DNA from: a virus
Reading direction: 5' to 3' (one strand)
Virus record (IMG/VR): IMGVR_UViG_3300031885_000004
Location: 1-64,000 of that record
Length of the DNA: 64,000 nucleotides
The notes under the pieces are model-generated. The model was not told the DNA's origin. It saw nothing but the letters and a program-made list of their open reading frames with translations, and did no database searches. The position numbers and the translations under genes are program-made. Shown one piece after another: positions 1-64,000 of the stretch. Within the stretch, counting starts at the first letter, position 1, and the number at the start of each line of letters is the position of its first letter.

Positions 1-350
1 GTGGCGGCAGCTGCAGGCCATCATATGAAGATGCTGGTCGTAAGATCAAGCTAAACTTTATCGCGTTTGATGATCAAAAGCATCAATTCATAATATTGAC
101 GGTGCTTGATGAGAAACACGCTGCAAACCCAGAGCTGAAAGACGGTTTATTCTTTTTAATATATAATTATAAACAAGAAATCTATACAATGCAGTCATGG
201 TCAGTATATGGCGCCCAGCTTCATTACCCAGGCAAGAATGAAATAACTTCAATTGTAGCACACAACGGCGACACTAATATGGTGATTGAAAACGTATTGA
301 ATATCCCTGAGCCAAATCAACCATACATAATGGTGTGCATACCCTCGTAG
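1..350 (+). CDS. hypothetical protein, 5'-truncated by window edge
   Basis: Frame of ORF 96..350 stays open back to position 3; the stop abuts tRNA-Ile. Confidence 0.6.
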   Translation, partial: GGSCRPSYEDAGRKIKLNFIAFDDQKHQFIILTVLDEKHAANPELKDGLFFLIYNYKQEIYTMQSWSVYGAQLHYPGKNEITSIVAHNGDTNMVIENVLNIPEPNQPYIMVCIPS

Positions 351-351
351 C

Positions 352-427
352 GGCCCACTAGCTCATTTGGAAGAGCACTCGGCTGATAACCGAGAGGTGT
401 CCGGTCCGAATCCGGAGTGGGCCACCA
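352..427 (+). tRNA. tRNA-Ile(GAT)
   Basis: Cloverleaf; anticodon arm ctcgg-ctGATaa-ccgag; encoded CCA; T-loop has TCC instead of TTC. Confidence 0.92.
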
Positions 428-1181
428 ATTTAGTCCAATATCCTTGGCCAGGCTTATTGATGCCATATTTCTCACACCATTTCGATATTGTTTTATCTGA
501 TACTCCAAACATCTTAGATATATGAGTGGATGGCATTGACCATACCATCTTGCTTAATTCGTCTGATGTCGGTCTATTTGTTTTTCTGCGTAGCATTGCA
601 GCGCATTTAATTGAGCACGTTTGGGTGGAGTCAAATTTCTGCACACCACATATAGGGCATAAATCGATCAATGTATGCTCATGGGATTTGAAACCATTAT
701 CAGCATAGTAGCAAAGCGGCTTGTCTTCATATTTAGAGCGAATCTCAAACTGCTTTTGTACAATATCATTCGATAGAATCCACATTCTGTTATGTATTTC
801 ACAATGGCAATTGTGGCACAACACGATGGTTTTATTTAATTCTATCAGTAGTCTGTTCCAACTAACAGTACCACCAGATGCGATTATTCTTAAGTCTTTG
901 GTTTGCGGATCAATATGGTGAAATGCCAATGCAGCAATACATTGGCTGTAACCACAATACATGCAACTACCACCAGAATAGTCAACTGCTTTACGTTTTA
1001 AACGCCTTCGATGTTCTTTAATTCTTTCGGAATCACGGTACTTCCCTTTATCTCCTGTGTAATAACGCACACCACTTGTTGATAATCCTAACGAAATGGC
1101 AATCTCATTAATGGTCTTACCTTGCGATACTAAATTGAATATTAACTCTCTTCTTGAATTTACCATAGTAGCACCTTTCAT
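363..1181 (-). CDS. HNH homing endonuclease with N- and C-terminal HTH segments
   Basis: CMYCGY...LAFHHIDP...LCHNCHCEIH HNH core with HTH-like ends. Start probably MKGATM (1181) or MVN (1166) rather than 1457. Confidence 0.8.
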   Translation of the reverse strand: MKGATMVNSRRELIFNLVSQGKTINEIAISLGLSTSGVRYYTGDKGKYRDSERIKEHRRRLKRKAVDYSGGSCMYCGYSQCIAALAFHHIDPQTKDLRIIASGGTVSWNRLLIELNKTIVLCHNCHCEIHNRMWILSNDIVQKQFEIRSKYEDKPLCYYADNGFKSHEHTLIDLCPICGVQKFDSTQTCSIKCAAMLRRKTNRPTSDELSKMVWSMPSTHISKMFGVSDKTISKWCEKYGINKPGQGYWTKLVAHSGFGPDTSRLSAECSSK

Positions 1182-1212
1182 AATGCTACTATAGATTTGC
1201 CCGAGGGTACCA

Positions 1213-1758
1213 ATGAAGATCAACTCACAAAAAATCAATTCGACACCGCGTAAGATGCACGCGACATGGTCATTATGTCGGACTTCCTTTAACCAAGAAC
1301 TCATCGATTGGGCTAAAGAGCATAAGCGCGACCCACGAGATAAACTTATGAACCCAGTTGTTAAATCATCAACCATAGTCATAGAACACTGTGGTGAACA
1401 CATTCCAGTTGAAATAAACTCATTAACGCCGATATCACCTTGGGTGGGGTCGGTCATTTGGTTAAAAAAGATGAGGAACCATCATGGTGGTGGGTGGGTG
1501 TGGACACATTCTAGCCGATTATACACACCGGGCGAAGTCATGGTGGCAATTCGCTTAGAAACACACCCAAGTAATAACAAACAATTCGGGTTGGGGCAAG
1601 GCGGCGTTTGGTTCATTAGCGACAGTAAAGTGTTTTATCTCGGTGGTATCAGGCCAACGCTAGAATTTATTAAACAAGAAGATCTCGATAAGAACTTGAT
1701 CACAGACTTGACATTGATAGAGATACTTCGAAATAAATTAGAGGAAATAGAGATATAA
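1213..1758 (+). CDS. hypothetical protein
   Basis: 181-aa ORF ending just before tRNA-Gly. Confidence 0.6.
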   Translation: MKINSQKINSTPRKMHATWSLCRTSFNQELIDWAKEHKRDPRDKLMNPVVKSSTIVIEHCGEHIPVEINSLTPISPWVGSVIWLKKMRNHHGGGWVWTHSSRLYTPGEVMVAIRLETHPSNNKQFGLGQGGVWFISDSKVFYLGGIRPTLEFIKQEDLDKNLITDLTLIEILRNKLEEIEI

Positions 1759-1760
1759 TT

Positions 1761-1831
1761 GCGATCATAGTTCAACGGCAGAATGCCAGATTCCCATTCT
1801 GGCGATGCGAGTTCGATTCTCGCTGATCGCA
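1761..1831 (+). tRNA. tRNA-Gly(CCC)
   Basis: gcgatca/tgatcgc acceptor; ccaga-ttCCCat-tctgg; GTTCGA T-loop. Confidence 0.92.
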
Positions 1832-2034
1832 CTCAAAAATATCTCATGAGACTACCAGTGATATGTGCGTGGTGCAAAAAGCACATGTTAGATAAGGATG
1901 GAAATCCAAGATATATTGAATCAGACACAGAGGGTGTAGTTAAAGCAGATTTCTCATCATCGATATGCGCTAAATGCCGCAAAGATTATTTTGATATCCC
2001 CCTACGCATCTCAAACGATATAGAAGATTAGCAT

Positions 2035-2109
2035 GGTGCCCGTAGCACAAAGGTAGTGCGCTGGACTGTGGCTCCAGAGAAGGCGGGTCAGTACCGCTCG
2101 GGCACCCCA
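2035..2109 (+). tRNA. tRNA-His(GTG)
   Basis: G-1 present; ctgga-ctGTGgc-tccag; CCA; atypical T-loop GTCAGTA. Confidence 0.85.
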
Positions 2110-2128
2110 GAATAATCAAAGGTAGATT

Positions 2129-2515
2129 ATGAAGATTAAGTCAATCTATGAAGATCATACGAGGGCGATCAAGTACACCGAACCAAATCTTGACGCTGAA
2201 TGGGAAGAGGCAAACCGTTATCGCGAATTTAAAATATTGGGCAAGGATGCTTGGCTAAAGCAAGCAAGAATAGGGAAGGTTGAAAATTGGTCTTCGCTTG
2301 GATATGTTGGTAATGTCTGCACAGACCTATCAGCTTTAGAATCTGATAAGGTTGAACGTGTTCAAGCAGCTATTAAGCGTGATGAAGTTGAACTTCCGAT
2401 TGTGGGTCGATGGCCTGACGGCACCCTTGATTTAATAGCTGGAAACACGAGAATAGCGACACTCTTAAATATTGGTATTGACCCGAAAGTATGGGTAGTT
2501 GATGTCCCAAAATAA
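2129..2515 (+). CDS. ParB/Srx-like domain protein
   Basis: LPIV...LIAGNTR resembles the ParB-N DGxHR motif. Confidence 0.6.
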   Translation: MKIKSIYEDHTRAIKYTEPNLDAEWEEANRYREFKILGKDAWLKQARIGKVENWSSLGYVGNVCTDLSALESDKVERVQAAIKRDEVELPIVGRWPDGTLDLIAGNTRIATLLNIGIDPKVWVVDVPK

Positions 2516-2542
2516 TACTTCCAAGAAAAGATCGTATTTGAT

Positions 2543-2857
2543 ATGATATCAGCTGTGCACATAAACCCGGACCCAGAGGCAACGAAATTAATACAAGAAT
2601 ATTTAAAAGAAAACGGTATTGAGCTATATAATGAACTCTTCGATGATAATTACATTTATGCGCATTCTGGTGTTGTTGGTAAGTCAGAAGAAATAGCTAT
2701 TATCGGAGTAAATGGTAGCCAATTAAATATGAAATGTAGGAGCTTCGATCTGCATAACCCTAATAGTCTGCCAGAACTCCTTCAGACATTAAGGAAATGC
2801 CTGAAAAGAGAATGCAAGACGTGCCGTGGTGCGAGCAAGATCGGATTAAGTGGCTAG
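2543..2857 (+). CDS. hypothetical protein, DLHxPxS paralog family
   Basis: SFDLHNPNSLPEL motif shared with three other ORFs in the tRNA array. Confidence 0.65.
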   Translation: MISAVHINPDPEATKLIQEYLKENGIELYNELFDDNYIYAHSGVVGKSEEIAIIGVNGSQLNMKCRSFDLHNPNSLPELLQTLRKCLKRECKTCRGASKIGLSG

Positions 2858-2876
2858 TCATTTATTAGGAGGATAA

Positions 2877-3113
2877 ATGGGAGCCTGGTTCAGGAAGCAC
2901 GAGGCCGAGGTCTTGGCCACCATCTCCGGCGCTATTGCTGGAGGGACTATGGGGATGGCCATCGGCAGGAAGATCGGAATCGTTGCAGGACCTATCGGTG
3001 CAGCGGCTGGAACAGTCGTTTGCGGGATCGCCGGTACGATCATCGGAGGCTTGGCGGGAAACCGCGCAGGCCACGGGATCGACGACTACCGGATGGTCGG
3101 GGCCGAGAGGTAA
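2877..3113 (+). CDS. glycine-zipper membrane protein
   Basis: Strong AGGAGG RBS; repeated GxxxG motifs; locally GC-rich. Confidence 0.7.
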   Translation: MGAWFRKHEAEVLATISGAIAGGTMGMAIGRKIGIVAGPIGAAAGTVVCGIAGTIIGGLAGNRAGHGIDDYRMVGAER

Positions 3114-3224
3114 ATCTGCGATGAGTGGCTCGAGCCTAAGCTCGGGTAAGTAAACTTAAACTGGGAGCTGTCGGGGAAGCCCCAGAGATGACAACGGCTC
3201 GCGCAAGCGGGCAACCCGATATTT

Positions 3225-3301
3225 CGGGGCGTAGCTCAGTAGGCTAGAGCGCAAGCCTTGGGCGCTTGAGGTCGCTGGTTCGAGACCAGTCGCCCCGACC
3301 A
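3225..3301 (+). tRNA. tRNA-Pro(TGG)
   Basis: cggggcg acceptor; caagc-ctTGGgc-gcttg; CCA. Confidence 0.93.
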
Positions 3302-3371
3302 GATAAACGGAGGCACAATGAAAAAGATAAACACTTTCCTCTAGTGGCAATAATGCCGCTTAGAGGACAAC

Positions 3372-3554
3372 ATGGGTTGGCTAAGACAACCGAAGACTAC
3401 TCAAGAAAAACGGTTGTGGGATCGAGAGTATGGTAGGGCTAACAGATCTCCTTGTCGCCTCCCAACCAGTTATGATGACGTACCTACTCAAACTAACGTG
3501 AGATGCTGGAAGAAATATCGTAAAACTCAATATCGGGTTCGAGCGGTAGTCTAG
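3372..3554 (+). CDS. small basic phage protein
   Basis: GAGGA RBS; 60 aa, Arg/Lys/Trp-rich. Confidence 0.6.
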   Translation: MGWLRQPKTTQEKRLWDREYGRANRSPCRLPTSYDDVPTQTNVRCWKKYRKTQYRVRAVV

Positions 3555-3614
3555 CCTGGTTAAGACGCCACGTTCGGGACGTGGAGAGCGCGAGTTCAAC
3601 TCTCGCCCGCTCGA
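3540..3614 (+). tRNA. tRNA-Pro(CGG)
   Basis: ccacg-ttCGGga-cgtgg; GTTCAA T-loop. Confidence 0.9.
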
Positions 3615-3619
3615 TGAAT

Positions 3620-3701
3620 GCGCGAGTGGTGGAATTGGTAGACACGCGAGTTCGAGGAGCTCGTACCGAAAGGCGTGGGAGTTCGACTCTCCCCTCGCGC
3701 A
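3620..3701 (+). tRNA. tRNA-Leu(GAG)
   Basis: Long variable arm; cgagt-tcGAGga-gctcg (C33). Confidence 0.88.
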
Positions 3702-3705
3702 TTAA

Positions 3706-3999
3706 ATGGAATTCACAGAACATTGCATGAGTTGTCGCCGAAGATTTGGCGAGGACTTTGACTATGTTCATCTATGGCTAGACGAATTCCATGGGACCAA
3801 AGAATATAAAACCAAACACAGAAAGGTAAGACACCACAAAGCTGGTATCGAAGAGGTACGCAAGAAGTGGGGTGATAGGGCAGCTGAGGCTGCTAAACTA
3901 CATATCCTCGATGATATTAAATGGGGCGAGGATTTAAGAGCTGACGAATATTGGATCCCAGACAATGAAGCCGACTACGTCAAAAGAGGATATTGGTAA
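3706..3999 (+). CDS. hypothetical protein
   Basis: 97-aa His-rich ORF starting 5 nt after tRNA-Leu. Confidence 0.65.
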   Translation: MEFTEHCMSCRRRFGEDFDYVHLWLDEFHGTKEYKTKHRKVRHHKAGIEEVRKKWGDRAAEAAKLHILDDIKWGEDLRADEYWIPDNEADYVKRGYW

Positions 4000-4414
4000 A
4001 GAAGACAACCTTCTTTATCATATAATATTAAGACTATTGAAAGAAAGCAAAGATGGCCTGTATATAAGGAAGGTTGTTGGACATCCACCAGACACATTTG
4101 AAATATTTAGTGATCTATTGTTTTGTGCTCCAGAAACGTTTTATTTGTATGGGACAACTTTTGGTTGTACGTTTCACTCGGCTGACGTGCATGATCCAGA
4201 CAGTTTTGATATTTGTACTAAAGCAATAAAATATCATATGAAAAATTGTCAAATTAGATCATTGCCAGCCATAGACACAGAGCGCAGACGCAGACTTCCT
4301 GATATGGCAAAGCGGTCAAAAAGTTCAATCGGCACCGTATGCATCAATTGTCCCTTTGTGAGACATGAGCGGGACGCGTCACCTAACGGTAGGGTGCATG
4401 GGTCACATCCATGA
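3965..4414 (+). CDS. hypothetical protein, DLHxPxS paralog family
   Basis: ADVHDPDSF motif; 3' end runs into tRNA-Val. Confidence 0.55.
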   Translation: MKPTTSKEDIGKEDNLLYHIILRLLKESKDGLYIRKVVGHPPDTFEIFSDLLFCAPETFYLYGTTFGCTFHSADVHDPDSFDICTKAIKYHMKNCQIRSLPAIDTERRRRLPDMAKRSKSSIGTVCINCPFVRHERDASPNGRVHGSHP

Positions 4415-4442
4415 TGCGAGAGTTCGATTCTCTCCGCGTCCA
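4372..4442 (+). tRNA. tRNA-Val(CAC)
   Basis: ggacgcg/cgcgtcc; catgg-gtCACat-ccatg. Confidence 0.87.
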
Positions 4443-4444
4443 TT

Positions 4445-4515
4445 GGACGTATTGCATAAAGGTAGTGCGCTTGCTCGACGCGCAAGAAGCCGAGGTTCGA
4501 TTCCTCGTACGTCCA
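4445..4515 (+). tRNA. tRNA-Val(GAC)
   Basis: ggacgta/tacgtcc; cttgc-tcGACgc-gcaag (C33). Confidence 0.87.
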
Positions 4516-4759
4516 TAAGAGCTAATGCTCAAGAGCCTAGGAGGATCGATGTCGAAAAGACTGAAATGGAAGATATTCTTCTTCTATGTCCACTGGAAGA
4601 AAGCCTTCTGGTGTTCGATATTCCACATGCGACATCGATGTTATCCGGCGGTTTGGAAGACCAACAATAGTAGATGGCACTGCGAAAAGTGTTGTCCGTG
4701 CGGCATTGGTCTTGAGTGCGCCATAGATATTGACAAGGACCCAGCATAAAGTAGGATAA

Positions 4760-4959
4760 GAGAGCCGATGCGCGTAAGCGACCGGAAGTGTGAGGCAACA
4801 ATGGGGCGGCGTAGGAGGGTGGAAACATCCATCAGGACTATGTGCCGAGACTGGAAACGGTTTCGGGCCGCGTCTCACTCGGGCAGATCGAGAAACTCCT
4901 GTTGTTGTGTCAGATCCACGGCGGGACTGCACTCACTGCTGAAGTCCCGGTCGGCTCTT
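4760..4959 (+). ncRNA. candidate ~200-nt structured RNA of unknown class
   Basis: Ends pair (gagagccga/tcggctctt); GNRA-capped hairpins cgc-gtaa-gcg, gggtg-gaaa-catcc, ccgagactg-gaaa-cggtttcgg; directly precedes tRNA-Glu. Confidence 0.65.
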
Positions 4960-4961
4960 TC

Positions 4962-5032
4962 GCCCCTGTAGTCCAGTGGTAGGATGCTTGGTTCTCAGCC
5001 AAGCGATGCCGGTTCGATTCCGACCAGGGGTA
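4962..5032 (+). tRNA. tRNA-Glu(CTC)
   Basis: cttgg-ttCTCag-ccaag; GTTCGA. Confidence 0.88.
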
Positions 5033-5040
5033 TTAATATG

Positions 5041-5111
5041 GGGCATGTGTCGTAACGGAAGCGTGCGACTCTTACAAGGTCGCGGAAGTGGTTCAATTCC
5101 ACTCATGCCCA
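5041..5111 (+). tRNA. tRNA-Val(TAC)
   Basis: gggcatg/catgccc; cgact-ctTACaa-ggtcg. Confidence 0.85.
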
Positions 5112-5125
5112 TTACGCGAATTTAA

Positions 5126-5196
5126 GCCAGTGTAGTACAGTGGTAGTACATCGGTTCCGTAAACCGAGGACCGGAGTCCGATTCTCCGCACTGGCT
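5126..5196 (+). tRNA. tRNA-Thr(CGT)
   Basis: gccagtg/cactggc; tcggt-tcCGTaa-accga (C33, C55). Confidence 0.85.
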
Positions 5197-5199
5197 TCA

Positions 5200-5520
5200 A
5201 TGAAAAATTATGACATAACACAACAACGAGCCTTAAAAGCCACCTGGTCCATTCTGGAAGTTGAGGATATTAAGAACATGGGTCCGATGCTATCACAACG
5301 CAACTTTGATTTGATTCAGAAGATGCTACACGATCACGAGTTTGATCCTCTACCATTCATAGAAGATGCGTTGACATTTTTGCTCGATCATGTTGAGTAT
5401 AGCAATCATCCTTTAAGTGTAGCCGCCGATGAATACAGAAAAAGACACGATATGCCAGATCTGCCAAAGAAAGGCCCCAGATTCTTACCTGGAAAATCAT
5501 CACCTAATTCCGGGACTTAA
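5200..5520 (+). CDS. hypothetical protein with N-terminal gp23-like segment
   Basis: RALKATWSILEVEDIK resembles the RxLKAxY/WTxExxQDL stretch of T4-like major capsid proteins; ATG follows tRNA-Thr. Confidence 0.55.
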   Translation: MKNYDITQQRALKATWSILEVEDIKNMGPMLSQRNFDLIQKMLHDHEFDPLPFIEDALTFLLDHVEYSNHPLSVAADEYRKRHDMPDLPKKGPRFLPGKSSPNSGT

Positions 5521-5713
5521 GAAGGGGCCAACAATAAAGGTATGTTGTGGTTGCGGTGACCAACTCCACCACCTCTACACCAATAAAGAACTCGAGAAAA
5601 GGTTCAACACCCTCGAGGCAATACTTACCGACGAGAGGGTTCAAAAGTGGGTCAAATGGGTATCTAAGAAGAGTGATTTCAACATCTGTGTGAAAGCTAA
5701 GAAGAGAAGATAA
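5429..5713 (+). CDS. small HNH-like zinc-binding protein
   Basis: CQICQR...HHLIP...CCGCGDQLH. Confidence 0.65.
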   Translation: MNTEKDTICQICQRKAPDSYLENHHLIPGLKKGPTIKVCCGCGDQLHHLYTNKELEKRFNTLEAILTDERVQKWVKWVSKKSDFNICVKAKKRR

Positions 5714-5714
5714 T

Positions 5715-5975
5715 ATGATATCAGACAATGATAGATTTGTGATCGCGCTTGGTAGATCACCTCTTGGACGCGCCATTGATAACCTTAAGTTTACCATGAG
5801 ATTATTGGGTGAGTGTTCAACTCACCTAGAGGATAGACAAGAACCAGGGCGTGAGATAGTTGTGGACTCGGTTGCAGCATTAAAAGAAATATCAGATAAA
5901 CTATTAAAAATTAATGATGATCTTAGATGGTATCAGAATTGGAAACCAGAAGAAGTTAAAAGCGTGCCAGTGTAG
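5715..5975 (+). CDS. hypothetical protein
   Basis: 86-aa ORF coupled to the upstream gene. Confidence 0.55.
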   Translation: MISDNDRFVIALGRSPLGRAIDNLKFTMRLLGECSTHLEDRQEPGREIVVDSVAALKEISDKLLKINDDLRWYQNWKPEEVKSVPV

Positions 5976-6040
5976 CACAATGGCGGTGCAAGTGCTTTGT
6001 AAGCACGAGGTTGGGAGTTCAACTCTCCCCACTGGCTCCA
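5966..6040 (+). tRNA. tRNA-Thr(TGT)
   Basis: gtgc-ttTGTaa-gcac; CCA. Confidence 0.9.
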
Positions 6041-6043
6041 AAC

Positions 6044-6116
6044 GCCGGGGTGGTGTAGCGGCTCTGCACGTCGCTCTCATAAGGCGAAAGTGCCGGATCA
6101 TCACCGGCCCCCGGTA
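6044..6116 (+). tRNA. tRNA-Met/Ile2(CAT)
   Basis: tcgct-ctCATaa-ggcga; atypical T-loop ATCATCA. Confidence 0.78.
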
Positions 6117-6164
6117 CTAGCACACCTATCCACCAAATCTATTATGGATTTTTAGGAGATTTAT

Positions 6165-6698
6165 ATGAAATGGTTAGCCATTCTTCCACTGCTATTTACC
6201 GGGTGCATCACAACTGACGAATTCACGAAGATGTGGTTAAAACACGTCGAGAAGTCCTACAATTGGATCCAGGCCGACAATGAGGCCATGAAATATAAAG
6301 ATGGCGAGGAAGAGGCAAGGAAATACCTCCAAGATTTAAGGACAATGACTGACCCATACGCAATCAGCCAAAAGATTGTAAAGGATGGTTTCGACTGGCG
6401 TGCTGAGGTCATAGATTTCACCAATTACCCTTGGGTAACAATTGCTAAGAAAAGGGGTGATTGCGACGATTTCGCGGCCCTCTGGGATGCAACATTCAAG
6501 TACAGGGGCAAAACTGAAAGAGTATATGTCGCTAAGAGAGATCACAGTAGTGCACACGCAATGATTCTCTACAACGATGGCGTAAAGTTGTATATCCTAT
6601 CTAACCAATACGTGTTGAGCGTTGGTGGACCTGACGATGGAGATAAATTAATAAAATTATTCTATAAAGAAGAAACCGGACAATTTATAAGATATTAG
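6165..6698 (+). CDS. lipoprotein with transglutaminase-like cysteine peptidase domain
   Basis: Lipobox LFTGC; GDCDDFA catalytic Cys motif and downstream HA; AGGAG RBS. Confidence 0.75.
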   Translation: MKWLAILPLLFTGCITTDEFTKMWLKHVEKSYNWIQADNEAMKYKDGEEEARKYLQDLRTMTDPYAISQKIVKDGFDWRAEVIDFTNYPWVTIAKKRGDCDDFAALWDATFKYRGKTERVYVAKRDHSSAHAMILYNDGVKLYILSNQYVLSVGGPDDGDKLIKLFYKEETGQFIRY

Positions 6699-6699
6699 T

Positions 6700-6786
6700 G
6701 GAGAGTGAACCGGACAGGCGCGCCGGGCGTGTTTTGAAAGCACTGCGCACCGGAAACGGTGTGGGGATCGTGCCCTCCGCTCTCCG
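6700..6786 (+). tRNA. tRNA-Ser(TGA)
   Basis: ggagagt/gctctcc; gtgt-ttTGAaa-gcac; long variable arm; G73. Confidence 0.85.
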
Positions 6787-7013
6787 TTATTAAGGACTAT
6801 GGAATGCCACTCGATAGTAGACGAAGCCGCAAATACCGTGGTGATGACGAGCGATTCCGAAAGGCTGAGAAAATGCCTGACCAAAACCATTGTATGAGCT
6901 GCGGTAAGCACGCCACTAGACGAAGCCAACATTGGCCCGGTGGGTGGTTATGTGATGATTGCTTCCCAAATGATATGACCATTGCTGCCGAAATGGCACA
7001 TCATACTGAAACT

Positions 7014-7102
7014 GGAGGGTAGAACCGGTGGGGCATACCGGCGTCGTTTCGAAGACGAATGGTCCCTTAAGGGATGCTGTTCGAACCAGCCACCCTCCGC
7101 CA
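7014..7102 (+). tRNA. tRNA-Ser(CGA), non-canonical 8/4-type fold
   Basis: tcgt-ttCGAag-acga; 6-bp D-stem; 4-bp T-stem gctg/cagc; GCCA end. Confidence 0.8.
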
Positions 7103-7121
7103 GTCATGTGAGGATCCGAAG

Positions 7122-7391
7122 ATGAACAGAGGTGAGAGACGTAGAAGGTCAGCAGTCATTTACAAGAAAAGACTTGGTGAGCATAAGCAAACAGAAGTTC
7201 CGTGGGCTAAATTCATAAAGCCTCCGGAACCTCCAAAGACCTATCACTTAAAGGATACCCCCAAAATATGCTCGTGTAATTGCTGTCGCAGCGCACGCAA
7301 GAATGAGTGGACTAAAAAGAAGGACAGAATAACAAAACAAGAAAAATTCAATAACATGAAATTCAATGAGGAATTAAAAGACGCTGGATAG
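7122..7391 (+). CDS. small basic Cys-containing protein
   Basis: MNRGERRRR...CSCNCC; start after GAGG. Confidence 0.6.
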   Translation: MNRGERRRRSAVIYKKRLGEHKQTEVPWAKFIKPPEPPKTYHLKDTPKICSCNCCRSARKNEWTKKKDRITKQEKFNNMKFNEELKDAG

Positions 7392-7394
7392 TCT

Positions 7395-7479
7395 GGCGGG
7401 TAGAACTGGGATGAATCCCGGCGCTGTCTGGAATGCAGATGGTCCCGAAAGGGATGGAGTTTGATTCTCCCACCCGCCG
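7395..7479 (+). tRNA. tRNA-Ser(GGA), non-canonical 8/4-type fold
   Basis: ctgt-ctGGAat-gcag; D-stem ctggga/tcccgg; 4-bp T-stem ggag/ctcc. Confidence 0.78.
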
Positions 7480-7482
7480 CTT

Positions 7483-7567
7483 GGAGGTGAGAACCGGTAG
7501 GGCTACCGGCGCTGTTTGCTAAACAGATGGTCCCCTATGGGATGTGGTTCAAACCCGCCCACCTCCG
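7483..7567 (+). tRNA. tRNA-Ser(GCT), non-canonical 8/4-type fold
   Basis: ctgt-ttGCTaa-acag; D-stem ccggta/taccgg; 4-bp T-stem gtgg/ccgc. Confidence 0.8.
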
Positions 7568-7606
7568 TTAAGTTGTGTCCTTTTGATAAACAATAAGGAG
7601 ATTGGC

Positions 7607-7930
7607 ATGCGTCTAGGAGACAACAAAGATCTGGCGGCTAAATTGGACAAGGTTGGGCAAGCAGTCAGTGTTTCAGATCAGAAATCAAAGATTATCAAAC
7701 AGCTCGCAATCATCAGACAAGAAATCCCATATTTGATGTCAAGCCTACAGAGCGAAGAACTAAGCAAATCAATGGATACAATCTCAAAAGCAACCAGTAT
7801 GTTGTGCACAATCGACAACGAAAATTCTCAAGAAATAAGCAAGGAGTTTAGTAGATTAAAAGAAGCGGTTAGTAATTTAAATAAAATCTTAAATAGATTC
7901 GGCGAAATCACGCACACAGACAAAAGTTAG
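7607..7930 (+). CDS. hypothetical coiled-coil protein
   Basis: AAGGAG RBS before MRLGDNK. Confidence 0.6.
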   Translation: MRLGDNKDLAAKLDKVGQAVSVSDQKSKIIKQLAIIRQEIPYLMSSLQSEELSKSMDTISKATSMLCTIDNENSQEISKEFSRLKEAVSNLNKILNRFGEITHTDKS

Positions 7931-7935
7931 CTGTT

Positions 7936-8008
7936 GACTCCGATGCCGAAGCGACGAGGCACTTGATTGCAAATCAAGCCTTAGCGAGTTCGAGTCTCGC
8001 CGGAGTCT
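7936..8008 (+). tRNA. tRNA-Cys(GCA)
   Basis: gactccg/cggagtc; cttga-ttGCAaa-tcaag; U73. Confidence 0.88.
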
Positions 8009-8010
8009 TT

Positions 8011-8085
8011 GCCGCCTTGGTGCTAACGGTAACACGCGACTTCGGTAAAGTCGAGTCGGGAGTTCAACTCTCCCAGGCGGCTCCA
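8011..8085 (+). tRNA. tRNA-Thr(GGT)
   Basis: cgact-tcGGTaa-agtcg (C33); CCA. Confidence 0.88.
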
Positions 8086-8454
8086 ATGGATAAGTCAGAA
8101 GTATTGTCAATGATAAAGGAGTATGTTAAAGAACAGGGATATCTTACATCTCCATACGGATTCTACATAACATCGAACATGGCTATCGATGAGTTTGTTG
8201 TATATAAGAAAGATTATAAAATTCCAACTTATGCGGTTAGGCTTGGTGTGGTTACTGTTAATGGAAATTCAATTGAATTTCACCCATCAACATATGACGA
8301 ACATTTTGTAGAACAATTAACAAAAAGTGAAGAACCACATAACTATAACTTATTCGACCCAAACAGCCTTCCAGAGCTGATTAAGCAATTAGAAATACAC
8401 TTCGGTATAATGAAGACGGCTATTGAGCAATGCAAGAAGGCCCCTGTAGGCTAA
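8086..8454 (+). CDS. hypothetical protein, DLHxPxS paralog family
   Basis: ATG immediately after the tRNA CCA; YNLFDPNSLPEL motif. Confidence 0.65.
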   Translation: MDKSEVLSMIKEYVKEQGYLTSPYGFYITSNMAIDEFVVYKKDYKIPTYAVRLGVVTVNGNSIEFHPSTYDEHFVEQLTKSEEPHNYNLFDPNSLPELIKQLEIHFGIMKTAIEQCKKAPVG

Positions 8455-8515
8455 CTGGATAAACCAGCGCTCTTCTAAAGCGCATATCCCCGTTCAAGTC
8501 GGGGCAGGGGCACCA
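8440..8515 (+). tRNA. tRNA-Arg(TCT)
   Basis: gcgct-ctTCTaa-agcgc; CCA. Confidence 0.9.
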
Positions 8516-8534
8516 GAGGTATCTGAAAATATAC

Positions 8535-8606
8535 GACCCCGTCTTCCAATGGATAGGATGTAAGACTACGGATCTTACGATGCGCGTTCAAGTCGCGCCG
8601 GGGCCA
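8535..8606 (+). tRNA. tRNA-Arg(ACG)
   Basis: taaga-ctACGga-tctta; GTTCAA. Confidence 0.87.
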
Positions 8607-8609
8607 TCA

Positions 8610-9044
8610 ATGAAGAGTTTCACGAAGTTTGCGCTTCCGGTTATAAAGGCAGTCATGCCGAGCCTTATATCAACCAATTTAGTAAATGTTCAACCAATGT
8701 CGCAGCCAAATTCTCTTCTCTTCTTTCTAAATTATACTATTGGAATAATAACTGGCCAGACATATTTTGTTAAAAAGGTAAAGGGCAAATGGCAAATATG
8801 CGTCAAAAAAGACTTGTATGATCCAAAATATAAACCATATTTTGCTATTACGATTGGGCACGGATTCGCAATCTATAATGCTAATGGTAAGTTATTAAAA
8901 TGCACTGACAAAACAATACCAAAGAAGTATAAGTTAGATATTGAAAGTGCCGCAGTTACTGATGGTGAAGTAATTCTCAGCGAAGATGCAAAGGCATTAA
9001 AGAAACTAAAGCAAAGCAAGACAAAAAAGACATATTGTTTCTAA
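8610..9044 (+). CDS. protein with N-terminal major-capsid (gp23 Gol-region-like) peptide
   Basis: LPVIKAVMPSLISTNLVNVQPMSQP resembles gp23 VRRAIPNLIAFDICGVQPMxxP. Confidence 0.65.
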   Translation: MKSFTKFALPVIKAVMPSLISTNLVNVQPMSQPNSLLFFLNYTIGIITGQTYFVKKVKGKWQICVKKDLYDPKYKPYFAITIGHGFAIYNANGKLLKCTDKTIPKKYKLDIESAAVTDGEVILSEDAKALKKLKQSKTKKTYCF

Positions 9045-9045
9045 T

Positions 9046-9129
9046 GCCAGAGTGATGGAATTGGTATACAACAGTGACTTAAAATCACTGGGCCGTAAGG
9101 CCGTGCGGGTTCGACCCCCGCCTCTGGCA
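9046..9129 (+). tRNA. tRNA-Leu(TAA)
   Basis: agtga-ctTAAaa-tcact; long variable arm. Confidence 0.92.
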
Positions 9130-9134
9130 CTAAT

Positions 9135-9211
9135 GCCCTGGTGGAGTAACTGGATAACTCATCGCCCCTTCAAGGCGAAGATTGTGGGTCCGAATCCCAT
9201 CCAGGGCACCA
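9135..9211 (+). tRNA. tRNA-Glu(TTC)
   Basis: tcgcc-ccTTCaa-ggcga (C33, C55); CCA. Confidence 0.82.
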
Positions 9212-9565
9212 ATGATTGATATTAACAATCTGAGCGAGCAAGAGCTGGTTCACGCGATAGTCGATGAGATAAACCAGCGATGCATTGAGTTCAACCAGGA
9301 GAAGAGAGCCATCGCGAGTGGCCCCAATATACTAGGCAATATTAAAATGAACTTTGAAAGTCATGGATTGGCGGCAACCCCAACTAAAATTAAGGTGCTG
9401 AAGCTTATCTTTAGTATAGCTGGAATCAAGCTAAGATGCCAACGATTAGGTGAGATCGATCTACACGATCCATCGTCAATAGATATGACAATTCGCAGCT
9501 TCCTACACTGCTCTGACAACCAAGGATGCGAACATTGGGGCGTCAGGTGCCCACTCATGAGGTAA
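9212..9565 (+). CDS. hypothetical protein, DLHxPxS paralog family
   Basis: ATG immediately after CCA; IDLHDPSSID motif. Confidence 0.65.
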   Translation: MIDINNLSEQELVHAIVDEINQRCIEFNQEKRAIASGPNILGNIKMNFESHGLAATPTKIKVLKLIFSIAGIKLRCQRLGEIDLHDPSSIDMTIRSFLHCSDNQGCEHWGVRCPLMR

Positions 9566-9805
9566 ATGTGCTCCCAACCAATAATGAACTAAAACAGCGA
9601 GACCCAAGCAAGCAAATCCTTAGAATGTGCCAGATGTGCGGGGCTACCGAGCAATTCGGTAATGGTTGGGGCACCGATGGTGTTCATAGAATAGACACCA
9701 ACGAACAGGGCTATTTATGTCACGACTGCAACGAAATGATGATACGATTTCCAGACGTGTTCAGATGGGTTGAGAAAGTCTTAATCAATCACATAAAGTT
9801 GATGC

Positions 9806-10147
9806 ATGAATTGCCTTAAAGAACTTTATGACCCAAATTTTGTGCCAGACGGGTGGCTAGAGCCAGGTGACCCAGTTCCATCACCGTTTGGAAGAAATAC
9901 CACGGTTACAGATTATTTTGTTGTGAAGTATGTTGGCGAAATAATGACACTATATGGCTATGGTGATGTTGTGGCAATAGATTATGGAGAAATACACAAC
10001 ATACGCGTTATTGGCGGCGGCAATGTGATTGCAAAAGGATGTCATATAATATTACAAGACATATGGTTAAGGGGTGGCGGATCAATCATACTCAATGGCT
10101 CATTCATAACATCAAGTAGAATTACTAATTTAGGAGGTGGAAAATGA
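9806..10147 (+). CDS. hypothetical protein
   Basis: 113-aa ORF with Gly-rich beta-repeat-like C-terminus. Confidence 0.55.
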   Translation: MNCLKELYDPNFVPDGWLEPGDPVPSPFGRNTTVTDYFVVKYVGEIMTLYGYGDVVAIDYGEIHNIRVIGGGNVIAKGCHIILQDIWLRGGGSIILNGSFITSSRITNLGGGK

Positions 10148-10184
10148 AACCCAAGCGAAAACGGAAAGAGCCCGGTAAACCTTT

Positions 10185-10257
10185 GGGGCGGTCACGAAGC
10201 GGCATCGTACTCGGCTTTTAACCGAGATAAGGTAGGGTTCGACTCCCACCCGCCCCA
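10185..10257 (+). tRNA. tRNA-Lys(TTT)
   Basis: ctcgg-ctTTTaa-ccgag; GTTCGA. Confidence 0.88.
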
Positions 10258-10268
10258 TTAAAGCACTT

Positions 10269-10354
10269 GCCCGAGTAGCCCAATTGGCTGGAGGCGCATG
10301 ATTCAAGATCATGAGGACGTAAGTCCCTTGCGGGTTCGACTCCCGCCTCGGGTA
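10269..10354 (+). tRNA. tRNA-Leu(CAA)
   Basis: catga-ttCAAga-tcatg; long variable arm. Confidence 0.9.
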
Positions 10355-10393
10355 TTAACCCTAATAGTCTGCCAGAACTCCAGGAAGAGCAAG

Positions 10394-10819
10394 ATGGATG
10401 AGGTTGAATTCAATAAATGGCTTGATGACCATGGAGTAAGGATGGTCGAAGAATTCGTCCATTTTGGCGAAAAACAAATATCGTTCATTTTCTGCGGTGT
10501 CCATAAATCTCGTGCGTCATTCAACCAAACCGCTATCGATGATCTGGAAAAATTCCATAATATTGATGCACGAGGAGAAACACGCCGCTTATGTAAGGAA
10601 TCATTGGAAGAAGAATTAGAAAAGGCTGCTATGCAATTTGTCACTACCGGCGATGCAGATAATTTCTTTAAGTATTTCAATTTTAAATATCTCGAGGATT
10701 TAGTTGGGAAATACCCCAAACTCATATATGATGTGGCAAACTATGAGAAATTTAAGCCTAAGGAAAAGCAAAAGGAAAAGCAAAATGGAGAAGATCAAAC
10801 ATTGCCCGCTCTGCCATAA
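10394..10819 (+). CDS. hypothetical protein with internal gp23-like segment
   Basis: SRASFNQTAIDDLEKFHNIDARGE resembles gp23 LKAxWTxELAQDLxxxHxxDAExE. Confidence 0.55.
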   Translation: MDEVEFNKWLDDHGVRMVEEFVHFGEKQISFIFCGVHKSRASFNQTAIDDLEKFHNIDARGETRRLCKESLEEELEKAAMQFVTTGDADNFFKYFNFKYLEDLVGKYPKLIYDVANYEKFKPKEKQKEKQNGEDQTLPALP

Positions 10820-11180
10820 GACATTAAAACACAAAGATGATTTCTATTCATGTAAGACAAAGGATTGTATGTTTGATGCAGAGGAAAATCCAGTATTCGG
10901 TCATTGGGGGGACGTATTTACTAACCCCGGCGATACTGAAGCGGATATGATTGACTCGGCGGGGCAATGCTTGAGATTTAGGGTTGGACCAGTCTTCGGC
11001 AAAGAAATTTTAAAATCACCAGGAATCTGGATTTCATATCAAGAAAAATACCAGAAAACTGAATTAAAAGGCGACTTTTTGATGTCAGCTGAAACATGGA
11101 AGGCGATCAAAAACCAAATAGATAAGAGGATTAAGACGTTTAACGCGAAAGCCTACTCATTTAAAATCAAAAAGAAGTAG
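10785..11180 (+). CDS. hypothetical protein with N-terminal zinc ribbon
   Basis: CPLC...CKTKDC. Confidence 0.55.
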   Translation: MEKIKHCPLCHKTLKHKDDFYSCKTKDCMFDAEENPVFGHWGDVFTNPGDTEADMIDSAGQCLRFRVGPVFGKEILKSPGIWISYQEKYQKTELKGDFLMSAETWKAIKNQIDKRIKTFNAKAYSFKIKKK

Positions 11181-11263
11181 CCCAGATGCTGGAATTGGCA
11201 GACAGCGTAGGCTCAGAACCTACGGCGAAATTTCGCACGGGAGTTCGACCCTCCCTCTGGGCA
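11180..11263 (+). tRNA. tRNA-Leu(CAG)
   Basis: gtagg-ctCAGaa-cctac; long variable arm. Confidence 0.9.
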
Positions 11264-11266
11264 TTA

Positions 11267-11491
11267 GCCTGGGTAGCTCAATGGCAGGATCCAAGGTCTA
11301 GCGGTAGAAACCGGCAGTTGGTGCAGTGGCCTTATATGCCACTAAACGCATGCTGGAATCGAGCAGAGACAAGGGTTCTGACGCACTCAGCGTATTGCTA
11401 GATCGCTTATACGATCTTACGCGGCTGAGTGAGGCTAGAGCGCTGGGTGTGAAACCCAGATATGGGGGTTCGAATCCCTCCCTTGGCTCCA
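11267..11491 (+). ncRNA. tRNA-like RNA 1 with ~150-nt structured D-loop insertion
   Basis: 5' gcctggg-tagctcaatggc; 3' agagc-anticodon-like arm-ggttcgaatcc-ccttggc-TCCA; insert has nested helices and a pseudoknot. Confidence 0.75.
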
Positions 11492-11495
11492 GAAT

Positions 11496-11726
11496 GCCGG
11501 GGTAGTTTAATTGGCGGAATTCAAAGCTTGAGTTGAAGATCTAGCGATTGAACTGAGCTTGGACAGGAATGTCGCCTGATTAGAGACTTGGGCAAGGATT
11601 CCGGCGCTCTCATAATGGCAAAACCAAAGATTGCGTCCAAGAGCAGTCAAGATTCTGCCGGTTGGGGGTGACTAAAACGCCAAGCTTGCTTGGAAATTGG
11701 TGGTTCAACTCCATCCCTCGGCGCCA
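11496..11726 (+). ncRNA. tRNA-like RNA 2 with ~150-nt structured D-loop insertion and no anticodon
   Basis: gccgggg/cctcggc acceptor with GCCA; D-stem gttt/aaac; T-arm ggttcaactcc; anticodon arm ccaag-cttg-cttgg has only a 4-nt loop. Confidence 0.75.
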
Positions 11727-11727
11727 A

Positions 11728-11946
11728 ATGAGTACCAGCGATAAAAACAAAGGATTCCTGACGATAGAAGAATATCTTGAATCCATCCGCATTGGGGTGC
11801 TCAATGATAATGATGGGTTCGGATATTTCGTGAAAATGAAGCATGGAAAGAAACAAAAAACAAGAGTTCAAGCGATTCCATCATTCGCCAATAGACAAGG
11901 AAATATCCCACGATGGGCCACACACGTAGTTTGGTACGAGAAATAA
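11728..11946 (+). CDS. hypothetical protein
   Basis: ATG 1 nt after the CCA; DNDGFGYF...WATHVVWYEK. Confidence 0.6.
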   Translation: MSTSDKNKGFLTIEEYLESIRIGVLNDNDGFGYFVKMKHGKKQKTRVQAIPSFANRQGNIPRWATHVVWYEK

Positions 11947-11947
11947 C

Positions 11948-12196
11948 ATGCTAGTAATTAAAGTCTTGGTTAACGATAAGGAAATTGATGAGATTGGAAT
12001 CATCAATACTGGTCACAGAAACTTAAATGGCGATAGTCTTTATAGGATTAGAAAGCCAGAGCATCTAAATCAACACGAGATTTACCATGATCGGCAAAAG
12101 CCATGGCACTTCCTAGTCGTAAAAGTATTAGAAGTAATTAATAAAGATTATATAGACAAAAATCTAGTAACGCACGAAATGGGCGAGGATAGATAA
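11948..12196 (+). CDS. hypothetical protein
   Basis: 82-aa ORF coupled to the upstream gene. Confidence 0.6.
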   Translation: MLVIKVLVNDKEIDEIGIINTGHRNLNGDSLYRIRKPEHLNQHEIYHDRQKPWHFLVVKVLEVINKDYIDKNLVTHEMGEDR

Positions 12197-12204
12197 AGCA
12201 GGTT

Positions 12205-12289
12205 GCGCGAGTGGTGTAATTGGCAGCCACGCCAGACTTAGGATCTGGTGCCGTAAGGCATGGGAGTTCGACTCTCCCCTCGCGCACCA
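12205..12289 (+). tRNA. tRNA-Leu(TAG)
   Basis: ccaga-ctTAGga-tctgg; long variable arm; CCA. Confidence 0.93.
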
Positions 12290-12290
12290 G

Positions 12291-12366
12291 GGGGGTCTCG
12301 CACAACGGTAGTGCACCTGCCTTATAAGCAGGCAAGGTCTGGGTTCGATTCCCAGGACCCCCACCA
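12291..12366 (+). tRNA. tRNA-Ile(TAT)
   Basis: cctgc-ctTATaa-gcagg; A73; CCA. Confidence 0.88.
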
Positions 12367-12561
12367 GTTTATTATGGAGACATTCATGATAAAGGCTCAG
12401 CGCCATTCTGATACAGAAGTGTCGATAGAGAAGAACGGCGTGAAAGTTGTCCTCGATTACGACGAAGCAATCAGCACAATAGCTATCTGGTGGGACACGC
12501 TTCGTGAGGACATGAACGTAGCAAATAAGGTTCAAGAATACAGGAAGAAATACACAACCAG

Positions 12562-12633
12562 GCCCCTGTAGCTCAACGGATAGAGCTTCGGCTTCCGAAG
12601 CCGAAGGTGGTGGTTCGATTCCACTCAGGGGTA
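12562..12633 (+). tRNA. tRNA-Arg(CCG)
   Basis: tcggc-ttCCGaa-gccga. Confidence 0.9.
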
Positions 12634-12635
12634 CT

Positions 12636-12711
12636 GCCACCGTCACCTAATGGAATAGGGTGCCGCTTTCCTAAAACGGCTGTGCGGGTTCGATTCCTGC
12701 CGGTGGCACCA
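12636..12711 (+). tRNA. tRNA-Arg(CCT)
   Basis: ccgct-ttCCTaa-aacgg (one mismatch); CCA. Confidence 0.85.
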
Positions 12712-12822
12712 AATGGCTAAGAAGATAATAATTGTCATAACGTTCATCGCAATGGTGGTCATTTCCGTTTTGATGGCGGTCTTAATCGCTGATGCTTGAC
12801 CGTGAGCAATAGGAAGGTTCAG

Positions 12823-13374
12823 ATGTCGTCTCTCGATCACAAAACTCTGATTCTTAACAAATCGTGGCAGCCAGTGCACATCACTACGGTAAGGAATGCC
12901 TTGGTGCTGCTATTTAAGGGAGCGGCTAAGGCTGTTTGCCACGAGACGTTTCAGGTATACGATTTCGAAGATTGGCTACGTATACCGCCAAACGGAAACG
13001 GTTTTGTGTCAACATCGAAATTCGTAGTATCGGCTCCTCACGCCGTGATTCTCAATAACTACGACAAAATGCCAACGATCCATTCATTTTCTAAGAGGAA
13101 TGTATTCAAGCGCGATCGTTACACTTGCCAGTATTGTGGCAAGCAGGAGCACGATTTGACCTTAGACCACGTAACTCCACGTTCTAAGGGCGGGGCCAGT
13201 GAATGGACCAACATCGTCACTGCTTGCGTAAAGTGCAACAGGACCAAAGCAGACAGGACACCTAAAGAAGCCAAGATGAAGCTGATCACTAAGCCATATA
13301 AGCCAGACTTGAATTTAACTGCTATACTACATAAGCAGGCTGAACATAACCCGGTATGGGGTAGATTTATCTAA
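12823..13374 (+). CDS. HNH endonuclease (McrA-like family often seen near tRNA arrays)
   Basis: LILNKSWQP...RDRYTCQYCG...TLDHVTPRSKGG...WTNIVTACVKCN. Confidence 0.88.
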   Translation: MSSLDHKTLILNKSWQPVHITTVRNALVLLFKGAAKAVCHETFQVYDFEDWLRIPPNGNGFVSTSKFVVSAPHAVILNNYDKMPTIHSFSKRNVFKRDRYTCQYCGKQEHDLTLDHVTPRSKGGASEWTNIVTACVKCNRTKADRTPKEAKMKLITKPYKPDLNLTAILHKQAEHNPVWGRFI

Positions 13375-13971
13375 ACTGTCCAACAGGTGGGACATTCCAA
13401 GCTGTCTCTACCTGTTGGGAATGGGCTTTCCGCATGAATCGCACACAATGCGACCATCCGGAACGATGCAGGTGCATTCATTGTTGCTCTCGAGAAACCG
13501 TTCCACAGGAATAGGGCAGGGCTCATGGGAACTTTGGCAGCGGCGTTCTTGCTCTCGGCGCTCGGAACCGCGGCCGTGTAGAGGTAGGAAAGATGCAGAA
13601 CCTCAACTTCCGCTGCCAGAAGGGCACGTCCTCATCTTGCAGCGGCTTCTTCTTCGGGACGGCAGCCTCGCTTCCTTCCCGACCAGCGGCTCCGGCAAAG
13701 TTCAAGCCCATGCTGAAGGTGGCAGACGACCCGAAGGAACCTGGATGGCCGGTGCTCCTGGTCCGTCTTCCAACCGGACAGGTGTCGTGGCACTATTCGG
13801 ATGAGGACGCGAAGAAGTATCTATCCCATGTGCCGAGGGTGACGAACGATTGGGACGGGCACAACACCGAGGAGAAGTATAATCGCGTCGAGGCTATGCA
13901 GAAATACTACCTGTGGGTGAAGCCCGAGGGAACGTAGTAGTTCCGAAGAACGGCTACTTTGTGAGGGGAAC

Positions 13972-14223
13972 ATGACGCCAGAGAAGTACGCACAACGGCT
14001 GATTGCAAAATATCCAGATCCGCTCACCATCCCGGCAAAGGATTGGTGGCACGAGAAAATCTCGAACATCATTCGTAGTGCGACCCGCTTCGCCAAGATC
14101 GAGGCGCTGGAGTGGGCGGTCGAAGAGTTCGAGACTGCGCTGGATGGCCGCAAGTGGACACATGATGACGTGATGCGTCGCGTTGCACGAATCCGCGCAG
14201 AGATAGAGCGGAGGAAGGGTTGA
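13972..14223 (+). CDS. hypothetical protein (GC-rich island)
   Basis: GAGGGG RBS; 83 aa. Confidence 0.6.
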   Translation: MTPEKYAQRLIAKYPDPLTIPAKDWWHEKISNIIRSATRFAKIEALEWAVEEFETALDGRKWTHDDVMRRVARIRAEIERRKG

Positions 14224-14255
14224 GACTGATCCGAAGATTTGTGAAGGAGTAAACC

Positions 14256-14474
14256 ATGATTACATTCGACAAGCTGTCCGAAAGCATCAATCGGGAATTC
14301 GGTCCGCCATTCCTGAAGAAAGGAATAGTTGTTGCCGCTGCTGGCACTGACAGCAAGGGTTCTCCTCTGCTGTCTTTGCGTATTGGCCGACGTTATATCG
14401 AAATAAATTCTACTGGCATTGTCGTCGGATCTGGAACAACAATGCAGCGTAGCGGCACAGTGGACGAAGGCTAA
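14256..14474 (+). CDS. hypothetical protein (GC-rich island)
   Basis: AAGGAG RBS; 72 aa. Confidence 0.6.
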   Translation: MITFDKLSESINREFGPPFLKKGIVVAAAGTDSKGSPLLSLRIGRRYIEINSTGIVVGSGTTMQRSGTVDEG

Positions 14475-14528
14475 AGATAACGGCTAATTCGATCTAACAG
14501 AATCCGAAGAATGAACAAGGAGGGCAAG

Positions 14529-14882
14529 ATGAAGGTCGAATTGGAAATCAAGGACGACAAGGAACTAAGGGCCGTCATCAAAGACATGATTCGTGGGCAG
14601 GTGACGAACATCGTCCGCGAGGAAATCAAGAATCTCGTGGCTAAGGAAGTGGAAAAGAAGACCGACCCCAGGGTTCTCTCCACGGAGATCCAGAGATTTT
14701 TCCGCGACAGTAGGATGACCGTAGGCCTGGAAGGCAAGGTCAACGATGCGGTTCATGCCCTCGTAACGGAAGAGATCAAGGAAAGCATCGAACGTCGCGT
14801 ACGAGAATCGAACAGCATGACTGCGGACTTCGTGGATGCACGGGTTCGCAGGGTGCTCCGCGAGTTGAAGGTTACACTCTGA
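14529..14882 (+). CDS. hypothetical helical protein (GC-rich island)
   Basis: AAGGAGG RBS before MKVELEIK. Confidence 0.65.
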   Translation: MKVELEIKDDKELRAVIKDMIRGQVTNIVREEIKNLVAKEVEKKTDPRVLSTEIQRFFRDSRMTVGLEGKVNDAVHALVTEEIKESIERRVRESNSMTADFVDARVRRVLRELKVTL

Positions 14883-15507
14883 GAAGAATGTTGAGGTGAA
14901 ACGTGGCTGATACGAATTGGGAAGAGGTTGCCAGGGAGTGCCTTGCTGCGTTGAAACTGATCAATATGCACTACGATGATCTTGGCAAGAGTAATCCAGG
15001 ATTCATGGGGAAGCTGTGCCTACAAAATTACGGGCTAGGCCGCTGTTGAATGGATGACTGCATACAACAAAGCCAAAGCAGAGGTAGAGAGGTTGACGAA
15101 GGTAAAGCCCTAACTCTACAGGGGTACTGCAATGGATGAGAAGAAAGAAGAAAAGGGACGCTGGATGGAGGAGTACAAAACGTGCGGATGCTCCTTCGTG
15201 GCGAAGTTGCGGAGAGAACTTCCGGGATACTGTTCCAGACACGGAACAGACAGGAGGCGTGTCACCAAGTTGCCGAAGGCGATAGAAGCGGGTTACGCGG
15301 GATGACTTTTGAGACGAGGTGAATGATGATCCCGTTTGGCAAGGACCAATCGAAAGAGCTAAGTTTCCGGCTGACTCCGCTTGGAGCGGCCATCGTTGAG
15401 GCCCTGCCTGACCGAGCAAAGGTTGCCAAGATCAAAAGGGAATTCAAGAAGACTGGGAAGTGTCCACCGAGCGTTATCTTTCCGAATCCAACAAATATCA
15501 GACAATC

Positions 15508-15654
15508 GGAGTGACTTGCAATGTACTCGATTACCACGAGGATTTGGCGGTGTTTCTGGTGTGGGTACTCTGAGGAAGTCTGTGGCAATAGTGGACGGTG
15601 CCCGAGCGATATCTGCCCGAGCTGCGGACGGAAGAAGGCATGACAAACGGATAG
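15508..15654 (+). repeat. 147-bp direct repeat, copy 1, containing a 40-aa zinc-ribbon ORF (15521-15643)
   Basis: Identical by inspection to 16192-16338; encodes MYSITTRIWRCFWCG...CPSCGRKKA after GGAG. Confidence 0.9.
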
Positions 15655-16191
15655 GAGTGTGAAAGGAGACGACATGCACGAAGTCATCATAACTGGCTGT
15701 TTCACCACGGGAACGACGTGCGAAGATCCTGAAAAGGCGAAGGCGATGTGCCTACGGCTTCTGGAGGAACAGTTGGCTAAGGCCCAATGCACCGGCATAG
15801 ATGGTTTGTTTATGTTCAAGGTGCTCACCACTACCGTCGAGAGACTAAAGTGAGGGCCATCATGACAACGAGAAACGATATAGCCCAGAAGGATGATCGA
15901 CCCAAGTACGGTAGATGGGCTCCGGGTGACTATCATAGTCAGTGCATAAAATGCGGACAGCACTTTATCGGAGATAAGCGAGCGATGGTATGCGCTGATT
16001 GCGCTTACGGCCAGACGAAGTAACTTCGCACTTGAAGAGGAGTGAACATATATGATCTTTTTTGTATTCCCAGAAGCCGTGTTTCTTAGAAACAGTCGTG
16101 GGTGCTTTTTGATTGAGATGCGGTATTGGCAACCGATAAGATATATTTCAGCTACAACCGGACCTGGAGAATACTACACGATCTAACTCTT

Positions 16192-16338
16192 GGAGTGACT
16201 TGCAATGTACTCGATTACCACGAGGATTTGGCGGTGTTTCTGGTGTGGGTACTCTGAGGAAGTCTGTGGCAATAGTGGACGGTGCCCGAGCGATATCTGC
16301 CCGAGCTGCGGACGGAAGAAGGCATGACAAACGGATAG
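16192..16338 (+). repeat. 147-bp direct repeat, copy 2 (ORF 16205-16327)
   Basis: Identical to 15508-15654, offset 684 bp. Confidence 0.9.
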
Positions 16339-16766
16339 TTCTGGAGGAATCATGGACACCGTGAAAATGAGAACGTGCAGCCATCTGCTGCCCGACCCCG
16401 GCGGGGAAGTCGTACGGGAGTTGCTCGACGAAGTTGAACGCCGCCTCAAAGACGCGGACCTGCACGGAACCGCGGACCTTCGTTGCGAGCTCGGCGCCCG
16501 GCCAGCCCAAGTACAAGGAAGCCGACAAGCACGTCGGCCTTCCCTTCGAGTGTCTGGCTCGCAGGGGTAGAAAACTCCTTTTCCGAGTTGCGGGCGGCCA
16601 GTGCCCAAGCTTCTCTGAGACCGAGCGAGGTTGGTCGTGCCAGCCGAGACGCCTACCATCAAGCCGGCGGGCTTTGACGCCCGTCAGACGCCAGCCGTTC
16701 TACACGGTGTACGGCAAGGGAGGCCACGTCGCTCCGGTCGATGACGACGCAGGGGCCGGCACTGGC

Positions 16767-17261
16767 CTAAACCTCAGCATGGGCGCGAGCACAACCGGAA
16801 TCGGCATCAATGTTCTCACCGAGGTTATTTCCTTTTATTGCGCCAAATATAGCCCGTGCCACTACCCTGTCTTTTTCCTTTTCCTCTTCTGGCAATTGCG
16901 CATATGTTTTTTGTGCTAAACCAAATCTCTTTTCTTTTTTAGCTTGTGGTGTTGGCACATCAAGAGATAGTTCGCCTTTATAGTCGGCCATCGCCGTCTT
17001 ATTCCATCCATCATGAATTGCACTAGCTATACTTTCAATATCGTCTTCACCAGCGCTAATCACTTTTGAAGCTTCTCTTGCTGATTCAACATTGGCCAAC
17101 CAACCAAAATTATTACCAGGTGTACTACGCCCATAATGGTACGCATCATCTAGTGCTTTGTCGCTTATTTCTGCTAATTTATCAATTGAAAAGGTTTCAG
17201 ATTCATTTATTACATCAGGATCTTCGGTTATTAACCTAGCAATTTTATTAACAAGATCCAC
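16767..17261 (-). CDS. ITEDPD-leader protein with RyR-like domain
   Basis: NKIARLITEDPD; AIHDGW...YAQLPEEEKEKDR is a RyR-domain-like pattern; probable GTG start at 17261. Confidence 0.65.
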   Translation of the reverse strand: MDLVNKIARLITEDPDVINESETFSIDKLAEISDKALDDAYHYGRSTPGNNFGWLANVESAREASKVISAGEDDIESIASAIHDGWNKTAMADYKGELSLDVPTPQAKKEKRFGLAQKTYAQLPEEEKEKDRVVARAIFGAIKGNNLGENIDADSGCARAHAEV

Positions 17262-17423
17262 GATGCGCCTCAGTTCATTAGAAAATCCTAAATCCAAGCT
17301 GTTTAGCTAGTTTGATGGATTTTGAACTGGCGTGCATCCCTGACAGCATAACCTCACCAGTCCCACGTACAATATACCTGTTCCAGCCACCAGCGCCATA
17401 AATCGTCAAAGCAATTGTGTCAT

Positions 17424-17933
17424 CTAGATCTGGTGGTTTATATTTGGATATTCTGGATCTGGCTGCCATTCTTTAAATTCTCGTTGTTTCCTTTGCACCT
17501 CTTTTAGAGCACCTGGGACAGAATATTCATCTGGTCGTTCAAACTGACGATCAAGCCAACCTTCTCCCTCTATCTCAGCCATTGCTAGTAATGTATCGTC
17601 ATAGTGCGTCAACAAATTCCGTGGCCCAGTTACATCTGCTTGAATGTCTGGGTCTTCGGTTATTAACCTGGCAATTTTATTTAAATCGCTTCTTTTAGCA
17701 TAAGGTTGTGCGATCCGCTTATCTATGGCGTCTCCAATCTTAACCATCCCACTACCACCGCACATACCGCACACTTCACCAATACCTAAGATTGAGCTCT
17801 GACCACTCTTAAGTATTGATTCATCGGTGCCATGGATTTGAATAATTGTTTGGAATTCCGCATCCTTGGCTGGGATGGCAACTTCAATAATCACAAAAGT
17901 CAAATCATCAATGGCTTCGGTAAGCAATCTCAT
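17424..17933 (-). CDS. protein with DnaJ-type Zn-knuckle segment and internal ITEDPD motif
   Basis: CGMCGGSG; NKIARLITEDPD at ~17643-17684. Confidence 0.6.
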   Translation of the reverse strand: MRLLTEAIDDLTFVIIEVAIPAKDAEFQTIIQIHGTDESILKSGQSSILGIGEVCGMCGGSGMVKIGDAIDKRIAQPYAKRSDLNKIARLITEDPDIQADVTGPRNLLTHYDDTLLAMAEIEGEGWLDRQFERPDEYSVPGALKEVQRKQREFKEWQPDPEYPNINHQI

Positions 17934-19088
17934 TTAACGGCTCCCATAGAGTCTAATGAACTCTTTATTAAATTCTTCACCCTCATTTTTAAAAGCATCA
18001 TCAAGCAACTCGCATGCAGCCCCAACACTATAACCTTTTTCAAGCAAATCTTGCCTATACTTGTCTTTCCTATCCTGCATATCTTTACCCCAACCATCAA
18101 GTTTATCCACACATTCCGGCTCTGCACCCCTGGCCGCATGATATTGTTCTGATCGTTCTATATTCGTTTGATCTTCATCTTCGTCTTCGTGTGGATTATC
18201 AACAAAAATGTTCTCATCCCTTGATTGATTAAATTTTATGGTTTCTTGGCCATGTGATCTTAATAATTGATTAATTCTAATTCGAATGTTTTCTCCAACT
18301 AAATCCCAAAAATCTGATGGGGTTTCAGCATTAAATTTTGCATTTAGCGCCTGCAATACTTCCTCAGCAGCTGGTTCTGATGGCAAACCAGTTTCACCTG
18401 GTTTTACCATATAAGCCAAAACTGATCCATCGTGGTGTGTTGTGCCAAATAATTTGTCTATTGCGATTATTTTCTGTTGAACGGTTCCCCTAAGCAAGTG
18501 TGGTAGAATTTTCTTATAATTATTCCACATTGTATACCACACACCAGAAGCACTAGTAACAGTGCCCCCGTATCGCACTTTCTCGGTTGCTCTATATACC
18601 TTCCAAATACTATCTATGTCCTCAACCGATAATTCATCTGCTATACTCTCCTGAGTACCAGCCCATTCATTGACGTCGCCATTCGGGTATCTAAAAATAT
18701 AACCAGGAAGTTTGGTCCGGTCGGATTTCCCACCAGGTATGACACCTTCTCTCTTATAAGCTTTAAACAATTTGTCCCACGATGATGCAAGACCACCACT
18801 AGCAATCCAAAAATCTTTGTCTGGAAACACATCAATGTCTTCAACTTGCAGCATTACTCTAGCGCCAATTTGCCTATGAAATTGGAAGGCCAAGTCTTGT
18901 GCTAACTGATTTATTTCTGGTTCAAAATATTCAGAAATACCCTTGTCATATGCTTCTGCTCCAGCAATTGCATAAAAATCATAGATATTGTGAGCACTAA
19001 TCCATTCGACCAGCAATGCTGGAACATCTGGGTCTTCAGTTATCAATCTGGCTATATATTTAGGATCAACCAATTCAATTCTATTCAA
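17934..19088 (-). CDS. ITEDPD-leader protein, unknown function
   Basis: 384 aa; DPKYIARLITEDPD near the N-terminus. Confidence 0.75.
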   Translation of the reverse strand: MNRIELVDPKYIARLITEDPDVPALLVEWISAHNIYDFYAIAGAEAYDKGISEYFEPEINQLAQDLAFQFHRQIGARVMLQVEDIDVFPDKDFWIASGGLASSWDKLFKAYKREGVIPGGKSDRTKLPGYIFRYPNGDVNEWAGTQESIADELSVEDIDSIWKVYRATEKVRYGGTVTSASGVWYTMWNNYKKILPHLLRGTVQQKIIAIDKLFGTTHHDGSVLAYMVKPGETGLPSEPAAEEVLQALNAKFNAETPSDFWDLVGENIRIRINQLLRSHGQETIKFNQSRDENIFVDNPHEDEDEDQTNIERSEQYHAARGAEPECVDKLDGWGKDMQDRKDKYRQDLLEKGYSVGAACELLDDAFKNEGEEFNKEFIRLYGSR

Positions 19089-19265
19089 TACACCTAAAAT
19101 ATGTTTGAAAAACCAAAAATAACACGGAGGAAATTTTTATTGTGCTTAGTTTTTTAATAATATATTGTTCATATAACCATTCCTTGGAAACCATAATTTA
19201 CCACCTCAAATAGCATCCATTATGTCTCATAGTTTTACATCTTACATTTGATGTTGGTATATAGA

Positions 19266-19291
19266 AAGAGGGAGCCAAATGGCTCCCTCTT
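19266..19291 (-). terminator. intrinsic terminator-like hairpin
   Basis: aagagggagcca-aa-tggctccctctt downstream of the 19392..19784 gene. Confidence 0.65.
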
Positions 19292-19348
19292 GTTGTGTAG
19301 GCCCAGATTGCCCATACCCATAACCATCGCAACCAAGACCGCCAGCCA

Positions 19349-19378
19349 GAGATGGGGGAGGTCTCCCTCCCCCATCTC
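19349..19378. other. perfect 13-bp hairpin
   Basis: gagatgggggagg-tctc-cctcccccatctc just after the stop of 19392..19784. Confidence 0.6.
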
Positions 19379-19391
19379 AGCCGTTGGGTGG

Positions 19392-19784
19392 TTAGCGATA
19401 GTTGGTGTTCGTGAGCAGATCCTGGGTGTTCTTGAAGAGGTCGTCGTGCACGTTGGCCGTAGACTTCTCGAGCATCTTGTCCTGCCCGATGACCACTGGG
19501 AAGTTGAGCCCAGCGATATTTTCCACAGCCGTCGAGAAAGGCACCACCGGCCTGAGGTAGCGGACCACAGGCAGCCCACGCCGATTAGAAGTAAGGTTCG
19601 TCTGCACGATGTTCGCGTCCCCATCGAAGGTACTGATGATCTGAGTCTCACGTCCAGGAATGGCCATCACGAGAGGCCGCATGCGGTTGCACATGGCCTT
19701 GACGTTCTCGTGGCGAATCATCTGCCTGAACGACCGCACCCTTTGAAAAACCTTGATGTCCACGTTTGCTGGCTGACTGGCCAT
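19392..19784 (-). CDS. hypothetical protein, probably abundant or structural
   Basis: AAGGAG RBS; GC-rich codon usage distinct from flanks; followed by two hairpins. Confidence 0.7.
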   Translation of the reverse strand: MASQPANVDIKVFQRVRSFRQMIRHENVKAMCNRMRPLVMAIPGRETQIISTFDGDANIVQTNLTSNRRGLPVVRYLRPVVPFSTAVENIAGLNFPVVIGQDKMLEKSTANVHDDLFKNTQDLLTNTNYR

Positions 19785-19848
19785 CTCTCGATCTCCTTAC
19801 TTTCAGTATTTCAAATGCGTCCAACCTTCACTTTATATTTGCGTGAAA

Positions 19849-20385
19849 ATGCGCGTTTGTAATATATGCGGTACGACAGATGACAAGGTGCCGTTCTATA
19901 GGCACCTCAATAGATGTAGACCATGTGCACTTGAAATCATATCTGCGTATAACAAAAAGAGGAACCAAGATCAATCATATAAGAAAGCGAGAAGAGTAAG
20001 GTGGAGCCAATGGCGGTCAAGAAATAATGTCGAGCGCAAAACAAAGCCTAAATCAGCAGAAAAGAGATTTGTGGCAGAACTAGTATCATCAACAAAGAGA
20101 GTCTATATGAAAAAAGATGCCGAATTTGATGTGAGTTCGGAATTCTTTAACCAACTATTAAATGCGCAGAATGGGTTATGCGCATTAAGTGGTGTGCGGC
20201 TTGAAAAAGATCACTCATTATTAGGAGTAAGAATTGATAAGATAGACAACACAAAAGATTTCACAAAGGATAATACTCGCCTAATATGTGAAGGAATTAA
20301 GCGGCTAAAGAAAGATATGTCAGACGATGAAGTTAAGATATTTATTGGCGAACTGAAGCAAGTTATTATGATTAATTTACGATAA
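19849..20385 (+). CDS. degenerate HNH/endonuclease-like protein
   Basis: CNIC...CRPC; QNGLCALSG...IDKIDNTKDFTKDN. Confidence 0.6.
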   Translation: MRVCNICGTTDDKVPFYRHLNRCRPCALEIISAYNKKRNQDQSYKKARRVRWSQWRSRNNVERKTKPKSAEKRFVAELVSSTKRVYMKKDAEFDVSSEFFNQLLNAQNGLCALSGVRLEKDHSLLGVRIDKIDNTKDFTKDNTRLICEGIKRLKKDMSDDEVKIFIGELKQVIMINLR

Positions 20386-21355
20386 ACTGCGCGTTTCTGT
20401 ACTTATCGCTATATGGATCTTTAATTATACCGCTTTTTATGATGTGAATAATTTCTTTAATTCCATCATCGACATCAACGATGGTGTCAAACCCCGCACA
20501 TTTAATCTTAGCAAACGATACTGTTATGTCTCTCATGTCTCCGCCAAACGATAAGTCCTTGTATTCAACTTCAACATTAATTATAGACTTGATCTTGGTT
20601 ATAACTTGCTCTTTAGATAGATTATTTGAGTCTGATCCGACGTTATATATCTGACCATCGAATTTGTTAGATGGCCACTCGAGAACCATAGCTATGGCTC
20701 TAATAATATCAAATATGTGGCAAAATGATCTCCTATAGTCACGTTGATATATTGTTATCTTGCCTTTGGTTATTGCGTCCAATACAAATTGATTGATTAT
20801 GAGATCAAATCTGGTCCTTGGCGATGTGCCAAACAATGTGGCAAACCTAAATATTAGTGGTTTGCATATGTCATCCTTATGGTCTAGTAAGAATCTCTCC
20901 GCTTCAATTTTGGTTTCCGCGTAGAGTGATTGCGGGTTTAATGGCGACTCCTCAGTCACTGGCGAGTTATCTAATGATAACCCATAATTGCTATATGTGG
21001 ATGCGAATATGATCCTTGGCACCATTGACTCGCAAGCAGCCCCATAAACTCTCTTTGTACCATCAACATTATATGCTCTTGCAACTTGGCTACCAACCTG
21101 TTGGCAAATCGGGAAGCCAACTAGAGCCGCTAGATGGATAACTACATCGGCATCTGAGAAGGCTGAGGCTAAATCTGCTTCGAGAATATCTTCAGCTATC
21201 ATGTTGAATCTACTGCCGAAGCACACGTAAGGCAGCATGTGCTCGCCGCCAAACATCATTTTGTCTATAATCGTAACATCATGACCAGCACATAACAGAA
21301 ACCCAGTAAGTTTAGATCCAATGTATCCAGCTCCACCAGTTATAACTATATTCAT
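20372..21355 (-). CDS. NAD-dependent nucleotide-sugar epimerase/dehydratase
   Basis: TGGAGYIG; HLAA; YAETK (YxxxK). Confidence 0.92.
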   Translation of the reverse strand: MNIVITGGAGYIGSKLTGFLLCAGHDVTIIDKMMFGGEHMLPYVCFGSRFNMIAEDILEADLASAFSDADVVIHLAALVGFPICQQVGSQVARAYNVDGTKRVYGAACESMVPRIIFASTYSNYGLSLDNSPVTEESPLNPQSLYAETKIEAERFLLDHKDDICKPLIFRFATLFGTSPRTRFDLIINQFVLDAITKGKITIYQRDYRRSFCHIFDIIRAIAMVLEWPSNKFDGQIYNVGSDSNNLSKEQVITKIKSIINVEVEYKDLSFGGDMRDITVSFAKIKCAGFDTIVDVDDGIKEIIHIIKSGIIKDPYSDKYRNAQFIVN

Positions 21356-21364
21356 GATATAATC

Positions 21365-22615
21365 CTATCCGCAAACAATCATTTCATCTAATTGTGCGCC
21401 GGTCCCAACATATATTAGCTCGGCTTTAGTTTCACGCAAGACTGGGATTATATTTTCATCGGCCCACATCGCGAATTTGTTAGTTACAATGTTGTTTTGG
21501 TGTGGGCGCATTAAAGATCCAGTTAGCCTGCCATGTTTACCAGTCATTTCATAGTCAACATAATTTGCAAAATTAACCGATATAAATGTCTTCCCAAGCG
21601 TCGAGTTATACCTAATAGCTTGTATTAGATTCTCTTTACTAAATGTAAAGACTCTCCTTGGTAACTTGGTCACTGATGTCATTTCGATTATTGGTATTGG
21701 CGATCCGCTAGATTTCGTAACATCATCCCACGATATTTCCCTTTGGTCGCCATAACCAGGTCCAGAGTCACCGTGATATATCGTGACTTTCCTACCAGTT
21801 TGATTATATCTCTGCGTTTCTTCCCAGGTTAAATGCTTCCCAGATTCGTCAAGATACTTATTGCTATTAATTCTGATTGGGAATGTCCTGCAATTAAGAA
21901 CCACATTACCGGCATATCTGACAGGAAGCATCATATCATCAAACCCAGCAGCCACAGTAACATTCCTAGATGTACAATGCGGGTACATCGGTCCCATTAG
22001 ACTTAACTGAAACCCCTGTGCTATCTCAAGAAGGCCAGACTGACCACGGTCGAGCCTGGCCATTATCTCTTCCGATGTGTCGCAAATAAATTCTTTGAGT
22101 GATTCAATATTCTTGGCAATCAGCACGTCGTCGCGTCTTAATACTCTCCTCGCCCTACATGCTCCAACTCCGTGACAGGTCGATCCAGCCTTCATTGTTC
22201 CTTCGTGCTTGGTCGGCTTGCCATCAAAGTCGACTTCGCCTCTCTCGAATGCAGAGTCTTTATCTTGAATTATGGTGGCAAGGGGGTGCATCCCTAAGCG
22301 TTTGGGTTTAATGTTGTTCTCTTCGATCTCCCTGAAGAATGCCTTAAGTTCTATTGACGATCCTGGTCCAATATACATCTTTTCATATTGGTCTAAATAC
22401 GCGCAACTGTTAAGTGTTTGGTAGAAATAAGCCTTCCCAGGAAATCTAACCCAGTGACCTGCTTGAGCCGAAAAAGCGTTACAGCAGAATTGCCAGTTGT
22501 CGGCGTATTCGCACATGAACGAAGCAACCTTGCCTTTGCCAGAGCTCCCGGCGCTTGCGTCCATACAGATCGTCAACTTGCCTGGCTCAAAAACTTTATT
22601 TGTGTCGAAGCGCAT
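21365..22615 (-). CDS. purZ: adenylosuccinate synthase homologue with PurZ-type residues
   Basis: GSSGKGK (Ser at the PurA Asp13 position), EIAQGFQL, YPHCTSR, TSVTKLPRRV, NFAN; start MRFDTN after AAAGGAG. Confidence 0.72.
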   Translation of the reverse strand: MRFDTNKVFEPGKLTICMDASAGSSGKGKVASFMCEYADNWQFCCNAFSAQAGHWVRFPGKAYFYQTLNSCAYLDQYEKMYIGPGSSIELKAFFREIEENNIKPKRLGMHPLATIIQDKDSAFERGEVDFDGKPTKHEGTMKAGSTCHGVGACRARRVLRRDDVLIAKNIESLKEFICDTSEEIMARLDRGQSGLLEIAQGFQLSLMGPMYPHCTSRNVTVAAGFDDMMLPVRYAGNVVLNCRTFPIRINSNKYLDESGKHLTWEETQRYNQTGRKVTIYHGDSGPGYGDQREISWDDVTKSSGSPIPIIEMTSVTKLPRRVFTFSKENLIQAIRYNSTLGKTFISVNFANYVDYEMTGKHGRLTGSLMRPHQNNIVTNKFAMWADENIIPVLRETKAELIYVGTGAQLDEMIVCG

Positions 22616-22628
22616 GATATCTCCTTTA

Positions 22629-23309
22629 TCACTTAGCGGCATTAACCGCTTTGGCTGCCAATTCACCGGTTATGTGGAGGGCTTGTTGTAGTGTTACATC
22701 AAACACTAGTCTATTGTCGATTTTTAGTAGCTCATCAATCATGGTCGCGTCTATATTACCAGACACCTTTAGTGGTCTAGCTGTCATGCTTCGAATTCTC
22801 TCGATAGCTATTGCATGTTCTTTGGCCCCAACATTAGGGATAACAAGGTGCTGATCAATTCTAATCATGTGTGGTGGATATTTGTCGCATGATTTGGTGA
22901 AATTGTCGATTTCTTCTTTGGTTCTTGTATAATACCCGAACACATACCTAAGTTCAATAAGAGGATTAACCCTTCTCATTAATTCACCAATAGCTTTGAC
23001 CTCATTAGATGTTTCGATTTGAGTTTTTTTACTGGTCAGTAATATATCAATGCCCTCAACCCGAAGGGTCATTGGGTTGATCGTCTTAAGCTTATCTGTT
23101 GCGAAATTCTTCCCGTCTGGAAAGTCAATGGCTGCTATTAATTTAAACTGCCCTCCTTTGGTCGATCTGTCGGTTAACATCATTGGGGTAAATTCTGGAG
23201 CAATAACAACAGCTGGGCATCTATATTTCACGGCAAAATTGGTGACTGCATTGTGATCGACGTCTGGTTTTAACATGTTGATTTCTAGGTGTGATGTAAT
23301 ATTAAACAT
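22629..23309 (-). CDS. divergent DeoC-like (deoxyribose-phosphate aldolase) TIM barrel
   Basis: LKPD, AIDFPDG, IDI, LKVSG pattern; the Schiff-base Lys position appears to be Arg. Confidence 0.6.
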   Translation of the reverse strand: MFNITSHLEINMLKPDVDHNAVTNFAVKYRCPAVVIAPEFTPMMLTDRSTKGGQFKLIAAIDFPDGKNFATDKLKTINPMTLRVEGIDILLTSKKTQIETSNEVKAIGELMRRVNPLIELRYVFGYYTRTKEEIDNFTKSCDKYPPHMIRIDQHLVIPNVGAKEHAIAIERIRSMTARPLKVSGNIDATMIDELLKIDNRLVFDVTLQQALHITGELAAKAVNAAK

Positions 23310-23925
23310 TGTTTCCTCCGTTCATTCGCTCTAGATCTTCTCGACGCCACGTTAGGAAAATCCATTTGACTGGGTCTAGTTTAATTAACCCTTTATCTAT
23401 CTTTAAAACATGCTTTAATAGACTATCCCAGTCTTTGAAGAAAACGTTGCTATAATCATCGGCTGTTGATGCCGCGCCCAATATCCATGTTGAAGGAATT
23501 CCGTCTGGGCAACAAAACAACACTGGTTTGCCTTCATATATGGCGTCGTATACCTCCTCACAAGTCCCAAAAGTTGGTTTGATTGGCAAATAGCATATAA
23601 CCCAATCCACAGCACTAACAATTCTCAAGCATACTTTACGCATATAAGCATTAGCCGTGAATACATCGCGCACATTGATGGTGGTGAAGTTGTCCTCACC
23701 ACATATTGTCTTAGCAATTGCGGGGCCGTCCCGCAGAACCTCCCTATACACAGCAGGATTAATGCGACATGATGATGGGAACCATTTTGGCTTGATTAAT
23801 GGATCATATACTTTTATCCCAATCGCCGATAATTTAATGGCCAGCTCGTTTCTCCAAGAGCTGGCCATTAAATCGTGTTCAACTGGCCCTGCAAGATAGC
23901 AGGTGGTGTTGTGTAGTATGCTCAT
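23302..23925 (-). CDS. nucleoside 2-deoxyribosyltransferase / nucleotide N-hydrolase-like protein
   Basis: YLAGP...WR...YDP...GTCEEV...KPV. Confidence 0.72.
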   Translation of the reverse strand: MSILHNTTCYLAGPVEHDLMASSWRNELAIKLSAIGIKVYDPLIKPKWFPSSCRINPAVYREVLRDGPAIAKTICGEDNFTTINVRDVFTANAYMRKVCLRIVSAVDWVICYLPIKPTFGTCEEVYDAIYEGKPVLFCCPDGIPSTWILGAASTADDYSNVFFKDWDSLLKHVLKIDKGLIKLDPVKWIFLTWRREDLERMNGGNNV

Positions 23926-23956
23926 GTGCAGTCAAATACGACCGCGCATGCATAAA

Positions 23957-24451
23957 CTACTTACTTTTCTTTCCCTTCTTACCACCACCAAGGTTGTAGA
24001 TCGCAAGCGCCTTCTGCTTTACCTTTGGCGTGGTCTTGGAACTATCAATCGTCTTCTTAAGTTCTGTCCTAGAAATTTTTTGACCCTTCTTCTTGCCCAA
24101 TGCTTTCCTAAGTGACCCCTTGGTCCCGCCCTTAGATGGCGGCTTATCTGCCTTCTTCAGCGCCGTCTGGCCCCATTTCTTGGCTTCCATAAGAAATGGG
24201 TTCATCCCAAAACCACGGCCAAAAACAACACTTGGCCTTGCTATGGCTCCCTCGGAAATGCTTTTTACAAACCCGCTTTTCGGCTGTGGTAGTTTAGAAA
24301 CTGACTTTCCACGATTAATGCCAGCGGGCTTCGGCTTAGTAAATCCTGGGCCAAGCGTTACCATCCCATATTTTACGCCACCACCATGGCCTCCTTTGGC
24401 GGATGTTTTGGTCTGCTGACCCATTCTTGGTGAATTGGTTTTCTTTGCCAT
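23957..24451 (-). CDS. very basic Lys/Gly-rich protein
   Basis: AGGAGG RBS; 164 aa. Confidence 0.7.
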   Translation of the reverse strand: MAKKTNSPRMGQQTKTSAKGGHGGGVKYGMVTLGPGFTKPKPAGINRGKSVSKLPQPKSGFVKSISEGAIARPSVVFGRGFGMNPFLMEAKKWGQTALKKADKPPSKGGTKGSLRKALGKKKGQKISRTELKKTIDSSKTTPKVKQKALAIYNLGGGKKGKKSK

Positions 24452-24472
24452 GACTACCTCCTGTTTTACTAA

Positions 24473-25489
24473 TTATTTTTGCGCCTCAGTTTCCTTTTTG
24501 GTCAACAGTTCATTGGCTCGATTCAAAATAACATCTACCGCTCCAATTTGATCTAAATTTTCAAAGCTCGAGACAAATTTAAACTTATTGTGTGATGAGC
24601 AGAATGTAAATCTCGCTAACTCCTCTGGCTTAAGGGTGCTAATAGCATAATCGTAATGCTCAGCTTCTTTTTCAAATCGTTTAATTCTATTCTCATTTGA
24701 TACGTCTGGATTCTGTCCATACCTGTGCAATTTGCCATCAACTGCACTCATGTCACATCCGAATATATATGATTTTTCATACCCCATCCACAATGCGACT
24801 TGCATCGAGGCGTACGTCGTTGATCGCCCAATATGGAATCCTCTAGTTAGGTCGCGTGAGAACCCCTTACCAGCCATCGTCTTAACCATAATTTGATTTG
24901 GATGTGTGGCCCTAACCGAAGATGCGTTAATAATTGTTCCTTGGTAGCTAGACCAAAATTCTTGATTTCTATTGTATTGTGATTGATCACAGAATATCCA
25001 ATATTTGCTTGGCCAGACTCTTAACTCTGGTTTATTGATGCACATAATGTCTATTTTAACGTGCCCAAGCAACTTATCAAGAGGAGCTTGATTGATAGAT
25101 GGCCCACATGCTAAGATAACCAAAATTCTGCTATGCCCAATCCCTCGTAGGTTTCTTATCTTATCTAAGTGCTTCCCGAGAAGCGCGTCCTGTGCTTTAC
25201 GAAGATGACTTGGGCGCACCTGAGTTAGGGTTCTCTCTTTTGTCTTAGGTCTTATTATTGAAACTTGATTTGGTATCACAGACGATCTTGGTTTGGTGAT
25301 GGTTGGCGCCAATGATGACTTTGGCGGCGTTCTTATAATGACGTGCTGCTGCGGTTTTACTGCTGGCACCCTATTATAAACTGTAGGTATTTTGACAGCT
25401 CCCTTTGGATGTAGTGAAATTGATTGTGATATGGACGATACTTTTATAATTCTGACTGGTTTGAATATTGGATTAACTTTTAAATTCAT
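24473..25489 (-). CDS. DUF115/MAF-like glycosyltransferase-fold protein
   Basis: ILACGPSIN...WMGYEKSYIFGCDM. Confidence 0.65.
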   Translation of the reverse strand: MNLKVNPIFKPVRIIKVSSISQSISLHPKGAVKIPTVYNRVPAVKPQQHVIIRTPPKSSLAPTITKPRSSVIPNQVSIIRPKTKERTLTQVRPSHLRKAQDALLGKHLDKIRNLRGIGHSRILVILACGPSINQAPLDKLLGHVKIDIMCINKPELRVWPSKYWIFCDQSQYNRNQEFWSSYQGTIINASSVRATHPNQIMVKTMAGKGFSRDLTRGFHIGRSTTYASMQVALWMGYEKSYIFGCDMSAVDGKLHRYGQNPDVSNENRIKRFEKEAEHYDYAISTLKPEELARFTFCSSHNKFKFVSSFENLDQIGAVDVILNRANELLTKKETEAQK

Positions 25490-25511
25490 ATCATATATAT
25501 TTTTGAATATG

Positions 25512-25949
25512 TTATGTGATGACAGTCTTGTCAATAGTTGACAGAGAGCCCCAGATATGATTTAATTGCGTCGATGACAGCTGATCTTTGATGTCCACGT
25601 TGGATAAAGCTCTTTTTGCGTATTTAATTATGGCTGTCTTTCTGCGGGCGTCTCTGTTCTTTAAGCTGTATAAATGTCTGAAGATAGTCGTGGTTAGTAA
25701 ATTGAATACTGGTGCTCTATCATCAAACGTGAGTCTACCGTCTTTAATCTTATCCATGGTCAAAATAAATGCTTCGTGTGCTAGATCGGCGTGCTCTTCT
25801 TCATCTTTTGGTCTGAATTTAGTTGATATTCCGATACAGATCTTATAAACCTGTTGCTGGAGCCCTTCCCACGCGCTATCACATTTTTCTATTTTCCATT
25901 TAGACCAATTTCGTTCGATTTCTTCTGAAGATACATAATTCATAATCAT
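25512..25949 (-). CDS. sigma-70 region 2-like protein
   Basis: EHADLAHEAFI...FNLLTTTIFR. Confidence 0.55.
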   Translation of the reverse strand: MIMNYVSSEEIERNWSKWKIEKCDSAWEGLQQQVYKICIGISTKFRPKDEEEHADLAHEAFILTMDKIKDGRLTFDDRAPVFNLLTTTIFRHLYSLKNRDARRKTAIIKYAKRALSNVDIKDQLSSTQLNHIWGSLSTIDKTVIT

Positions 25950-26020
25950 CTCCTAAATATTGTTAAAATACATGGCAATATTAAAAATGCATTATATCAT
26001 CTAAGAGGGAGGGAAACAAG

Positions 26021-27613
26021 ATGCAAGTTGCACGGTTATGTCTCAGAGGTAGTTTGGTCAATTATACGTCAAAGAACCTTAACCGCGATCAGAGCCTTGA
26101 TGTAGACCAAATCACCGTTAAAATGATTAACGACCCTGAGATTGCATCAAGTAAAGGTAAATTCAAAAGACAACTGGCCAGAACCATTAAGGGTGAGTAT
26201 CTAGATTCGCAGGATGTTGCTGAAACTGAATTCTGGATATCAACGTGGCGTGCCGTATTGTCTCTCACATATCATGTACCACTGGAATGCAGAATGTTCG
26301 GCAAGGCCACGATCAACGGCCATATTGCAAGAAAAAAGACAATGCTATATAATGGAGATGTAATTGAGATAGGTGATAATATCGCTATATCTGCCGAAGA
26401 AATACTGCCCATCCCACCGCAACATATCTTACACATCTGCACGCCCGAAGAAACTATCGATATCACAACCAACGTACGAGCATTGCTTACTAATCCTGAT
26501 GAATCAACAAGATTCGTCATCATTAAAGATAATAACGTTATCTTTGGACCAGCATCACCTAAGGCCAAAAGCCATAGAACCAAAATCAATGGCGACTTTA
26601 GCCAAACAAATGCCAAAATTGGCGACATCTGCCGCATCGTCGAAGGCCGGGACAAAGGGCTAGAAGTTGTAATCGGTAAAGTGACGCCTGAGTCAATTCA
26701 CATGGGTGACCCGCAACCATTGGTGATAGGGTCGGACCCAGAAGTGATGAGGATGGCATATAATGAGTTGAAAGACGAGTATTCGCCTTCTCAACTCGAT
26801 CCGCAGATGGTTGTGCTGCCTGCGGTTAAGCCGATTCATCTAATAATCAGGTCCCGGAGAACCAACCCGGAAGTAATCTTCGACGATTCACAGATGAGAA
26901 AACTCGTCAAGAATTATGGATGGGAACTCTTCGGACAGATCATCAAGGAGAATAAAAGACCCATGTCCAAAACTCCCAAAATAATTAAGGGTAGCGCTGA
27001 CGCCGTCGCGCTACAAATCATAACATCGTTGTTTTCGTCTGGTAAGGAATCAATCAAGTACGAGGTTGTAAACAACGCTTCGATGATCAAGACTTCAACC
27101 GGTTTATTGCCGATGTGGATCGTGACCAAAATTGGAGAGTTGAAACGCGAATTCATTGCACTCAATGTTGATATCAAAGTGGTGGAGGGAGAGGGAATCT
27201 ACATCAAACCAATCGGTATGACCCCAACCATATCGAGACGTATTGTAGACGCTCAATACATACAGACTAAGTCATTTGACGACCAATATAATCAAGACAG
27301 CGATCAAACCGTCAGAGATGTCCTTGAATCTCAAATCGCTGACAAAACCAAGACGGCTACCAACTTAAACTCACTATTCAGTAGTGATGCAATGAGGGAG
27401 CTTATTAGTAGATTACCACCAAAGATCGTAGAATATGTGCAATTAAGGGCGTGTCCACCACTGGATTTCGACGAAAAGTTTGGCAATCATCCGAAGAGAT
27501 CAGATGTGGCAAGCTACCTTGGCATACACCCAAACGAAATAAAGAAATTCGATTCTATCATCAGGATGCAAATGCTGGCACTTGGAATGGGACCGGACTC
27601 TCCTCAAACATAA
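26021..27613 (+). CDS. large protein, possibly sigma-like with inserted domains
   Basis: C-terminal HTH (SDVASYLGI); FHA-like and KOW-like internal segments. Confidence 0.55.
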   Translation: MQVARLCLRGSLVNYTSKNLNRDQSLDVDQITVKMINDPEIASSKGKFKRQLARTIKGEYLDSQDVAETEFWISTWRAVLSLTYHVPLECRMFGKATINGHIARKKTMLYNGDVIEIGDNIAISAEEILPIPPQHILHICTPEETIDITTNVRALLTNPDESTRFVIIKDNNVIFGPASPKAKSHRTKINGDFSQTNAKIGDICRIVEGRDKGLEVVIGKVTPESIHMGDPQPLVIGSDPEVMRMAYNELKDEYSPSQLDPQMVVLPAVKPIHLIIRSRRTNPEVIFDDSQMRKLVKNYGWELFGQIIKENKRPMSKTPKIIKGSADAVALQIITSLFSSGKESIKYEVVNNASMIKTSTGLLPMWIVTKIGELKREFIALNVDIKVVEGEGIYIKPIGMTPTISRRIVDAQYIQTKSFDDQYNQDSDQTVRDVLESQIADKTKTATNLNSLFSSDAMRELISRLPPKIVEYVQLRACPPLDFDEKFGNHPKRSDVASYLGIHPNEIKKFDSIIRMQMLALGMGPDSPQT

Positions 27614-27632
27614 ATTAGCGTTTGAGGTGAAC

Positions 27633-27974
27633 ATGGCAATAGTAATAGAAGTACCACCATCGTATGAAGATGGTGTCGAATCTGGAAGTAAAACTATTAC
27701 ATATCAATTGCAAGATGAATTGAAGGTAGGCGATACCACTACTATAATTGCTGGTTCTGCCAAAAGACGCATACGCATAACCAAGAAGGCATGGATACCA
27801 GAAATACAAATGGGTAATAGACTAAGGTCAGAAATTATTCAAAATATCCCAAAGGGTAAGGCATTTAGTGGTGCTTTTCAGATTTCATATGAATATATTG
27901 ATAAACACACAGTTAAGCCACGAAAATATGGCGAGGATGTTGATAAAATAGCTGGCTTAATTGATATTGACTAA
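27633..27974 (+). CDS. hypothetical protein
   Basis: GAGGTG RBS before MAIVIE. Confidence 0.6.
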   Translation: MAIVIEVPPSYEDGVESGSKTITYQLQDELKVGDTTTIIAGSAKRRIRITKKAWIPEIQMGNRLRSEIIQNIPKGKAFSGAFQISYEYIDKHTVKPRKYGEDVDKIAGLIDID

Positions 27975-28516
27975 TATACTGGCCTATTCTTCTCATACCA
28001 ACTACCAGACATCGTTGGGCCGATCATTGGTTTATTAAGCCCCAACGGCGGCAAGAAGTGAGCCATAGCTGGAATACGCACGCCCGGAGGCATTTCTAAT
28101 ATCGACCCTTTATTCCTGCTTACTATTGACATAATAAAGTCTATTATATCTCTTGGTGTCTTCTTCATCTCGCTTGGAAGATTTGGGTTGTGGAATCCCA
28201 TTAAACTTCTTCTGAATTCCATTAAATTAGGGTGTGTTGATGTGCCAAGGTCCATTCTGTTGGTGCCAAGAACAAATAAATTCCACCCTATAGTTACAAC
28301 ATTGGTTATTGGATCCATTCTATCGACATATGGCACAATCTCAACGCTGGTTATTAATTCTGGGATCCTAAATGGTACATCGAACATTATTGGTGGGTAT
28401 ACTGGATTATCGAATGGCTCAGAAAATCCTTTATCTTTAAAGAATCTTATCAACAGACGCTTGACTAGTTCTTCAAGCATCGCTGCACGGATTATATTAT
28501 GAGTCCTTTGATCCAT
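27971..28516 (-). CDS. hypothetical protein
   Basis: 181-aa ORF coupled to the SbcC-like gene. Confidence 0.65.
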   Translation of the reverse strand: MDQRTHNIIRAAMLEELVKRLLIRFFKDKGFSEPFDNPVYPPIMFDVPFRIPELITSVEIVPYVDRMDPITNVVTIGWNLFVLGTNRMDLGTSTHPNLMEFRRSLMGFHNPNLPSEMKKTPRDIIDFIMSIVSRNKGSILEMPPGVRIPAMAHFLPPLGLNKPMIGPTMSGSWYEKNRPVY

Positions 28517-28517
28517 A

Positions 28518-30674
28518 TTATATATTTGATTCTATGTAAGAAAAGGTTCCTCTCTTCCTAACTGATATCTTAGATGGGAACGCGTCAAGAAGATCGGTCT
28601 TATGGCTTATTATCATAATCGTACTTGGTTTAGGACGCGAGTCTAAATTACCACAGAAATCGTTCATAATAACTTCTGTGAATGATTCGACACCTCTACT
28701 ATCCAACGCCCCATCAACTTCATCTAAGACCATTATATTGCATTGCTGCCCATACATATTTATAAATAAATCGTGCAACGCAAACATCATTGCCATATCA
28801 ATCCGTTTTCTCTCACCACCAGAGCATAGATCATAATCCCACTTTGACGGTAACACCGATAATGTTGGTGTAAACTCTATCCCAAAATCGCAACTAAATG
28901 CTTCCAAATAATACTGAATCCTTCTATTTAGAATTGGCATCATGTTCATTAGCACAAACTGCTTTATCTTGTTCCTATCTCCATATGCCGACTTGATATA
29001 AGATAGATGCTCAAACAACATATTAAATTTCAGTCTAGTAGCATCAGACTCACCAATTTTCTTGGAAATACCAGCAATCTGTGATTTTATTAGATCAATC
29101 GTTCCACAATGTGGGTTAGCCTCAATAGATAACGAATCAACTTGTGTCTTAAGATTTAATATTGATTGATCCAACAAATCAGCCAGAGACTTTAATCTCA
29201 TTGCGCTATCTATCGTAATTGTCGGCGTTGATTGCCTAGCCTGCTCGGCAACTTTGCGTAGCATATCATCTATAGCAATGAGGTCAGCCTCATATTTGAT
29301 GATGTCAGATGATAGCCTATTATTTTCGCTAGTCGTATGCTCAATATCATCTAGCATCATTTGAATTGACGAATTAATTTTAATTGCATCTTCAATCGAC
29401 GCTATTTTGGGTATTGGAGGGAGCTTTAATATTAAATCTTCATGGAATTTAATATCTGATGCGATAGATTCTATTTCAATTTTAAGCTTACTTACATTAT
29501 CAATCATCGGCCCGCACATGTCTATTGCGTGTTCTTTACCTATCTTCTGCTTGCACTTTGGGCAAATTGTACCAGATGCGGCGTCCCAATCTCGAATTGA
29601 CGATTCAATATTTTGTGATGCAACTTCCTTCTCCATCATCTTTCTGCGAAGAACGTTTATTGCGCTGGTGGTGTCAATAATCTTCTTTGACAACTCTGCG
29701 CTAATCACATGTTCCTTTTTCAATTGATCAATATCGTATTTCTTTCCACCATTAACTTTAGAGACGCATTTGGCTATTCTGTCGTTATTTGAATTTATCT
29801 TCTCTCTATTTTGTATTATTGAGGTCTTTATAGCTGATTCTTTACGCTGATATTCCTTAACCTTATCGTCTATCTTACATATTGCGTCCCACCTTATCTT
29901 TAGACGCTCTATATCCGGCACGTCTATCGAATTACGCTCTTTTTTCTTGTTAACTATCTGTTTTTCAAACTCTTCTATTTTAATAGATCTAGTCTTATCA
30001 TATTCATCCTTCAAAGCCACTGTTCTCAACAATTGATCATTTAATCTAGTTAGTTCTGCCTCATAAGCAGATAGACTAATTGAACATTTGGTAGCGGCCT
30101 GCTCAGTTTTTTCAGTTTTAGACTTGGCAACAGAAGCCCACAGATTAAGTCTATCAAGATTAAGCAATCTCTCCAAAGCAGCTCTACGTTTGGCATCTGC
30201 CATTTCTAGAAATGGCTTAGAAAACTGACCAAAAAATGTACTAGACACGAATATGTCAAAATCAAGACCAAATAAGTCATCAATAAATTGCTGAGTATTG
30301 GTTGTTGTCGATAGCGTTCTATCTTCACCGTTTAGCGATATCGACAGCTCATTCCTTCCTTCCGTTTTCCTGGTCCTGCTAATTTCCCATCCGTCAGTAG
30401 TCTTGATTGTGACGACACAATTTTCACCAGTATCCCAATTTACAATCTTATCGCCAGGCTTATCTTTAGAAAATGTTCTGCCAAATAGGCACCATATTAT
30501 AGCTGTGGTAAGTGCTGATTTTCCACTACCATTACTATCTTGAAATCCATCGCTATCATCTTTATTACCAACGATAAGAATTGGTCCTAAGCCATCGATA
30601 TGCAAATTAGTATCGTAATCACCATACGATAAAAAATTCCTAATTTCCAGATCGCTTATAGTTAGCTTGCCCAT
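28518..30674 (-). CDS. SbcC/Rad50/gp46-like recombination ATPase
   Basis: NFLSY, NGSGKS Walker A, CPKC zinc hook, SGGE signature, LDEVD, ISH. Confidence 0.93.
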   Translation of the reverse strand: MGKLTISDLEIRNFLSYGDYDTNLHIDGLGPILIVGNKDDSDGFQDSNGSGKSALTTAIIWCLFGRTFSKDKPGDKIVNWDTGENCVVTIKTTDGWEISRTRKTEGRNELSISLNGEDRTLSTTTNTQQFIDDLFGLDFDIFVSSTFFGQFSKPFLEMADAKRRAALERLLNLDRLNLWASVAKSKTEKTEQAATKCSISLSAYEAELTRLNDQLLRTVALKDEYDKTRSIKIEEFEKQIVNKKKERNSIDVPDIERLKIRWDAICKIDDKVKEYQRKESAIKTSIIQNREKINSNNDRIAKCVSKVNGGKKYDIDQLKKEHVISAELSKKIIDTTSAINVLRRKMMEKEVASQNIESSIRDWDAASGTICPKCKQKIGKEHAIDMCGPMIDNVSKLKIEIESIASDIKFHEDLILKLPPIPKIASIEDAIKINSSIQMMLDDIEHTTSENNRLSSDIIKYEADLIAIDDMLRKVAEQARQSTPTITIDSAMRLKSLADLLDQSILNLKTQVDSLSIEANPHCGTIDLIKSQIAGISKKIGESDATRLKFNMLFEHLSYIKSAYGDRNKIKQFVLMNMMPILNRRIQYYLEAFSCDFGIEFTPTLSVLPSKWDYDLCSGGERKRIDMAMMFALHDLFINMYGQQCNIMVLDEVDGALDSRGVESFTEVIMNDFCGNLDSRPKPSTIMIISHKTDLLDAFPSKISVRKRGTFSYIESNI

Positions 30675-31738
30675 TATTGATGGTCTTCCTCTAATTCTGG
30701 TTTTAAACTAAATGATTCGTCTAATATCTGCTTATTTAGACCAATCAATAATTGTTCATTGAGTCCTTTGGGCTTGTCATATATTAGATATTTTTCAAAT
30801 AGCGACGTCGGCTCTACCGGCGCTTCAGCATTGCTTGACAATTCTTTCTCTTTGGCTTTTATCCAGGATATTTTAATGGCGCCTTTAGATTCCAATTTGG
30901 CTCTTATATCGTTTAGTTCGTCACGGGACTTAGTTGTATCTAGCATAATTCTAACGTTACAATTAGATAGGTCAAGTCCTGCAGCATCTGGCTCGAGTAT
31001 AGTTATAAAATCTGGTGGAGGAGTGCCACCAATTAAGCGATTGCCGATCTTAATATCGATAAATTTAGCTTCTCCCGATTCTATATCATACTCGTAAAAT
31101 CCATGGCTAACCATTCCCTCATCAAACCTAAACGGTAATGGGCTGCCAGGAATCAATACTTTGCCTATCTGTTGGTTACAATGAAAATGGCCAGCAAACA
31201 CCTTCTCAAATTTGGTTTGGTCAAATCTAACGGCCCCCCAATGCTGCATCAGGAAACAAACATTAGATGTTGCACCAGATACTCCAACGTGCGTTAAAAG
31301 CACCTCACCATCTTCAGCCTTATCATCATAATAATCAAGCACCGACATGTATACATCTTCATTCTGGATGAACGGTATAATCCTAAATCTACGTCCGCCA
31401 ATTTTAATCAATGCAACATCGTTAATTAATGTCATCAGCCTCTTCATTGGACGTAACGAATTAATGTCCCACGTGTGTCGAAGAAACATATCGTGATTAC
31501 CTGGGAACATTACCCATTCTTGCCCATAAGTATACTTTGTCTCATCTAGAAAGTCAGCAACATCAGAAATGACTTTAATATTTAGATTGACTCTATCGTG
31601 GAAAAGATCACCAGCCACCATAACTACATCTATCCCATTTTCTCTCGCATATTGTCTTATGGTCCGCATTGACCATAAGCAGTCATCAAGCTTATTGTGA
31701 ACGCCGCAGTGAATGTCCGCACATACGATGATCTTCAT
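30674..31738 (-). CDS. SbcD/Mre11/gp47-like nuclease
   Basis: ADIH, GDLFH, GNHD, GHFH, GSP. Confidence 0.93.
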   Translation of the reverse strand: MKIIVCADIHCGVHNKLDDCLWSMRTIRQYARENGIDVVMVAGDLFHDRVNLNIKVISDVADFLDETKYTYGQEWVMFPGNHDMFLRHTWDINSLRPMKRLMTLINDVALIKIGGRRFRIIPFIQNEDVYMSVLDYYDDKAEDGEVLLTHVGVSGATSNVCFLMQHWGAVRFDQTKFEKVFAGHFHCNQQIGKVLIPGSPLPFRFDEGMVSHGFYEYDIESGEAKFIDIKIGNRLIGGTPPPDFITILEPDAAGLDLSNCNVRIMLDTTKSRDELNDIRAKLESKGAIKISWIKAKEKELSSNAEAPVEPTSLFEKYLIYDKPKGLNEQLLIGLNKQILDESFSLKPELEEDHQ

Positions 31739-31757
31739 AATGCGGATTAAATACTGG

Positions 31758-33917
31758 TTATCTACCCCAGCCGATATCTACCACCTGGACATTCGCTTGT
31801 TGCGTTAAAGTCTCTATGGTTCCTTTATATTGAGAAGTAACTCTTATAGAATAACCTCGGCAACATTGCGATCTTGTATCATTAATCATCACATTTATAA
31901 CTATATCAACATCTACACCAGACAATGGCTTAACCATAAACGTAACATTACCTGGTATAGACGATAGCTCAGATGCACCGCCGCCGCTTATTTCGGCGTT
32001 TTTGTTATTGTCCTCAAATATTATAGTGCTATGGACAGAACAATTATCTTGATACTGACAATTATCACGCTCTTTTGAACCACCGCACAATTCTGGCTTC
32101 CAATCGAGCTGCACTGTAATATCAACTGGGCCGTTAGATTTTATGTTGGCTTTGTATGTGTCTGTTCTTCCATCTACAACACTATATTGCGTAGATGATT
32201 GGAGTCGATTTGATTCGTCAACCACCATCTGATCTAATTGCATCCCACCATTTTGTAGCTCAAATGTGATTGGGCTATCGCAATCACAATCACATTCTGG
32301 TGGGTGTGGTTTTGGGGCCTTCAGAATTGGCTCTTTAGCTTCACCATCGCATGCGAGTCCTTGCGCATTGGCGGCGCCAGATGGCAGTTTTTCAAGCTCG
32401 CCACATCTCCAATGGTTGACCCCGCATGGATTGTCCCCAACATTTGGACACCAGAAGAACGGCTCCTGGCAACATTGCTCATTTGGCCGTGGTGGAGTCA
32501 CTATTCTAAATGGATATTTAGGATCCGTTAAGTCCCACCATTCAAATTTATACGCATTGTAGCGTGCGGCTGATAGACAATCTGGCGTCGGCTCCCACGA
32601 TGGCAGTTCTAATTCCGGCGGTGTATATTCAGGTGGTGCATATTGATAATATCCAATGTCTTTGCATCTCCTGGTTGTGACTTTAGCAGCCGCGAATTTC
32701 GCTTGCATAATATCACCAACCGGTAGTGAACTGGCGCTTAAGGCTAAATTGCTAACACATACATCTGTTGGTAACGAATAAGATAAAGAGAACATACTAT
32801 TTGTAAGGTCAGATTTTCGCAAACTAGATATGACTGACCCAGATTGTATCGATGTATCTGCAAGTATTTGGTTTGATACAAACAAAAATGGCGAGCCATC
32901 CCTTCCAGCTTGACCTTTTGGCCCTCTCTGCCTTACTTTATATCTCCAACTTGAAATATCACTAGCACCTTTAGTAAACGATAGTGTACCCCATATCTTA
33001 TTAGTGCTATGATCAAAATTGATTTCAGTATTTGTGATACTAATATCTATTCTATTATCATATATTATAATAGTGAGAGGCTTCGATTCTTCTGGCCACA
33101 CACTAGCAGTTAATAGACTATCAATTATTCCTTGGATTCTAACGACATCAATCCCAAGTGAGACTATACTTTCTAGTTTAATAATGGCCGCATCTATATT
33201 GTTATTTTGTACATCTCCATGCGCCTCATATTCTAATTCAGACGCTTGTTTTTGTTGATCAGTCAGGTTCTGACTTTCGCTTCCACCAACTACGATTGGC
33301 GACGTCCCCCCAGATATCCTAATTAAATATTCAACTAGGATCGTATTGGCGCGATATAATCTAAGTGATATGTCCGCATCTATTGGTGTGTCGACTGTAG
33401 TTTCAAATTCAAACTGGTTGTCAGAAGCATGCGTTGGTAGGAAATATCGCTCGCGCTCTGCTGGTATACCATCTCTACCAGTTATGCCTTTTAACCCAAC
33501 TTGTCCTTTCGGACCGGCACAACAACTACGTAGGAGCTTCTGGTATAACCTATTCCTATCAAGTTCAATTTGCAACTTACCATTTGGCCTTGGATAAAAT
33601 CTTATTAGATCATCAGACGAATAGAAGAAATAATAATAAGGAATGTCACCTGGAGTATCGAGTTTGAATAAACCAAAATCCATTCCTTTGTCTATTAATT
33701 CTTGAATTAATAACATTCTCTTATAAAGCGACGGGTATACCAAACCATCGTTATATCTAGTAACAAGATCTGGAGATTCAATCCTGCCCTTGTATACCCA
33801 CGTATCATGCTCAGTATTATACTCGAATATATTACCATTACCATCGATGATTTGGTCGCCATCTTTCATCCCCCTGGATGGCAGTTTGGGCGGAGACGGT
33901 GTTAATTCTTCTGTCAT
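31758..33917 (-). CDS. Cys-rich protein with short collagen-like repeats, probably virion structural
   Basis: GPKGQVGLKGITGRDG and GPKGQAGRDG; 719 aa. Confidence 0.65.
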   Translation of the reverse strand: MTEELTPSPPKLPSRGMKDGDQIIDGNGNIFEYNTEHDTWVYKGRIESPDLVTRYNDGLVYPSLYKRMLLIQELIDKGMDFGLFKLDTPGDIPYYYFFYSSDDLIRFYPRPNGKLQIELDRNRLYQKLLRSCCAGPKGQVGLKGITGRDGIPAERERYFLPTHASDNQFEFETTVDTPIDADISLRLYRANTILVEYLIRISGGTSPIVVGGSESQNLTDQQKQASELEYEAHGDVQNNNIDAAIIKLESIVSLGIDVVRIQGIIDSLLTASVWPEESKPLTIIIYDNRIDISITNTEINFDHSTNKIWGTLSFTKGASDISSWRYKVRQRGPKGQAGRDGSPFLFVSNQILADTSIQSGSVISSLRKSDLTNSMFSLSYSLPTDVCVSNLALSASSLPVGDIMQAKFAAAKVTTRRCKDIGYYQYAPPEYTPPELELPSWEPTPDCLSAARYNAYKFEWWDLTDPKYPFRIVTPPRPNEQCCQEPFFWCPNVGDNPCGVNHWRCGELEKLPSGAANAQGLACDGEAKEPILKAPKPHPPECDCDCDSPITFELQNGGMQLDQMVVDESNRLQSSTQYSVVDGRTDTYKANIKSNGPVDITVQLDWKPELCGGSKERDNCQYQDNCSVHSTIIFEDNNKNAEISGGGASELSSIPGNVTFMVKPLSGVDVDIVINVMINDTRSQCCRGYSIRVTSQYKGTIETLTQQANVQVVDIGWGR

Positions 33918-34504
33918 GGTTTTGGCCTAAATAGGTTTTGCCTACCACGTTCCAAGTTATGTTTGATTATTTTCTTCTTTTGCTTAACAGATATAGGCAT
34001 ATTGTCTGGAATGTGCTCTATAACCGTAATTATTGGTTTAGCATTAATTATGGTGTTATCGACTGAGATTAAGTCAATCGATTGGATCCACGATACAGTT
34101 ATAACTTTGGAAAATCCTTCGAGCAATTTCGGCATATCTATATCATGACTTTCTTCTATTTCTTCTTTTGTATAATCATCACTGGAACATTGATCAATTG
34201 GGCGAGTTACAACATAGGCGCATATTGCCGCCCCAAGTTTTCTTGCTATGTCGATTATCGATTTCCTATGTGAAAGTTTATTATATATCGTTGTATCTAT
34301 TATGATATCTCCTCTAACTATAAAAAATGCAATGAGCTGCTGGAGGATCTCATAGTCGTTGTCTCCGAATCCTATGCTAAAAGCAAGTTCTTCAATAGAT
34401 ATTCTATAAATATTCTTCTTCCCAATTTGCATATATCTAGCAAACGTCGTCTTCCCAGAATTGTGTCCACCACACAATAGGTGAATTATCCTTGGGTTAA
34501 CCAT
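33914..34504 (-). CDS. P-loop kinase (AAA_33-like)
   Basis: GGHNSGKTT; IIDTT; EGF. Confidence 0.7.
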   Translation of the reverse strand: MVNPRIIHLLCGGHNSGKTTFARYMQIGKKNIYRISIEELAFSIGFGDNDYEILQQLIAFFIVRGDIIIDTTIYNKLSHRKSIIDIARKLGAAICAYVVTRPIDQCSSDDYTKEEIEESHDIDMPKLLEGFSKVITVSWIQSIDLISVDNTIINAKPIITVIEHIPDNMPISVKQKKKIIKHNLERGRQNLFRPKP

Positions 34505-34932
34505 AAAATTATATATCGTCGACTTGATCTATAAATATTGAATTCTTCACCCATTCATCGCACGTTATTTTAATTAATTTAATAATCTTCTCAGAATCAA
34601 CATACTCTATTTCCCATAAGTCTCCGCATATCCTACTTGATGTTACCACAACATTTCTCCCTCTGTATACCCATAGCGAGAATGGTAGAATAGGTGTTAT
34701 TGCATCCATAATTAGACACTATATGATTTCTTTTTAATTAAACCACGCATTGAACCAAACATTGTTCGTCTATTATAACATCGTTCGTTATCGTTGATTT
34801 TGGTGCATCCTGAACATAACCTCCTACCAGCCCAGGTCAAGAATGGTTTTTGGCATTTTAGGCATAACATAGTCTTAATGATGCTTCCGTCTGGACCTGA
34901 TGTTTGTGATGTAAGTTTCATTTATCTCAAGC

Positions 34933-35538
34933 CTAAAAATATAAATTATCTATCATATATCTTACGCCAAAATTATGATCAATATCAGTAATATACCCTA
35001 GGTTTTTGGCTTTATGGAGCCAATCACCCATCATTATTCTATCACGTGGCGACCCAATTTGTTTTTCGACGTGGTTACATAATTTTGTGAAATTGAATGT
35101 ATCAGAAACAAATTGGCGAACAGCCAGATCGCTAAAGTGCCAAAGTGGTGCTGAGATCTTAGAAGTAGTTGCAAGCGCTTGTTTTATTATGATTTGCTCT
35201 TTATCTTTTAGTATATTAAACCACTCTTTCCCTTCTATTGAAATATCTGACTCACGCACTGGTTGCTTTTCATCAATTGGTTCTAATGTACCATCAGGTT
35301 GTTGGACAAATTTCTTCTCTCGCAGAGCGCGAATATATTCTATGGCTTCTGCTCCGGAAAATCCAGCGCGTTCTAGTAACCTGCGCGCATCGTTCAAGCC
35401 CATTTCATTTCCTTCGATCACGAAGCGATATCTTACGATGTCCCCAGTGCTCGTAATGATCACCGATATATAATCTGAATCGTGCACATCAGGATCTTCA
35501 GTGATTAATCTCGCCATATCTTCTGGAATAGTGTTCAT
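34933..35538 (-). CDS. ITEDPD-leader protein
   Basis: PEDMARLITEDPD. Confidence 0.7.
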   Translation of the reverse strand: MNTIPEDMARLITEDPDVHDSDYISVIITSTGDIVRYRFVIEGNEMGLNDARRLLERAGFSGAEAIEYIRALREKKFVQQPDGTLEPIDEKQPVRESDISIEGKEWFNILKDKEQIIIKQALATTSKISAPLWHFSDLAVRQFVSDTFNFTKLCNHVEKQIGSPRDRIMMGDWLHKAKNLGYITDIDHNFGVRYMIDNLYF

Positions 35539-35576
35539 CTTCTAATACACTCCAGATGGCCCATCAAAACAAACAT

Positions 35577-35915
35577 TCATCTTCCAAACCAATGTTCATA
35601 CATTTTATCTAGAAATTCTTGATTTATTGGGTATCCTGACGCATCTCCTATCACAGTATCTTTGTTACAATATGGGCATGGGGCAGTCGGTTCGCGTGGC
35701 TTACCGGTTTTAGGATGTGGATTTTCATTCATCCAATCGGTGACCTCAGATGGTGGGAATATCATACCACAGTAGAAGCACCCACACTGTTTGCTTCTTA
35801 ATATTTCACTTTGATTCGAAATCGAATGGTCATGAGCTTCGATAACATCATATATCCCAGGATCTTGTATGCCCATCTCATCCCAGCCTTCGCCAATTAA
35901 TTGTATTAGTTTCAT
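35577..35915 (-). CDS. small Cys-rich conserved-type protein
   Basis: CGCFYC...CPYC...VIGDASG. Confidence 0.7.
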   Translation of the reverse strand: MKLIQLIGEGWDEMGIQDPGIYDVIEAHDHSISNQSEILRSKQCGCFYCGMIFPPSEVTDWMNENPHPKTGKPREPTAPCPYCNKDTVIGDASGYPINQEFLDKMYEHWFGR

Positions 35916-35960
35916 ATTTAGTCCTATGACTTACGAGTGAGCCTGTCGTCAGTAAGATAT

Positions 35961-36485
35961 TTATGATGCCTGCATGGTGTAATCAAATTCTTCTTCCTCT
36001 GGTGGTATCAGAGCATTAAATTGCCCACGCACGGCATCCTCCGGCACTCTCTTGTCTCCACGCGTTAGTTGTCTAGCTACCAGAGTTTCGACGTCCGCGC
36101 CTGGGAATGTTATTGCAATAGCTACGTATCCAAATTTCTTAGCGTTCTCAATATAAAAAGACCTACGCCTAGGTGTCAGATTGGTATTATCAACATATAT
36201 GTCTTTCCCAGTTTGAATCAATCTTATAAATTCATCATTAGCTTTATTTGAAAATTGCAAGTCTTCAGACGATTTCTTCCAAGCTACAGCATAATCTTTT
36301 GGGTCGTACCAGCGGTGGCGAAGAATATCAAGCGAAAAGACTTCAATATCTGGATTGTGTCTTTTAAGCTTGTTTAGAAATGTACTTTTACCAATACCAG
36401 AAGGTCCAATTGGCATATATAGCATTGGCCTATTTGGTATATCTGGGTCTTCTGTAATAAACCTAGCTATATCTGCTGGTTCCAT
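35961..36485 (-). CDS. ITEDPD-leader P-loop kinase (polynucleotide kinase/AAA_33-like)
   Basis: GPSGIGKST; VDNTN; VPEDAV. Confidence 0.8.
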   Translation of the reverse strand: MEPADIARFITEDPDIPNRPMLYMPIGPSGIGKSTFLNKLKRHNPDIEVFSLDILRHRWYDPKDYAVAWKKSSEDLQFSNKANDEFIRLIQTGKDIYVDNTNLTPRRRSFYIENAKKFGYVAIAITFPGADVETLVARQLTRGDKRVPEDAVRGQFNALIPPEEEEFDYTMQAS

Positions 36486-37003
36486 TAGCTTTTGGTATCC
36501 ATTTTATAAGCATCAGCCATCATTTCGGTCATTCTCTTACAAACATGATCAATAGCTACCATATTTTTACTAGCAGCATATATCTCAGCTCGTTCTATAT
36601 CTGGTATACCAACCATTATTCCTGGTTTATTCATAGCAACAGGATCATCGATGTAGTCGTATAACGTAAGTTTAACGTCGTCGTTTTCATCAACAGACAT
36701 TGCTAAAGTATATTTAGTTAGATATTTATTAAGGGCATCTACCCATGGTTCAACATACCATCCACTCTTATTTTGGTGAAGTGCATTTATTACTTGATCG
36801 CGTATTGATAATGCTATTTCTTTGGTGTCATCAACCAAAGCGGCGATTGGTGTACCAGCACCACCTTTAGGACAACCATATTTATGTCCAGTACCACCCT
36901 GTTTCTTGTCCCACCCACCACACGAATTACAATATTCCTCAGACAGAATGTCTGGGTCTTCAGTTATTAACTTAGCTATGTCTTTAGGATCCTTTGGATT
37001 CAT
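36485..37003 (-). CDS. ITEDPD-leader protein with zinc-finger segment
   Basis: DPKDIAKLITEDPD; CNSC...HKYGC. Confidence 0.7.
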   Translation of the reverse strand: MNPKDPKDIAKLITEDPDILSEEYCNSCGGWDKKQGGTGHKYGCPKGGAGTPIAALVDDTKEIALSIRDQVINALHQNKSGWYVEPWVDALNKYLTKYTLAMSVDENDDVKLTLYDYIDDPVAMNKPGIMVGIPDIERAEIYAASKNMVAIDHVCKRMTEMMADAYKMDTKS

Positions 37004-37023
37004 TAGTTTAGTCCGCCACCAAC

Positions 37024-37869
37024 TTATGCTGGTCCCGCTAATTTATGATTAGCTATTATATTTTTTCGCACATTGGCATTCATGATTAAATATGCGATTC
37101 TCGAGATGATTCGGTCTTCAACAGATGATGTTTTAGATTTAACACTTAGTACGTCCCAAGCATCTCTATTAGTTTGGACATTGATTCCGAATCCGCTTAA
37201 TATGTTAGACATCTGCCCTGCGATAGAGGACGGCATTTTGTCTCTCTCGGTTGGTTCTGGGTCAGTCATTATACTTCTAATTTTGCGATGCTTTGAGCTA
37301 CTATGATTTTTAGACCTCCAATATGGGTCATCGTCATCAGATTCAGGTCTGTCAATTAGGCAGGTAGAGTCTACCTGGCAAGATGATGGGAAAAACTCAA
37401 TTGAGTTCATACTCTTGTTTGAATATATCTCTATGGTGTCTCGAGCGCGAAATTCAGACGTCGCAGCCGCATAACATCTAAGAGCCAATAATATCTGCGA
37501 GTCTGAGGTCATTGCTTGTTTAAGCATATTGGAATATTGGTCGATCCCAACTGAATTTATTGAGTCTTGCACGAATTTAAATAACTTATCATCGGCTATC
37601 AATTCGGCTTGACTTAACGACACACAAATTCTCTCCCTAATTTCGTCAGCTTCCTTTTGCGATAATTTCCTATAAGCGAGTTTATCTAAGTCATCATGCA
37701 TCTGCCATAATTCTGATGGATATAACTTATCGTTCCATATAGCTCCTGGGCATGAGTGTTTTACTTGTTTTTGGGATTCTGGAAGCTGCTGGTGTGAAAC
37801 AACTACTTCAGTGTTTTTGGAAGGTTGGATTACTGGCTGGGCTACATTTCTTTTTGGAAAGTTAATCAT
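37024..37869 (-). CDS. hypothetical protein
   Basis: 281-aa ORF. Confidence 0.65.
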   Translation of the reverse strand: MINFPKRNVAQPVIQPSKNTEVVVSHQQLPESQKQVKHSCPGAIWNDKLYPSELWQMHDDLDKLAYRKLSQKEADEIRERICVSLSQAELIADDKLFKFVQDSINSVGIDQYSNMLKQAMTSDSQILLALRCYAAATSEFRARDTIEIYSNKSMNSIEFFPSSCQVDSTCLIDRPESDDDDPYWRSKNHSSSKHRKIRSIMTDPEPTERDKMPSSIAGQMSNILSGFGINVQTNRDAWDVLSVKSKTSSVEDRIISRIAYLIMNANVRKNIIANHKLAGPA

Positions 37870-38116
37870 ACGCTATTTATTTATAAATATGTCGATCATC
37901 TTTTTGACATCTTCTATTCTGCTGCGGTGCGCGACAATAGTATATTTCCCAAATCTGATGATTATCAAATTTGATATACCAACCATACCTATAGTTTCAT
38001 CTAAATCTTGACAGTACACCATATTGTCGTTGCAATCCGCAGTATGCAGATTATTGCATCTCACTGGGTTACATGGGTCTATAAAGTTAGCATCTTGTGG
38101 ATTCATCATGCACCAT

Positions 38117-38830
38117 TTATACCAAACTATGCCACTTTCCATCCTCGCAATATATATCAATAAGGTGTGGCCAGATTGTGTCTGTGGCATAATAGTCGTT
38201 TGTTGTGTGTTCTATTTCAAAATTATGGTCTAGCCGTGCTCTTAAGAGCACTGCCTGACCTTCATCTGGCGCGAACTGCCATATGTGTTCAGCACTGTTC
38301 ATCCAATAACTTCTTCTTCCTGATGTGCCGTCTGGCCACGTTTCCTGGTCAGTTCCATATGATGGACTATGTGTTAATAAGCCTTGCTTTGCAATCTGCA
38401 GGGCATTTTCTAGATTAGTTATGTGATATACGTGGCGGTTGTCTGATGGAACAGGGCCATCAACTTTCATTGGTTTTGGCACATCTTGATTATCTAATCG
38501 ATCACAAACGGTCTTTATTAAATCTTCAGTATTTCCTTGCTTATATGGATCCCATGGGACCGCAAAACTATCAATTATTTTGTCATCTTTTGATATGTTA
38601 ATTATTATTTCTTTGACGTTTGAGAAATACAGTACGTGCGTTCCAATGTTTGCTATAATGTGTGGGTTGTCTTTCTTACTAACCCATAACACCCTAAAAT
38701 CATGATCGGCAGTCAATCCTATTTCATGTTTAGCGTCGACTTTATATCCAAGATCTTCAAATTCGGACATTAAGAGATCTACGAAGTTAGGTGTGTATCG
38801 TTCATCTTCAAGTAATACAGCTAATTTCAT
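38117..38830 (-). CDS. protein with C-terminal ADP-ribosyltransferase-like domain
   Basis: VYHITNLENALQIAKQGL matches the YHxTxxxNxxxIxxxGL strand-1 motif of ART/Tpt1/DarT-like folds; MKLAVLLE N-terminus. Confidence 0.6.
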   Translation of the reverse strand: MKLAVLLEDERYTPNFVDLLMSEFEDLGYKVDAKHEIGLTADHDFRVLWVSKKDNPHIIANIGTHVLYFSNVKEIIINISKDDKIIDSFAVPWDPYKQGNTEDLIKTVCDRLDNQDVPKPMKVDGPVPSDNRHVYHITNLENALQIAKQGLLTHSPSYGTDQETWPDGTSGRRSYWMNSAEHIWQFAPDEGQAVLLRARLDHNFEIEHTTNDYYATDTIWPHLIDIYCEDGKWHSLV

Positions 38831-38864
38831 CGGTCTGCCCAAGAACTAACACTTCGATCAATTG

Positions 38865-39470
38865 CTAACTATTGTTTTGTGCCGCTTGTAACGCGTTTTT
38901 ATACCACTCGTTCAACTTTGGTAGGTAGGCTTTTTGTTGTTCTCCAGTCATCTGCCCACTTTCCCTCTGCTTTTTAAGTTTTTCTATAGCAGCATGAAAT
39001 TGTTCTTCTACCCAAGCGACATATTGTTTCTTGGCTTGAGATTGAGCTGGTTGTTGAGCTGGTTGTTGAGCTGGTTGTTGAGCTGGTTGTTGAGCTGGTT
39101 GTTGAGCTGGTTGTTGAGCTGGTTGTTGAGCTGGTTGTGTTTTTGCGGCATTCATCGCATCTGCACGGCTTGCATATTTTAATGGACGTTTACAACTATT
39201 ACACGCTAAAGACAATGGTTTATATAATGATCCAATTGGTTTGTGGCAATTACCACAGAATTTTTCTCCAGTGCTTTTGTCTGTGTCGATATATCCCAAG
39301 GATTTTGCTGCCTTTTCTATCCTGTCTTCTTCTCTCATGCCACTCGGATCTTTGGGATCGTGGCCCTTCCCGAAGGTGCGGTCGTCGAGCGTTGCAGTCT
39401 GCTCGTCCTGCTCTTGTGGCACGTCCGGGTCTTCGGTAATCAATTTAGCTATGTCTTTGGGATCGATCAT
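38865..39470 (-). CDS. ITEDPD-leader protein with zinc ribbon and QPAQ repeat
   Basis: MIDPKDIAKLITEDPD; CGNC...CNSC. Confidence 0.7.
   Translation of the reverse strand: MIDPKDIAKLITEDPDVPQEQDEQTATLDDRTFGKGHDPKDPSGMREEDRIEKAAKSLGYIDTDKSTGEKFCGNCHKPIGSLYKPLSLACNSCKRPLKYASRADAMNAAKTQPAQQPAQQPAQQPAQQPAQQPAQQPAQQPAQSQAKKQYVAWVEEQFHAAIEKLKKQRESGQMTGEQQKAYLPKLNEWYKNALQAAQNNS
39042..39137. repeat. 12-bp tandem repeat x8 (QPAQ coding)
   Basis: (ttgagctggttg)8. Confidence 0.95.
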
Positions 39471-39501
39471 TGTATACTCCAAGAGTAAAACGCACCGAGT
39501 T

Positions 39502-39996
39502 TTATTCACCAGAAGGATATGCAACCCAAGCGGCTTGTTCATATCCTTCTGGCCACGCCAACAAAGACTGTATTGTTCTATGCCATCCTTCAATCAGTTC
39601 ATAGCCATCGTTGCGCTTTATCATTATTATCGGTTCTTTTGATGGTCCTGCTTTTATTATTTCTTTTTGCTTTTGATGCCTTTCTGCGTCTCGTGGAACC
39701 AAATCTGGGTTTTCACCTTCAATTCTTCTTTTGAGTTTTTGACGTATTCTAGGAATAAAAATGTCTAAAGTAACGGTTATTGTTTCTAATTTCCATGTCG
39801 AATCAGATAACCATGTTGATTTCCATTCTTTAGCCCATTTTGGATCATCTTTTATTATAGGATATATAAAATCTTTGATGACATAATCCGGAACCTTTGG
39901 GAAGGTGTCTTTTAAATATCCAACCATCGGTTGTCTTAATTCACAAAAGACATCTGGATCTTCAGTGATCAGTTTAGCTATGTCTTTGGGATCCAC
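39502..39996 (-). CDS. ITEDPD-leader ParB/Srx-like protein
   Basis: EPII...YELIEGWHR. Confidence 0.72.
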   Translation of the reverse strand: MDPKDIAKLITEDPDVFCELRQPMVGYLKDTFPKVPDYVIKDFIYPIIKDDPKWAKEWKSTWLSDSTWKLETITVTLDIFIPRIRQKLKRRIEGENPDLVPRDAERHQKQKEIIKAGPSKEPIIMIKRNDGYELIEGWHRTIQSLLAWPEGYEQAAWVAYPSGE

Positions 39997-40373
39997 GTTG
40001 ACGCTTCCTTTATTTGATCGATAGTCGCGATAGTTGCTTTGATTGTCTTTGCACCAATAGTTAATGCCTTTCTTATCCTATGCGTCCCATCTATTAAATC
40101 TCCAGTTTCATCTAATATTATCGGGTAATTAAGATCTGCTCTCGCTTCCCATTCGCTATCTTCTCCAAATTGCCATCCTCTCTTTATAAGATTTTTATAT
40201 AATGATTTGGTGCTGACGAACTTTATAGGATTGTTTTTGGTTATTATCCAAAGTTTTCTGATGTTTATTTCATATAAGCCAGTTTCATCTTCATATGTCT
40301 GCGACCCCTCATCTGATGCCGTTGGCACATCTGGGTCTTCAGTTATTAATTTGGCTATGTCTTTAGGATCCAT
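39978..40373 (-). CDS. ITEDPD-leader ParB/Srx-like protein
   Basis: ADLNYPII...LIDGTHR. Confidence 0.72.
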   Translation of the reverse strand: MDPKDIAKLITEDPDVPTASDEGSQTYEDETGLYEINIRKLWIITKNNPIKFVSTKSLYKNLIKRGWQFGEDSEWEARADLNYPIILDETGDLIDGTHRIRKALTIGAKTIKATIATIDQIKEASTWIPKT

Positions 40374-40406
40374 GCAATATCTTTGCGTTATGATCAAAAT
40401 TAATGT

Positions 40407-41081
40407 GTGAAACTTAGTGTTTTATTTGAAGAAGATAAGGTCACTGTCGGATCGCGTTTTATATTAAATATTATAAAGCGTGCTCTAGAGCAGAAACCAA
40501 GCACTCCGACAGAATTGCGCAAGATATTATATACGATTGCTGGTCAGAATGGCATATTACATGGAAATAAAATTCAATTGCCTAAAGATATTGATCCAGA
40601 CGGAAAATTTTATCTAGTAGTATACCCAGAATCTGCTGATGGTAAGACTAATGCTGAAGCGCATGGGAGCGCAATAAGATTATACGCCGATGTGATATTA
40701 AAAGACCCAAAGCGTGCAATTCCTAATATCAATGGAATCATCACCCACGAATTGGCTCATATTTTCGAGAAAGAGGGAACTTCTCCCGATGAAGATGTGA
40801 TCGACGCTGGGGAAAGAACCGTTAAGTACCTATCTGATAGTGGAGAGATAAATTCAAACGCTAGACAAATAGCGACTCTATATAATCATGTGTTCCCTGG
40901 CCAACCGCTTGATGATGCCAAATTAAATGAACTCGCGCAGCAATACAAAGATAACGAGACGATGCAGTGTTATCTGATTAAATTTAGATCTAAAGATATA
41001 CAAAGCAAATATGCACATATTGCGGATTTGGAGCAGGTATATCAAGATATTATTGACAAAATACAAAAGCATCTAACTTAG
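40407..41081 (+). CDS. zincin-like metallopeptidase
   Basis: HELAH motif, downstream Y...E; MKLSVLFEE N-terminus. Confidence 0.65.
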   Translation: MKLSVLFEEDKVTVGSRFILNIIKRALEQKPSTPTELRKILYTIAGQNGILHGNKIQLPKDIDPDGKFYLVVYPESADGKTNAEAHGSAIRLYADVILKDPKRAIPNINGIITHELAHIFEKEGTSPDEDVIDAGERTVKYLSDSGEINSNARQIATLYNHVFPGQPLDDAKLNELAQQYKDNETMQCYLIKFRSKDIQSKYAHIADLEQVYQDIIDKIQKHLT

Positions 41082-41229
41082 CTGTTTCATATAATGCCTT
41101 TGCACGTCTCTGATGTATATAAAGCCAAAGTGAAAACGATACCGAAATTCATGGCAAAAATTGAACCAGTAGTTAAAAGAATTACTAAGCGAAGCGAAAA
41201 CAAAAGTAAAAATGCGCCGTTCAAAACGT

Positions 41230-41650
41230 TCTCCTTTAGCCCGCGCCCGTTGATAAGGGCTAAAGGCGCCGGAGGTCTTCGGCGGGTTAGGCGTAAAACA
41301 ACCAGTTCATGAGCGGGCCTTCGCCAAAGGCGTCGTAAAATCCTGGCAGGAGCGAGTGCTCCCCGGCGAATTCGAACTGCTTATAGCCGGGACCATGTGC
41401 ATCCTGAGGTGGCTCTCGAAAGGGAGTTTCGAGCGTGAGAGGCGCTCGGCGGTTGAGCCTCTGCCGGGTCGGGGAAGCGAATTAAGAATCGCCGAACCGT
41501 TTAGAACCACCGTGAAGAAGATATCTAAAGATCATTTCGATTTCGATCCTCTTTAACGATTTCGAAACCTTTTTGATATCTCTTCTAACCGGCTCTGCCA
41601 CATACGCTGGGCAAGGCTGGGATGCGGTTGGAAGGAAGCAGAGTATCAAA
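41230..41650. ncRNA. candidate large structured non-coding element
   Basis: GC-rich gap between convergent genes with at least six inverted repeats and no convincing ORF. Confidence 0.45.
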
Positions 41651-41661
41651 GCAGACAAGAG

Positions 41662-41853
41662 TTATTTTACGAACATAGACAGGATCTTGAGAACTGTGAA
41701 ACCAGCTGCTGTTAATGTCTGGATGGTTTCTTTGGTTGCTTTAGAATTGCGAAGCTTAGCGGCAGCCTCCTCGAAGACCTTAGCTGCGTCATCGGCAGAA
41801 AAGGAATTGAGGTCGACCTTCTTATCTAGTCCAAGCTGATCATAAATACCCAT
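41662..41853 (-). CDS. small hypothetical protein
   Basis: GAGG RBS; coupled to the upstream lipoprotein. Confidence 0.6.
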   Translation of the reverse strand: MGIYDQLGLDKKVDLNSFSADDAAKVFEEAAAKLRNSKATKETIQTLTAAGFTVLKILSMFVK

Positions 41854-41854
41854 A

Positions 41855-42241
41855 TTACTTACCTCTCTTCGATTCGATTAGATCGTAAATCTGCTTGCCT
41901 TGGGCTACCCACGCCGGTAGCTCCTGAATTACGCTACTGAAGAACGCAGGGTCTAATGTATCAGACTCTGCAGCTCCCTTAATGACCAGAAGCCAACAAT
42001 AGTTGATAGTCAATTGCTCGATAATAGCCTTCTTCTGGGCATCAAAGATCACTTGATCCTCAGGCTTCCACTCCGGATTAGCTTTAGCTAGTTTTTCAAA
42101 GTTGTTCAGCTGGCGGACAACATTTTTCTCGAGATTGACCTGGTTTTCTGTGGCCATAATATTACCGGGGCCAAAGTCATCAAAACTAGTGCATCCGACG
42201 AACAGCATGCAGACAGCGATAATAGCGAGAATAGAACGCAT
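41855..42241 (-). CDS. lipoprotein
   Basis: Signal peptide with LFVGC lipobox; AGGAGG RBS. Confidence 0.72.
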   Translation of the reverse strand: MRSILAIIAVCMLFVGCTSFDDFGPGNIMATENQVNLEKNVVRQLNNFEKLAKANPEWKPEDQVIFDAQKKAIIEQLTINYCWLLVIKGAAESDTLDPAFFSSVIQELPAWVAQGKQIYDLIESKRGK

Positions 42242-42662
42242 GGTGCCTCCTATAACTTCAACCTACCAGTATTTTTGTCGCGAGCAAGCAGCGTAAATAT
42301 TTAGGAGCACAAAAATAAAGCAAAGAAGATTTAGACTACGCAACGTATTTTATTATTAGCAATTTAATGGTGGTGAATCATGAGGGGAGCAACAGAAAAA
42401 CTAATGGTATTAACGCCAAACCAAGCACGAGCCGCGCAATGTTGGTATCAGTTCATCGGTGATATAGTTGCGGCAGATAGGGCAATGGAAAGGAAAATTA
42501 CCCAGGTTAGCAAACCAATCGTGCTAAATGACCGAGAATGTTCAATACTCGCAAGATGGTGGAACTATCTTCCGAGCAACTTAGTTGATCCTGGCGATAG
42601 AGATTTATACGATACAATCAGAAATTTTTTATTTAATTAAGCAGCGTCCCGTCTGAGGCCAG

Positions 42663-42696
42663 TTTTGGGCCGCCTCGTAACAGGGGCGGCCCAAAA
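42663..42696. terminator. bidirectional terminator-like hairpin
   Basis: ttttgggccgcctc-gtaaca-ggggcggcccaaaa. Confidence 0.65.
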
Positions 42697-42722
42697 CATA
42701 TACAGAGAGTATTTGAGCCACT

Positions 42723-44135
42723 ATGGAAGATGTCAGAACACCAGACGCAATAGATGATATAGAGATTAAATATCCAGGACCAAAAGATTTGGTGCATCTG
42801 CACTCACATACTATATTTTCAGCTCTTGATGGTATTGCATCACCAGAAGATTATATGAAAAGGTGCGGAGAACTTGGTATGTCAGCTATTGCCATAACCG
42901 ATCATGGGTGTCTTGCATCTTTCCCAGACGCTTATTTTGCGGCCAAAACATATAAGATAAAATTCATACCAGGATGTGAGATATATTATAATGATCACCA
43001 CAATGAACTACAGGAATTCCAAAAAAGTGGTAATAAATGGTCATCTTTGAAATTGTTGGACCTAGAAAAATATGAATTATTACGCAGGCATAGACACGTA
43101 ACTGTTTTGTCTAAAAACCAAGTTGGGTATAAAAATTTAATCCATATGACTACCAATGCATGGGAAATTGGCCATTATTATAAACCAAGAATCTGGATGG
43201 ATATACTTGATAGCCATAAAGACGGGCTAATTATTCTTAGTGGGTGTATGAATGGTCCGGTATGTCACGAGATAAGGGCAGCACACGAATTAACCATTAA
43301 AGGCCAAAATTCGGAAGCAAGTAGGCATTTAGAGATGGCCAGACAGTGGTTAAATGATATGCGCGAAATATTTGGGAAGGACCTATATATTGAAATGCAA
43401 ATGCCGGGTAAAGACCTTGACGGGTCAATCCAAGCTTTCGCGACATGCGCGAGATGGTCTGATGAATTTGGCATAAAAGCCGTCATAACTAATGATTGCC
43501 ATTATATTCACAGACAAGACTTTGATGTTCAAAAATGCATGATGGCGGTTGACCAAAAAAAGACATTAGATGATCCTGAGCTATTCACCACCAATTCAAG
43601 CGAGCAATATTTTAAGAGCAGATCGCATCTTAGGGCTATATTCCACGAGCATGGCTATAATGCAGATGTTAGTCAGGCTAAATTTGAAGAAATTTGCGAT
43701 AACACTGTTGAAGCTGCAGAAAAATGCGATGGGTTTAAACCAGACCTATCACCAAAATTACCAGCCATTAAAAACGCTAGTGATAAACTAACAGTTTTAG
43801 TATTAAATGCTCTCAAGGATAAGGAGTTATATAATAGCCAGAAGAAATATGAAGTTGATGGAAAGATGGTCACCCATAAAGAGCAAGCCCTGATAGAATT
43901 AAGTCGGATCATCTCGAAAGGCTTCGCGCCATACTTTTTAGTGATTCGAGATTTAATACAATATTCTATTAATAGTGGATGGGATGTTGGTCCTGCCAGA
44001 GGTAGCGCTGGCGGATCATTGGTTTGTTTTCTAATCGGGATCCACGAGCTTGATCCATTAAAGTGGCACCTATCATTTAATAGGTTCATGTCGCCGTCTC
44101 GAGGCGGCAACATGCTGAAAGTATCAATGGAATAA
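42723..44135 (+). CDS. dnaE: DNA polymerase III alpha, N-terminal part (PHP domain)
   Basis: HLHSHT, AITDHG, YYKPRI, TNDCHY, GPARGSAGGSLV, LSFNRF. Confidence 0.92.
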   Translation: MEDVRTPDAIDDIEIKYPGPKDLVHLHSHTIFSALDGIASPEDYMKRCGELGMSAIAITDHGCLASFPDAYFAAKTYKIKFIPGCEIYYNDHHNELQEFQKSGNKWSSLKLLDLEKYELLRRHRHVTVLSKNQVGYKNLIHMTTNAWEIGHYYKPRIWMDILDSHKDGLIILSGCMNGPVCHEIRAAHELTIKGQNSEASRHLEMARQWLNDMREIFGKDLYIEMQMPGKDLDGSIQAFATCARWSDEFGIKAVITNDCHYIHRQDFDVQKCMMAVDQKKTLDDPELFTTNSSEQYFKSRSHLRAIFHEHGYNADVSQAKFEEICDNTVEAAEKCDGFKPDLSPKLPAIKNASDKLTVLVLNALKDKELYNSQKKYEVDGKMVTHKEQALIELSRIISKGFAPYFLVIRDLIQYSINSGWDVGPARGSAGGSLVCFLIGIHELDPLKWHLSFNRFMSPSRGGNMLKVSME

Positions 44136-44560
44136 TGTATAAAGAAATTGACCAGCTGCTTAGAAGAGGATTTTGCGCCATTAGTATAATGGCTGATCCA
44201 GATGGATCATATAAAGATTCAAATGAAGTATGGGGCGAATCATATGTTTATATCAGCATTACACATAAGCAATATACGTCAGAACTAAGGTTTTTGTTTA
44301 GGTCGATTGGTTTCACACAAACCTGTGATACATTACGAAAATTAGTCAAAATGTATGATGATCGAAAAGGTGATGTGTGGGAGTTATCAAACCAGAAGAG
44401 AATACCATTGAATTTGTTGCCAACCGATAAAATATTAATACAAGGAACCATTAATGGGCTTAAAATAGCTAGAGAAATTTTAGGATTAACTATCCATGAC
44501 CAAAGAGAAGTTAAGCCTACTCCGAGACCTGGTGGCCAAAGCCCTACATGCACAAGCTAA
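44135..44560 (+). CDS. hypothetical protein
   Basis: Coupled to the dnaE N-part. Confidence 0.6.
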   Translation: MYKEIDQLLRRGFCAISIMADPDGSYKDSNEVWGESYVYISITHKQYTSELRFLFRSIGFTQTCDTLRKLVKMYDDRKGDVWELSNQKRIPLNLLPTDKILIQGTINGLKIAREILGLTIHDQREVKPTPRPGGQSPTCTS

Positions 44561-44897
44561 CTACATACGCATAGTTGGAGACGACTTGCCAATTCGCGCT
44601 TATATTACACTATTTAAGTGGCCAGATGTAACAAGTAGCTTGGTGCTGGCATTGAACGACAATGAATCAGCAATTGATGTCGCGATTGACGATTTATCGG
44701 CCATAATTATTTGCACGCTAAGGCCATTAGCATTAACGTATGTTGATATTGCCAAAAATGCAATGGATAAAGATGCCGTCAGGGAGGAGATAAACTTATT
44801 ATCAAAATCGGGAAACATACATAGCTCAAGAGACCAATTAATTAAGATAATTAATGGCATCAGTGATGCCAACCATGGATTCCCACGAATAATTTAG
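44496..44897 (+). CDS. hypothetical protein
   Basis: 133-aa ORF. Confidence 0.6.
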   Translation: MTKEKLSLLRDLVAKALHAQANYIRIVGDDLPIRAYITLFKWPDVTSSLVLALNDNESAIDVAIDDLSAIIICTLRPLALTYVDIAKNAMDKDAVREEINLLSKSGNIHSSRDQLIKIINGISDANHGFPRII

Positions 44898-44907
44898 GAA
44901 TGTAAAC

Positions 44908-45267
44908 ATGAAAATTGAGACTGGTGGGATAGTCAGTAAAAAGACTGGGTCGAAGTTCGCTGTTATAATTAAGATAGGTAGTGAAATTAGATCGTATGTG
45001 CATGAAGTCAAATCAGATTCGACACTTAATTATGTTGAATTATTGGCGGTTAAATTTGCTTTACTTGGTTCGAATGTTACACCAATAATAATTTCAACAC
45101 CAAACGTCTATGTATGTGATATCTTAAGGCATGAGGGCGATAATTGGCTAAAACTGCCAAAATCAAATAAAGAACTAGTAGATGAAATCAGAAAGCTTAT
45201 AATAGAAAAGAATGCATCAATAACGTTCGAAAGAAACGAAGAAATTAGGAAACTGTGTAGCTCATGA
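44908..45267 (+). CDS. degenerate RNase H-like protein
   Basis: TLNYVELLAV and NKEL resemble RNase HI TNNxxELxA and NxDL. Confidence 0.55.
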   Translation: MKIETGGIVSKKTGSKFAVIIKIGSEIRSYVHEVKSDSTLNYVELLAVKFALLGSNVTPIIISTPNVYVCDILRHEGDNWLKLPKSNKELVDEIRKLIIEKNASITFERNEEIRKLCSS

Positions 45268-48200
45268 CGTGGAAGGAACTGAAAAGATTGGCGGCCAACA
45301 CCCTCGCCACGAGGTTTAAGGGTAGAACTACAGAATATACCGGAAGGTTAAGATATGAATTAGACCAAATAGAGTTACAGGGTGCTGAGGATTATTGGAT
45401 TGACCTATATGATAGTAAAAGAACGTTCGACACCAACCATAATGGGTTGGTATTTCCACTGCTTCTTGGGATAACCAGCATCAACCCAATAGAACGCAGC
45501 ATACCACATAATATTGTATATCAACCAGATTATCCAGACATTGATACTGACTTCCTACCGATAGCACGCGATCATATTAAAAAATATGCATCAAAACAAT
45601 ATGGTGAGGATCGCGTATGTAGTGTTGGGTTGTGGCAGACATATAAACCAAAGTTGGCGATAACAGACGTGTGTAGGGTAATGAAGATTGACCCAACAGA
45701 AGCGCAGAGGCTTACTAAAGAACTACCAGATGAATTCGACGATATGGATTTTGAAGCGGCATGTAATGCCTACCCGAATTTTAAGACATTTGCGGACAAT
45801 AACGACAGCGTAATCAAAATGTCGTATAGGCTAGTGAAATTAATTAGGTCCCAAGGAAGACATGCAGGTGGGTTAATAATATCAAGCGTACCAGTACGTG
45901 ATTATATTCCTCTTACTAAAAGCCCATCTGGACCAAAAGGGCAATGGACATCGGCGTGGACGGAAGGCAAAAGCACTCAACTGTCAAAATTTGGATTTAT
46001 AAAATTTGACATACTTGGCTTAACCAACCTTTTGCATATATGGATATGCAAACAGTTTATAAAGAAAAATCGCGGAGTTATAATCGATTGGGGCGATATG
46101 GACCCCGAGGTTGATAGGGCCGGGTGGGAAATATTGCCGGATGGCACCAAGAGCGCCATAAGTTTTAAGGACGACCTAGCGTTAGATATGGCCGATAAGA
46201 GAAGAGTAGAGACCATATTCCAATTTGAAACAGATCTCGCTAAAAGCATAATCCAAAAGGGGCATGGTGTAAAAAGTTTCTATGACATGGTTATTTATAC
46301 GTCTCTTGGTAGACCAGGACCTTTACCGCTGGTCAACGATTATGTTGCAAGAAGAGACGCCAAAAATGATGATTGGAAAACCAAAGAGGACCCTAAAATA
46401 GTAGAAATTTTATCAGACACTTACGGGATTATAGTTTTTCAGGAGCAACTAAGCAAGTTCTTCATCAAAATATGTGGATTCACAGTACCAGAAGCCGAAG
46501 CCGCGAGAAAGGCTGTAGCTAAGAAGTGGGCCGATCAACTAAAAAAGATCAAAGACAAGATGATTGCTGGGGCTACCAAAACAATCGGGCACGATAAGGC
46601 GGTTGAGTGGTGGGGTAAAATAGAGTCATTTGCTAGATATTGCTTCAATGCCTGCCTAGACGGCGACACGACCATTGTCAATCCAATAACATTAGAAAGG
46701 ACGACGATAGAACAATTATATCTAAATCCAAAGCCGTTCAAGCTGTTGTCATTTAATAATGGTGAACTAGTAGCCGACGATGTGGTCAATATACACTACA
46801 ATGGCATGCTGCCAATATATCAAGTTATGTTTAGTAATGGGCTTACGCAGAACGTGACTATTGGCCATAAATTTATGAATGTTTATGGCAACATGGAAAC
46901 TGTTAAGTCTCTCTTGAAGACCGGTCATGCAATCAAATATATAAGTGATAGCATGACTGGAGGAGAATATGTTTCACAAGCTAAATCTGCAAATAGAGAA
47001 AGAAGTGGTAAGGATGTACCAGGAGGGTGCATCATACAAAGAAATAAAAAACGACATAAGAGCATTTTCATCGGACGGAACGATAAGGAGAATAATAAAA
47101 AAGCATGGCGTACAGAGATCATTTATAACTCAAGCATCCAACAGTGTGAACCATTATTACTTTTCGAAGATAGATTCGCCAGAAAAGGCATATTGGATCG
47201 GGATGTTGATAGCAGATGGGTACGTTCACAACGGGAGGGGATATGTAAGTTTGCAGCTCAATTCGAAAGATCAATTGCTGGTGGAGCAATTTGGCCAAGA
47301 TATAAAAACACCAAGGAAGATGGTAATCTGCAAGAAACAGCGTGCTGGTCCGCAATCGAGGATATCAGCCAGCAGCAGGATGTTATTAGCGGACCTAAGC
47401 AAATATGGTGTGATTCAGGGAAAAGAAGGACGGGAGATAATGCCACGCATGCGGTTTATTTCCCATCTTCTGAGAGGGCTTATGGATGGAGACGGAACGA
47501 TTATCGTAAATGGCAAGGGATATCCTATGGTAAAATTTTGCGGATCTCCGAAAGTAGTAAAAGGATTCAGGGACGCGATAATCAAGCACTGCAGGGTAAG
47601 AGTGAGCAAGATAACAGAATATTCAGAGAGGATGAACGCTGTGGCGTGGTCTGGCCTAAAACAGTGCAAACCGATCCTGAGATATCTCTACAGGGGGGCA
47701 ACGAGATTCTTGGTAAGGAAGCAAATCGTAGCGGATGCTATATTAAGAGCATCAGATATATCGGAGTTAAGAGGACATATTCGCCAGAGATGAGATCTAT
47801 TCAGCACAATTACATAACCTCACCACAGGATGGTCAACCAATACAAGCAAATTCACATGCAATGGCTTATATAGTTATTACATTTAGGTGTTTGTGGTTG
47901 AAAGCCCACTATCCAACAGAATGGTGGGCATCGGTCATGACGAATTGCAAACGCGAAAAGTTGGTTAAGTATATGGGAATCGCTAGATCTGAGGGAGTGA
48001 AATTCGGCTCCCTTGACTACAACCAGCTTAGCCAGACTTTCTCGGTCAGCGGGGATACAATTACTTTGGGGTTAGAAAGCATTAAAGGCATTGGCGATAA
48101 AGCTGCATTAAAAGCGCAAGGCGACCGCGATTGCACCAGTTTTGATGAATTTGTGTCACAAGCATCGAAGAACAAAATAATATTTGAGCGGTTAATTAAA

Positions 48201-48851
48201 CTCGGCGCATTTGATAAATTACACCCAAATAGGAAAGCATTATGGAACTGGTATCTTTATAAATATGGATCTGGGAATGACACCAAGATCGTTAAAGAAG
48301 AAGTGGCGGCCAAATTAGCGTGGAGCGATGAGAATATTGCTAAAGAGAGGCTGAGACAGACTAAAGAATTTCTAGCCAATTATCCTAGGAAAAAGAAGAT
48401 ACCAGCTCATATAGAAAAATGGAAACCGAAAAACAATCCGACAATCCAACAATTCGAAGAAATGTTCGGAGATTTTTCATATGAGGAAAGGCTAAAATTT
48501 GAAAAGGAATATCTTGGATATTATTGGAGCTCGCCTCTTGGTATATATAATTGCGCCAACCAAACTATAGATGATGCTAGATCTACTGGGATTCTTGAGG
48601 CGGTGATTGATAGCATTGATACTAGGAGAGGCAAAAACGGAGCATTTAAACAATTAAATGTCACAGATGGTATTGAAATTGCCAAAGTAATGGTGTGGCC
48701 CGATGAACTTGCTATCAATGACGAGAATATATTCAAGGAAGGCATGGGAGTTAGAATGAGAGTATCTTGGAAAGAAGAATATTTGAGCTTTAACGTTAGA
48801 TCAGGCTCAATTGTATTGCCACTGGAGAAGAAGAATGCTGCTCCAATCTAA
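45264..48851 (+). CDS. dnaE: DNA polymerase III alpha, catalytic part, intein-containing
   Basis: PDIDTDF, HAGG, KFDILGL, RPGP, TYGIIVFQEQ, YCFNA|intein|SHAMAY, WLKAHYP. Confidence 0.93.
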   Translation: MTWKELKRLAANTLATRFKGRTTEYTGRLRYELDQIELQGAEDYWIDLYDSKRTFDTNHNGLVFPLLLGITSINPIERSIPHNIVYQPDYPDIDTDFLPIARDHIKKYASKQYGEDRVCSVGLWQTYKPKLAITDVCRVMKIDPTEAQRLTKELPDEFDDMDFEAACNAYPNFKTFADNNDSVIKMSYRLVKLIRSQGRHAGGLIISSVPVRDYIPLTKSPSGPKGQWTSAWTEGKSTQLSKFGFIKFDILGLTNLLHIWICKQFIKKNRGVIIDWGDMDPEVDRAGWEILPDGTKSAISFKDDLALDMADKRRVETIFQFETDLAKSIIQKGHGVKSFYDMVIYTSLGRPGPLPLVNDYVARRDAKNDDWKTKEDPKIVEILSDTYGIIVFQEQLSKFFIKICGFTVPEAEAARKAVAKKWADQLKKIKDKMIAGATKTIGHDKAVEWWGKIESFARYCFNACLDGDTTIVNPITLERTTIEQLYLNPKPFKLLSFNNGELVADDVVNIHYNGMLPIYQVMFSNGLTQNVTIGHKFMNVYGNMETVKSLLKTGHAIKYISDSMTGGEYVSQAKSANRERSGKDVPGGCIIQRNKKRHKSIFIGRNDKENNKKAWRTEIIYNSSIQQCEPLLLFEDRFARKGILDRDVDSRWVRSQREGICKFAAQFERSIAGGAIWPRYKNTKEDGNLQETACWSAIEDISQQQDVISGPKQIWCDSGKRRTGDNATHAVYFPSSERAYGWRRNDYRKWQGISYGKILRISESSKRIQGRDNQALQGKSEQDNRIFREDERCGVVWPKTVQTDPEISLQGGNEILGKEANRSGCYIKSIRYIGVKRTYSPEMRSIQHNYITSPQDGQPIQANSHAMAYIVITFRCLWLKAHYPTEWWASVMTNCKREKLVKYMGIARSEGVKFGSLDYNQLSQTFSVSGDTITLGLESIKGIGDKAALKAQGDRDCTSFDEFVSQASKNKIIFERLIKLGAFDKLHPNRKALWNWYLYKYGSGNDTKIVKEEVAAKLAWSDENIAKERLRQTKEFLANYPRKKKIPAHIEKWKPKNNPTIQQFEEMFGDFSYEERLKFEKEYLGYYWSSPLGIYNCANQTIDDARSTGILEAVIDSIDTRRGKNGAFKQLNVTDGIEIAKVMVWPDELAINDENIFKEGMGVRMRVSWKEEYLSFNVRSGSIVLPLEKKNAAPI
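46653..47852 (+). mobile_element. intein (400 aa) in DnaE
   Basis: Starts CLDGDT, block B VTIGHKF, ends HNY...IQAN followed by Ser; removal restores YCFNASHAMAY. Confidence 0.88.
46969..47793 (+). CDS. LAGLIDADG homing endonuclease nested in the +1 frame of the intein
   Basis: AYWIGMLIADG and LRGLMDGDG motifs; GGAGGAG RBS before the ATG. Confidence 0.85.
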   Translation: MFHKLNLQIEKEVVRMYQEGASYKEIKNDIRAFSSDGTIRRIIKKHGVQRSFITQASNSVNHYYFSKIDSPEKAYWIGMLIADGYVHNGRGYVSLQLNSKDQLLVEQFGQDIKTPRKMVICKKQRAGPQSRISASSRMLLADLSKYGVIQGKEGREIMPRMRFISHLLRGLMDGDGTIIVNGKGYPMVKFCGSPKVVKGFRDAIIKHCRVRVSKITEYSERMNAVAWSGLKQCKPILRYLYRGATRFLVRKQIVADAILRASDISELRGHIRQR

Positions 48852-49263
48852 AGACGGCATCAGATGCGATATTTGCGGTATGGTTCTGAAAAATGAGTTT
48901 ATATATTATTCAGAAGAGTGGAGAGCAATCGAAGTAAATAATGTTGGACAATCAGTAAGGCCAGGAGGCTTGATTGGATCATTCGACATTTGTCCATCGT
49001 GCTATAGCAGCAGATTGGAAAGTTGTAAAAAGAACATCAATAAATTCAAAGCTGGTAGTATTAAATGTGATTTATGCCCGCTATATATAAGCGGCAGCAA
49101 GTTTGTATATTTTAGGGTTATGGTTGATAAAGCCGATGTTAGTTCGGATGGACATGCGGGTGTTGAAAGAAAATTCATGGATTTTAATGTGTGTTTATCT
49201 TGCAAAAACCAGGTTTTTGCTAAGATGGAGCAAACTAAGAGTAAAGGAGGAGATTGGTCATGA
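48835..49263 (+). CDS. Cys-rich zinc-binding protein
   Basis: Four CxxC pairs. Confidence 0.65.
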   Translation: MLLQSKDGIRCDICGMVLKNEFIYYSEEWRAIEVNNVGQSVRPGGLIGSFDICPSCYSSRLESCKKNINKFKAGSIKCDLCPLYISGSKFVYFRVMVDKADVSSDGHAGVERKFMDFNVCLSCKNQVFAKMEQTKSKGGDWS

Positions 49264-49793
49264 GCGAGAAGAAGAAAGTTAATATGTCTGATAAAACTGT
49301 TCTAGCGTATAGTTTACGCCACGTATTTGTTAATGGCGCTGAAGTTGAATCTAGACCAGTACAGTGGGATGGGAAAGATTACGATGGCCAAGGACATGAC
49401 GAGTCAGGTAGAGGCGTATTGCCAATTGCATATATAACAACATGCCCAGAATGTGGTAATTTGATCCAATTTGGCGCGTCAGACATTGTGATTAAAGATG
49501 GTAAAGATATAGTAGTATGTCAGCGGTGCCTATCGCCTGGTAATAGTGGCAGACCAAAGCTTGGACCGCCGAATACCAAACTTCAGAATACGATGCCAAA
49601 ATCGTCTGAAGCCAAGTCAATTGAAACATCGAAGATCATTGAGGCACCAAAGGCAGTTGAGGCACCAAAGGCAGTTGAGGCGCCAAAGGCAGTTGAGGCA
49701 CCAAAGGCAGTTGAGGCACCAAAGGCAGAACCAAAGCCTGACTTATCTGAATTTAGTGACCCGATCAAATCTGGGGCGATGAAACTTGACTGA
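49260..49793 (+). CDS. zinc-ribbon protein with EAPKAV repeats
   Basis: CPEC...CQRC; AGGAGG RBS. Confidence 0.65.
   Translation: MSEKKKVNMSDKTVLAYSLRHVFVNGAEVESRPVQWDGKDYDGQGHDESGRGVLPIAYITTCPECGNLIQFGASDIVIKDGKDIVVCQRCLSPGNSGRPKLGPPNTKLQNTMPKSSEAKSIETSKIIEAPKAVEAPKAVEAPKAVEAPKAVEAPKAEPKPDLSEFSDPIKSGAMKLD
49641..49728 (+). repeat. 18-bp tandem repeat x~5 (EAPKAV)
   Basis: (gaggcaccaaaggcagtt)n. Confidence 0.92.
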
Positions 49794-50682
49794 TATTATC
49801 TTAGGGAGTGGGTTGAATGGACTTCTCGCTCACTTAATATTGGGCGAGCAGAGTAAATTTATTGCATATAAAAAATCTCGTTTTTTCTCACATCAGATCC
49901 CGATATCTGACAACCACATCGAAGCAAGCGAAGACGGCCCAAGATTGGCCACACTTATTGGCCTCCCATTACGCAAGAAATATTTCCCAGTAGCAGTGTC
50001 ATATCGCGGCGAGCTAATATTCAATAAAAGAACGTGGGCGTCGACCATTGTCGATAAAGTTTTTCAAAGCCATCCAGCTGCCTATAATATGCTATGTAGA
50101 GACTTTAACGTCTATGAATTGACTGCTAAATCATTGTACGATTTATTGATCTCAAAATATCAAGATGAAATATTAAAGTCTCCACCACAAATCATCAGAA
50201 TATTAGATAAACGCGTTATTACATCGGATGGCACAGAAATATCATACGATAGAATAATTAGTACAATTCCATTAAACGCGTTACTCGAATTGGTTGGTGA
50301 CGACTCAGTTCTAAAATCACTTGACTATCATGTCTTTTTGATGGCGACTGACGTTTTCAACTTAGAGGGCGCACAAAGATGTTATATAGGTGACGTAGCC
50401 ATTCCTTTTTGGAAGGTTAATGTTTTAAATAATAATTTATATCAATTTTTTGCCAATAGCGAAGTATCTAATGCCGAAAAGGTCTTTTCTTTATTAGCTA
50501 AAGATAGGTTTAGAATAATATCGAACACAATTATAAAAGAGGCATTTCCAGACGGCGCACCCCCAATTGAAATAATTAAGAAATTAGAATCAAAATCAAT
50601 ATTCTGTATTGGCAGCAATGCTAGGTGGGACTACTTTTTTGATATAGCATCTAGTATAAGTAAACTATTTTCACTAAAATGA
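49786..50682 (+). CDS. FAD/NAD(P)-binding oxidoreductase-like protein
   Basis: IILGSGLNGL; IISTIPL; IGSNARW. Confidence 0.65.
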   Translation: MTDIILGSGLNGLLAHLILGEQSKFIAYKKSRFFSHQIPISDNHIEASEDGPRLATLIGLPLRKKYFPVAVSYRGELIFNKRTWASTIVDKVFQSHPAAYNMLCRDFNVYELTAKSLYDLLISKYQDEILKSPPQIIRILDKRVITSDGTEISYDRIISTIPLNALLELVGDDSVLKSLDYHVFLMATDVFNLEGAQRCYIGDVAIPFWKVNVLNNNLYQFFANSEVSNAEKVFSLLAKDRFRIISNTIIKEAFPDGAPPIEIIKKLESKSIFCIGSNARWDYFFDIASSISKLFSLK

Positions 50683-51362
50683 TGTATGATTATGAAGAAG
50701 ATAGGATGGAAAGGGAAAGAGCTCATTTTGATTGGATTCCCATGAATGATGCTAGAATGACGATGCTCAGGTCGCTACGTGACACATGCAAGGATTGCGT
50801 CTTATGTCAACTTGGGCGCGGGCATCAGGTGGCGCATAAAGAAAGTATAGATCCGCACGTTTTTAGCACCATGGTGCCAAGTAAGTTCATGGTGATCGGG
50901 CAGAACCCCGGCTTTGAAGAATGCAAGCAGGATCAACCGTTCGTTGGCGATGCTGGTAAAAAGTTTAACCAAGAAATTGAAAAATATGGCCTAACGAGAA
51001 ATGATTTTTATATCACCAATATAGTAAAATGTTATACGCCAGACAATCGTAAGCCAGAACCGGGCGAAGTAGATAAATGTAAGTTATTCTTGCTCATGGA
51101 GCTAGAAATTATAAGCCCTCAATTTGTGATTACGCTTGGTGCAGTTCCTTTTGAAATATTGTGCCCAGACGCTTTATACGCTAAGGCACTTGGTAAATTC
51201 ACATACTCAGAATTGATCAAAAAGAAGGTATATGCAATATATCATCCGTCGCCTAGAAATATGATAGTAGAAGAAAGAAAAGAAAGATTTGATAGATGCG
51301 TCGAATTGCTGTGTTTAATGATGAAAAATCTTAAGCAAACGGGGCAAGTGAGTAACACGTAA
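50679..51362 (+). CDS. uracil-DNA glycosylase, family 4
   Basis: CxxCxL, GQNPG, PFVG, TNIVKC, YHPS. Confidence 0.9.
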   Translation: MMYDYEEDRMERERAHFDWIPMNDARMTMLRSLRDTCKDCVLCQLGRGHQVAHKESIDPHVFSTMVPSKFMVIGQNPGFEECKQDQPFVGDAGKKFNQEIEKYGLTRNDFYITNIVKCYTPDNRKPEPGEVDKCKLFLLMELEIISPQFVITLGAVPFEILCPDALYAKALGKFTYSELIKKKVYAIYHPSPRNMIVEERKERFDRCVELLCLMMKNLKQTGQVSNT

Positions 51363-51744
51363 CGTTCTTAATGTGGCGTTTAGTTAACGTCCATTTGTCT
51401 TCTTTAGTTGTTCTAAGATATTGTTTGAATTTTTGCATCAACGGCGATAATTCTTTATCGTCACAAGATATGGCAGACGTCAGATCATTTTTGGGTACGT
51501 ACCTCGGTGGAGTCTCGCCACGTGCGCTATCGAGTATCTTGAAAATGATGTCGAGCTTGCCCTCCCATTTGCGCTGTGCAGTTTCTTTCTTGTTAATCGG
51601 CTGCGGTCTTAGACCATCCAATTGGCCTTTTAGTTTAATTTGGATATCATTTGATAACATTGATTGCCTTTCTATTTCTAATTTTAGGGTTTCATCTAAA
51701 CCTATTTCAATTATTTCAACCTTTGATGGTCGATTGTCATCCAT
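51331..51744 (-). CDS. hypothetical protein
   Basis: ORF convergent with UDG; start uncertain. Confidence 0.5.
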   Translation of the reverse strand: MDDNRPSKVEIIEIGLDETLKLEIERQSMLSNDIQIKLKGQLDGLRPQPINKKETAQRKWEGKLDIIFKILDSARGETPPRYVPKNDLTSAISCDDKELSPLMQKFKQYLRTTKEDKWTLTKRHIKNVTCYSLAPFA

Positions 51745-51755
51745 TGGAGAACTCC

Positions 51756-52502
51756 ATGAACCTATTAAATAGATGCGCCATCTGTGATTCGGCAACTAAT
51801 TTAAATACCAAGATGACTGTTACCATCGATAGTATTGAATATAATGTAGCAATATGCTCAGACCATGAGGATTCATCTCCCAAGAAAATAAAAGCAGCTA
51901 TTTCAAAGCAGATCGATGAGATCAGCAAAGCCAGAGAAGTGGCCCAAAAGTATGGTCTAATACTAATCGAGCCAACCAAAGTAGCCGCAATAACTCCAGC
52001 TGCTCCGGCTCCAGCTGCTCCGGCTCCAGCTGCTCAAATACAACCACATAAATTGCCATCTGGACTTAGAGCTCAAAAAGTGGGTTCTAGAAATCAAATT
52101 ACCGCAAAAACTGCGGTTGCCGAACCAGAGCCAATCATTCTTCCGTCATCTGACGCTCCCAGTGACGCTGAAAAACACGACAATTATAACTTACCAAAAG
52201 CCACATTAAGAGAGACAGTAAAAGACCAACAGAAATTGACTACTCCGTCGCGTGGGTCTATTATCTTACCCAAAAAAATTATAGATAATGAAGGTGGGCA
52301 GACAGATATCAAGATAGTTAACTCGGGCGGTGATCTTGCACTACAGACAAGGTTTAAACAACTAGCAGAAACTAGCAAAAGCAAACCACCAGACTTAATA
52401 AGAGGTGGTTATCTGGTGCACAATTGTAACTCTTGTGGTGGCACTGGCAAATTAAAGGGCAGTGCGTGTATAGCGTGCGGTGGCGAGGGTATTGTTCCTT
52501 AG
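51756..52502 (+). CDS. hypothetical protein with terminal zinc-binding motifs
   Basis: CAIC...CSDH; C-terminal CNSCGGTG...CIACGGEG. Confidence 0.65.
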   Translation: MNLLNRCAICDSATNLNTKMTVTIDSIEYNVAICSDHEDSSPKKIKAAISKQIDEISKAREVAQKYGLILIEPTKVAAITPAAPAPAAPAPAAQIQPHKLPSGLRAQKVGSRNQITAKTAVAEPEPIILPSSDAPSDAEKHDNYNLPKATLRETVKDQQKLTTPSRGSIILPKKIIDNEGGQTDIKIVNSGGDLALQTRFKQLAETSKSKPPDLIRGGYLVHNCNSCGGTGKLKGSACIACGGEGIVP

Positions 52503-52780
52503 TGGTGTGAATATAAATTATATGGTCTGACTATTGCCCCGCTTGGTGTGAATGACTTAATATTACTCCACGATTGGTCGGGATACCCTATCTTTCCAGC
52601 AGTGCCAGGAGATGGCGCATTAAAGAATTTTCTGTGTTCTGGCTTTAGCGGCGTGTCTTGATTGCCGCTCCTTGACGACAATGGTTGCCCAGTTAGTTCT
52701 GGTCTATTCGGGTCTTGTTGTTTTAGAAATTGCCCCTTATAGGCGATTAACCCCATATTATACAAATAATCAAGCTTCAT
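52499..52780 (-). CDS. hypothetical protein
   Basis: 93 aa, in a coupled three-gene block. Confidence 0.55.
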   Translation of the reverse strand: MKLDYLYNMGLIAYKGQFLKQQDPNRPELTGQPLSSRSGNQDTPLKPEHRKFFNAPSPGTAGKIGYPDQSWSNIKSFTPSGAIVRPYNLYSHH

Positions 52781-53093
52781 TTAGTGATACCGCAGCCAAA
52801 AACCCGGTATTCCATTTGTGAAATGATAAGTCCGACACATTTAATTTATTTTGCTTAATAATATCACCAATTAATGTTTTCAGTTCTTCTGATTTTTGCG
52901 CATCGTCAGCGATATCTGGCTTGTCGGGGCCGAGTGGACGCATTAATATTACTAATGTATTTCCGTTGCCCATTCCGTAAGCATTTGAAAATATTGGATC
53001 CCATTCAGAAATACCACCAATGTTGATGCGTTCGAGCTGATATCGTAGGCGGTTTGATAATGAACCCAACAATTTCTCATTGAGGATAGGCAT
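52770..53093 (-). CDS. hypothetical protein
   Basis: 107 aa. Confidence 0.6.
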   Translation of the reverse strand: MPILNEKLLGSLSNRLRYQLERINIGGISEWDPIFSNAYGMGNGNTLVILMRPLGPDKPDIADDAQKSEELKTLIGDIIKQNKLNVSDLSFHKWNTGFLAAVSLNEA

Positions 53094-53798
53094 TTATTCG
53101 CGGATTTCCTTATCTATTGCCGACCATAAATCATCGTCGTTTATCCCAAGTTTCTCATATACATTATTTATCGATTCACTAGTCTCTTCGTTAATAGCAC
53201 GCACCGCCGATATCTTTTGATCTTGATCTGCCGTCACTTTATATGTAACCTTCCAGATTCCACTTGTGGTGTTTACGTTAACTGAATCTTCAAATGCTTC
53301 CATATAGATCCCACCCTTACCGCCCCTATCGCCTTCGGGTGCTGGCCCACCACCAGTGAATGGCTTAGAAGTTTGCGGCTTTCTATTATCCGCATGGCTT
53401 GTCATGTCGGCAATCTCATCCATATTTGGATTCCATCCAGCGTCTTGCTCTGACGGCTTTGATGGAGATAGTTCATTGACCATTGCGTCGAGGTATTTCA
53501 AAGCCTGAAGTCGTTCCTCCATTGGAACGGCTCTAGCTGACATCTCTTTCTCGAAAGATAATTTGAAAGTTGGGTTGTCAATGTACTTATGACTGTGTAC
53601 TGCAAAGAACGCGGACGTTAGGGAGTCGGCAAACGGCGATTCAGCTGCTTTTAGCGCGAATGCGTCGTCTATACCCTCCCACCTAAATTGCGACGTATGT
53701 GAGGTTTCATTATGAATAGGAACTCCGAGGCGAGCATCTTGCTGCAGCATGGACGATATCGCCTCGAGCAGCATTTTTTCATTGGGATTAAGAGCCAT
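53094..53798 (-). CDS. hypothetical protein
   Basis: GAGGAG RBS before MALNPNEKMLLE. Confidence 0.7.
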   Translation of the reverse strand: MALNPNEKMLLEAISSMLQQDARLGVPIHNETSHTSQFRWEGIDDAFALKAAESPFADSLTSAFFAVHSHKYIDNPTFKLSFEKEMSARAVPMEERLQALKYLDAMVNELSPSKPSEQDAGWNPNMDEIADMTSHADNRKPQTSKPFTGGGPAPEGDRGGKGGIYMEAFEDSVNVNTTSGIWKVTYKVTADQDQKISAVRAINEETSESINNVYEKLGINDDDLWSAIDKEIRE

Positions 53799-53846
53799 AA
53801 TAGTCTCCTCATTCTTTCTATATTTACATTTGATTAGGATCGAACA

Positions 53847-54107
53847 TTGCTTAAACAATTTGATATAGTACAAATTAAGTCAGCTAAGAATATTAAATTC
53901 TTATCTGGCCCACCAGGCAGACCAGCATCACCACAAGGCAACTGGTCTGTAATTGGTTTTATCGGCTCCGACGTATTAATATCCAAAGATGAGACAGTAG
54001 TTAGAACGCCACTTTCGGAGATAAGACTAATAGCGTCATACAACCCGAATGACTATATAAACCGTAAATTAACAAAGGAGGCTAAAAATGGCGAAGAAAA
54101 GAAATAA
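53847..54107 (+). CDS. hypothetical protein
   Basis: 86 aa upstream of recA. Confidence 0.55.
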   Translation: MLKQFDIVQIKSAKNIKFLSGPPGRPASPQGNWSVIGFIGSDVLISKDETVVRTPLSEIRLIASYNPNDYINRKLTKEAKNGEEKK

Positions 54108-55191
54108 AAATAAGGGCGAAGGAGATTCTGAGTTTCCAGAGAACGAAGAGAATGAAGTAAACGAAGATTTGCAAGGTGCAGAAAATGCCATGGCTGCAAT
54201 CAAAAAGAGATTTGGTGACGGCGCGATTATTCGAGGTGATGGTACAATTATCAAAGACATAGAGTCTATATCTAGCGGGTCGTTGGCAGTAGACATAGCT
54301 CTTGGGATAGGTGGATTCCCAAAGGGTAGAATATGTGAAATATTCGGTGCGGAAGGTAGCGGGAAGACAACGCTTGCACTTTCGACGGTAGCTTGTGCAC
54401 AAAGAGCCGGTGGAACAGCTGCATATATTGATGCCGAGCATGCCCTTGATCTTGGGTATTCTAAAGATATAGGCGTCAATATGAGCAAATTGTTAGTGTC
54501 TCAGCCAGACTCTGGTGAAGAAGTATTGACGATCGCTGAAATCTTATGCAAATCGAAATCAGTCGATGTTATTATCATTGACTCAGTCGCCGCAATAGTA
54601 CCAAAGGCAGAGTTAGATGGTGAAATTGGTGATTCGCATATCGCAGCGCAAGCAAGATTGATGTCACAATCTCTCAGAAAGATTAAGGGCGTTGTAAATC
54701 AGAGTAAAACTGCTCTGATTTTTATCAACCAAATAAGAGAAAAAGCAGGAATGTCATTTGGAAACCCAGAGACTACGCCTGGTGGTCGAGCCCTAAAGTT
54801 TTATGCTTCAGTTAGAGTTGATCTAAGAAAGGTTGAGGGTATTAGGTTGTCATCAAAGGGCGAAGAGGCCCCGATTGGCCACATAGTTAGAGCGCACATA
54901 ATCAAGAACAAGGTTGCGTCACCATTCAAAAAAGCTGAATTTGAAATTTATTATGGCAAGGGTATCAGCGAAGAAGCTGACATCTTGAATCTTGGTGAGC
55001 AGTGCAAGATCATCCAAAGGACAGGTAGCTGGCTTAGCTATGCATCGCAGAAGCTTGGACAGGGGAAGCAGCCCGCCATTAAGTATCTTAAGGACAATCC
55101 AAATATAGCTAAGGAGCTCAAAGAGATGATCTTGGATTTGATGATACCCAACAGGAAAAGGAGAGAAGAAGATGGCAGCGTCAAAGCCTAA
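54088..55191 (+). CDS. recA: RecA recombinase
   Basis: GAEGSGKTT, IDAEHALD, DSVAA, QARLMSQ, GGRALKFYASVR. Confidence 0.97.
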   Translation: MAKKRNKNKGEGDSEFPENEENEVNEDLQGAENAMAAIKKRFGDGAIIRGDGTIIKDIESISSGSLAVDIALGIGGFPKGRICEIFGAEGSGKTTLALSTVACAQRAGGTAAYIDAEHALDLGYSKDIGVNMSKLLVSQPDSGEEVLTIAEILCKSKSVDVIIIDSVAAIVPKAELDGEIGDSHIAAQARLMSQSLRKIKGVVNQSKTALIFINQIREKAGMSFGNPETTPGGRALKFYASVRVDLRKVEGIRLSSKGEEAPIGHIVRAHIIKNKVASPFKKAEFEIYYGKGISEEADILNLGEQCKIIQRTGSWLSYASQKLGQGKQPAIKYLKDNPNIAKELKEMILDLMIPNRKRREEDGSVKA

Positions 55192-55504
55192 CTGGGATAT
55201 CGGAGATCTAGTTTATGTTGAAGCGTCTGCAAAAGTGGGGTTCTTGGAAGCCTATAAGGTTTCCAATATAGTCCGTGCAAGAGGCAGGTGGCTTTATACA
55301 ATCGACGTCAATCAAAAACCACCATCGGAACCAACCGTGATGTCAATGGTAGACATCAAGAACACTGATCAGATATTCTTTGATGAAAGTGAACTCATTA
55401 ATTACAAAGACGCGCTTCTGCTCATGAAACGCTCGCTTGATATCAAAACCAAGCGCGTAAATCAACTAATTAAGAAGTATTTCCCAGAAGGAACTGAGAC
55501 ATGA
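55172..55504 (+). CDS. hypothetical protein
   Basis: 110 aa, coupled. Confidence 0.65.
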   Translation: MAASKPNWDIGDLVYVEASAKVGFLEAYKVSNIVRARGRWLYTIDVNQKPPSEPTVMSMVDIKNTDQIFFDESELINYKDALLLMKRSLDIKTKRVNQLIKKYFPEGTET

Positions 55505-56850
55505 ACGAGGTATTGGGGAAAAGTGAAGAGAGGCCATTTGGGCCAAATGAAGAGAAGGCCATTATATCTTTGGCCTTTACTGCGCCGGAGTTCTTTAGTT
55601 CTGTTGGACAGCATATAGATACAAAATATTTCCATCTACCAGAAGTTAAGTTCGTGCACGCAATTATCAGCTCGTTATACGAAAAACATGAAGTGATGCC
55701 AACACGAGAGATGGTGCGCGACATTGCAATGAAGCAATTGTCGGTGGATGATGACTATCAAAGAATATTAGACGTAGTAGATCGACCATCGGATCCAAGA
55801 GAAATACCAACGATTAAAGATACTGTCATTGATTGGGCAAGAAGTAAGGCATATGGATTGCTATATGATGAAGAGGCTATAGACGCGTATGAGAGTGGCG
55901 ATTATGATAAAATTTCAGAAATATTCGAAAACGCACAGAGAATTGTTGATGTATCACAAGCTGGAGATGAATTCTTCAAAACCTACAAGGATATTTTCAA
56001 TCTAGATTTTGAGGAAAAATTAACGACTGGCTTCAGAGATCTAGATAGGCTTATTAACGAAGGTGGTCCAACTCGTGGGGAAGTATTTGTTTGGATGGCA
56101 CCAACAGGGGTTGGCAAATCACTGACATTGGTCAATTCTGGTGCGATGTGTTTCAGATCTAATCTTAAAGTTCTGCATGTTACACTTGAACTTTCGAAAA
56201 CCAAGACCAAGATAAGGTATGCAGGAGTTTTTAGTAGAATACCGACAACTCTAAGAATTCAGAATAAAGAAAAGGTTGAAGCGGCGATTGAAAAGGAAAG
56301 ATCAAGCCATACTGGCGACATAATAATATATGAATTTCCACCAGATGAAATTAGTGTCGATACTATATACCAGATAATAAAGTGGCTCAAAAAAAGTAAA
56401 AATTGGGTAGCTGATGTTGTAATTATTGACTATCTAGAACTAATGATGTCCAAAAGGTCTTATTACAACAAAGATGACTACGTTAGACAAAAAAGGGTTG
56501 CAACCGAGATTAGAGGTCTTGCACAGAGCGAGCACGTTCTGGTTTTTACTGCCACGCAAACCAATAGAGAATTAGGCGCTAGGAAGGAAAAGAGTGAGGG
56601 AGGTGGCCAGGGTGGCGGAGGGGGCGGAGGCGGCGTGATCGATATAAATAGAGCAGCTGAATCGTATGGTAAGATGATGCCATCTGATTATGTGGTTAGC
56701 ATTAATCAGAATTCAGAAGAGTATGCTGCTGGTAGATTTAGGTTTTATGTGGCCAAAAACAGAAATGGATTTAAATTTAAGACGATCAGTGCCAAAGTTG
56801 ACTATAGCACAATGATTGTCGAAGTAGATAAGATGCAGTCAATAACATAG
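55501..56850 (+). CDS. DnaB/gp41-like replicative helicase
   Basis: APTGVGKS, TLEL, IIDYL, TATQTNR, KNRNG. Confidence 0.92.
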   Translation: MNEVLGKSEERPFGPNEEKAIISLAFTAPEFFSSVGQHIDTKYFHLPEVKFVHAIISSLYEKHEVMPTREMVRDIAMKQLSVDDDYQRILDVVDRPSDPREIPTIKDTVIDWARSKAYGLLYDEEAIDAYESGDYDKISEIFENAQRIVDVSQAGDEFFKTYKDIFNLDFEEKLTTGFRDLDRLINEGGPTRGEVFVWMAPTGVGKSLTLVNSGAMCFRSNLKVLHVTLELSKTKTKIRYAGVFSRIPTTLRIQNKEKVEAAIEKERSSHTGDIIIYEFPPDEISVDTIYQIIKWLKKSKNWVADVVIIDYLELMMSKRSYYNKDDYVRQKRVATEIRGLAQSEHVLVFTATQTNRELGARKEKSEGGGQGGGGGGGGVIDINRAAESYGKMMPSDYVVSINQNSEEYAAGRFRFYVAKNRNGFKFKTISAKVDYSTMIVEVDKMQSIT

Positions 56851-56859
56851 GACATAAAT

Positions 56860-57237
56860 ATGCCAAGATATAATTACGCATGCCAGAGTGGTTGCAAATT
56901 GTCAGATGTCAAGAGTGAGCTAAAAGACGTTGTGATAATTGTGGCCAAATCTGGTAGGCTGATCTGGGAAGAAGCACACAGTATTAAAATCACACCTTCT
57001 ATTAAATGCCCTCTATGCAGAGGCGCGGCATCAATAACACTTGAGGGGGTGCTTGCGCCTGTATCTTATATAAGAGGTTACGGCTATCTCGACAAAGCTG
57101 GGTGCAGACGGAACATGAACTTGCACAAGTTGACAACAGATGATCCGTATGCACACATGCGAGAACGAGGAGAGGCAGACGACCTCAAGTGTCGGCTTAA
57201 AAAGGGTAAAACACCAGTCAAGAAGTATTTCGCATAA
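56860..57237 (+). CDS. FmdB-like zinc ribbon protein
   Basis: MPRYNYAC...CPLC. Confidence 0.65.
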   Translation: MPRYNYACQSGCKLSDVKSELKDVVIIVAKSGRLIWEEAHSIKITPSIKCPLCRGAASITLEGVLAPVSYIRGYGYLDKAGCRRNMNLHKLTTDDPYAHMRERGEADDLKCRLKKGKTPVKKYFA

Positions 57238-58346
57238 TGTTATTATTAACAGCCTTCGACTACACAAAATATCCATATAAACCGTTATTGTCGTTACTTA
57301 AAATTGGCGACAGGACGGAAATTTTTTATTTATATGCCAAAGGGTCCAACCGGAAGATATACGATGTAACCTCTGACATATTTGCTATTGGGAATATCGT
57401 GGACTCATCGCAGGAACCAGTGTACCTTAATGACGCTAAATCGCATATAATTGCATTTAATTTACGAAATAATCATAATCTATACCAACTAACAGCCGCC
57501 ATACCCACACTAAGCAACAATAGATATATAGAGCTATTTAATTCAATTGCTTTAGTTGACCTTAAACCAGATAGATGGAGGAACCTACTCGGCGCCAGTT
57601 CCTCCACATACATATCAATGGAAAGGAAGCCGATATTTCTCGATGAAATAAAAGTACAACCGATCTACGCACTTGATACTTATACTGGTAGATCTAGGTG
57701 TCATAACTATAACATCCAAGGTGCTCCGGAAGACACTCCAATCAGAACGGAAGATGCAGATAACTTATTCATATGCTGCGATTGGATGGCTGCAGAAATT
57801 AGGGCTGCAGCCTTACTGTCTCATGATGAATTGTTAAATGAAAGTTTTATAAAATCAGATCCACATACGATGTTATCGGAGGAGCTTGGTATTCCAAGAG
57901 ATGAATGCAAACGCCTATATATGCGCACGATTTATTCTATTGATCTTGATTCCCCAATCTTGGAAATATATCCAAAGTTAAAAGAGTGGATGCAGAATCA
58001 GCTAAACGCGCTGGAAAGGGATGGCTCTTTATGCTCGCCTCTTGGTCGAAAATTTAAATTGGGTAGTCGTGACACCAAAAGCGTATTTAATGCGGTATTG
58101 CAAGGGACGGTTGCCCACGCGATGCAATCATCATTAATAAAATTGTCTGATAAATTAAAAGCATATATGCTCACTGAAACACATGACTCAATCATATTCT
58201 CTTGTAGATCAGGGCTTGTGCCGCACGTAATAAAAGAAGCAACACAGGTGATGTTAAGACCATTGACTGAAATGGATACGTTCCCTCTTAGAGTTTATGT
58301 TGGGCGTCAATGGAAGAAGTGGAAACTATATAGGGAATATAGATGA
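57237..58346 (+). CDS. compact family A DNA polymerase domain
   Basis: TGR, motif A DWMAAEIR, motif B RDECK...IY, NAVLQG, motif C THDSII. Confidence 0.78.
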   Translation: MLLLTAFDYTKYPYKPLLSLLKIGDRTEIFYLYAKGSNRKIYDVTSDIFAIGNIVDSSQEPVYLNDAKSHIIAFNLRNNHNLYQLTAAIPTLSNNRYIELFNSIALVDLKPDRWRNLLGASSSTYISMERKPIFLDEIKVQPIYALDTYTGRSRCHNYNIQGAPEDTPIRTEDADNLFICCDWMAAEIRAAALLSHDELLNESFIKSDPHTMLSEELGIPRDECKRLYMRTIYSIDLDSPILEIYPKLKEWMQNQLNALERDGSLCSPLGRKFKLGSRDTKSVFNAVLQGTVAHAMQSSLIKLSDKLKAYMLTETHDSIIFSCRSGLVPHVIKEATQVMLRPLTEMDTFPLRVYVGRQWKKWKLYREYR

Positions 58347-58822
58347 AGGATTGGTTTTCAGAAAACGTGCCAGAGGATATCGCCAAACGTATAGTGCGTA
58401 TCAGGGCTGAGATTGGTGAGGATCAGGTAGTAGATAGAGATTTTAGGCCAGACTTAGCGATCGACTATGAAACGCTTGAAGAATCATTGATGACGGCTCC
58501 GCAAACTTTTGCGTTCTGGGCGATGGTCTATAGCGAACAAAAAGCATATGTGGCAAAACTTGATAGAATATCAAAGCGTAGAAGAGCACAAATATACGAT
58601 CTAATAATTGAAGAATCGCAGAAAAAGTCTGTTAAAGTACCAGAGAAAATACTTCGAGAGCTAGTCGAAAAAGACGATAAGCTATTGGAAATTGAGAGCA
58701 AATTAATATTGGCTAATCGTACTCTTGGCAAACTTTTCAACATTGTCGATGCGATGAAACTCAAAGTTGAGGCATTGCGATCGTTGGCTGGATTCAAAAG
58801 GCAAGAGCAATCAGCACCGTAA
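58343..58822 (+). CDS. UvsY-like recombination mediator
   Basis: Helical 159 aa with K..ALRSL..F.R.E C-terminus, upstream of the SSB. Confidence 0.5.
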   Translation: MKDWFSENVPEDIAKRIVRIRAEIGEDQVVDRDFRPDLAIDYETLEESLMTAPQTFAFWAMVYSEQKAYVAKLDRISKRRRAQIYDLIIEESQKKSVKVPEKILRELVEKDDKLLEIESKLILANRTLGKLFNIVDAMKLKVEALRSLAGFKRQEQSAP

Positions 58823-58833
58823 GGAGATTTCAA

Positions 58834-60030
58834 ATGCAAGAGTCTGAAAAGAAGAAAATGCTCGAGAAGATGCGCCAGCGCATGAAGGACGAAAAGGGCA
58901 GCTCTAGGGACCCAGCGATGTTTAGGGTTCCGAACACTAAACCGAACGAAACATTTAAGTATCGATTTGTAGTGCTTCCCGGTATTGCCAAAGGCCAGAA
59001 ATGCATCACTGGTGAAGCGTCTGCAACTATGGATGAGCGCCAATGGCCCGGTGAAGATGGAACAATTAAGAAGATGCCATGGTTCTGCGTTAGCGGCGGT
59101 CTTCACTGGATTGATCGCAGGCCATATGGTTGTCCAAGGTTATTCGATAAAGCTAAATGCCCTTGGTGCGAACTCGGATTTGAACTTCGCAGAGAGTGCG
59201 ATGTTGAAGACAAAAAGCGAGCACTCGCCAAGCTATATCTCCCCAGGACAATGTCTGCAGTGAATATTTATTTCCCTCCATCGAACGTCAATCCCGCTGA
59301 TCTTCATGGGAAGGTCATGTGGTATCAAATGCCAAAGACCGTTTTCGATAAGATGGAAGAGTGTTGGATGCGTGACGGTCCTGGCGATGATCCAGAAAAT
59401 GACCCAAAACCCTACGGCATGTTCTGGGATCCAGAGGATTGTTTAATATTCCAGGTTGAAGTCACACACAAGAGTGGTTATAACAACTATGAAAGCTCAA
59501 AATTCCTGGTCAAGCGCCACAGGCTTGCCGAAACACCAGAGGAAATTCAGGCAATCCTCGATCAGCGCCACGATATCGTAGCCAAGTTCCCGCCTAGAAA
59601 TGCCAAGGAACTCGCAGACTTACTCGAGAAGGTTGGTCAAGGCGAAATCCCGAAGACTAGTGGCGCTGATGGCGACGAAGACGAAGAACTTCCAGAGCAG
59701 AAGAGCGCACCAAAGGCAGCACCATCCAAATCTGCTCAGCAGAAAGCGGCCCCTGCTCCTGCGGCACCGGCACCGGCGGCACCAGCACCGGCACCTGCTC
59801 CTGCGGCACCGGCACCTGCTCCTGCGGCACCGGCACCTGCCCCAGCACCAAAGGCATCAAAGCCAAAACCCACCATCGATGAAGACGATGGTATGCCGTC
59901 AAGCAGCAAAAAGCCTGCTCCTCCGACCACAGCACCGGCAGCCGCTAAGGCTAAGGCCACGAGCTCAGTAGATGAAGTGGATGATCCTGAGCTAAAGAAG
60001 CTGCTAAACGAGGTCAGGGAAGAGATATAG
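58834..60030 (+). CDS. gp32-like single-stranded DNA-binding protein
   Basis: RFVVLP, CP...CPWC, YNNYESSKF, Pro/Ala linker, acidic tail. Confidence 0.72.
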   Translation: MQESEKKKMLEKMRQRMKDEKGSSRDPAMFRVPNTKPNETFKYRFVVLPGIAKGQKCITGEASATMDERQWPGEDGTIKKMPWFCVSGGLHWIDRRPYGCPRLFDKAKCPWCELGFELRRECDVEDKKRALAKLYLPRTMSAVNIYFPPSNVNPADLHGKVMWYQMPKTVFDKMEECWMRDGPGDDPENDPKPYGMFWDPEDCLIFQVEVTHKSGYNNYESSKFLVKRHRLAETPEEIQAILDQRHDIVAKFPPRNAKELADLLEKVGQGEIPKTSGADGDEDEELPEQKSAPKAAPSKSAQQKAAPAPAAPAPAAPAPAPAPAAPAPAPAAPAPAPAPKASKPKPTIDEDDGMPSSSKKPAPPTTAPAAAKAKATSSVDEVDDPELKKLLNEVREEI

Positions 60031-60036
60031 GCTTTC

Positions 60037-60960
60037 ATGCGAAGCTGTGAGCACCTATTAATTGATGGCAAGAATGCCATATATCGTGCTATATTTGCTG
60101 GATATGGGGATCCAGCATTTAAAGCGACCGGATATGACTATTTCGTAATAATGGTTAGATTTATTGGTAGTTATATTTCATTATTTAATCCTCATAATGT
60201 ACATATATTTTGGGATGGACCTAGAGATAAAATATGGAGGAAAGCGATAATTCAAGAGTATAAGGAGCACAGAGCAGAAAAATACAAAGATCTTGAAATC
60301 GATATTCATAGCGAGTTAAAAAGACAAGTTGGTTTATCAATCGTAGCCTTCAAATATTTGAATTGTAGACAATATTATAGAGAAGGTATGGAGGCTGACG
60401 ATCTTATATATTCATTCTGCACGCTAAATCGCGAATCAACTGTGATAATATCAAGCGACCAAGATTTCAGGCAGATAAGTTACAAAATGGATCATGTTCA
60501 TATATATAATCCATTATCAAAAGAACCGCAGGTAGAGCCAAAGCCGGATGTCGATGTGGTAATTGTTAAGTCGCTTATGGGAGATAAGTCAGATAATATT
60601 ATCGGGTATTACAATATTGGGCCAGTCAAGTCAACAGAAATGGCTAAAGATAAGCCTAAGATGCAGGAGTTCCTTAGGTCAAATAAAGCAATTGTTATGG
60701 TTGATGGCGAGCCTAAGGTAGTAGGTGATTCGCTGTTTATGAGAAATAGACGAATTATTGATTTATCGTGGTGCCCGCACATTGCGGATAATTGTGAGTA
60801 TGTGGAATATAAACAGCAAACTATGATAATCTTAGATCAAAAAAAGGTTGAAAATATGGCAAATCAGAATAGAGTGCGCGGCTTACCTTCCGATTTACCA
60901 AGATATATACCACAATTTATGGCTTTAGCGTCACCACGACATACTGGTCAATGTGATTAG
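60037..60960 (+). CDS. 5'-3' exonuclease (FEN/T4 RNase H-like)
   Basis: LIDG, YK..R, EADD, SSDQD, GDKSDNI. Confidence 0.92.
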   Translation: MRSCEHLLIDGKNAIYRAIFAGYGDPAFKATGYDYFVIMVRFIGSYISLFNPHNVHIFWDGPRDKIWRKAIIQEYKEHRAEKYKDLEIDIHSELKRQVGLSIVAFKYLNCRQYYREGMEADDLIYSFCTLNRESTVIISSDQDFRQISYKMDHVHIYNPLSKEPQVEPKPDVDVVIVKSLMGDKSDNIIGYYNIGPVKSTEMAKDKPKMQEFLRSNKAIVMVDGEPKVVGDSLFMRNRRIIDLSWCPHIADNCEYVEYKQQTMIILDQKKVENMANQNRVRGLPSDLPRYIPQFMALASPRHTGQCD

Positions 60961-61162
60961 GTATGAATCCGTCAGCCACTTCTAGTTCAAGATAATCTTT
61001 AAGTGTTGGATTATTGGCTGTATTTGGGATTGTGTTATCTTCTATGACTCTATGCTGAGTCTCGAACGATAGATTCTCCTGAATTGTGGACTGCTTTTTA
61101 ATCACACCGCCGCCAGGCTTCACTCTTACCATTCCAACGTAGGCAACGTGTACTTGCGCCAT
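60917..61162 (-). CDS. hypothetical protein
   Basis: AAGGAGG RBS; 81 aa. Confidence 0.65.
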   Translation of the reverse strand: MAQVHVAYVGMVRVKPGGGVIKKQSTIQENLSFETQHRVIEDNTIPNTANNPTLKDYLELEVADGFIPNHIDQYVVVTLKP

Positions 61163-61163
61163 G

Positions 61164-61607
61164 TTAGCCTCCTTCGTCCATACTTACTTTTGATTGTTTA
61201 GTTTCTATGAGCGCATATTCTTTCGACATAATTTCGAAAGTTTCCTTAAATGTGATCTGGTTCTTCCTACTTGGTTCTTGTGCCAATAACCATTCCCATC
61301 TATTTGGTAAATTATTACAAAGCCATTTATAAAACGCCACCGGTGCCTTATGCGGCGATAGCTCAAACGAATATTTATGATGCGATGCGCAAATCGCCAA
61401 GCCATTCATTACCGCGTGGCGATGCGAATACATTTCTCTTGGGATCATATGGTGTGCTTGGACATATATTTCTGAGCCGCACACCGCGCATTTTCCATTG
61501 CCGACAATAAATACAAGCTTCCTCCAAATATTGTCAGCCTTATTTCTCCACAACCTTGAGTTGTGGTCATCCCTCTTCTTTTGTAATTTACTCTTCTTAA
61601 GCTTCAT
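61164..61607 (-). CDS. HNH/NinG-like endonuclease
   Basis: CAVCG...QAHH...NGLAICASHH. Confidence 0.75.
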   Translation of the reverse strand: MKLKKSKLQKKRDDHNSRLWRNKADNIWRKLVFIVGNGKCAVCGSEIYVQAHHMIPREMYSHRHAVMNGLAICASHHKYSFELSPHKAPVAFYKWLCNNLPNRWEWLLAQEPSRKNQITFKETFEIMSKEYALIETKQSKVSMDEGG

Positions 61608-61692
61608 ATAATATATACTTATGCACTTGTATGCGTATATATTAGTGCGCTCCCATGTGCCAAAAATAACTTAGTCATTTGGGAGAGTCGCC

Positions 61693-61881
61693 ATGGCATG
61701 CTGTGGAAGAGCTCGCGGAATTAAGATTCAACTCAACAATGGAATTAGGAGTGGTAGAGATAAATGCCCAGTATGTGGAACGCAACTAAGAACAATATAT
61801 GCCTTTGATCCTATAACCAAAAAACAAAACGTCCAAAAGAAATGCTCAAATCCAAAATGTAACTACCGGAGAAAGATTTAA
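61693..61881 (+). CDS. small zinc-ribbon protein
   Basis: MACCG; CPVC...CSNPKC. Confidence 0.6.
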   Translation: MACCGRARGIKIQLNNGIRSGRDKCPVCGTQLRTIYAFDPITKKQNVQKKCSNPKCNYRRKI

Positions 61882-62447
61882 TGGCCAAATATATGGCAAT
61901 ATGGGTAGCTGCCATAATATTTATAGAGGCGGTAGTCGAAATAGAAGTAGAATCGGAGCTATTCAAAGCAATCCGCGCCAGGCTTATGCCATCAGAGCAC
62001 TCACGATTCATCACTATTAGATGGTACATAAACGGGTTATTCAGCTGTGGATATTGTTTGTCTGTTTGGGTTAGCGCAATAGTTGCGTTATTTGTGCCAA
62101 CTAAGTTTATCAACGATGGGATGGGGTCATTGCTATCTGAAATTGTTGATTGCCCGATCATTTTTATGGTATCTAGTTATATAATAAGTGTATTTGTGCT
62201 CCATAGGTTTTCGAATTGTTTGCACGAATTAATTCATAGATGGATCAATCGAATGCCATACATCATGGCATTTAGACCAGTATCTGATTTCAGTATAACG
62301 AATGACATCGTTGGAGGCATCAATGGAAAACCCACCACAGATAACGGACGTGGTGCTGAAGAACGAATCGGAATTGAACCAACTATTAGTAAACTTCCAA
62401 CCATCGAGCAAGAGCCACGTCCGGAAGACTCTAATGGACGGGTTTGA
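61881..62447 (+). CDS. DUF1360-like membrane protein
   Basis: LFSCGYCLSVWVS with several TM segments. Confidence 0.65.
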   Translation: MAKYMAIWVAAIIFIEAVVEIEVESELFKAIRARLMPSEHSRFITIRWYINGLFSCGYCLSVWVSAIVALFVPTKFINDGMGSLLSEIVDCPIIFMVSSYIISVFVLHRFSNCLHELIHRWINRMPYIMAFRPVSDFSITNDIVGGINGKPTTDNGRGAEERIGIEPTISKLPTIEQEPRPEDSNGRV

Positions 62448-62679
62448 ATCGTTGCGTAAGAGAGTAGAAATTAGTGGTAAGTTGGATGACATTGACTATA
62501 CAAGATTTGGGGAATTCCAGCCAGCTCCAATGCACCTAAACCTATCAATTAGATCTCTAGATAACTTCATTAAAAGAAGGATGGGTGGCGAGAGGGTTGA
62601 TCTTAAGATTCAATGGACAATTGGCCAGACTAAATTCACATTTGATCCCTGGAGTGGTTGCCTTGAAAGAAGTTCTTGA
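62323..62679 (+). CDS. hypothetical protein
   Basis: GGAGG RBS before MENPPQ. Confidence 0.55.
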   Translation: MENPPQITDVVLKNESELNQLLVNFQPSSKSHVRKTLMDGFESLRKRVEISGKLDDIDYTRFGEFQPAPMHLNLSIRSLDNFIKRRMGGERVDLKIQWTIGQTKFTFDPWSGCLERSS

Positions 62680-62835
62680 AGTTGCGATTGTTGGTGTCGG
62701 TATAGCATCGGTGTGGTTCTATATCAGAAGTCTCGTGACGGGTGATCTTACGCCCAGATCATTTATGAGATGGGGCGCAATCATAATACCAATTAGTATT
62801 TTAATGTCTGGTGGATTAAAGGCACTACATATTAT

Positions 62836-63141
62836 ATGATAAAATCATTTCAAGTCGGGTTGGCGCAGTACATGCCGATTCAAGAGTGGGAGCCAGAGGT
62901 TGGCGATATTATAATATACCACGGGTGGATTGTGCATTGGTTTGGTTTGATAAACCAAATCGAACCTAATGGTATCGTTAGCGTTGTCAGAGCAGGGATA
63001 CCGATTCTGTTACTAACGATGGGCCAATCTAAGATGAGCAAATCAATCTCTAAAATTGACTCAGATGAAATAAAATTGTCAACTGGTGGTAAATATGCAG
63101 TTGTAAAGAATGTTAGAAATGCAACAGTCTGGTACGTCTAA
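62836..63141 (+). CDS. hypothetical protein
   Basis: 101 aa. Confidence 0.6.
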   Translation: MIKSFQVGLAQYMPIQEWEPEVGDIIIYHGWIVHWFGLINQIEPNGIVSVVRAGIPILLLTMGQSKMSKSISKIDSDEIKLSTGGKYAVVKNVRNATVWYV

Positions 63142-63652
63142 AATCCCTTCCATAATAGCATATCCAGAAATATTACATATCGATAGAGTTCCAGAGCTGA
63201 AAGATAGGCTAGTTTATATCATAAGATCATATAAGCTAGATGGAACTTCTATATTAATCTTTAGGAATAGTGGTAAAATCGGAATAAGGTTTGGTGATTT
63301 TGCTGGAAATATAATTGAACCAGAAAAGTTAGATAAGAAATTCGCCGCTAATTATGTTGGTCCACTAGTCGATTTAATGAATCGAGCAAGAATACCGCAA
63401 GCGCAATTTTATTTTTCTGGTGATATATTGGTTGACATTAGAACACATTTAGATAAGATGTCTGGACCCGGCATGGTTAAAGAACTATGCTCTAAAATAA
63501 TCCCAACACAGGAGATAATTGCTATTAAAAAATTAGACGATGGCTTGCTGAAAGAACTTCCATCAATGGGCCAAGTTATATTAAAACATAGTTCATTCAA
63601 AATTATTGTAAGAGGAGATAAATTCTTACCACTTTATGCGAGGTCGGGATGA
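63110..63652 (+). CDS. hypothetical protein
   Basis: 180 aa. Confidence 0.6.
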   Translation: MLEMQQSGTSKIPSIIAYPEILHIDRVPELKDRLVYIIRSYKLDGTSILIFRNSGKIGIRFGDFAGNIIEPEKLDKKFAANYVGPLVDLMNRARIPQAQFYFSGDILVDIRTHLDKMSGPGMVKELCSKIIPTQEIIAIKKLDDGLLKELPSMGQVILKHSSFKIIVRGDKFLPLYARSG

Positions 63653-64000
63653 GAAGGCTATCATCTGCGCAGCGAAGGATTATTTCCGAGCAAGAGACGC
63701 TTGGGGTAGATAAGTTAAAACCCACAATAAAACCCACAATAAAACCCACAATAAAACCCACACCAAAGCCAGAGCCAGCTGGTGATGAACTTGCAACACT
63801 CGAGCTGCCTGAGCTAACAGAACCACCAGCTGATCAGCCTGAAATTGGTGATGTAGAACTATTACAAAAATGCAGAGAATATTTAGAAGAATCAATCTCC
63901 AATCTCAATAAAATCGGAATCATACTTGGCGCGAGGTTAAAAGATTTCTCAACAAGAGAAAGTTTACTAGCCGTTAATAGTCAACTAGATAAAGTGATCG
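63649..64000 (+). CDS. hypothetical protein, 3'-truncated, with KPTI repeats
   Basis: Own translation MRRLSSAQRRIISEQ...KPTIKPTIKPTIKPT..., open to the window end; 12-bp repeat at 63716-63762. Confidence 0.65.
   Translation, partial: MRRLSSAQRRIISEQETLGVDKLKPTIKPTIKPTIKPTPKPEPAGDELATLELPELTEPPADQPEIGDVELLQKCREYLEESISNLNKIGIILGARLKDFSTRESLLAVNSQLDKVI

What the first reader, a model, noticed from the sequence alone, without database searches (positions are those of the whole stretch)
11267..11726. Two homologous tRNA-like RNAs with a ~150-nt pseudoknotted domain grafted into the D-loop and defective anticodon arms
Seen in sequence: two tandem ~230-nt units (11267-11491, 11496-11726) each have an acceptor stem with encoded CCA, a D-stem and a canonical T-arm, but ~150 nt are inserted in the D-loop. 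The inserts are diverged yet share TCTAGCG, GGAAT, AGAGAC and CAAGG(G/A)TTCnnnCGC(A/T)CTCA. They also share a pairing pattern built from different sequences. A closing helix: aggatc/gatctt in unit 1, aattggcggaat 11509-11520/attctgccggtt 11652-11663 in unit 2. An inner long-range helix: tctagcggta 11297-11306/tattgctaga 11393-11402 in unit 1, cttggac 11558-11564/gtccaag 11635-11641 in unit 2. A crossing pseudoknot to the 3' tail: cactcagc 11384-11391/gctgagtg 11424-11431 in unit 1, cgctctca 11605-11612/tgggggtg 11663-11670 in unit 2. Neither anticodon arm is canonical (loop TGTGAAA with G33 in unit 1; a 4-nt loop CTTG in unit 2), so even after excising the insert they would not be ordinary decoders. 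Inference: an RNA class I do not recognise, in which a tRNA scaffold (for RNase P/CCA processing and stability) carries a functional domain such as a ribozyme, minimal intron, protein sponge or anti-defence decoy.
Basis: partly seen in the sequence, partly recalled or inferred. Interest (0 to 1): 0.9.

Follow-up and report, generated by a model that had tools for sequence, protein, structure and literature searches.

The report
Two tRNA-shaped phage RNAs with D-loop inserts
A giant sediment phage carries, inside its tRNA gene array, two neighbouring genes for RNAs that keep the full body of a tRNA but cannot read codons and carry a folded 150-base domain in the D-loop. They resemble the long-unexplained "species 1" RNA of phage T4 in layout, and their job is unknown.

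Summary
The core observation holds. Units 11267-11491 and 11496-11726 each have a 7-bp acceptor stem, an encoded CCA, a 4-bp D-stem, A14/R15/G18G19/A21, a canonical T-arm and a 5-bp anticodon-like stem. About 150 nt sit at D-loop position 20. The anticodon loops are unusable (G33 in unit 1, a 4-nt loop in unit 2).

The copies share about 55% of their bases, yet 59 of 60 stem cells pair, with 5 compensatory changes plus 3 in the anticodon-like stem. These look like selected RNA genes, not decayed tRNAs.

Constrained folding and RNAalifold both give a nested three-way junction on the D-stem with two arms, Px and Py. His unit-2 "inner helix" is a 6-7-bp kissing contact between the two arm tips; the unit-1 counterpart is weak.

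No Rfam family other than a partial tRNA hit matches. I found no homologue anywhere, only the same phage in other samples, and no RNA data.

The closest known analogues are T4 RNAC/RNAD and T5 RNA1-3. This scan has noted similar D-loop-insert RNAs on other phage DNA. Verdict: a new variant of a known but unexplained kind.

The parts
11180..11263 (+). tRNA-Leu(CAG) immediately upstream (3-nt spacer). Context: the units lie in a co-oriented tRNA array.
   Evidence: ARAGORN; Rfam 43.1 bits
11267..11491 (+). Unit 1, a 225-nt tRNA-shaped RNA. Acceptor 11267-11273/11481-11487, discriminator U 11488, CCA 11489-11491.
   Evidence: R1 244.9 bits
11276..11441 (+). Unit 1 D-stem 11276-11279/11438-11441, enclosing D-loop residues A14 A15 U16 G17 G18 (canonical G18, G19), the insert and CUA (A21).
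   Evidence: two compensatory pairs against unit 2
11285..11380 (+). Unit 1 arm 1. Helix Px is 11285-11292/11373-11380 and closes a long irregular hairpin. GUCU/AGAC is at 11296-11299/11367-11370. The apical hairpin is 11325-11343 with loop CUUAUAU at 11331-11337.
   Evidence: pair probabilities 0.62-0.99; RNAalifold
11384..11431 (+). Unit 1 arm 2. Helix Py is 11384-11391/11424-11431. The inner hairpin is 11401-11416 with loop CUUAUA at 11406-11411.
   Evidence: pair probabilities 0.91-1.0; duplex -12.3 kcal/mol
11443..11459 (+). Unit 1 anticodon-like arm: 5-bp stem and 7-nt loop UGUGAAA with G at position 33.
11464..11480 (+). Unit 1 T-arm, GGGGG-UUCGAAU-CCCUC.
11496..11726 (+). Unit 2, a 231-nt tRNA-shaped RNA. 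Acceptor 11496-11502/11716-11722, discriminator G 11723, CCA 11724-11726. An ATG of the next ORF follows 1 nt later (11728).
   Evidence: R1 254.5 bits
11505..11678 (+). Unit 2 D-stem 11505-11508/11675-11678, enclosing AAUUGG, the insert and CUA.
11515..11603 (+). Unit 2 arm 1. Helix Px is 11515-11522/11596-11603. A unit-2-only extra helix lies at 11526-11532/11587-11593, an indel on both strands at once. The apical loop AGCUUGGA is at 11556-11563.
   Evidence: pair probabilities 0.95-1.0
11605..11670 (+). Unit 2 arm 2. Helix Py is 11605-11612/11663-11670, the middle helix 11616-11620/11656-11660, and the inner hairpin 11629-11648 with loop GUCCAAGA at 11635-11642.
11558..11641 (+). Unit 2 candidate kissing contact between the two apical loops: CUUGGA(C) at 11558-11564 with (G)UCCAAG at 11635-11641.
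   Evidence: 6-7 Watson-Crick pairs, -7.7 kcal/mol, P about 0.002 for random loops; the only run of 6 or more among unpaired segments
11680..11693 (+). Unit 2 anticodon-like arm: 5-bp stem and 4-nt loop CUUG, so no anticodon.
11699..11715 (+). Unit 2 T-arm, GGUGG-UUCAACU-CCAUC.

Best explanation
Units 1 and 2 are paralogous genes for non-decoding, tRNA-shaped stable RNAs.

Biogenesis (inferred): they are transcribed with the surrounding tRNA array. Because they keep an acceptor/T-arm stack, an RCCA 3' end and the elbow nucleotides, they are most likely cut out by the host's tRNA-processing enzymes, RNase P at the 5' end and trimming to the encoded CCA at the 3' end.

Structure (shown by sequence and folding): the roughly 150-nt insert sits at D-loop position 20. 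It turns the D-arm into a three-way junction with two long arms, Px and Py. The basal parts of the arms carry conserved internal-loop motifs (UCUAGCG, GGAAU, AGAGAC, CAAGG). At least in unit 2, the arm tips can kiss.

Function (inferred): the tRNA body serves as a processing and stability chassis, and perhaps as a handle for tRNA-binding proteins. The insert is the working module. It most likely binds a protein or another RNA rather than catalysing a reaction or being spliced out.

In layout and genomic setting this is the same kind of object as phage T4 species 1 RNA (RNAC), whose function is also unknown.
For: - tRNA body intact in both units: 7-bp acceptor, U8, A14, R15, G18G19, A21, G26, Y48, G53-C61, the T-loop UUCRA and an encoded CCA.
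- Selection on structure: the copies share about 55% of their bases, yet 98.3% of stem cells pair against 40-60% when partners are slid by 1-3 columns. There are 5 double-sided changes in the D, Px, Py and T helices. The anticodon-like stem adds 3 more: CG/UA/GC/GC/GC against CG/CG/AU/AU/GC.
- RNAalifold independently recovers the acceptor, D, Px, base of arm 1, Py and T helices, with 12 pairs changed on both sides.
- With only the cloverleaf stems fixed, each unit folds on its own into the same two-arm architecture, with pair probabilities mostly above 0.9.
- Unit 2 has an extra helix at the base of arm 1, made by matching insertions on both strands.
- Non-decoding: G33 in unit 1 and a 4-nt loop in unit 2. 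ARAGORN does not call either unit.
- No ribozyme, intron, tmRNA, Y RNA or riboswitch model matches at E<=10.
- Setting: the units are 3 nt after tRNA-Leu, 4 nt apart, on the same strand as 25 tRNAs.
- Precedent: T4 rnaD and rnaC lie in tandem after tRNA-Arg. rnaC has a T-arm, a mismatched acceptor stem, a 10-bp anticodon-like stem with a 6-nt loop, and a roughly 65-nt rod in place of the D-arm. Both T4 RNAs accumulate in infection and have no known role (PMC3014915, PMC9697503). T5 annotates 'tRNA-like stable RNA with unknown functions'.
Against: - There is no RNA evidence, so expression, ends and size are inferred.
- I found no homologue outside this phage, so covariation rests on two paralogues. 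The shuffle control is only 11/500.
- The nearest relative with a syntenic tRNA array (G001) lacks the units, so they are dispensable for that lineage.
- No partner protein is identified. TROVE/Ro60, RtcB and reverse transcriptase are absent from the 81.5 kb available, which is about 22% of the genome.
- The kissing contact is weak in unit 1: 4 A-U pairs, +0.4 kcal/mol.
- The D-loop UGG(C) could pair with (G)CUA instead of docking on the T-loop, which would undo the tRNA elbow.
Confidence: 0.6

Rival explanations
1. tRNA mimic or decoy. The tRNA body, not the insert, is the business end. The RNAs soak up a host factor that recognises the acceptor/T-arm or the CCA end, for example a defence toxin that modifies or cuts tRNA 3' ends, or a tRNA-binding enzyme. 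The bulky D-loop insert and the dead anticodon loop keep them out of the ribosome.
For: - All tertiary-fold nucleotides and the CCA are kept, although decoding is lost.
- The anticodon-like stem is kept by 3 compensatory changes. That is more than a mere processing handle would seem to need.
- Phage tRNA arrays are known counter-measures to tRNA-targeting defences (PMC10264068, PMC11464382).
- The array also holds a capsid-fragment ORF (Gp23 residues 3-53).
Against: - This does not explain why a 150-nt insert with conserved motifs and covarying helices is kept.
- Decoys for anticodon nucleases would need an anticodon loop like the target's, and these have none.
- No defence or toxin partner is known for this uncultured phage.
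Confidence: 0.15
2. Interrupted tRNA genes. The insert is an intron or intervening sequence that is removed, either self-spliced or cut by RNase III-type enzymes. This would leave a roughly 75-nt one-piece or two-piece tRNA.
For: - Removing the insert restores a textbook D-loop, AAUGGCUA in unit 1 and AAUUGGCUA in unit 2.
- The body without the insert is closest to this phage's tRNA-Thr(UGU) and to T4 tRNA-Thr (43.9 bits).
- Homing HNH endonuclease genes lie in the array.
Against: - No group I or II or other ribozyme model matches at E<=10.
- No boundary choice gives group I's 5' U and terminal G in both units.
- The insert carries no endonuclease ORF.
- The product would still be non-decoding: G33 in unit 1 and a 4-nt loop in unit 2.
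- No insert-less allele appeared in the four DNA runs laid. That is weak evidence, because depth was low.
- Bacterial tRNA introns known to me lie in the anticodon loop (my own knowledge).
Confidence: 0.08
3. Processing punctuation only. The units matter as RNase P and 3'-trimming sites that release neighbouring RNAs, including the leaderless ORF that starts 1 nt after unit 2's CCA. The insert has no function of its own.
For: An ATG lies at 11728, 1 nt after the CCA.
Against: Ordinary 75-nt tRNAs do this job elsewhere in the same array. Punctuation gives no reason to conserve Px, Py and the insert motifs across paralogues that share only about 55% of their bases.
Confidence: 0.07
4. Decaying tRNA pseudogenes that picked up junk DNA in the D-loop. 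The apparent structure would be chance.
For: - The anticodon loops are defective.
- There is a U-U mismatch in unit 1's acceptor stem.
- No homologues were found.
- The closest relative lacks the units.
Against: - 59 of 60 stem cells pair although the copies share only about 55% of their bases, with 8 compensatory changes.
- Folding z-scores are -3.1 and -2.5.
- Both units independently fold into the same architecture.
- The helix indel in unit 2 is coordinated on both strands.
Confidence: 0.05

Closest known systems
Bacteriophage T4 species 1 RNA (RNAC, rnaC, AF158101 70908-71046) with species 2 RNA (RNAD, rnaD, 71053-71171)
   Same: - Two small RNA genes lie in tandem inside a phage tRNA cluster, only a few nt from a tRNA and from each other.
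- rnaC has a canonical T-arm (CCGGG-UUCGAAU-CCCGG) and a 7-bp acceptor-like stem with U-U mismatches.
- It has a non-decoding anticodon-like hairpin and a long structured expansion in the D region.
- Its function is unknown (PMC3014915; late accumulation confirmed by Northern blot in PMC9697503).
   Different: - No sequence homology: model R1 scores rnaC at 8.7 bits, against 12.9-43.9 bits for six of the eight T4 tRNAs (the other two score 8.3 and 11).
- T4 rnaC has a single roughly 65-nt rod on a 3-bp D-like stem and lacks U8 and a clear G18G19. Here a canonical 4-bp D-stem and D-loop are kept, and the 150-nt insert forms two arms.
- The T4 RNAs are 139 and 119 nt; these are 225 and 231 nt.
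- rnaD is not obviously tRNA-shaped, whereas here both units are.
Phage T5 RNA1, RNA2 and RNA3, annotated 'tRNA-like stable RNA with unknown functions' (AY543070 30501-30644, 32959-33083, 33877-33949)
   Same: They are non-decoding tRNA-like RNAs interspersed with tRNAs, small ORFs and HNH endonuclease genes in a phage tRNA region. They have T-arm and acceptor stems with an extra structured module.
   Different: In T5 RNA1 and RNA2 the extra module lies in the anticodon and variable region and the D-arm is ordinary. They are smaller (125-144 nt). I saw no sequence similarity.
Canonical class I tRNA (Rfam RF00005), in particular tRNA-Thr
   Same: The acceptor, D-stem, T-arm, tertiary nucleotides and CCA are all present. 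The body without the insert aligns best to the phage's own tRNA-Thr(UGU).
   Different: There is a 150-nt D-loop insert and no usable anticodon loop. ARAGORN does not call either unit. Rfam gives only a partial 29.6-bit hit in unit 1 and none in unit 2.
YrlA-type bacterial and phage Y RNAs (Ro60/Rsr-binding RNAs with a tRNA-like module)
   Same: They combine a tRNA-like fold with a separate protein-binding module. Some are phage-encoded. This is from my own knowledge and from earlier scan note e1-5760111.
   Different: There is no Rfam Y RNA or YrlA hit at E<=10 and no TROVE gene in the 81.5 kb available. The topology is inverted: in YrlA the tRNA-like part sits at the end of the Ro-binding stem, whereas here the tRNA's own acceptor ends are the RNA's ends.
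Engineered 'tRNA scaffold' for recombinant RNA expression (Ponchon and Dardel; from my own knowledge)
   Same: The principle is the same: a tRNA body gives correct processing and nuclease resistance to an embedded foreign RNA.
   Different: It is artificial, and the cargo replaces the anticodon stem-loop rather than sitting in the D-loop.

Membership tests
Canonical decoding tRNA (RF00005) | 7-bp acceptor stem, discriminator and 3' CCA | tested here: met
   One U-U mismatch at 4:69 in unit 1.
Canonical decoding tRNA (RF00005) | T-arm with a 5-bp stem and a UUCRANY loop; D-stem with A14, G18G19 and A21 | tested here: met
Canonical decoding tRNA (RF00005) | 7-nt anticodon loop with U33 and a readable anticodon | tested here: not met
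   Unit 1 loop is UGUGAAA (G33). Unit 2 loop is CUUG, 4 nt.
Canonical decoding tRNA (RF00005) | Full-length match above the Rfam gathering score, or an ARAGORN call | tested here: not met
   Unit 1 has only model positions 9-63 at 29.6 bits. Unit 2 has no hit. ARAGORN calls neither.
Group I intron in a tRNA gene | Match to the group I core (P3-P9) covariance model | tested here: not met
   No Intron_gpI hit at E<=10 with permissive filters.
Group I intron in a tRNA gene | U before the 5' splice site and a terminal G of the intron at boundaries that restore the tRNA | tested here: not met
   Read. Boundaries that restore AAU(U)GGCUA end the insert in C. Boundaries with 5' U and terminal G remove G18G19 in unit 2.
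tmRNA | tRNA-Ala-like acceptor with G3-U70, no D-stem or anticodon arm, and a tag reading frame | tested here: not met
   Position 3:70 is C-G in both units. A D-stem and an anticodon-like arm are present. ARAGORN finds no tmRNA and Rfam gives no hit.
YrlA / Y RNA | Ro60-binding helix recognised by the Rfam model | tested here: not met
   No hit at E<=10.
YrlA / Y RNA | Co-occurring Ro60 (TROVE) gene | tested here: inconclusive
   No PF05731 match in the 81.5-kb record, but that is only about 22% of the genome.
Small self-cleaving ribozymes (hammerhead, HDV-like, twister, pistol, hatchet) | Match to the family covariance model | tested here: not met
   No hit at E<=10. The helix order allows an HDV-like topology only without room for P3 (my reading).
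T4 RNAC-type tRNA-cluster stable RNAs (a kind, not a homology family) | Encoded in tandem within a phage tRNA cluster, co-oriented and a few nt from tRNAs | tested here: met
T4 RNAC-type tRNA-cluster stable RNAs (a kind, not a homology family) | tRNA-like acceptor and T-arm with an expanded D region and a non-decoding anticodon-like arm | tested here: met
T4 RNAC-type tRNA-cluster stable RNAs (a kind, not a homology family) | Sequence or structure homology to T4 rnaC | tested here: not met
   R1 scores rnaC at 8.7 bits, below most ordinary T4 tRNAs. Rfam has no rnaC family.
T4 RNAC-type tRNA-cluster stable RNAs (a kind, not a homology family) | Accumulates as a stable RNA processed from the tRNA precursor | not testable with these tools
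   No RNA run holds the stretch.

The most novel reading that the evidence does not exclude
These RNAs, with T4 RNAC and the other D-loop-insert RNAs this scan has flagged in giant phages, would form a broad undescribed class of natural tRNA-scaffolded RNA devices. The host's tRNA machinery matures and protects them. The D-loop module, here a three-way junction whose two arms lock tip to tip, would specifically capture a host factor. One candidate is a defence protein that targets tRNA ends; another is self-assembly through its loops. Either would give phages a programmable RNA counter-measure.
Probability: 0.15. Interest if true: 0.85.

Novelty: new variant of a known kind. Interest (0 to 1): 0.55.

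Why it matters
Phage tRNA clusters have been known since the 1970s to encode extra stable RNAs of unknown function (T4 RNAC/RNAD, T5 RNA1-3). These two units are an unusually clear case. The tRNA body is perfect apart from the anticodon loop, the insertion point is exactly the tolerant D-loop position 20, and two diverged paralogues let the fold be read from compensatory changes. If such RNAs are common in giant phages, they are a natural counterpart of the engineered tRNA scaffold and a candidate class of phage effector RNAs. They also show that tRNA finders silently miss these genes. The limits are that this instance has no relatives and no expression data, so it adds an example rather than an answer.

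Tried and rejected
Homologue searches that found nothing new:
- blastn (distant mode) of 11150-11800 against 50,697 GenBank phages: no match.
- IMG/VR pattern scans. CAAGGRTTCNNNCGCWCTCA gave 8 chance hits in coding DNA. GGAATN{3,13}AGAGACN{0,8}AAGGRTTCNNNCGC gave 0. GGYTGRGKGWGRCTARARCGC gave 0.
- Metagenome scan: 10 loci, of which only L035 carries the units, with identical scores, so it is the same phage.
- GTDB genome scan: 6 single chance hits with no insert-bearing unit.
- Covariance model R1 on ten related phage records reached through DnaE and DnaB (G001-G010): no unit. There were two weak hits with no tRNA context, one of them inside the DnaE locus.
- A structure-agnostic scan for acceptor/T-arm pairs more than 120 nt apart in the closest relative's array: nothing credible.
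- Neighbour-gene route. ORF 11728-11943 has only 33-38% relatives in IMG/VR, with no units nearby. In the 5.8-billion-protein set it matches only itself. ORF 10785-11177 has no relatives.

Expression: no RNA holder is listed among the 16 sediment metagenome runs. Laying four DNA runs gave only low-depth fragments of the same sequence, with no joints and one C>T outside the units.

Antisense target: the longest match to the rest of the window is 13 nt, E=0.17.

Partner genes: TROVE, RtcB and RVT_1 were not found in the record.

Rod-tip to anticodon-loop pairing, a lead from earlier notes e1-5347257 and e1-5991859: no complementarity beyond 4 nt in either unit.

I keep it only as a minor possibility.

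Literature searches found no description of D-loop-insert tRNA-like phage RNAs.
Full report
**Setting.** The window is the first 64 kb of an 81.5-kb IMG/VR virus record, estimated at 22% complete, so the phage genome is probably around 370 kb. It comes from sediment metagenomes. The first 12.7 kb is a co-oriented array of 25 ARAGORN-called tRNAs plus small ORFs and HNH endonuclease genes. The two units lie 3 nt after tRNA-Leu(CAG), 4 nt from each other, and 1 nt before the ATG of the next ORF.

**Checking the observation.**
- Acceptor stems are GCCUGGG/CCUUGGC (one U-U mismatch) and GCCGGGG/CCUCGGC. Discriminators are U and G, and CCA is encoded.
- D-stems are GCUC/GAGC and GUUU/AAAC. T-arms have UUCGAAU and UUCAACU loops. 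Each unit has a 5-bp anticodon-like stem.
- The tertiary-fold nucleotides are present in both units: U8, A14, R15, G18G19, A21, G26, Y48 and G53-C61. This is read directly.
- The insert begins right after G18G19 and ends before A21. That is D-loop position 20, the place where natural tRNAs tolerate extra residues.
- The anticodon loops are UGUGAAA (G33) and CUUG (4 nt).
- ARAGORN calls neither unit. Rfam finds only a partial tRNA match in unit 1, 29.6 bits over model positions 9-63, and nothing in unit 2.
- The shared motifs are all there.

**More than chance?** The units share about 55% of their bases. On the helices I proposed (acceptor, D, Px, Py, T), 98.3% of cells pair, against 40-60% when the 3' partners are slid by 1-3 columns. 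Five pairs changed on both sides, and 11 of 500 shuffles did as well. The anticodon-like stem, which MAFFT misaligned by one column, adds three more compensatory pairs. RNAalifold, run blind on the same alignment, returns the same main helices and counts 12 pairs changed on both sides. Folding z-scores are -3.1 and -2.5. These are selected RNA structures, not decayed tRNAs.

**Structure of the insert.** I fixed only the four cloverleaf stems and let the rest fold. Each unit then independently adopts the same nested architecture, with pair probabilities mostly above 0.9.
- The D-stem opens into a three-way junction.
- Arm 1 is closed by Px: CAGGAUCC/GGGUUCUG in unit 1 and CGGAAUUC/GGAUUCCG in unit 2. 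It is a long irregular hairpin. Its basal part holds the conserved UCUAGCG, GGAAU, AGAGAC and CAAGG motifs in and around internal loops.
- Arm 2 follows one nucleotide later.
- Unit 2 has an extra 6-7-bp helix at the base of arm 1. It arises from matching insertions on both strands, which is good evidence that those strands pair.

Forcing it and adding Py as a pseudoknot still leaves unit 1 at least 6 kcal/mol and unit 2 about 16 kcal/mol above the nested fold. His unit-1 inner helix has no counterpart in unit 2.

His unit-2 inner helix (cttggac/gtccaag) turns out to be complementarity between the two apical loops. It has 6-7 Watson-Crick pairs at -7.7 kcal/mol, with P about 0.002 for random loops, and it is the only run of 6 or more among all unpaired segments.

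In unit 1 both apical loops read CUUAUA. Their UAUA cores are self-complementary, but the contact is only 4 A-U pairs (P about 0.04, +0.4 kcal/mol). A tip-to-tip kissing contact is therefore plausible but shown convincingly only for unit 2. The arms differ in length, so arm 1 would have to bend, or the contact would be between molecules.

**What it is not.**
- No Rfam family other than tRNA matches at E<=10. That covers group I and II introns, tmRNA, Y RNA/YrlA, GOLLD, ROOL, riboswitches and small ribozymes.
- Group I boundary rules cannot be met in both units.
- Position 3:70 is C-G, so the AlaRS/tmRNA identity element is absent.
- No TROVE, RtcB or reverse-transcriptase gene lies in the available 81.5 kb.
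- No antisense target longer than 13 nt lies in the window.

**Relatives.** I found none.
- Searched without result: GenBank phages, three IMG/VR pattern scans, one metagenome scan that returned only the same phage and one GTDB scan.
- A covariance model built from the two units (R1) was run on ten related phage records found through DnaE and DnaB. It gave nothing.
- The closest relative (67% DnaE identity) has a syntenic tRNA array, but ORFs lie where the units would be.
- The neighbouring ORF has no useful homologues.
- No RNA run holds the stretch. The DNA runs laid show only the same sequence at low depth.

**Comparison with what is known.** T4 encodes rnaD and rnaC in tandem directly after tRNA-Arg.
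- rnaC has a perfect T-arm, a 7-bp acceptor-like stem with two U-U mismatches, a 10-bp anticodon-like stem with a 6-nt loop, and a roughly 65-nt rod where the D-arm should be.
- Reviews and a recent transcriptome study state that the roles of RNAC and RNAD are unknown (PMC3014915, PMC9697503).
- T5 annotates RNA1, RNA2 and RNA3 as tRNA-like stable RNAs of unknown function in its tRNA region. There the extra module lies in the anticodon region.
- The present units are not homologous to rnaC (8.7 bits). Without the insert they resemble tRNA-Thr.

They are therefore a new variant of a known but unexplained kind. The differences are a canonical D-stem and D-loop, a larger two-arm insert, and two tRNA-shaped paralogues. 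Earlier notes of this scan report similar D-loop-insert tRNA-shaped RNAs in other giant phages. So the scan has found this kind before on other DNA, although none shares sequence with this one.

**Mechanism.**
- Shown: gene structure, conserved fold, loss of decoding, and array context.
- Inferred: co-transcription with the tRNAs; 5' cleavage by RNase P and 3' trimming to CCA; accumulation as stable 225- and 231-nt RNAs; the insert acting as a binding module.

I put 0.6 on this scaffold-plus-effector reading. The rivals are a decoy in which the tRNA body is the active part (0.15), an excised intron or intervening sequence (0.08), pure processing punctuation (0.07) and junk (0.05).

Noticed in passing
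window 4745-4962 (+): An ORF-free stretch that abuts tRNA-Glu(CTC) folds far better than shuffles (-95.4 kcal/mol, z=-4.68). It has several GNRA-capped hairpins and no Rfam match. It looks like another non-tRNA structured RNA in the array.
   Followed up: partly
window 8610-9044 (+): This ORF starts right after a tRNA. Only its first ~50 residues match the N-terminus of the T4-type major capsid protein Gp23 (Pfam 4.7e-09, profile positions 3-51 of 376). It is a capsid fragment gene inside the tRNA array. A 44%-identical copy exists in the relative G001.
   Followed up: partly
window 11728-11946 (+): A 72-aa ORF whose ATG lies 1 nt after unit 2's CCA, with no room for a Shine-Dalgarno leader. 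It matches phrog_14149 (unknown function). In the 5.8-billion-protein set it matches only itself.
   Followed up: partly
window 12796-13374 (+) and 363-1457 (-): HNH endonuclease genes flank or lie in the tRNA array, as segB does in T4 and hegC/hegD in T5. The first is 56% identical to a gene in relative G001.
   Followed up: no
L030 (G001:C1:68000-87842), minus strand: The closest related phage record (IMGVR_UViG_3300027917_000033, 67% DnaE identity) has a partly syntenic tRNA array in the order Lys, Leu(caa), Leu(tag), Ile(tat), Arg(ccg), Arg(cct). ORFs occupy the place of units 1 and 2. The small ORFs between tRNAs are largely different.
   Followed up: partly
window 11526-11693 (unit 2): The words CUUGG and CCAAG (around AAGCUU) recur in the extra basal helix, in both apical loops and in the anticodon-like stem. 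Several alternative pairings among these elements are therefore possible. This repetition may also inflate the apparent significance of the loop-loop match.
   Followed up: partly
window 7942-8008 (+): A tRNA-like element called only by Rfam (32.9 bits) and not by ARAGORN, directly before tRNA-Thr(GGT).
   Followed up: no
L044 4909-5047 (-) = T4 rnaC: Rfam has no family for T4 rnaC or rnaD. The best hits are sub-threshold, with tRNA-Sec at 17.5 bits. These classic stable RNAs therefore remain uncatalogued.
   Followed up: partly

Follow-up and report, generated by a model that had tools for sequence, protein, structure and literature searches.

A short peptide centred on ITEDPD recurs ten times in 81.5 kb of an uncultured, T4-related phage of ~360 kb, and is probably (we would put it at about 55%) a capsid-targeting propeptide of the T4 CTS type, novel in form and greatly expanded. 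Its most likely role, by analogy, would be that of an address to the assembling capsid, removed afterward by the head protease. The 64,000-nt window (the whole stretch of DNA analyzed here) lies inside an 81.5-kb contig that represents 22% of a genome and is without the head module.

Nine copies of IA(K/R)(L/F)ITEDPD(V/I) had been noted on the minus strand of the window, and all nine are found at the positions given for them, including the copy with its core at 35488 in which Met replaces the first Ile (MARLITEDPD). A degenerate ITEDPD pattern gives nine minus-strand matches in the window against 0.00 expected from 100 shuffles. The tenth copy, MKNDIKYIANVITEDPDV, belongs to an ORF of the same contig beyond the window (72070-73029, minus strand). 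The count of eight N-terminal copies and one internal holds if GTG or TTG starts are allowed for three genes (17261 GTG, 19073 TTG, 39996 GTG), which places Met 4-7 residues ahead of IA, and fails otherwise; the single internal copy (17646) is as predicted, no start codon being seen within 12 codons upstream. The copies and one neighbor are as follows.

17211..17261, minus strand: tag MDLVNKIARLITEDPDV, then INE (phi-x-E); ITEDPD core 17214-17231; N-terminus of ORF 16767-17261 (164 aa, GTG start 17261)
17643..17675, minus strand: internal tag IARLITEDPDI; core 17646-17663; residues ~87-97 of ORF 17424-17933 (169 aa), which begins MRLLTE; a CGMCGGSG zinc-finger module (CxxCxGxG) lies ahead of the tag
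19023..19073, minus strand: tag (M)VDPKYIARLITEDPDV; core 19026-19043; N-terminus of ORF 17934-19073 (379 aa, TTG start 19073)
35485..35538, minus strand: tag MNTIPEDMARLITEDPDV; core 35488-35505; N-terminus of ORF 34933-35538 (201 aa)
35577..35915, minus strand: untagged neighbor within the array; second leader MKLIQLIGE (see below), then a GWDEMGIQDP module
36438..36485, minus strand: tag MEPADIARFITEDPDI; core 36441-36458; N-terminus of ORF 35961-36485 (174 aa), a P-loop kinase
36947..37003, minus strand: tag MNPKDPKDIAKLITEDPDI, then LSE and a CxxCGG zinc-ribbon adaptor; core 36950-36967; N-terminus of ORF 36485-37003 (172 aa)
39420..39470, minus strand: tag MIDPKDIAKLITEDPDV; core 39423-39440; N-terminus of ORF 38865-39470 (201 aa), with a CxxC zinc ribbon and a (QQPA)n repeat
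39949..39996, minus strand: tag (M)DPKDIAKLITEDPDV, then FCE; core 39952-39969; N-terminus of ORF 39502-39996 (164 aa, GTG start), with an EGWHR motif
40326..40373, minus strand: tag MDPKDIAKLITEDPDV; core 40329-40346; N-terminus of ORF 39978-40373 (131 aa, phrog_17560), with a DGTHR motif

Among the cargo labels of the original prediction, that of P-loop kinase is secure (AAA_33/polynucleotide-kinase-like; Pfam PF13671, E 1.5e-13; PNK phrog, phrog_505), whereas the others come down to weak matches or motifs: the RyR match of ORF 16767-17261 falls below cut-off (E 0.019), the zinc-finger label is based on CxxC motifs and a weak DZR match, and the ParB/Srx label, a lead only for ORF 39502-39996, is based on a (D/E)GxHR motif read in the sequence and a weak Atlas lead. 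The ParB-like cargo is almost without homologues. The product of ORF 17934-19073 has a homologue (P0077) that is likewise tagged, and a CAAACATA motif lies upstream of this ORF at 19100-19107. ORF 36485-37003 belongs to a 20-cluster family whose common parts are the tag and zinc ribbon only, and the GWDEMGIQDP module of the untagged neighbor is found behind the ITEDPD tag of 14 further protein clusters.

Tagged families in metagenomic phages

A profile search returned 137 tagged protein clusters that fall into 100 unrelated cargo components, all metagenomic. The tag has a length of 15-19 residues and the consensus M-(N/D)-P-(K/E)-(D/E)-I-A-(R/K)-(L/M)-I-T-E-D-P-D-(V/I)-phi-x-E, of which I, A, I, T, E, D, and P are invariant or almost so over the 137 clusters. 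All profile matches (137/137) contain [IL][TS]E, phi-x-E comes after the tag in 67/137 clusters, and Met stands at a fixed distance from it in 76/137. The sequence behind the tag is unrelated, as first proposed: across ~100 unrelated cargo groups, we do not meet a longer common folded domain overall, and sub-families have a further common adaptor module behind the tag (zinc ribbon or GWEELGIEDP).

Tags are mostly N-terminal; a few are C-terminal, at both ends (P0082 and P0021), or between polyprotein units, with three tags per protein in P0051 and one heading each unit of the tandem polyprotein L092. A second leader, MKLSV(L/I)xE, coexists with the ITEDPD tag and is ~56-fold enriched at N-termini; on paralogous bodies one finds either MRLSVISE or the ITEDPD tag with L(I/L)NE behind it. 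Recognized cargo comprises kinase, ADP-ribosyltransferase-like, RNAP alpha-CTD-like, HTH, zinc-ribbon, and ferritin-like proteins, and for most cargo no function was recognized by Pfam, PHROGs, PDB sequence search, or Atlas.

The DNA of the window region had no match in the phage collection, nor did a 30-aa tag mini-protein in a tblastn search of 50,697 phage records; no cultured member of the tag-bearing clade was found, and a literature search on the motif strings gave irrelevant matches only, with no paper on the motif. Among bacteria and archaea (185,579 species genomes), the motif is absent but for 4 chance internal matches; bacterial pattern matches (L052, L103-L106) lie in internal stretches of glycoside-hydrolase-like or solute-binding-like proteins and were rejected as chance.

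Head genes and a probable capsid-targeting role

The tag carriers are ~350-kb phages with a T4-type portal, S77 protease, scaffold, and gp23-like capsid protein. A Peptidase_S77 gene is present in every tag-bearing contig that includes the head module, with PF03420 matches (G001, G002, G003, G005, G008, and G009) adjoining the scaffold and gp23-like MCP genes; the window phage, judged from relatives with gp46 40-49% identical, presumably encodes S77 protease and scaffold as well. Three (I/L)xE sites are kept in the clade's gp23-like capsid protein, where (I/L)(L/F)E|D occurs in 119/119 sequences, V(L/I)xE in 115/120, and an [ILM]TE near the N-terminus in 76/120.

Several lineages have tagged genes inside head or neck operons. 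One gene order reads portal, ~1000-aa acidic protein, tagged gene TAG93, protease, scaffold, MCP; TAG138 lies immediately ahead of TerL, with start and stop codons abutting; one tagged gene is immediately 3' of the MCP gene, and others lie in neck modules. When 1,067 neighboring ORFs were clustered, the recurrent neighbors were MCP, portal, TerL, protease, and neck genes, or gp46/47 with a kinase. A RiPP-like leader with a co-encoded modifying enzyme was rejected, since no enzyme recurs among these 1,067 ORFs (many of the contigs are short). Scans for sigma-70-type promoters and for terminators near the arrays gave no more matches than chance would. Upstream of ORFs, a candidate late-type motif, CAAA(A/T/C)ATA, shows 5-6-fold enrichment; portal, scaffold, sheath, and neck genes have it in front, as do some of the tagged genes; the whole window has no enrichment of it (20 versus 14 expected), and no exact match was found on the minus strand at 34-42 kb.

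The occurrence of the tag with T4-type head genes, S77 protease, an Alt-like LITE, and head or neck operons fits the idea of a leader to the virion, as do tags at both termini and between units and the exchange with a second leader ending in IxE. We picture a short amphipathic helix (DIA plus LITE, Pro-flanked) that would dock the protein on the prohead scaffolding core, whereupon cleavage by the S77 prohead protease would follow LITE, with a second cut, for roughly half of the proteins, after the phi-x-E four residues on; the mature cargo would remain in the head and enter the host together with the DNA. The portable leader with swappable cargo, cut after (I/L)xE, that was originally proposed agrees with the head genes, LITE site, and operon context; the docking, loading, cleavage, and injection of tagged proteins are its putative steps. 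Counted against head loading are two loose tag variants with ITD/LTD where others have ITE, tag-only mini-ORFs of 24-45 aa, the net acidic character of 120 of 138 listed proteins (137 of the 138 being tagged), the complete 354-kb genome G001, whose one tagged gene lies away from the head genes, and the position of the window's tagged genes amid replication, recombination, and nucleotide-metabolism genes. In T4, Asp in place of the Glu of ITE blocks processing, not targeting.

A further point against is that cleavage of the T4 type needs (I/L)xE alone, so the invariant D-P-D behind the presumed cut and the I-A-(R/K)-L ahead of it call for an additional recognition step. When the S77 protease of the clade (alignment of 40 rows) was modeled in complex with the tag (alignment of 21 rows), the score was 0.01 against a mark of 0.32, in a run without controls that weighs on neither side. 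We entertain, tentatively, a dedicated loading system that would have its own prohead-core receptor, the tag as its address label, and a combinatorial leader grammar. A candidate for such a receptor is the conserved acidic protein of ~1000 aa whose gene lies between those of portal and protease; the grammar would draw on two leaders that can replace each other, on zinc-ribbon or GWEELGIEDP adaptors, and on the placing of tags at either terminus or between polyprotein units. Sequence alone would then suffice to read the injectome, the full set of injected effectors, of this uncultured clade of ~350-kb phages.

Were capsid targeting to prove true, one 15-residue motif would flag >100 families of head-carried, DNA-delivered proteins in raw metagenomes, a class to which the T4 anti-restriction protein IPI and RNA-polymerase modifier Alt belong. 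It would supply a ready catalogue of candidate anti-defense and host-takeover effectors and a natural packaging tag for engineering, and would show a phage lineage enlarging a T4-like trick into a modular system.

Alternative readings of the peptide

The tag might instead be a short linear docking motif for a partner other than the prohead, either a phage hub or a conserved host protein, and would gather numerous effectors at a single place or target; we regard this as doubtful. Ten near-invariant residues, among them a D-P-D unneeded for T4-type cleavage, would suit such a motif, as would its N-terminal, C-terminal, and internal placement, the abundance of DNA/RNA-directed domains in the cargo (HTH, alpha-CTD, kinase, ART), and the window arrays, whose neighbors are gp46/gp47, a kinase, and PurZ-like genes, not those of the head. 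However, no non-structural family recurs beside tagged genes, the recurrent ones being head, neck, and terminase, and docking alone leaves unexplained LITE with its downstream phi-x-E and the swap with an IxE leader. The absence of the motif from bacterial and archaeal genomes, the chance matches aside, indicates that no host motif is mimicked. Possible hubs are a replication/transcription factory or the neck/portal exterior, and possible host partners RNA polymerase, a chaperone, or the ribosome; a tag that bound such a hub would mark an unknown organizing center in these infections.

A signal for a cytoplasmic protease (a shared degron that would time the clearance of accessory proteins, or a maturation site that would release modules from polyproteins, in either case without packaging) we consider improbable. 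The invariant E-D-P does resemble a precise cleavage site, and a tag precedes each unit in the polyprotein-like L092, L096, P0051, and ORF 17424-17933; yet most tagged proteins are single-module, such that a cut would do no more than trim 12-19 residues, the place of several tagged genes in head operons would go unexplained, and the one protease seen to accompany the tag is the S77 enzyme of the prohead, which in T4 acts within proheads (PMC5694885).

Already close to refuted is an element at the nucleic-acid or translation level (a PeSL-like recombination site, initiation enhancer, or RNA motif) with the peptide as by-product: the near-fixed place at gene 5' ends and the clustering of these genes in variable arrays would agree with it, but C-terminal and internal copies exist, the amino acids are invariant over the 137 clusters, whether the samples are marine, freshwater, or sediment, and the best copy pairs share 24-26/30 nt. 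Synonymous codons of the ten copies vary at each degenerate position but Glu (GAA in 10/10), with a same-codon fraction of 0.46 versus 0.39 expected from the genome's codon usage; such variation, near the codon-usage expectation, places conservation at the peptide level and bears out the original prediction of selection on the peptide. A promoter/RBS cassette common to the upstream regions of tagged genes was not found, and the DNA likeness between tags is no more than the peptide requires, neither of which supports the earlier suggestion of new cargo being acquired through recombination behind the tag. The PeSL cassette of T4-type phages is conserved DNA, a promoter plus stem-loop, flanking shuffled genes; a mobile regulatory cassette of this type was rejected for want of shared upstream DNA, third codon positions being near the codon-usage expectation.

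Comparison with known systems

For the capsid-targeting propeptide that we favor, the closest likeness is to T4, whose CTS propeptides, of 10-19 residues, are thought to load diverse proteins in T4-like phages (PMC9026906; PMC3012670), and whose gp21 trims the packaged enzyme Alt twice, taking off six residues at ITE-6 and, near the C-terminus, 63 at LTE-619 (PMC5694885). Like the CTS of IPI, IPII, and IPIII and the Alt propeptides, the tag is short and N-terminal (12-19 residues here), sits on otherwise unrelated, fast-evolving accessory proteins, and ends in (I/L)xE; both kinds of phage have portal, S77 protease, scaffold, and gp23-like capsid genes. The Alt N-terminus is MELITE, and the LITE of the tag is identical to this gp21 site; Alt is an ADP-ribosyltransferase, and tag cargo includes ADP-ribosyltransferase-like proteins. 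Beyond LITE, shared with Alt, no likeness to a T4 IP leader sequence was found: the tag (MNPKDIARLITEDPDV-phi-x-E) differs from it and has an invariant D-P-D after the presumed cut. Judged by its own consensus, the tag would thus be an analogue or new variant of the T4 leader, not the same leader. It differs from the T4 CTS also in scale (at least 137 clusters, ~100 cargo families, 10 copies in 81.5 kb), in its tandem, C-terminal, and inter-unit positions, and in its adaptor modules and second leader.

The giant phages phiKZ, 201phi2-1, and SPN3US have many head-internal proteins, ejection and inner-body proteins among them, that are cut after Glu, as is proposed for the tag carriers, and phiKZ-like phages have identical N-terminal propeptides in paralogues, with several sites per propeptide (PMC5694885). 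Their prohead protease is S80 with an (S/A/G)xE motif, in contrast to S77 and I/LxE in the tag clade, and their common propeptides belong to paralogues, whereas the tag spans ~100 unrelated families. Encapsulin cargo-loading peptides, by analogy only, are short terminal peptides that send diverse cargo inside an HK97-fold shell; they are C-terminal, uncleaved, and of other sequence than the tag. One tagged protein has a ferritin-like/rubrerythrin half-domain and a C-terminal tag, with an EncFtn-like match of 17 bits, below cut-off.

Distribution of the ITEDPD tag and its cargo

Pattern scans located the ITEDPD tag, IA(K/R)(L/F)ITEDPD(V/I), in 13 IMG/VR contigs and 56 metagenome loci (marine, freshwater and sediment). 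It is N-terminal in 74 of the 81 tagged ORFs of the metagenome loci, a count that leaves out L052, which was rejected as a chance match within a bacterial glycoside-hydrolase-like protein. A tag profile searched against 1.84 billion representative proteins (cut-off E <= 0.001) returned 138 matches, 137 of them with the tag core; the consensus is M-(N/D)-P-(K/E)-(D/E)-I-A-(R/K)-(L/M)-I-T-E-D-P-D-(V/I)-(F/L/I/P)-x-(E/D), in which E, D and P never vary and I, A, I and T reach at least 96% conservation. All sources of tagged proteins are metagenomic. Stripped of the tag, 132 cargo sequences (the protein bodies attached to it) fell into 100 BLAST components, with few recognisable domains among them: RNAP alpha-CTD, HTH, PARP-type ADP-ribosyltransferase, zinc ribbons, a cREC receiver, a rubrerythrin-like half-domain and a P-loop kinase. 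Across bacteria and archaea (185,579 species, one genome each) the motif gave only four matches, internal and due to chance, and the papers searched contain no mention of it.

Within the window, which covers 64 kb from the start of an 81.5-kb virus contig, the ORF listing and six-frame motif scans recovered, at the positions originally stated, all nine minus-strand copies of the peptide on which the original prediction of a portable leader was built, and a degenerate DNA pattern for ITEDPD hit the same nine sites and none other (0.00 expected, 100 shuffles). A tenth copy lies on the contig beyond the window, at the N-terminus of a 319-aa ORF (72070-73029). Nine of the ten copies have a Met 4-7 residues ahead of IA, provided that three genes start at GTG or TTG; the copy at 17646 is truly internal. 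The tagged zinc-ribbon protein at 38865-39470 (minus strand) contains eight tandem QQPA(Q) repeats at about 39010-39150, and the weak DUF4106 match of this ORF is a product of that low-complexity stretch.

Leader anatomy and the second leader

Read from its sequence, the leader is a composite of tag, phi-x-E (a second motif like a protease site, C-terminal of the tag) and adaptor modules. The phi-x-E lies four residues past DPD in 67 of 137 tagged clusters, and in 14 of the 137 (e.g. P0007, P0010, P0013) a GWEELGIEDP module comes next. Modules of this type, (D/G)WEELGIEDP(G/F), are found behind either of two leader types, two untagged contig proteins (35577-35915, minus strand; 77159-77776, plus strand) carrying one behind MKLIxLxxE; the GIEDP core itself resembles ITEDP. 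Members of a 20-cluster family share the tag and a CPxCG zinc ribbon, and diverge completely beyond them.

The second leader, M(K/R)(L/I)xx(L/I/V)xE (MKLSVLFE, MKLDLLYE and MRLSELVE are examples), occupies 18 of 683 ORF N-termini in the fetched loci; its frequency at internal residues is 0.00047.

ORFs of the window and contig with the second leader as an N-terminal motif
35577-35915, minus strand, window
40407-41081, plus strand, window
17424-17933, minus strand, window
64080-64466, contig
74349-74870, contig
77159-77776, plus strand, contig

Tag and second leader are interchangeable, since either stands on paralogous bodies (start ...DPGxTDLGD) in the metagenome loci L058, L082 and L088, as MRLSVISE or else as the ITEDPD tag with ...L(I/L)NE; both leader types end in IxE. 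The tag is present at both termini of P0082 and P0021, three times in P0051, and C-terminally in a ferritin-like protein of contig G004. In L092 a single ORF (851-2785, plus strand) consists of tandem ~350-aa units with a tag ahead of each. Each unit runs from tag to ILNE and then to a twin-arginine-like stretch, SRRDFLKxMGLGAAK; the product may be a polyprotein in which cleavage uncovers a Tat-type signal on the units.

The tag as a proposed capsid targeting leader

The most economical account of the tag is a leader of the type of the T4 capsid targeting sequence (CTS). That gp21 cleaves a conserved leader from diverse internal proteins is an established principle in T4 (PMC3012670, PMC5694885, PMC9026906). 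The helix DIA+LITE of the tag would dock to the prohead core, the S77 (gp21-type) prohead protease would cleave after LITE and often also after the next phi-x-E, and the cargo would be retained in the head and delivered together with the DNA. Compared with T4, the tag has a new sequence, near-invariant throughout an uncultured clade, and is deployed on a larger scale: ten copies lie within 81.5 kb, and the cargo comprises >100 families. New, too, are its occurrence at both protein ends and between polyprotein units and its combination with adaptor modules and with another leader.

All tag-bearing contigs that extend over the head module have a homologue of Peptidase_S77 (T4 gp21). T4 gp21 cleaves after Glu, and Alt, the packaged ADP-ribosyltransferase of T4, loses six N-terminal residues (ITE-6) and 63 C-terminal residues (LTE-619) (PMC5694885). 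Since Alt begins MELITE|LFDED in the T4 genome (bar, cleavage site) and is cut at ITE-6, LITE of the tag is a documented gp21 site. T4 CTS propeptides span 10-19 residues, and targeting is separable from processing; Asp at the cleavage position stops the latter and not the former (PMC9026906).

The gp23-like capsid protein (MCP) of the clade can be aligned with T4 gp23. It keeps RS-x-(I/L)-(L/F)-E|D-Q-T-T-T in 119 of 119 clade sequences and V(L/I)xE|(S/A)KKN in 115 of 120, and has [ILM]TE close to the N-terminus in 76 of 120, a pattern consistent with processing of the delta domain at multiple (I/L)xE sites. Asp follows the presumed cut in the E|D site of the MCP, as it does in the tag. The S77 protease starts ...RG(I/L)IAE|TG. 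In G001 (C1:108463-110049) a gap of about 1.1 kb divides the protease match into two parts, both in a single open frame of 642 aa, which points to an element inserted into the gene, possibly an intein.

We put the probability of a CTS-type leader near 0.55 because several points are unexplained by it: D-P-D is invariant, exceeding the need of T4-type cleavage; cargo is mostly acidic; tag-only mini-ORFs are present; and the complete genome G001 has one tag copy, distant from the head genes.

Genomic setting and rival accounts

Among 1,067 clustered ORFs from all fetched loci, the recurrent neighbours of tagged genes are structural genes, and no enzyme recurs beside them. A marine lineage (L069, L035, L036, L060) has the order 222-aa acidic protein, TAG138, TerL, portal, ~1000-aa acidic protein, TAG93, S77 protease, scaffold, MCP, TAG138 and TAG93 being tagged genes; the TAG93 start lies immediately 3' of the preceding stop codon, and that of TAG138 overlaps it. 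We take the TAG93 position to be that of the small prohead-core genes 67 and 68 in T4 gene order. The ~1000-aa protein (L045:5887-8943 and L069:5716-8694, both plus strand) is very acidic, of low complexity and conserved in the clade; no T4 counterpart of it is known, and it may act as a core or scaffold hub. The freshwater lineage of L001, L062 and L067 has a tagged 204-aa gene immediately 3' of the MCP gene, and a nearby 540-aa acidic protein bears the tag variant IAAFITDDPDIMNE. Three further loci (L005, L073, L099) place a tagged zinc-ribbon gene within the neck module. A 30-aa ORF comprising the tag and 14 residues (L002:6399-6488, plus strand; also in G002, G003 and 17 contigs) stands directly ahead of the gp14-like head-closure gene, whose start it overlaps in a different frame. 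This ORF could be a remnant, encode a peptide in its own right, or be joined to the neck protein by frameshifting.

The window, G004, L050 and L049 have tagged arrays that adjoin recombination genes instead of structural ones. The main rival to a CTS-type leader is that the tag docks cargo to a hub other than the prohead. Less probable is a cytoplasmic processing or degron signal. A DNA-level element is nearly excluded: codons vary between copies about as codon usage predicts (same-codon fraction at identical residues 0.46, against 0.39 expected for this genome), so selection acts on the peptide. The synonymous differences originally reported are indeed present, at Ile, Ala, Thr, Asp and Pro. 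The most alike tag pairs have 24-26 of 30 nt in common, and DNA identity lends no support to the proposal that cargo was recruited by recombination at the tag.

Portal, scaffold, sheath and neck genes (L045, L069, L002, L028, L001), several window genes and some tagged genes are preceded, at a distance of 10-45 nt, by the motif CAAA(A/T/C)ATA. Its 7-mers show 5-6-fold enrichment in the regions upstream of ORFs, and it is a candidate late-type promoter of the clade.

CAAA(A/T/C)ATA in the window
19100-19107, minus strand
24474-24481, minus strand
25498-25505, minus strand
28521-28528, minus strand
33958-33965, minus strand
42270-42277, minus strand

The contig represents 22% of a genome of about 360 kb (CheckV), and the window encodes T4-like gp46/gp47 and a gp55-like gene (by N-terminal motifs). 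G004 is syntenic with it; there, too, ten tagged genes form an array next to the same kinase, 719-aa protein, gp47 and gp46 (gp46 49% identical), with different cargo. In the relatives G001 (354 kb, 98% complete), G002, G003 and G006, gp46 is about 40% identical, and the closest cultured capsid proteins reach only about 30% identity. No full capsid gene is present on the contig. The window also carries 25 tRNA genes in an array with interspersed small ORFs (352-12711), one of which (8580-9044) includes a stretch, FTKFALPVIK...LVNVQPM, resembling the N-arm that is conserved in the gp23-type capsid protein of the clade.

Follow-up and report, generated by a model that had tools for sequence, protein, structure and literature searches.

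The locus lies on the minus strand of a viral contig, within the 64,000-nucleotide stretch that we analysed (positions 1 to 64,000 of IMG/VR record IMGVR_UViG_3300031885_000004; henceforth the window), and comprises three closely packed genes whose open reading frames were found, in an ORF check of the window, at the originally predicted positions. The first is a 207-aa protein of the NDT superfamily (23302-23925), a candidate dNMP (dAMP) N-glycosidase recognised by Pfam, Foldseek and conserved residues; the second is a 226-aa TIM barrel with the fold of deoxyribose-phosphate aldolase (DERA) and without its Schiff-base lysine (22629-23309), recognised by its structural model (pLDDT 95) and Foldseek; and the third is a long-form PurZ-type synthase of 416 aa (21365-22615), recognised by PF00709, phrog_1211, the NCBIfam PurZ model, phiVC8 PurZ structures, signature residues and its place in a tree. 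The NDT-like gene overlaps the start of the barrel gene by 8 nt, and a gap of 13 nt separates the barrel stop from the synthase ATG. The synthase frame is open over 21365-22666, i.e., up to a GTG at 22666; judging from the sequence, translation most likely begins with the ATG at 22615, which has an AAGGAG ribosome-binding site 7 nt before it and gives a product of 416 aa, the length also found in the public gene call. A scan for promoters and terminators returned no excess over shuffled expectation.

Two further minus-strand genes flank the three. Upstream lies a gene (24473-25534) whose product has an MptE-like/DUF115 domain and a basic N-terminal tail (PF01973, E 0.01; phrog_4603, E 2e-5; score of 0.94 to viral MptE-like clusters in the protein atlas) and whose profile had no match in the PDB; in 10 related loci the gene likewise precedes the NDT-like gene, and its membership of a common module is uncertain. 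A NAD-dependent sugar epimerase/dehydratase (20372-21355; PF01370, E 4e-35; GalE- and LegB-like models) follows 9 nt downstream of the synthase, occurs among relatives only in the closest (L002/L003) and probably lies outside the module. The source is a giant uncultured sediment phage, present as a genome fragment: the whole contig measures 81.5 kb, with a CheckV completeness of ~22% of the genome, and the window stretch was present in 14 sediment-metagenome runs, always as contigs, with no RNA run among the runs listed. Replication with DnaE, as originally proposed, is borne out by a PHP domain and a Pol III alpha split over 42723-44135 and 45264-48851.

Placement of the synthase among PurZ, PurZ0 and PurA

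PurZ, a succino-amino-deoxyadenylate synthase, opens the synthesis of 2-aminoadenine (Z), which takes the place of adenine in DNA. In database comparisons the window synthase matched Pfam PF00709 (E 9e-17), phrog_1211 'PurZ' (E 2e-33) and the phiVC8 PurZ structures in the PDB (E 3e-23). The best NCBIfam model was PurZ (NF038379) with 146 bits, which does not reach the curated cut-off of 300, and the archaeal-type PurA model came behind it with 125 bits.

Three motifs had been read from the letters as substitutions that separate PurZ from PurA, namely GSSGKG, TKLPRR and NFAN. All three are present in the window protein and invariant across 27 to 34 family members, and alignment with E. coli PurA places the Ser of GSSGKG at the position of Asp13, the Leu of TKLPRR at that of Arg303, and NFAN at Thr330-Lys331-Leu332-Asp333. 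Where PurA has its catalytic Asp13, the window protein and 34/34 family members have Ser, and an ATP-type pocket (NFANY) takes the place of TKLD; across the family, the NFxNY motif has Phe in 34/34, Asn in 34/34 and Tyr in 29/34. Compared with VpPurZ, residues Ser24, Thr313, Trp296, Tyr288, Phe349 and Tyr352 correspond to S14, T262, W252, Y244, F295 and Y298, respectively. Residues that separate PurZ from PurA have been named in a preprint (10.1101/2025.10.22.683976), and S14, P233, Y244, W252, T262, K266, F295 and N297 occur in 34/34 family members. The position of VpPurZ F12 holds Ala in the window protein and in 26/34 members and Phe in 8/34, with S14 and T262 conserved. Overall, the synthase carries nearly all PurZ signature residues.

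The classical PurZ/DatZ/MazZ system is that of cyanophage S-2L, Vibrio phage phiVC8 and Acinetobacter phage SH-Ab 15497. With the PurZ of these phages the window synthase shares Ser at Asp13, TSR[DN], the NF(A/C)NY motif and the TVTK(L/K)xRR loop; its aspartate/IMP loop reads TSVTKLPRRVFTFS, almost the same as the TTVTKLPRRIFTFS of S-2L PurZ, an enzyme that is biochemically proven. By contrast, overall identity to classical PurZ is ~25-30%, and the window synthase is ~70 residues longer, with three insertions/extensions, Ala at F12 and a score below the NCBIfam cut-off.

We then compared PurA, PurZ and PurZ0 in an alignment and tree, where the long-form family grouped with PurZ, apart from E. 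coli-type PurA. Its monophyly had a support of 100/100 and its sister relationship to six classical PurZ one of 100/95, and the two together fell inside PurZ0 when the tree, which was built without archaeal PurA and in which long branches meet, was rooted on two PurA. Signature residues and tree therefore agree with the original prediction of a PurZ-type rather than a PurA-type enzyme. The clade is one of big phages, with at least 565 clusters at 90% identity and contigs that reach about 370 kb, and the wider clade includes one isolate, Flavobacterium phage MaF61, which has the synthase and a PurB-like gene, and neither the NDT-like gene nor the barrel. The MaF61 paper does not mention DNA chemistry, and a literature search linking PurZ with jumbo, huge or giant phages found nothing.

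The NDT-like protein and the DERA-fold barrel

The gene called NDT-like in the original prediction does encode an NDT-superfamily enzyme, as judged by fold, Pfam families and an intact Tyr/Glu catalytic core. Specifically, PF15891 matches 18/19 family members and PF05014 16/19 (best E 1e-8); Tyr10, Glu16 and Glu124 are invariant in the family; and the structural model (pLDDT 89) matched NDTs, MilB, DNPH1 and YtoQ in Foldseek. When the family profile was searched against the PDB, weak NDT matches alone were returned (E 0.3-0.5). Thr118 (before the catalytic Glu) and Ser145 (after strand 5) stand at what we take, from our own reading of the motifs, to be the 5'-phosphate-binding positions of superfamily hydrolases, and both are small and uncharged as in those enzymes.

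A similar neighbourhood is found in the PurZ0/DutZ/DmtZ system of phages Ghobes and Wayne, where an NDT-superfamily enzyme with a catalytic Tyr and Glu also lies beside the synthase. DmtZ cleaves dAMP N-glycosidically in PurZ0 actinophages (Poubanne et al., NAR 2026, PMC12884076), and its Asp12 has been proposed to read the 6-amino group of adenine (PMC12884076). In a weak hhalign alignment with Wayne DmtZ (E 0.013), the Tyr, Asp12 and catalytic-Glu positions align, and Glu16, which sits six residues past Tyr10, falls on Asp12, likewise acidic and six positions past its Tyr. The middle of the protein, where the third triad residue (Asn77) would be tested, does not align with DmtZ, and the comparison with the Gordonia phage Archimedes candidate gave E 0.25. 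Unlike DmtZ, the NDT-like protein is ~60 residues longer and has an insert, with no close relationship detectable by hhalign. The surrounding system differs too, in that the window synthase falls with PurZ rather than PurZ0 in the tree and that the NDT-like gene is coupled to a DERA-fold barrel in place of a DutZ partner or fusion; the DmtZ paper reports no such barrel, and E. coli DeoC appears there as an assay reagent only (PMC12884076).

The fold also matches DNPH1/Rcl and MilB, i.e., nucleoside 5'-monophosphate N-glycosidases, from which the NDT-like protein differs by extra helices at residues 45-85, a C-terminal extension and Glu16 in place of an Arg that the DmtZ paper calls common in these hydrolases (PMC12884076). 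Overall, its features fit a dNMP N-glycosidase. Given that the catalytic Tyr/Glu and an acidic residue at the Asp12 position are kept, dAMP depletion by N-glycosidic hydrolysis is a reasonable proposal; the accompanying claim of a different route to Z-DNA did not stand, however, since DmtZ is already published and an N-glycosidic purge of adenine via dAMP is already known from PurZ0 phages (PMC12884076).

The barrel had been described as a divergent DeoC-like protein, and this holds for its fold but not for its chemistry. Its AlphaFold model (pLDDT 95) retrieved deoxyribose-5-phosphate aldolases or DERA-derived designs as the top 50 Foldseek matches (E down to about 1e-11, TM 0.77), and a structure search of the atlas gave TM 0.81. 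By sequence, we found no Pfam match for 19 members and none in the PDB with phmmer or hmmsearch; the sole sequence-model match was to TIGR00126 (E 0.017, 14.6 bits, below the cut-off of 117), and hhalign with E. coli DeoC aligned the FPxG region alone (E 0.098). With DERA/DeoC the barrel shares the TIM-barrel fold, the FPxG loop after strand 3, the phosphate-loop motifs (S-G-N and S/T, both conserved), an acidic residue 88 at the position of Asp102 and Lys181 at that of Lys201. By contrast, the Schiff-base position (E. coli Lys167, strand 6) is Arg150 in the window barrel; we located it from the order of the strands and its distance to the FPxG anchor, not from a residue-level structural alignment. 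Of 143 representatives, 133 (93%) have R there, nine have K and one has N. A further Arg stands at Lys137, and the family has an invariant Lys73 and Glu103 of its own, within a family-wide conserved set of E9, D62, K73, D/E88, E103, R121, R150 and K181. Because the position of the Schiff-base lysine is Arg here and in nearly all representatives, the protein is not a canonical aldolase, and the suggestion that a DeoC-like aldolase handles the sugar phosphate is unsupported as it was written. A literature search combining deoxyribose-phosphate aldolase, bacteriophage and 2-deoxyribosyltransferase found nothing.

Gene linkage and helper genes

Genomic context was drawn from IMG/VR loci and one scan of GTDB genomes; the locus search returned one relative with a single-protein query and 16 with an alignment-based query. 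Of 18 records, 10 to 11 have the NDT-like/barrel pair next to PurZ, and within the window's PurZ sub-clade the pair is present in 10 to 11 of 11 records; PurZ occurs without it in MaF61 and in four further records. A gene for a PurB-like lyase lies within 7-24 kb of the synthase in five related phages from which the pair is missing, a placement that fits succino-intermediate chemistry. Among the 18 records, most of which are 7-46% complete, the pair and a phage PurB-like lyase never co-occur (11 vs 5; Fisher p 0.0025), and this mutual exclusion is new here. The pattern requires about two changes on the tree and tracks the phage backbone. The stretch from sbcCD to PurZ is syntenic across related jumbo phages, so the adjacency is partly inherited backbone; within it, relatives have a dCMP deaminase, a Zn-ribbon ORF and homing endonucleases inserted between these genes. 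In divergent relatives the synthase lies among genes that, read by eye, are methyltransferase- and glycosyltransferase-like.

Neither the HD-domain dATPase DatZ nor the MazG/DUF550-type dGTP pyrophosphohydrolase MazZ had been recognised in the window, and this extends to the whole 81.5-kb contig, in which profiles for HD, YfbR-like, HD_3, MazG, DUF550 and dUTPase found no match. As the contig is about a fifth of the genome, the absence of datZ and mazZ from it proves little, and better evidence comes from a 91%-complete relative (G001). Here neither the DatZ nor the MazZ family was found, with YfbR-like, HD_3 and MazG absent; the helper profiles matched only an HD protein of SpoT type (E 9e-4), weakly an ORF resembling DUF550 (E 0.004), and an ordinary Dut. 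We rejected the weak HD match as a DatZ, as by eye it reads as SpoT/RelA-type; no homologue of this genome's MazG-like ORF turned up in the other 17 records. A dUTPase-like match 1.5 kb from PurZ in another record (G003) was similarly rejected as a DutZ, being dCTP-deaminase-like (PF22769, E 7e-26). No enzyme turning dATP into dAMP or dA was recognisable, including in the 91%-complete relative. The locus thus differs from the classical system in having no DatZ (HD) or MazZ/DUF550 adjoining the synthase or in this relative; the window phage also has DnaE rather than DpoZ or PrimPol, and a genome several times larger.

A candidate nucleotide-pool editing module

Starting from the folds, conserved residues, phylogenetic placement, linkage and co-occurrence observed above, we infer every substrate, Z in the DNA and the dATP-to-dAMP step, and on balance we think it probable that together the three genes make up a module by which a giant DnaE-replicating phage edits nucleotide pools. 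The synthase would be a functional PurZ, converting dGMP and aspartate, with ATP or dATP, into N6-succino-2-amino-dAMP, from which an adenylosuccinate lyase would yield dZMP; this lyase would be the host PurB in the window lineage, and related smaller phages encode one of their own. Kinases would then convert dZMP into dZTP. The NDT-like enzyme, acting as DmtZ or DNPH1 do, would strip a purine dNMP (most likely dAMP) of its base, which would drain adenine nucleotides and free deoxyribose 5-phosphate; by analogy, the logic shared with the DmtZ system would be removal of dAMP as free adenine and deoxyribose 5-phosphate. The barrel, translationally coupled to the NDT-like gene, would descend from a deoxyribose-phosphate aldolase with the phosphate-binding side kept, and most likely binds or processes a sugar phosphate or nucleotide by other chemistry. 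As far as can be read from sequence, it is plausible that Z enters the phage DNA via a partly known helper set.

The same linkage data could instead mean that PurZ is real and that the NDT-like/barrel pair is a separate salvage or counter-defence unit placed there by conserved genome order, e.g., one destroying a deoxynucleotide alarm signal. The synteny between sbcCD and PurZ, the insertion of other genes between those of the module and the occurrence of PurZ without the pair in MaF61 and four other records all favour such a unit, and a bacterial defence triggered by m6-dAMP is described in 10.64898/2026.01.15.699771. We nevertheless consider it unlikely: the pair accompanies PurZ in nearly all or all records of the sub-clade, PurZ0 has an NDT-family dAMP hydrolase as a helper shown by experiment (PMC12884076), and NDT domains are statistically enriched on dZ contigs, to which metaGPA tied NDT genes (10.1101/2025.10.22.683976).

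It is improbable that the module makes partial Z or a further-modified purine to which the MptE-like protein and, in the window phage, the epimerase add a group on the base or DNA. The DUF115/MptE-like gene is always just upstream, the LegB-like epimerase is just downstream here, divergent relatives have methyltransferase- and glycosyltransferase-like genes (by eye) around the synthase, and no dATP-destroying enzyme was seen; however, Pfam supports the MptE-like assignment only weakly (E 0.01), among relatives the epimerase is confined to the closest, and nothing links either protein to nucleotides.

The mutual exclusion of pair and lyase raises the question of whether the barrel, in which two arginines are conserved, takes the place of PurB, removing fumarate from succino-dZMP or acting otherwise on a succinylated nucleotide. 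The 91%-complete relative has the barrel and no Lyase_1 gene, and the conserved acidic and basic residues listed above resemble an active site for an anionic ligand. Still, the pattern comes from largely incomplete records, needs no more than about two changes on the tree and follows the phage backbone, and we know of no precedent for a PurB-type lyase in a DERA fold. With the barrel coupled to the gene of an enzyme whose predicted product is deoxyribose 5-phosphate, and with host PurB sufficing for classical Z phages (10.1101/2025.10.22.683976), we regard this replacement as quite improbable.

An auxiliary PurA that boosts AMP from IMP with host or phage PurB, beside unrelated salvage genes, would agree with PF00709 membership, with a score under the curated PurZ cut-off and with the PurB-like lyases of relatives (PurA and PurB being also the IMP-to-AMP pair), but is very improbable considering Ser at Asp13 in every family member, Leu at Arg303, the exchange of the GTP-specifying TKLD for an ATP-type NFxNY, and the grouping with PurZ instead of E. 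coli-type PurA.

Returning to the editing module, a more far-reaching version of it is tentative and rather unlikely: giant DnaE phages might carry Z- or related purine-substituted DNA without a dATPase, and the glycosidase and a re-engineered barrel (Arg, Lys73/Glu103) might act as a unit that performs a new reaction on deoxyribose 5-phosphate or a succinylated nucleotide, as an alternative to phage PurB.

To our knowledge, the phages in which Z-DNA is documented so far are all small sipho- and podophages, with a few defined helper sets. The wider clade has a cultured entry point in MaF61, though without the NDT-like/barrel pair, and the coupled pair is itself a candidate for new nucleotide-pool chemistry, built on a DERA scaffold without its Schiff-base lysine. 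If the proposed module is real, a PurZ clade restricted to large phages would mean that Z genomes are to be expected far more widely, and a Pol III-type replicase would be able to copy Z-DNA.

A long-form PurZ-type synthase

The synthase (416 aa, 21365-22615, minus strand) carries the motifs on which the original prediction based its PurZ-type assignment (GSSGKG, TKLPRR and NFAN), exactly at the PurA positions claimed, as shown by aligning it to E. coli PurA, to two proteins of the PurA type and to thirteen of the PurZ or PurZ0 type. Its top matches were PurZ (phrog_1211, E = 2e-33). Among NCBIfam models, PurZ scored 146 bits, archaeal-type PurA 125 and bacterial PurA 71, each short of its curated cut-off, and structure-database matches were phiVC8 PurZ (E = 3e-23), Pyrococcus PurA (2e-20) and S-2L PurZ (4e-19). 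The family around the synthase comprises at least 565 clusters at 90% identity, on contigs of up to 370 kb; its members are 37-70% identical to the window protein, with the motifs invariant.

A published list gives, in phiVC8 numbering, the positions that discriminate best between PurZ and PurA on dZ-enriched contigs; among them are F295 and Y298, assigned to the ATP adenine, as well as W252, Y244, S273, P233 and G256 (10.1101/2025.10.22.683976). All 34 family members examined have S14, P233, Y244, W252, T262, F295 and N297, and 29 have Y298; position 273 is Thr or Ser, the F12 position is Ala in 26 and Phe in 8, and the G256 position is mostly Thr. The synthase loop TSVTKLPRRVFTFS is almost identical to that of S-2L PurZ. 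Relative to classical PurZ the protein is about 70 residues longer, owing to three insertions or extensions. In an IQ-TREE phylogeny of 46 sequences over 404 columns, with E. coli PurA and the PurA of a 735-kb phage as root, the family came out as a single clade (100/100) whose sister group was six classical PurZ (100/95), with Bacillus phage vB_BpsS-140 and then PurZ0 as the next branches outward; this grouping with PurZ, which the proposed tree check was to decide, comes with long stems and with a root of two PurA, neither of them archaeal. Taken together, the PurZ-type residues, best matches and tree placement lead us to read the synthase as a long-form member of the PurZ group.

Gene order in the window and in related loci

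The window is made up of the first 64 kb of a viral contig of 81.5 kb (22% of a genome by CheckV). A co-directional minus-strand gene string runs from 25949 to 20372 with intergenic gaps of -23 to +31 nt: a 145-aa ORF with no family assigned, an MptE-like gene (24473-25534), a 164-aa low-complexity Lys/Gly-rich ORF (23957-24451), the NDT-like gene (23302-23925), the DeoC-like gene (22629-23309), the synthase gene and a sugar epimerase gene (20372-21355). An 8-nt overlap joins the NDT-like gene to the DeoC-like gene, and the synthase ATG at 22615 lies 13 nt past the DeoC-like stop, preceded by an AAGGAG ribosome-binding site. A consensus scan for promoters and terminators did no better than shuffled expectation. 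Other phage genes code for SbcCD, DnaB, SSB and a DnaE that is split and comprises PHP and Pol III alpha domains; the last bears out the predicted DnaE.

Several neighbours were characterised further. The 353-aa MptE-like protein combines a basic, Pro/Lys-rich N-terminal tail of about 120 aa with about 230 C-terminal MptE-like/DUF115 residues (Pfam E = 0.01; phrog 'sialyltransferase' 2e-5; atlas 0.94), and in ten related loci its gene is found a short way 5' of the NDT-like gene. The 164-aa ORF had no family match and is common to the closest relative only. The NAD-dependent epimerase/dehydratase (PF01370, E = 4e-35; GalE/LegB-like) lies 9 nt 3' of the synthase and is restricted, among the loci examined, to the closest relative. 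On the opposite strand, an endonuclease VII/HNH-like homing endonuclease (19843-20385, plus strand; phrog_1035, E = 9e-15) abuts the epimerase gene, and copies lie between the MptE-like and NDT-like genes in two related loci (L006 and L009). A 369-aa protein (57237-58346, plus strand) represents only the C-terminal part of a family-A DNA polymerase (PF00476 positions 226-380, E = 5e-11) and is kept in five related contigs of the same DnaE-replicating phage group.

Among IMG/VR loci, about ten contigs with PurZ 54-68% identical share one arrangement: sbcD and sbcC, two unknown genes, the 145-aa ORF, and then the MptE-like, NDT-like, barrel (DeoC-like) and PurZ genes. In one contig PurZ is inverted relative to the NDT-like/barrel pair. 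Synteny extends over the entire backbone, so that adjacency by itself is weak evidence for a functional link; the 8-nt overlap and the joint presence or absence of the NDT-like and barrel genes are stronger evidence.

In some relatives barrel and PurZ are separated by a dCMP deaminase gene (PF00383, E = 4e-24) together with a small Zn-ribbon ORF, and one relative has a dCTP-deaminase-like gene (PF22769, E = 7e-26) 1.5 kb 3' of PurZ; the loci concerned are L008 (3809-4267), L009, L012, L015 and L023 (1429-2058). In a smaller phage (L011, 4245-11858) PolA, full-length at 997 aa, and a sigma-like ORF directly precede a long-form PurZ; reading by eye puts a thymidylate/dNMP-kinase-like ORF after PurZ and a ThyX-like gene upstream. 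A PurB-like gene lies 11 kb off, and the arrangement recalls classical Z clusters. A 441-kb contig binned as a Pirellulales MAG (L039, 9992-12561) has a long-form PurZ, 54% identical, interrupted near residue 297 by an insert of about 1.2 kb with a transposase-like ORF (by eye ISAs1-type); NDT-like and barrel genes were absent within 10 kb of this PurZ.

The NDT-like and DeoC-like proteins

On its own, the window NDT-like protein matched only weakly (PF15891, E = 0.0026); across its family, PF15891 was found in 18 of 19 members and PF05014 in 16 of 19 (best E = 1e-8), so that membership of the predicted NDT superfamily is solid at family level and weak for the window protein alone. Significant structural matches of its AlphaFold model (pLDDT 89) were all to that superfamily (NDTs, MilB, DNPH1 and YtoQ). 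The invariant Tyr10, Glu16 and Glu124 (motif G-T-x-x-E) align with Tyr6, Asp12 and the catalytic Glu of DmtZ from phage Wayne, at an hhalign E-value of only 0.013. DmtZ pairs a nucleophilic Glu with a Tyr partner, and its acidic residue, whose mutation kills activity, is proposed to bond the adenine 6-amino group (PMC12884076). Nucleoside transferases use an Asp for the 5'-OH six positions before the catalytic Glu, whereas the NDT-like protein has Thr there; an invariant Ser145 follows strand 5. By analogy with Rcl/DNPH1, this Thr and Ser145 would fit a 5'-phosphate substrate.

None of 19 DeoC-like family members matched Pfam and the window protein had no PDB match by sequence; TIGR00126 matched residues 18-88 at E = 0.017. 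Its very confident model (pLDDT 95) returned deoxyribose-5-phosphate aldolases as all top Foldseek matches (E down to 1e-11, TM 0.77), and an atlas structure search agreed on the fold (TM 0.81). Using the FPxG anchor after strand 3, the model strand order and E. coli DeoC spacing, we mapped Asp102, Lys137, the Schiff-base Lys167 and Lys201 of E. coli DeoC to Asp88, Arg121, Arg150 and Lys181. An exhaustive profile search yielded a self-contained family of 235 representative clusters (E ≤ 1e-3). Of 143 of these representatives, 133 have Arg at position 150, 9 have Lys and one has Asn; Arg121 occurs in 135, Lys181 in 133, Lys73 in all and Glu103 in 141, and position 88 is always acidic. The fold, the conserved residue set and the Arg at the Schiff-base position argue for a selected, enzyme-like DERA derivative rather than a canonical class I aldolase; the proposed handling of the sugar phosphate by this protein is not supported as written.

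Helper enzymes and the predicted Z-DNA pathway

Searches with Pfam HD, YfbR-like, HD_3, MazG, DUF550 and dUTPase models gave zero matches in the contig itself, in keeping with the report of no recognisable DatZ or MazZ, the helpers of classical PurZ clusters, for this 22% of the genome. In a 91%-complete relative (246.7 kb) the sole helper-type matches were an HD protein of SpoT type, an all-alpha ORF weakly resembling DUF550 (E = 0.004) and a Dut of ordinary kind that follows an HNH-like half in a fusion. The module thus comes without a recognisable dATP-removing enzyme in either, and this is where the Z-DNA reading chiefly falls short.

Among 18 PurZ-bearing records (including Flavobacterium phage MaF61), 11 had the barrel, 10 of them with the NDT-like gene. 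A Lyase_1 protein with adenylosuccinate lyase as best NCBIfam models was found in none of these 11 and in 5 of the 7 barrel-less records, the complete MaF61 genome included; the other two are fragments with neither. The pair and the PurB-like lyase never occurred together (11 vs 5 records; Fisher p = 0.0025), a statistic that overstates independence because about two changes on the PurZ tree suffice for the exclusion and most records are fragments. One could take this exclusion to mean that the pair stands in for PurB, an explanation of low probability; the pattern speaks for chemistry through a succino intermediate in the family.

DmtZ, a dAMP-specific N-glycosidase that also moves deoxyribose 5-phosphate to Z, has been published with DutZ for PurZ0 phages (PMC12884076), and NDT domains have been reported along with the discriminating PurZ residues (10.1101/2025.10.22.683976). 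A DERA-like partner, DnaE phages and jumbo phages go unmentioned in both sources, and none of the papers searched pairs PurZ with jumbo, huge or giant phages. The three-gene module itself is confirmed; its interpretation as an alternative Z-DNA route is partly supported: the PurZ-type synthase stands by residues and tree, and the aldolase role, with Arg at the Schiff-base position, is not supported as proposed. What emerges is a clade of long-form PurZ from giant phages whose helper pair is partly familiar (DmtZ-like) and partly not (a lysine-less DERA barrel), and for which Z-DNA is a prediction only.
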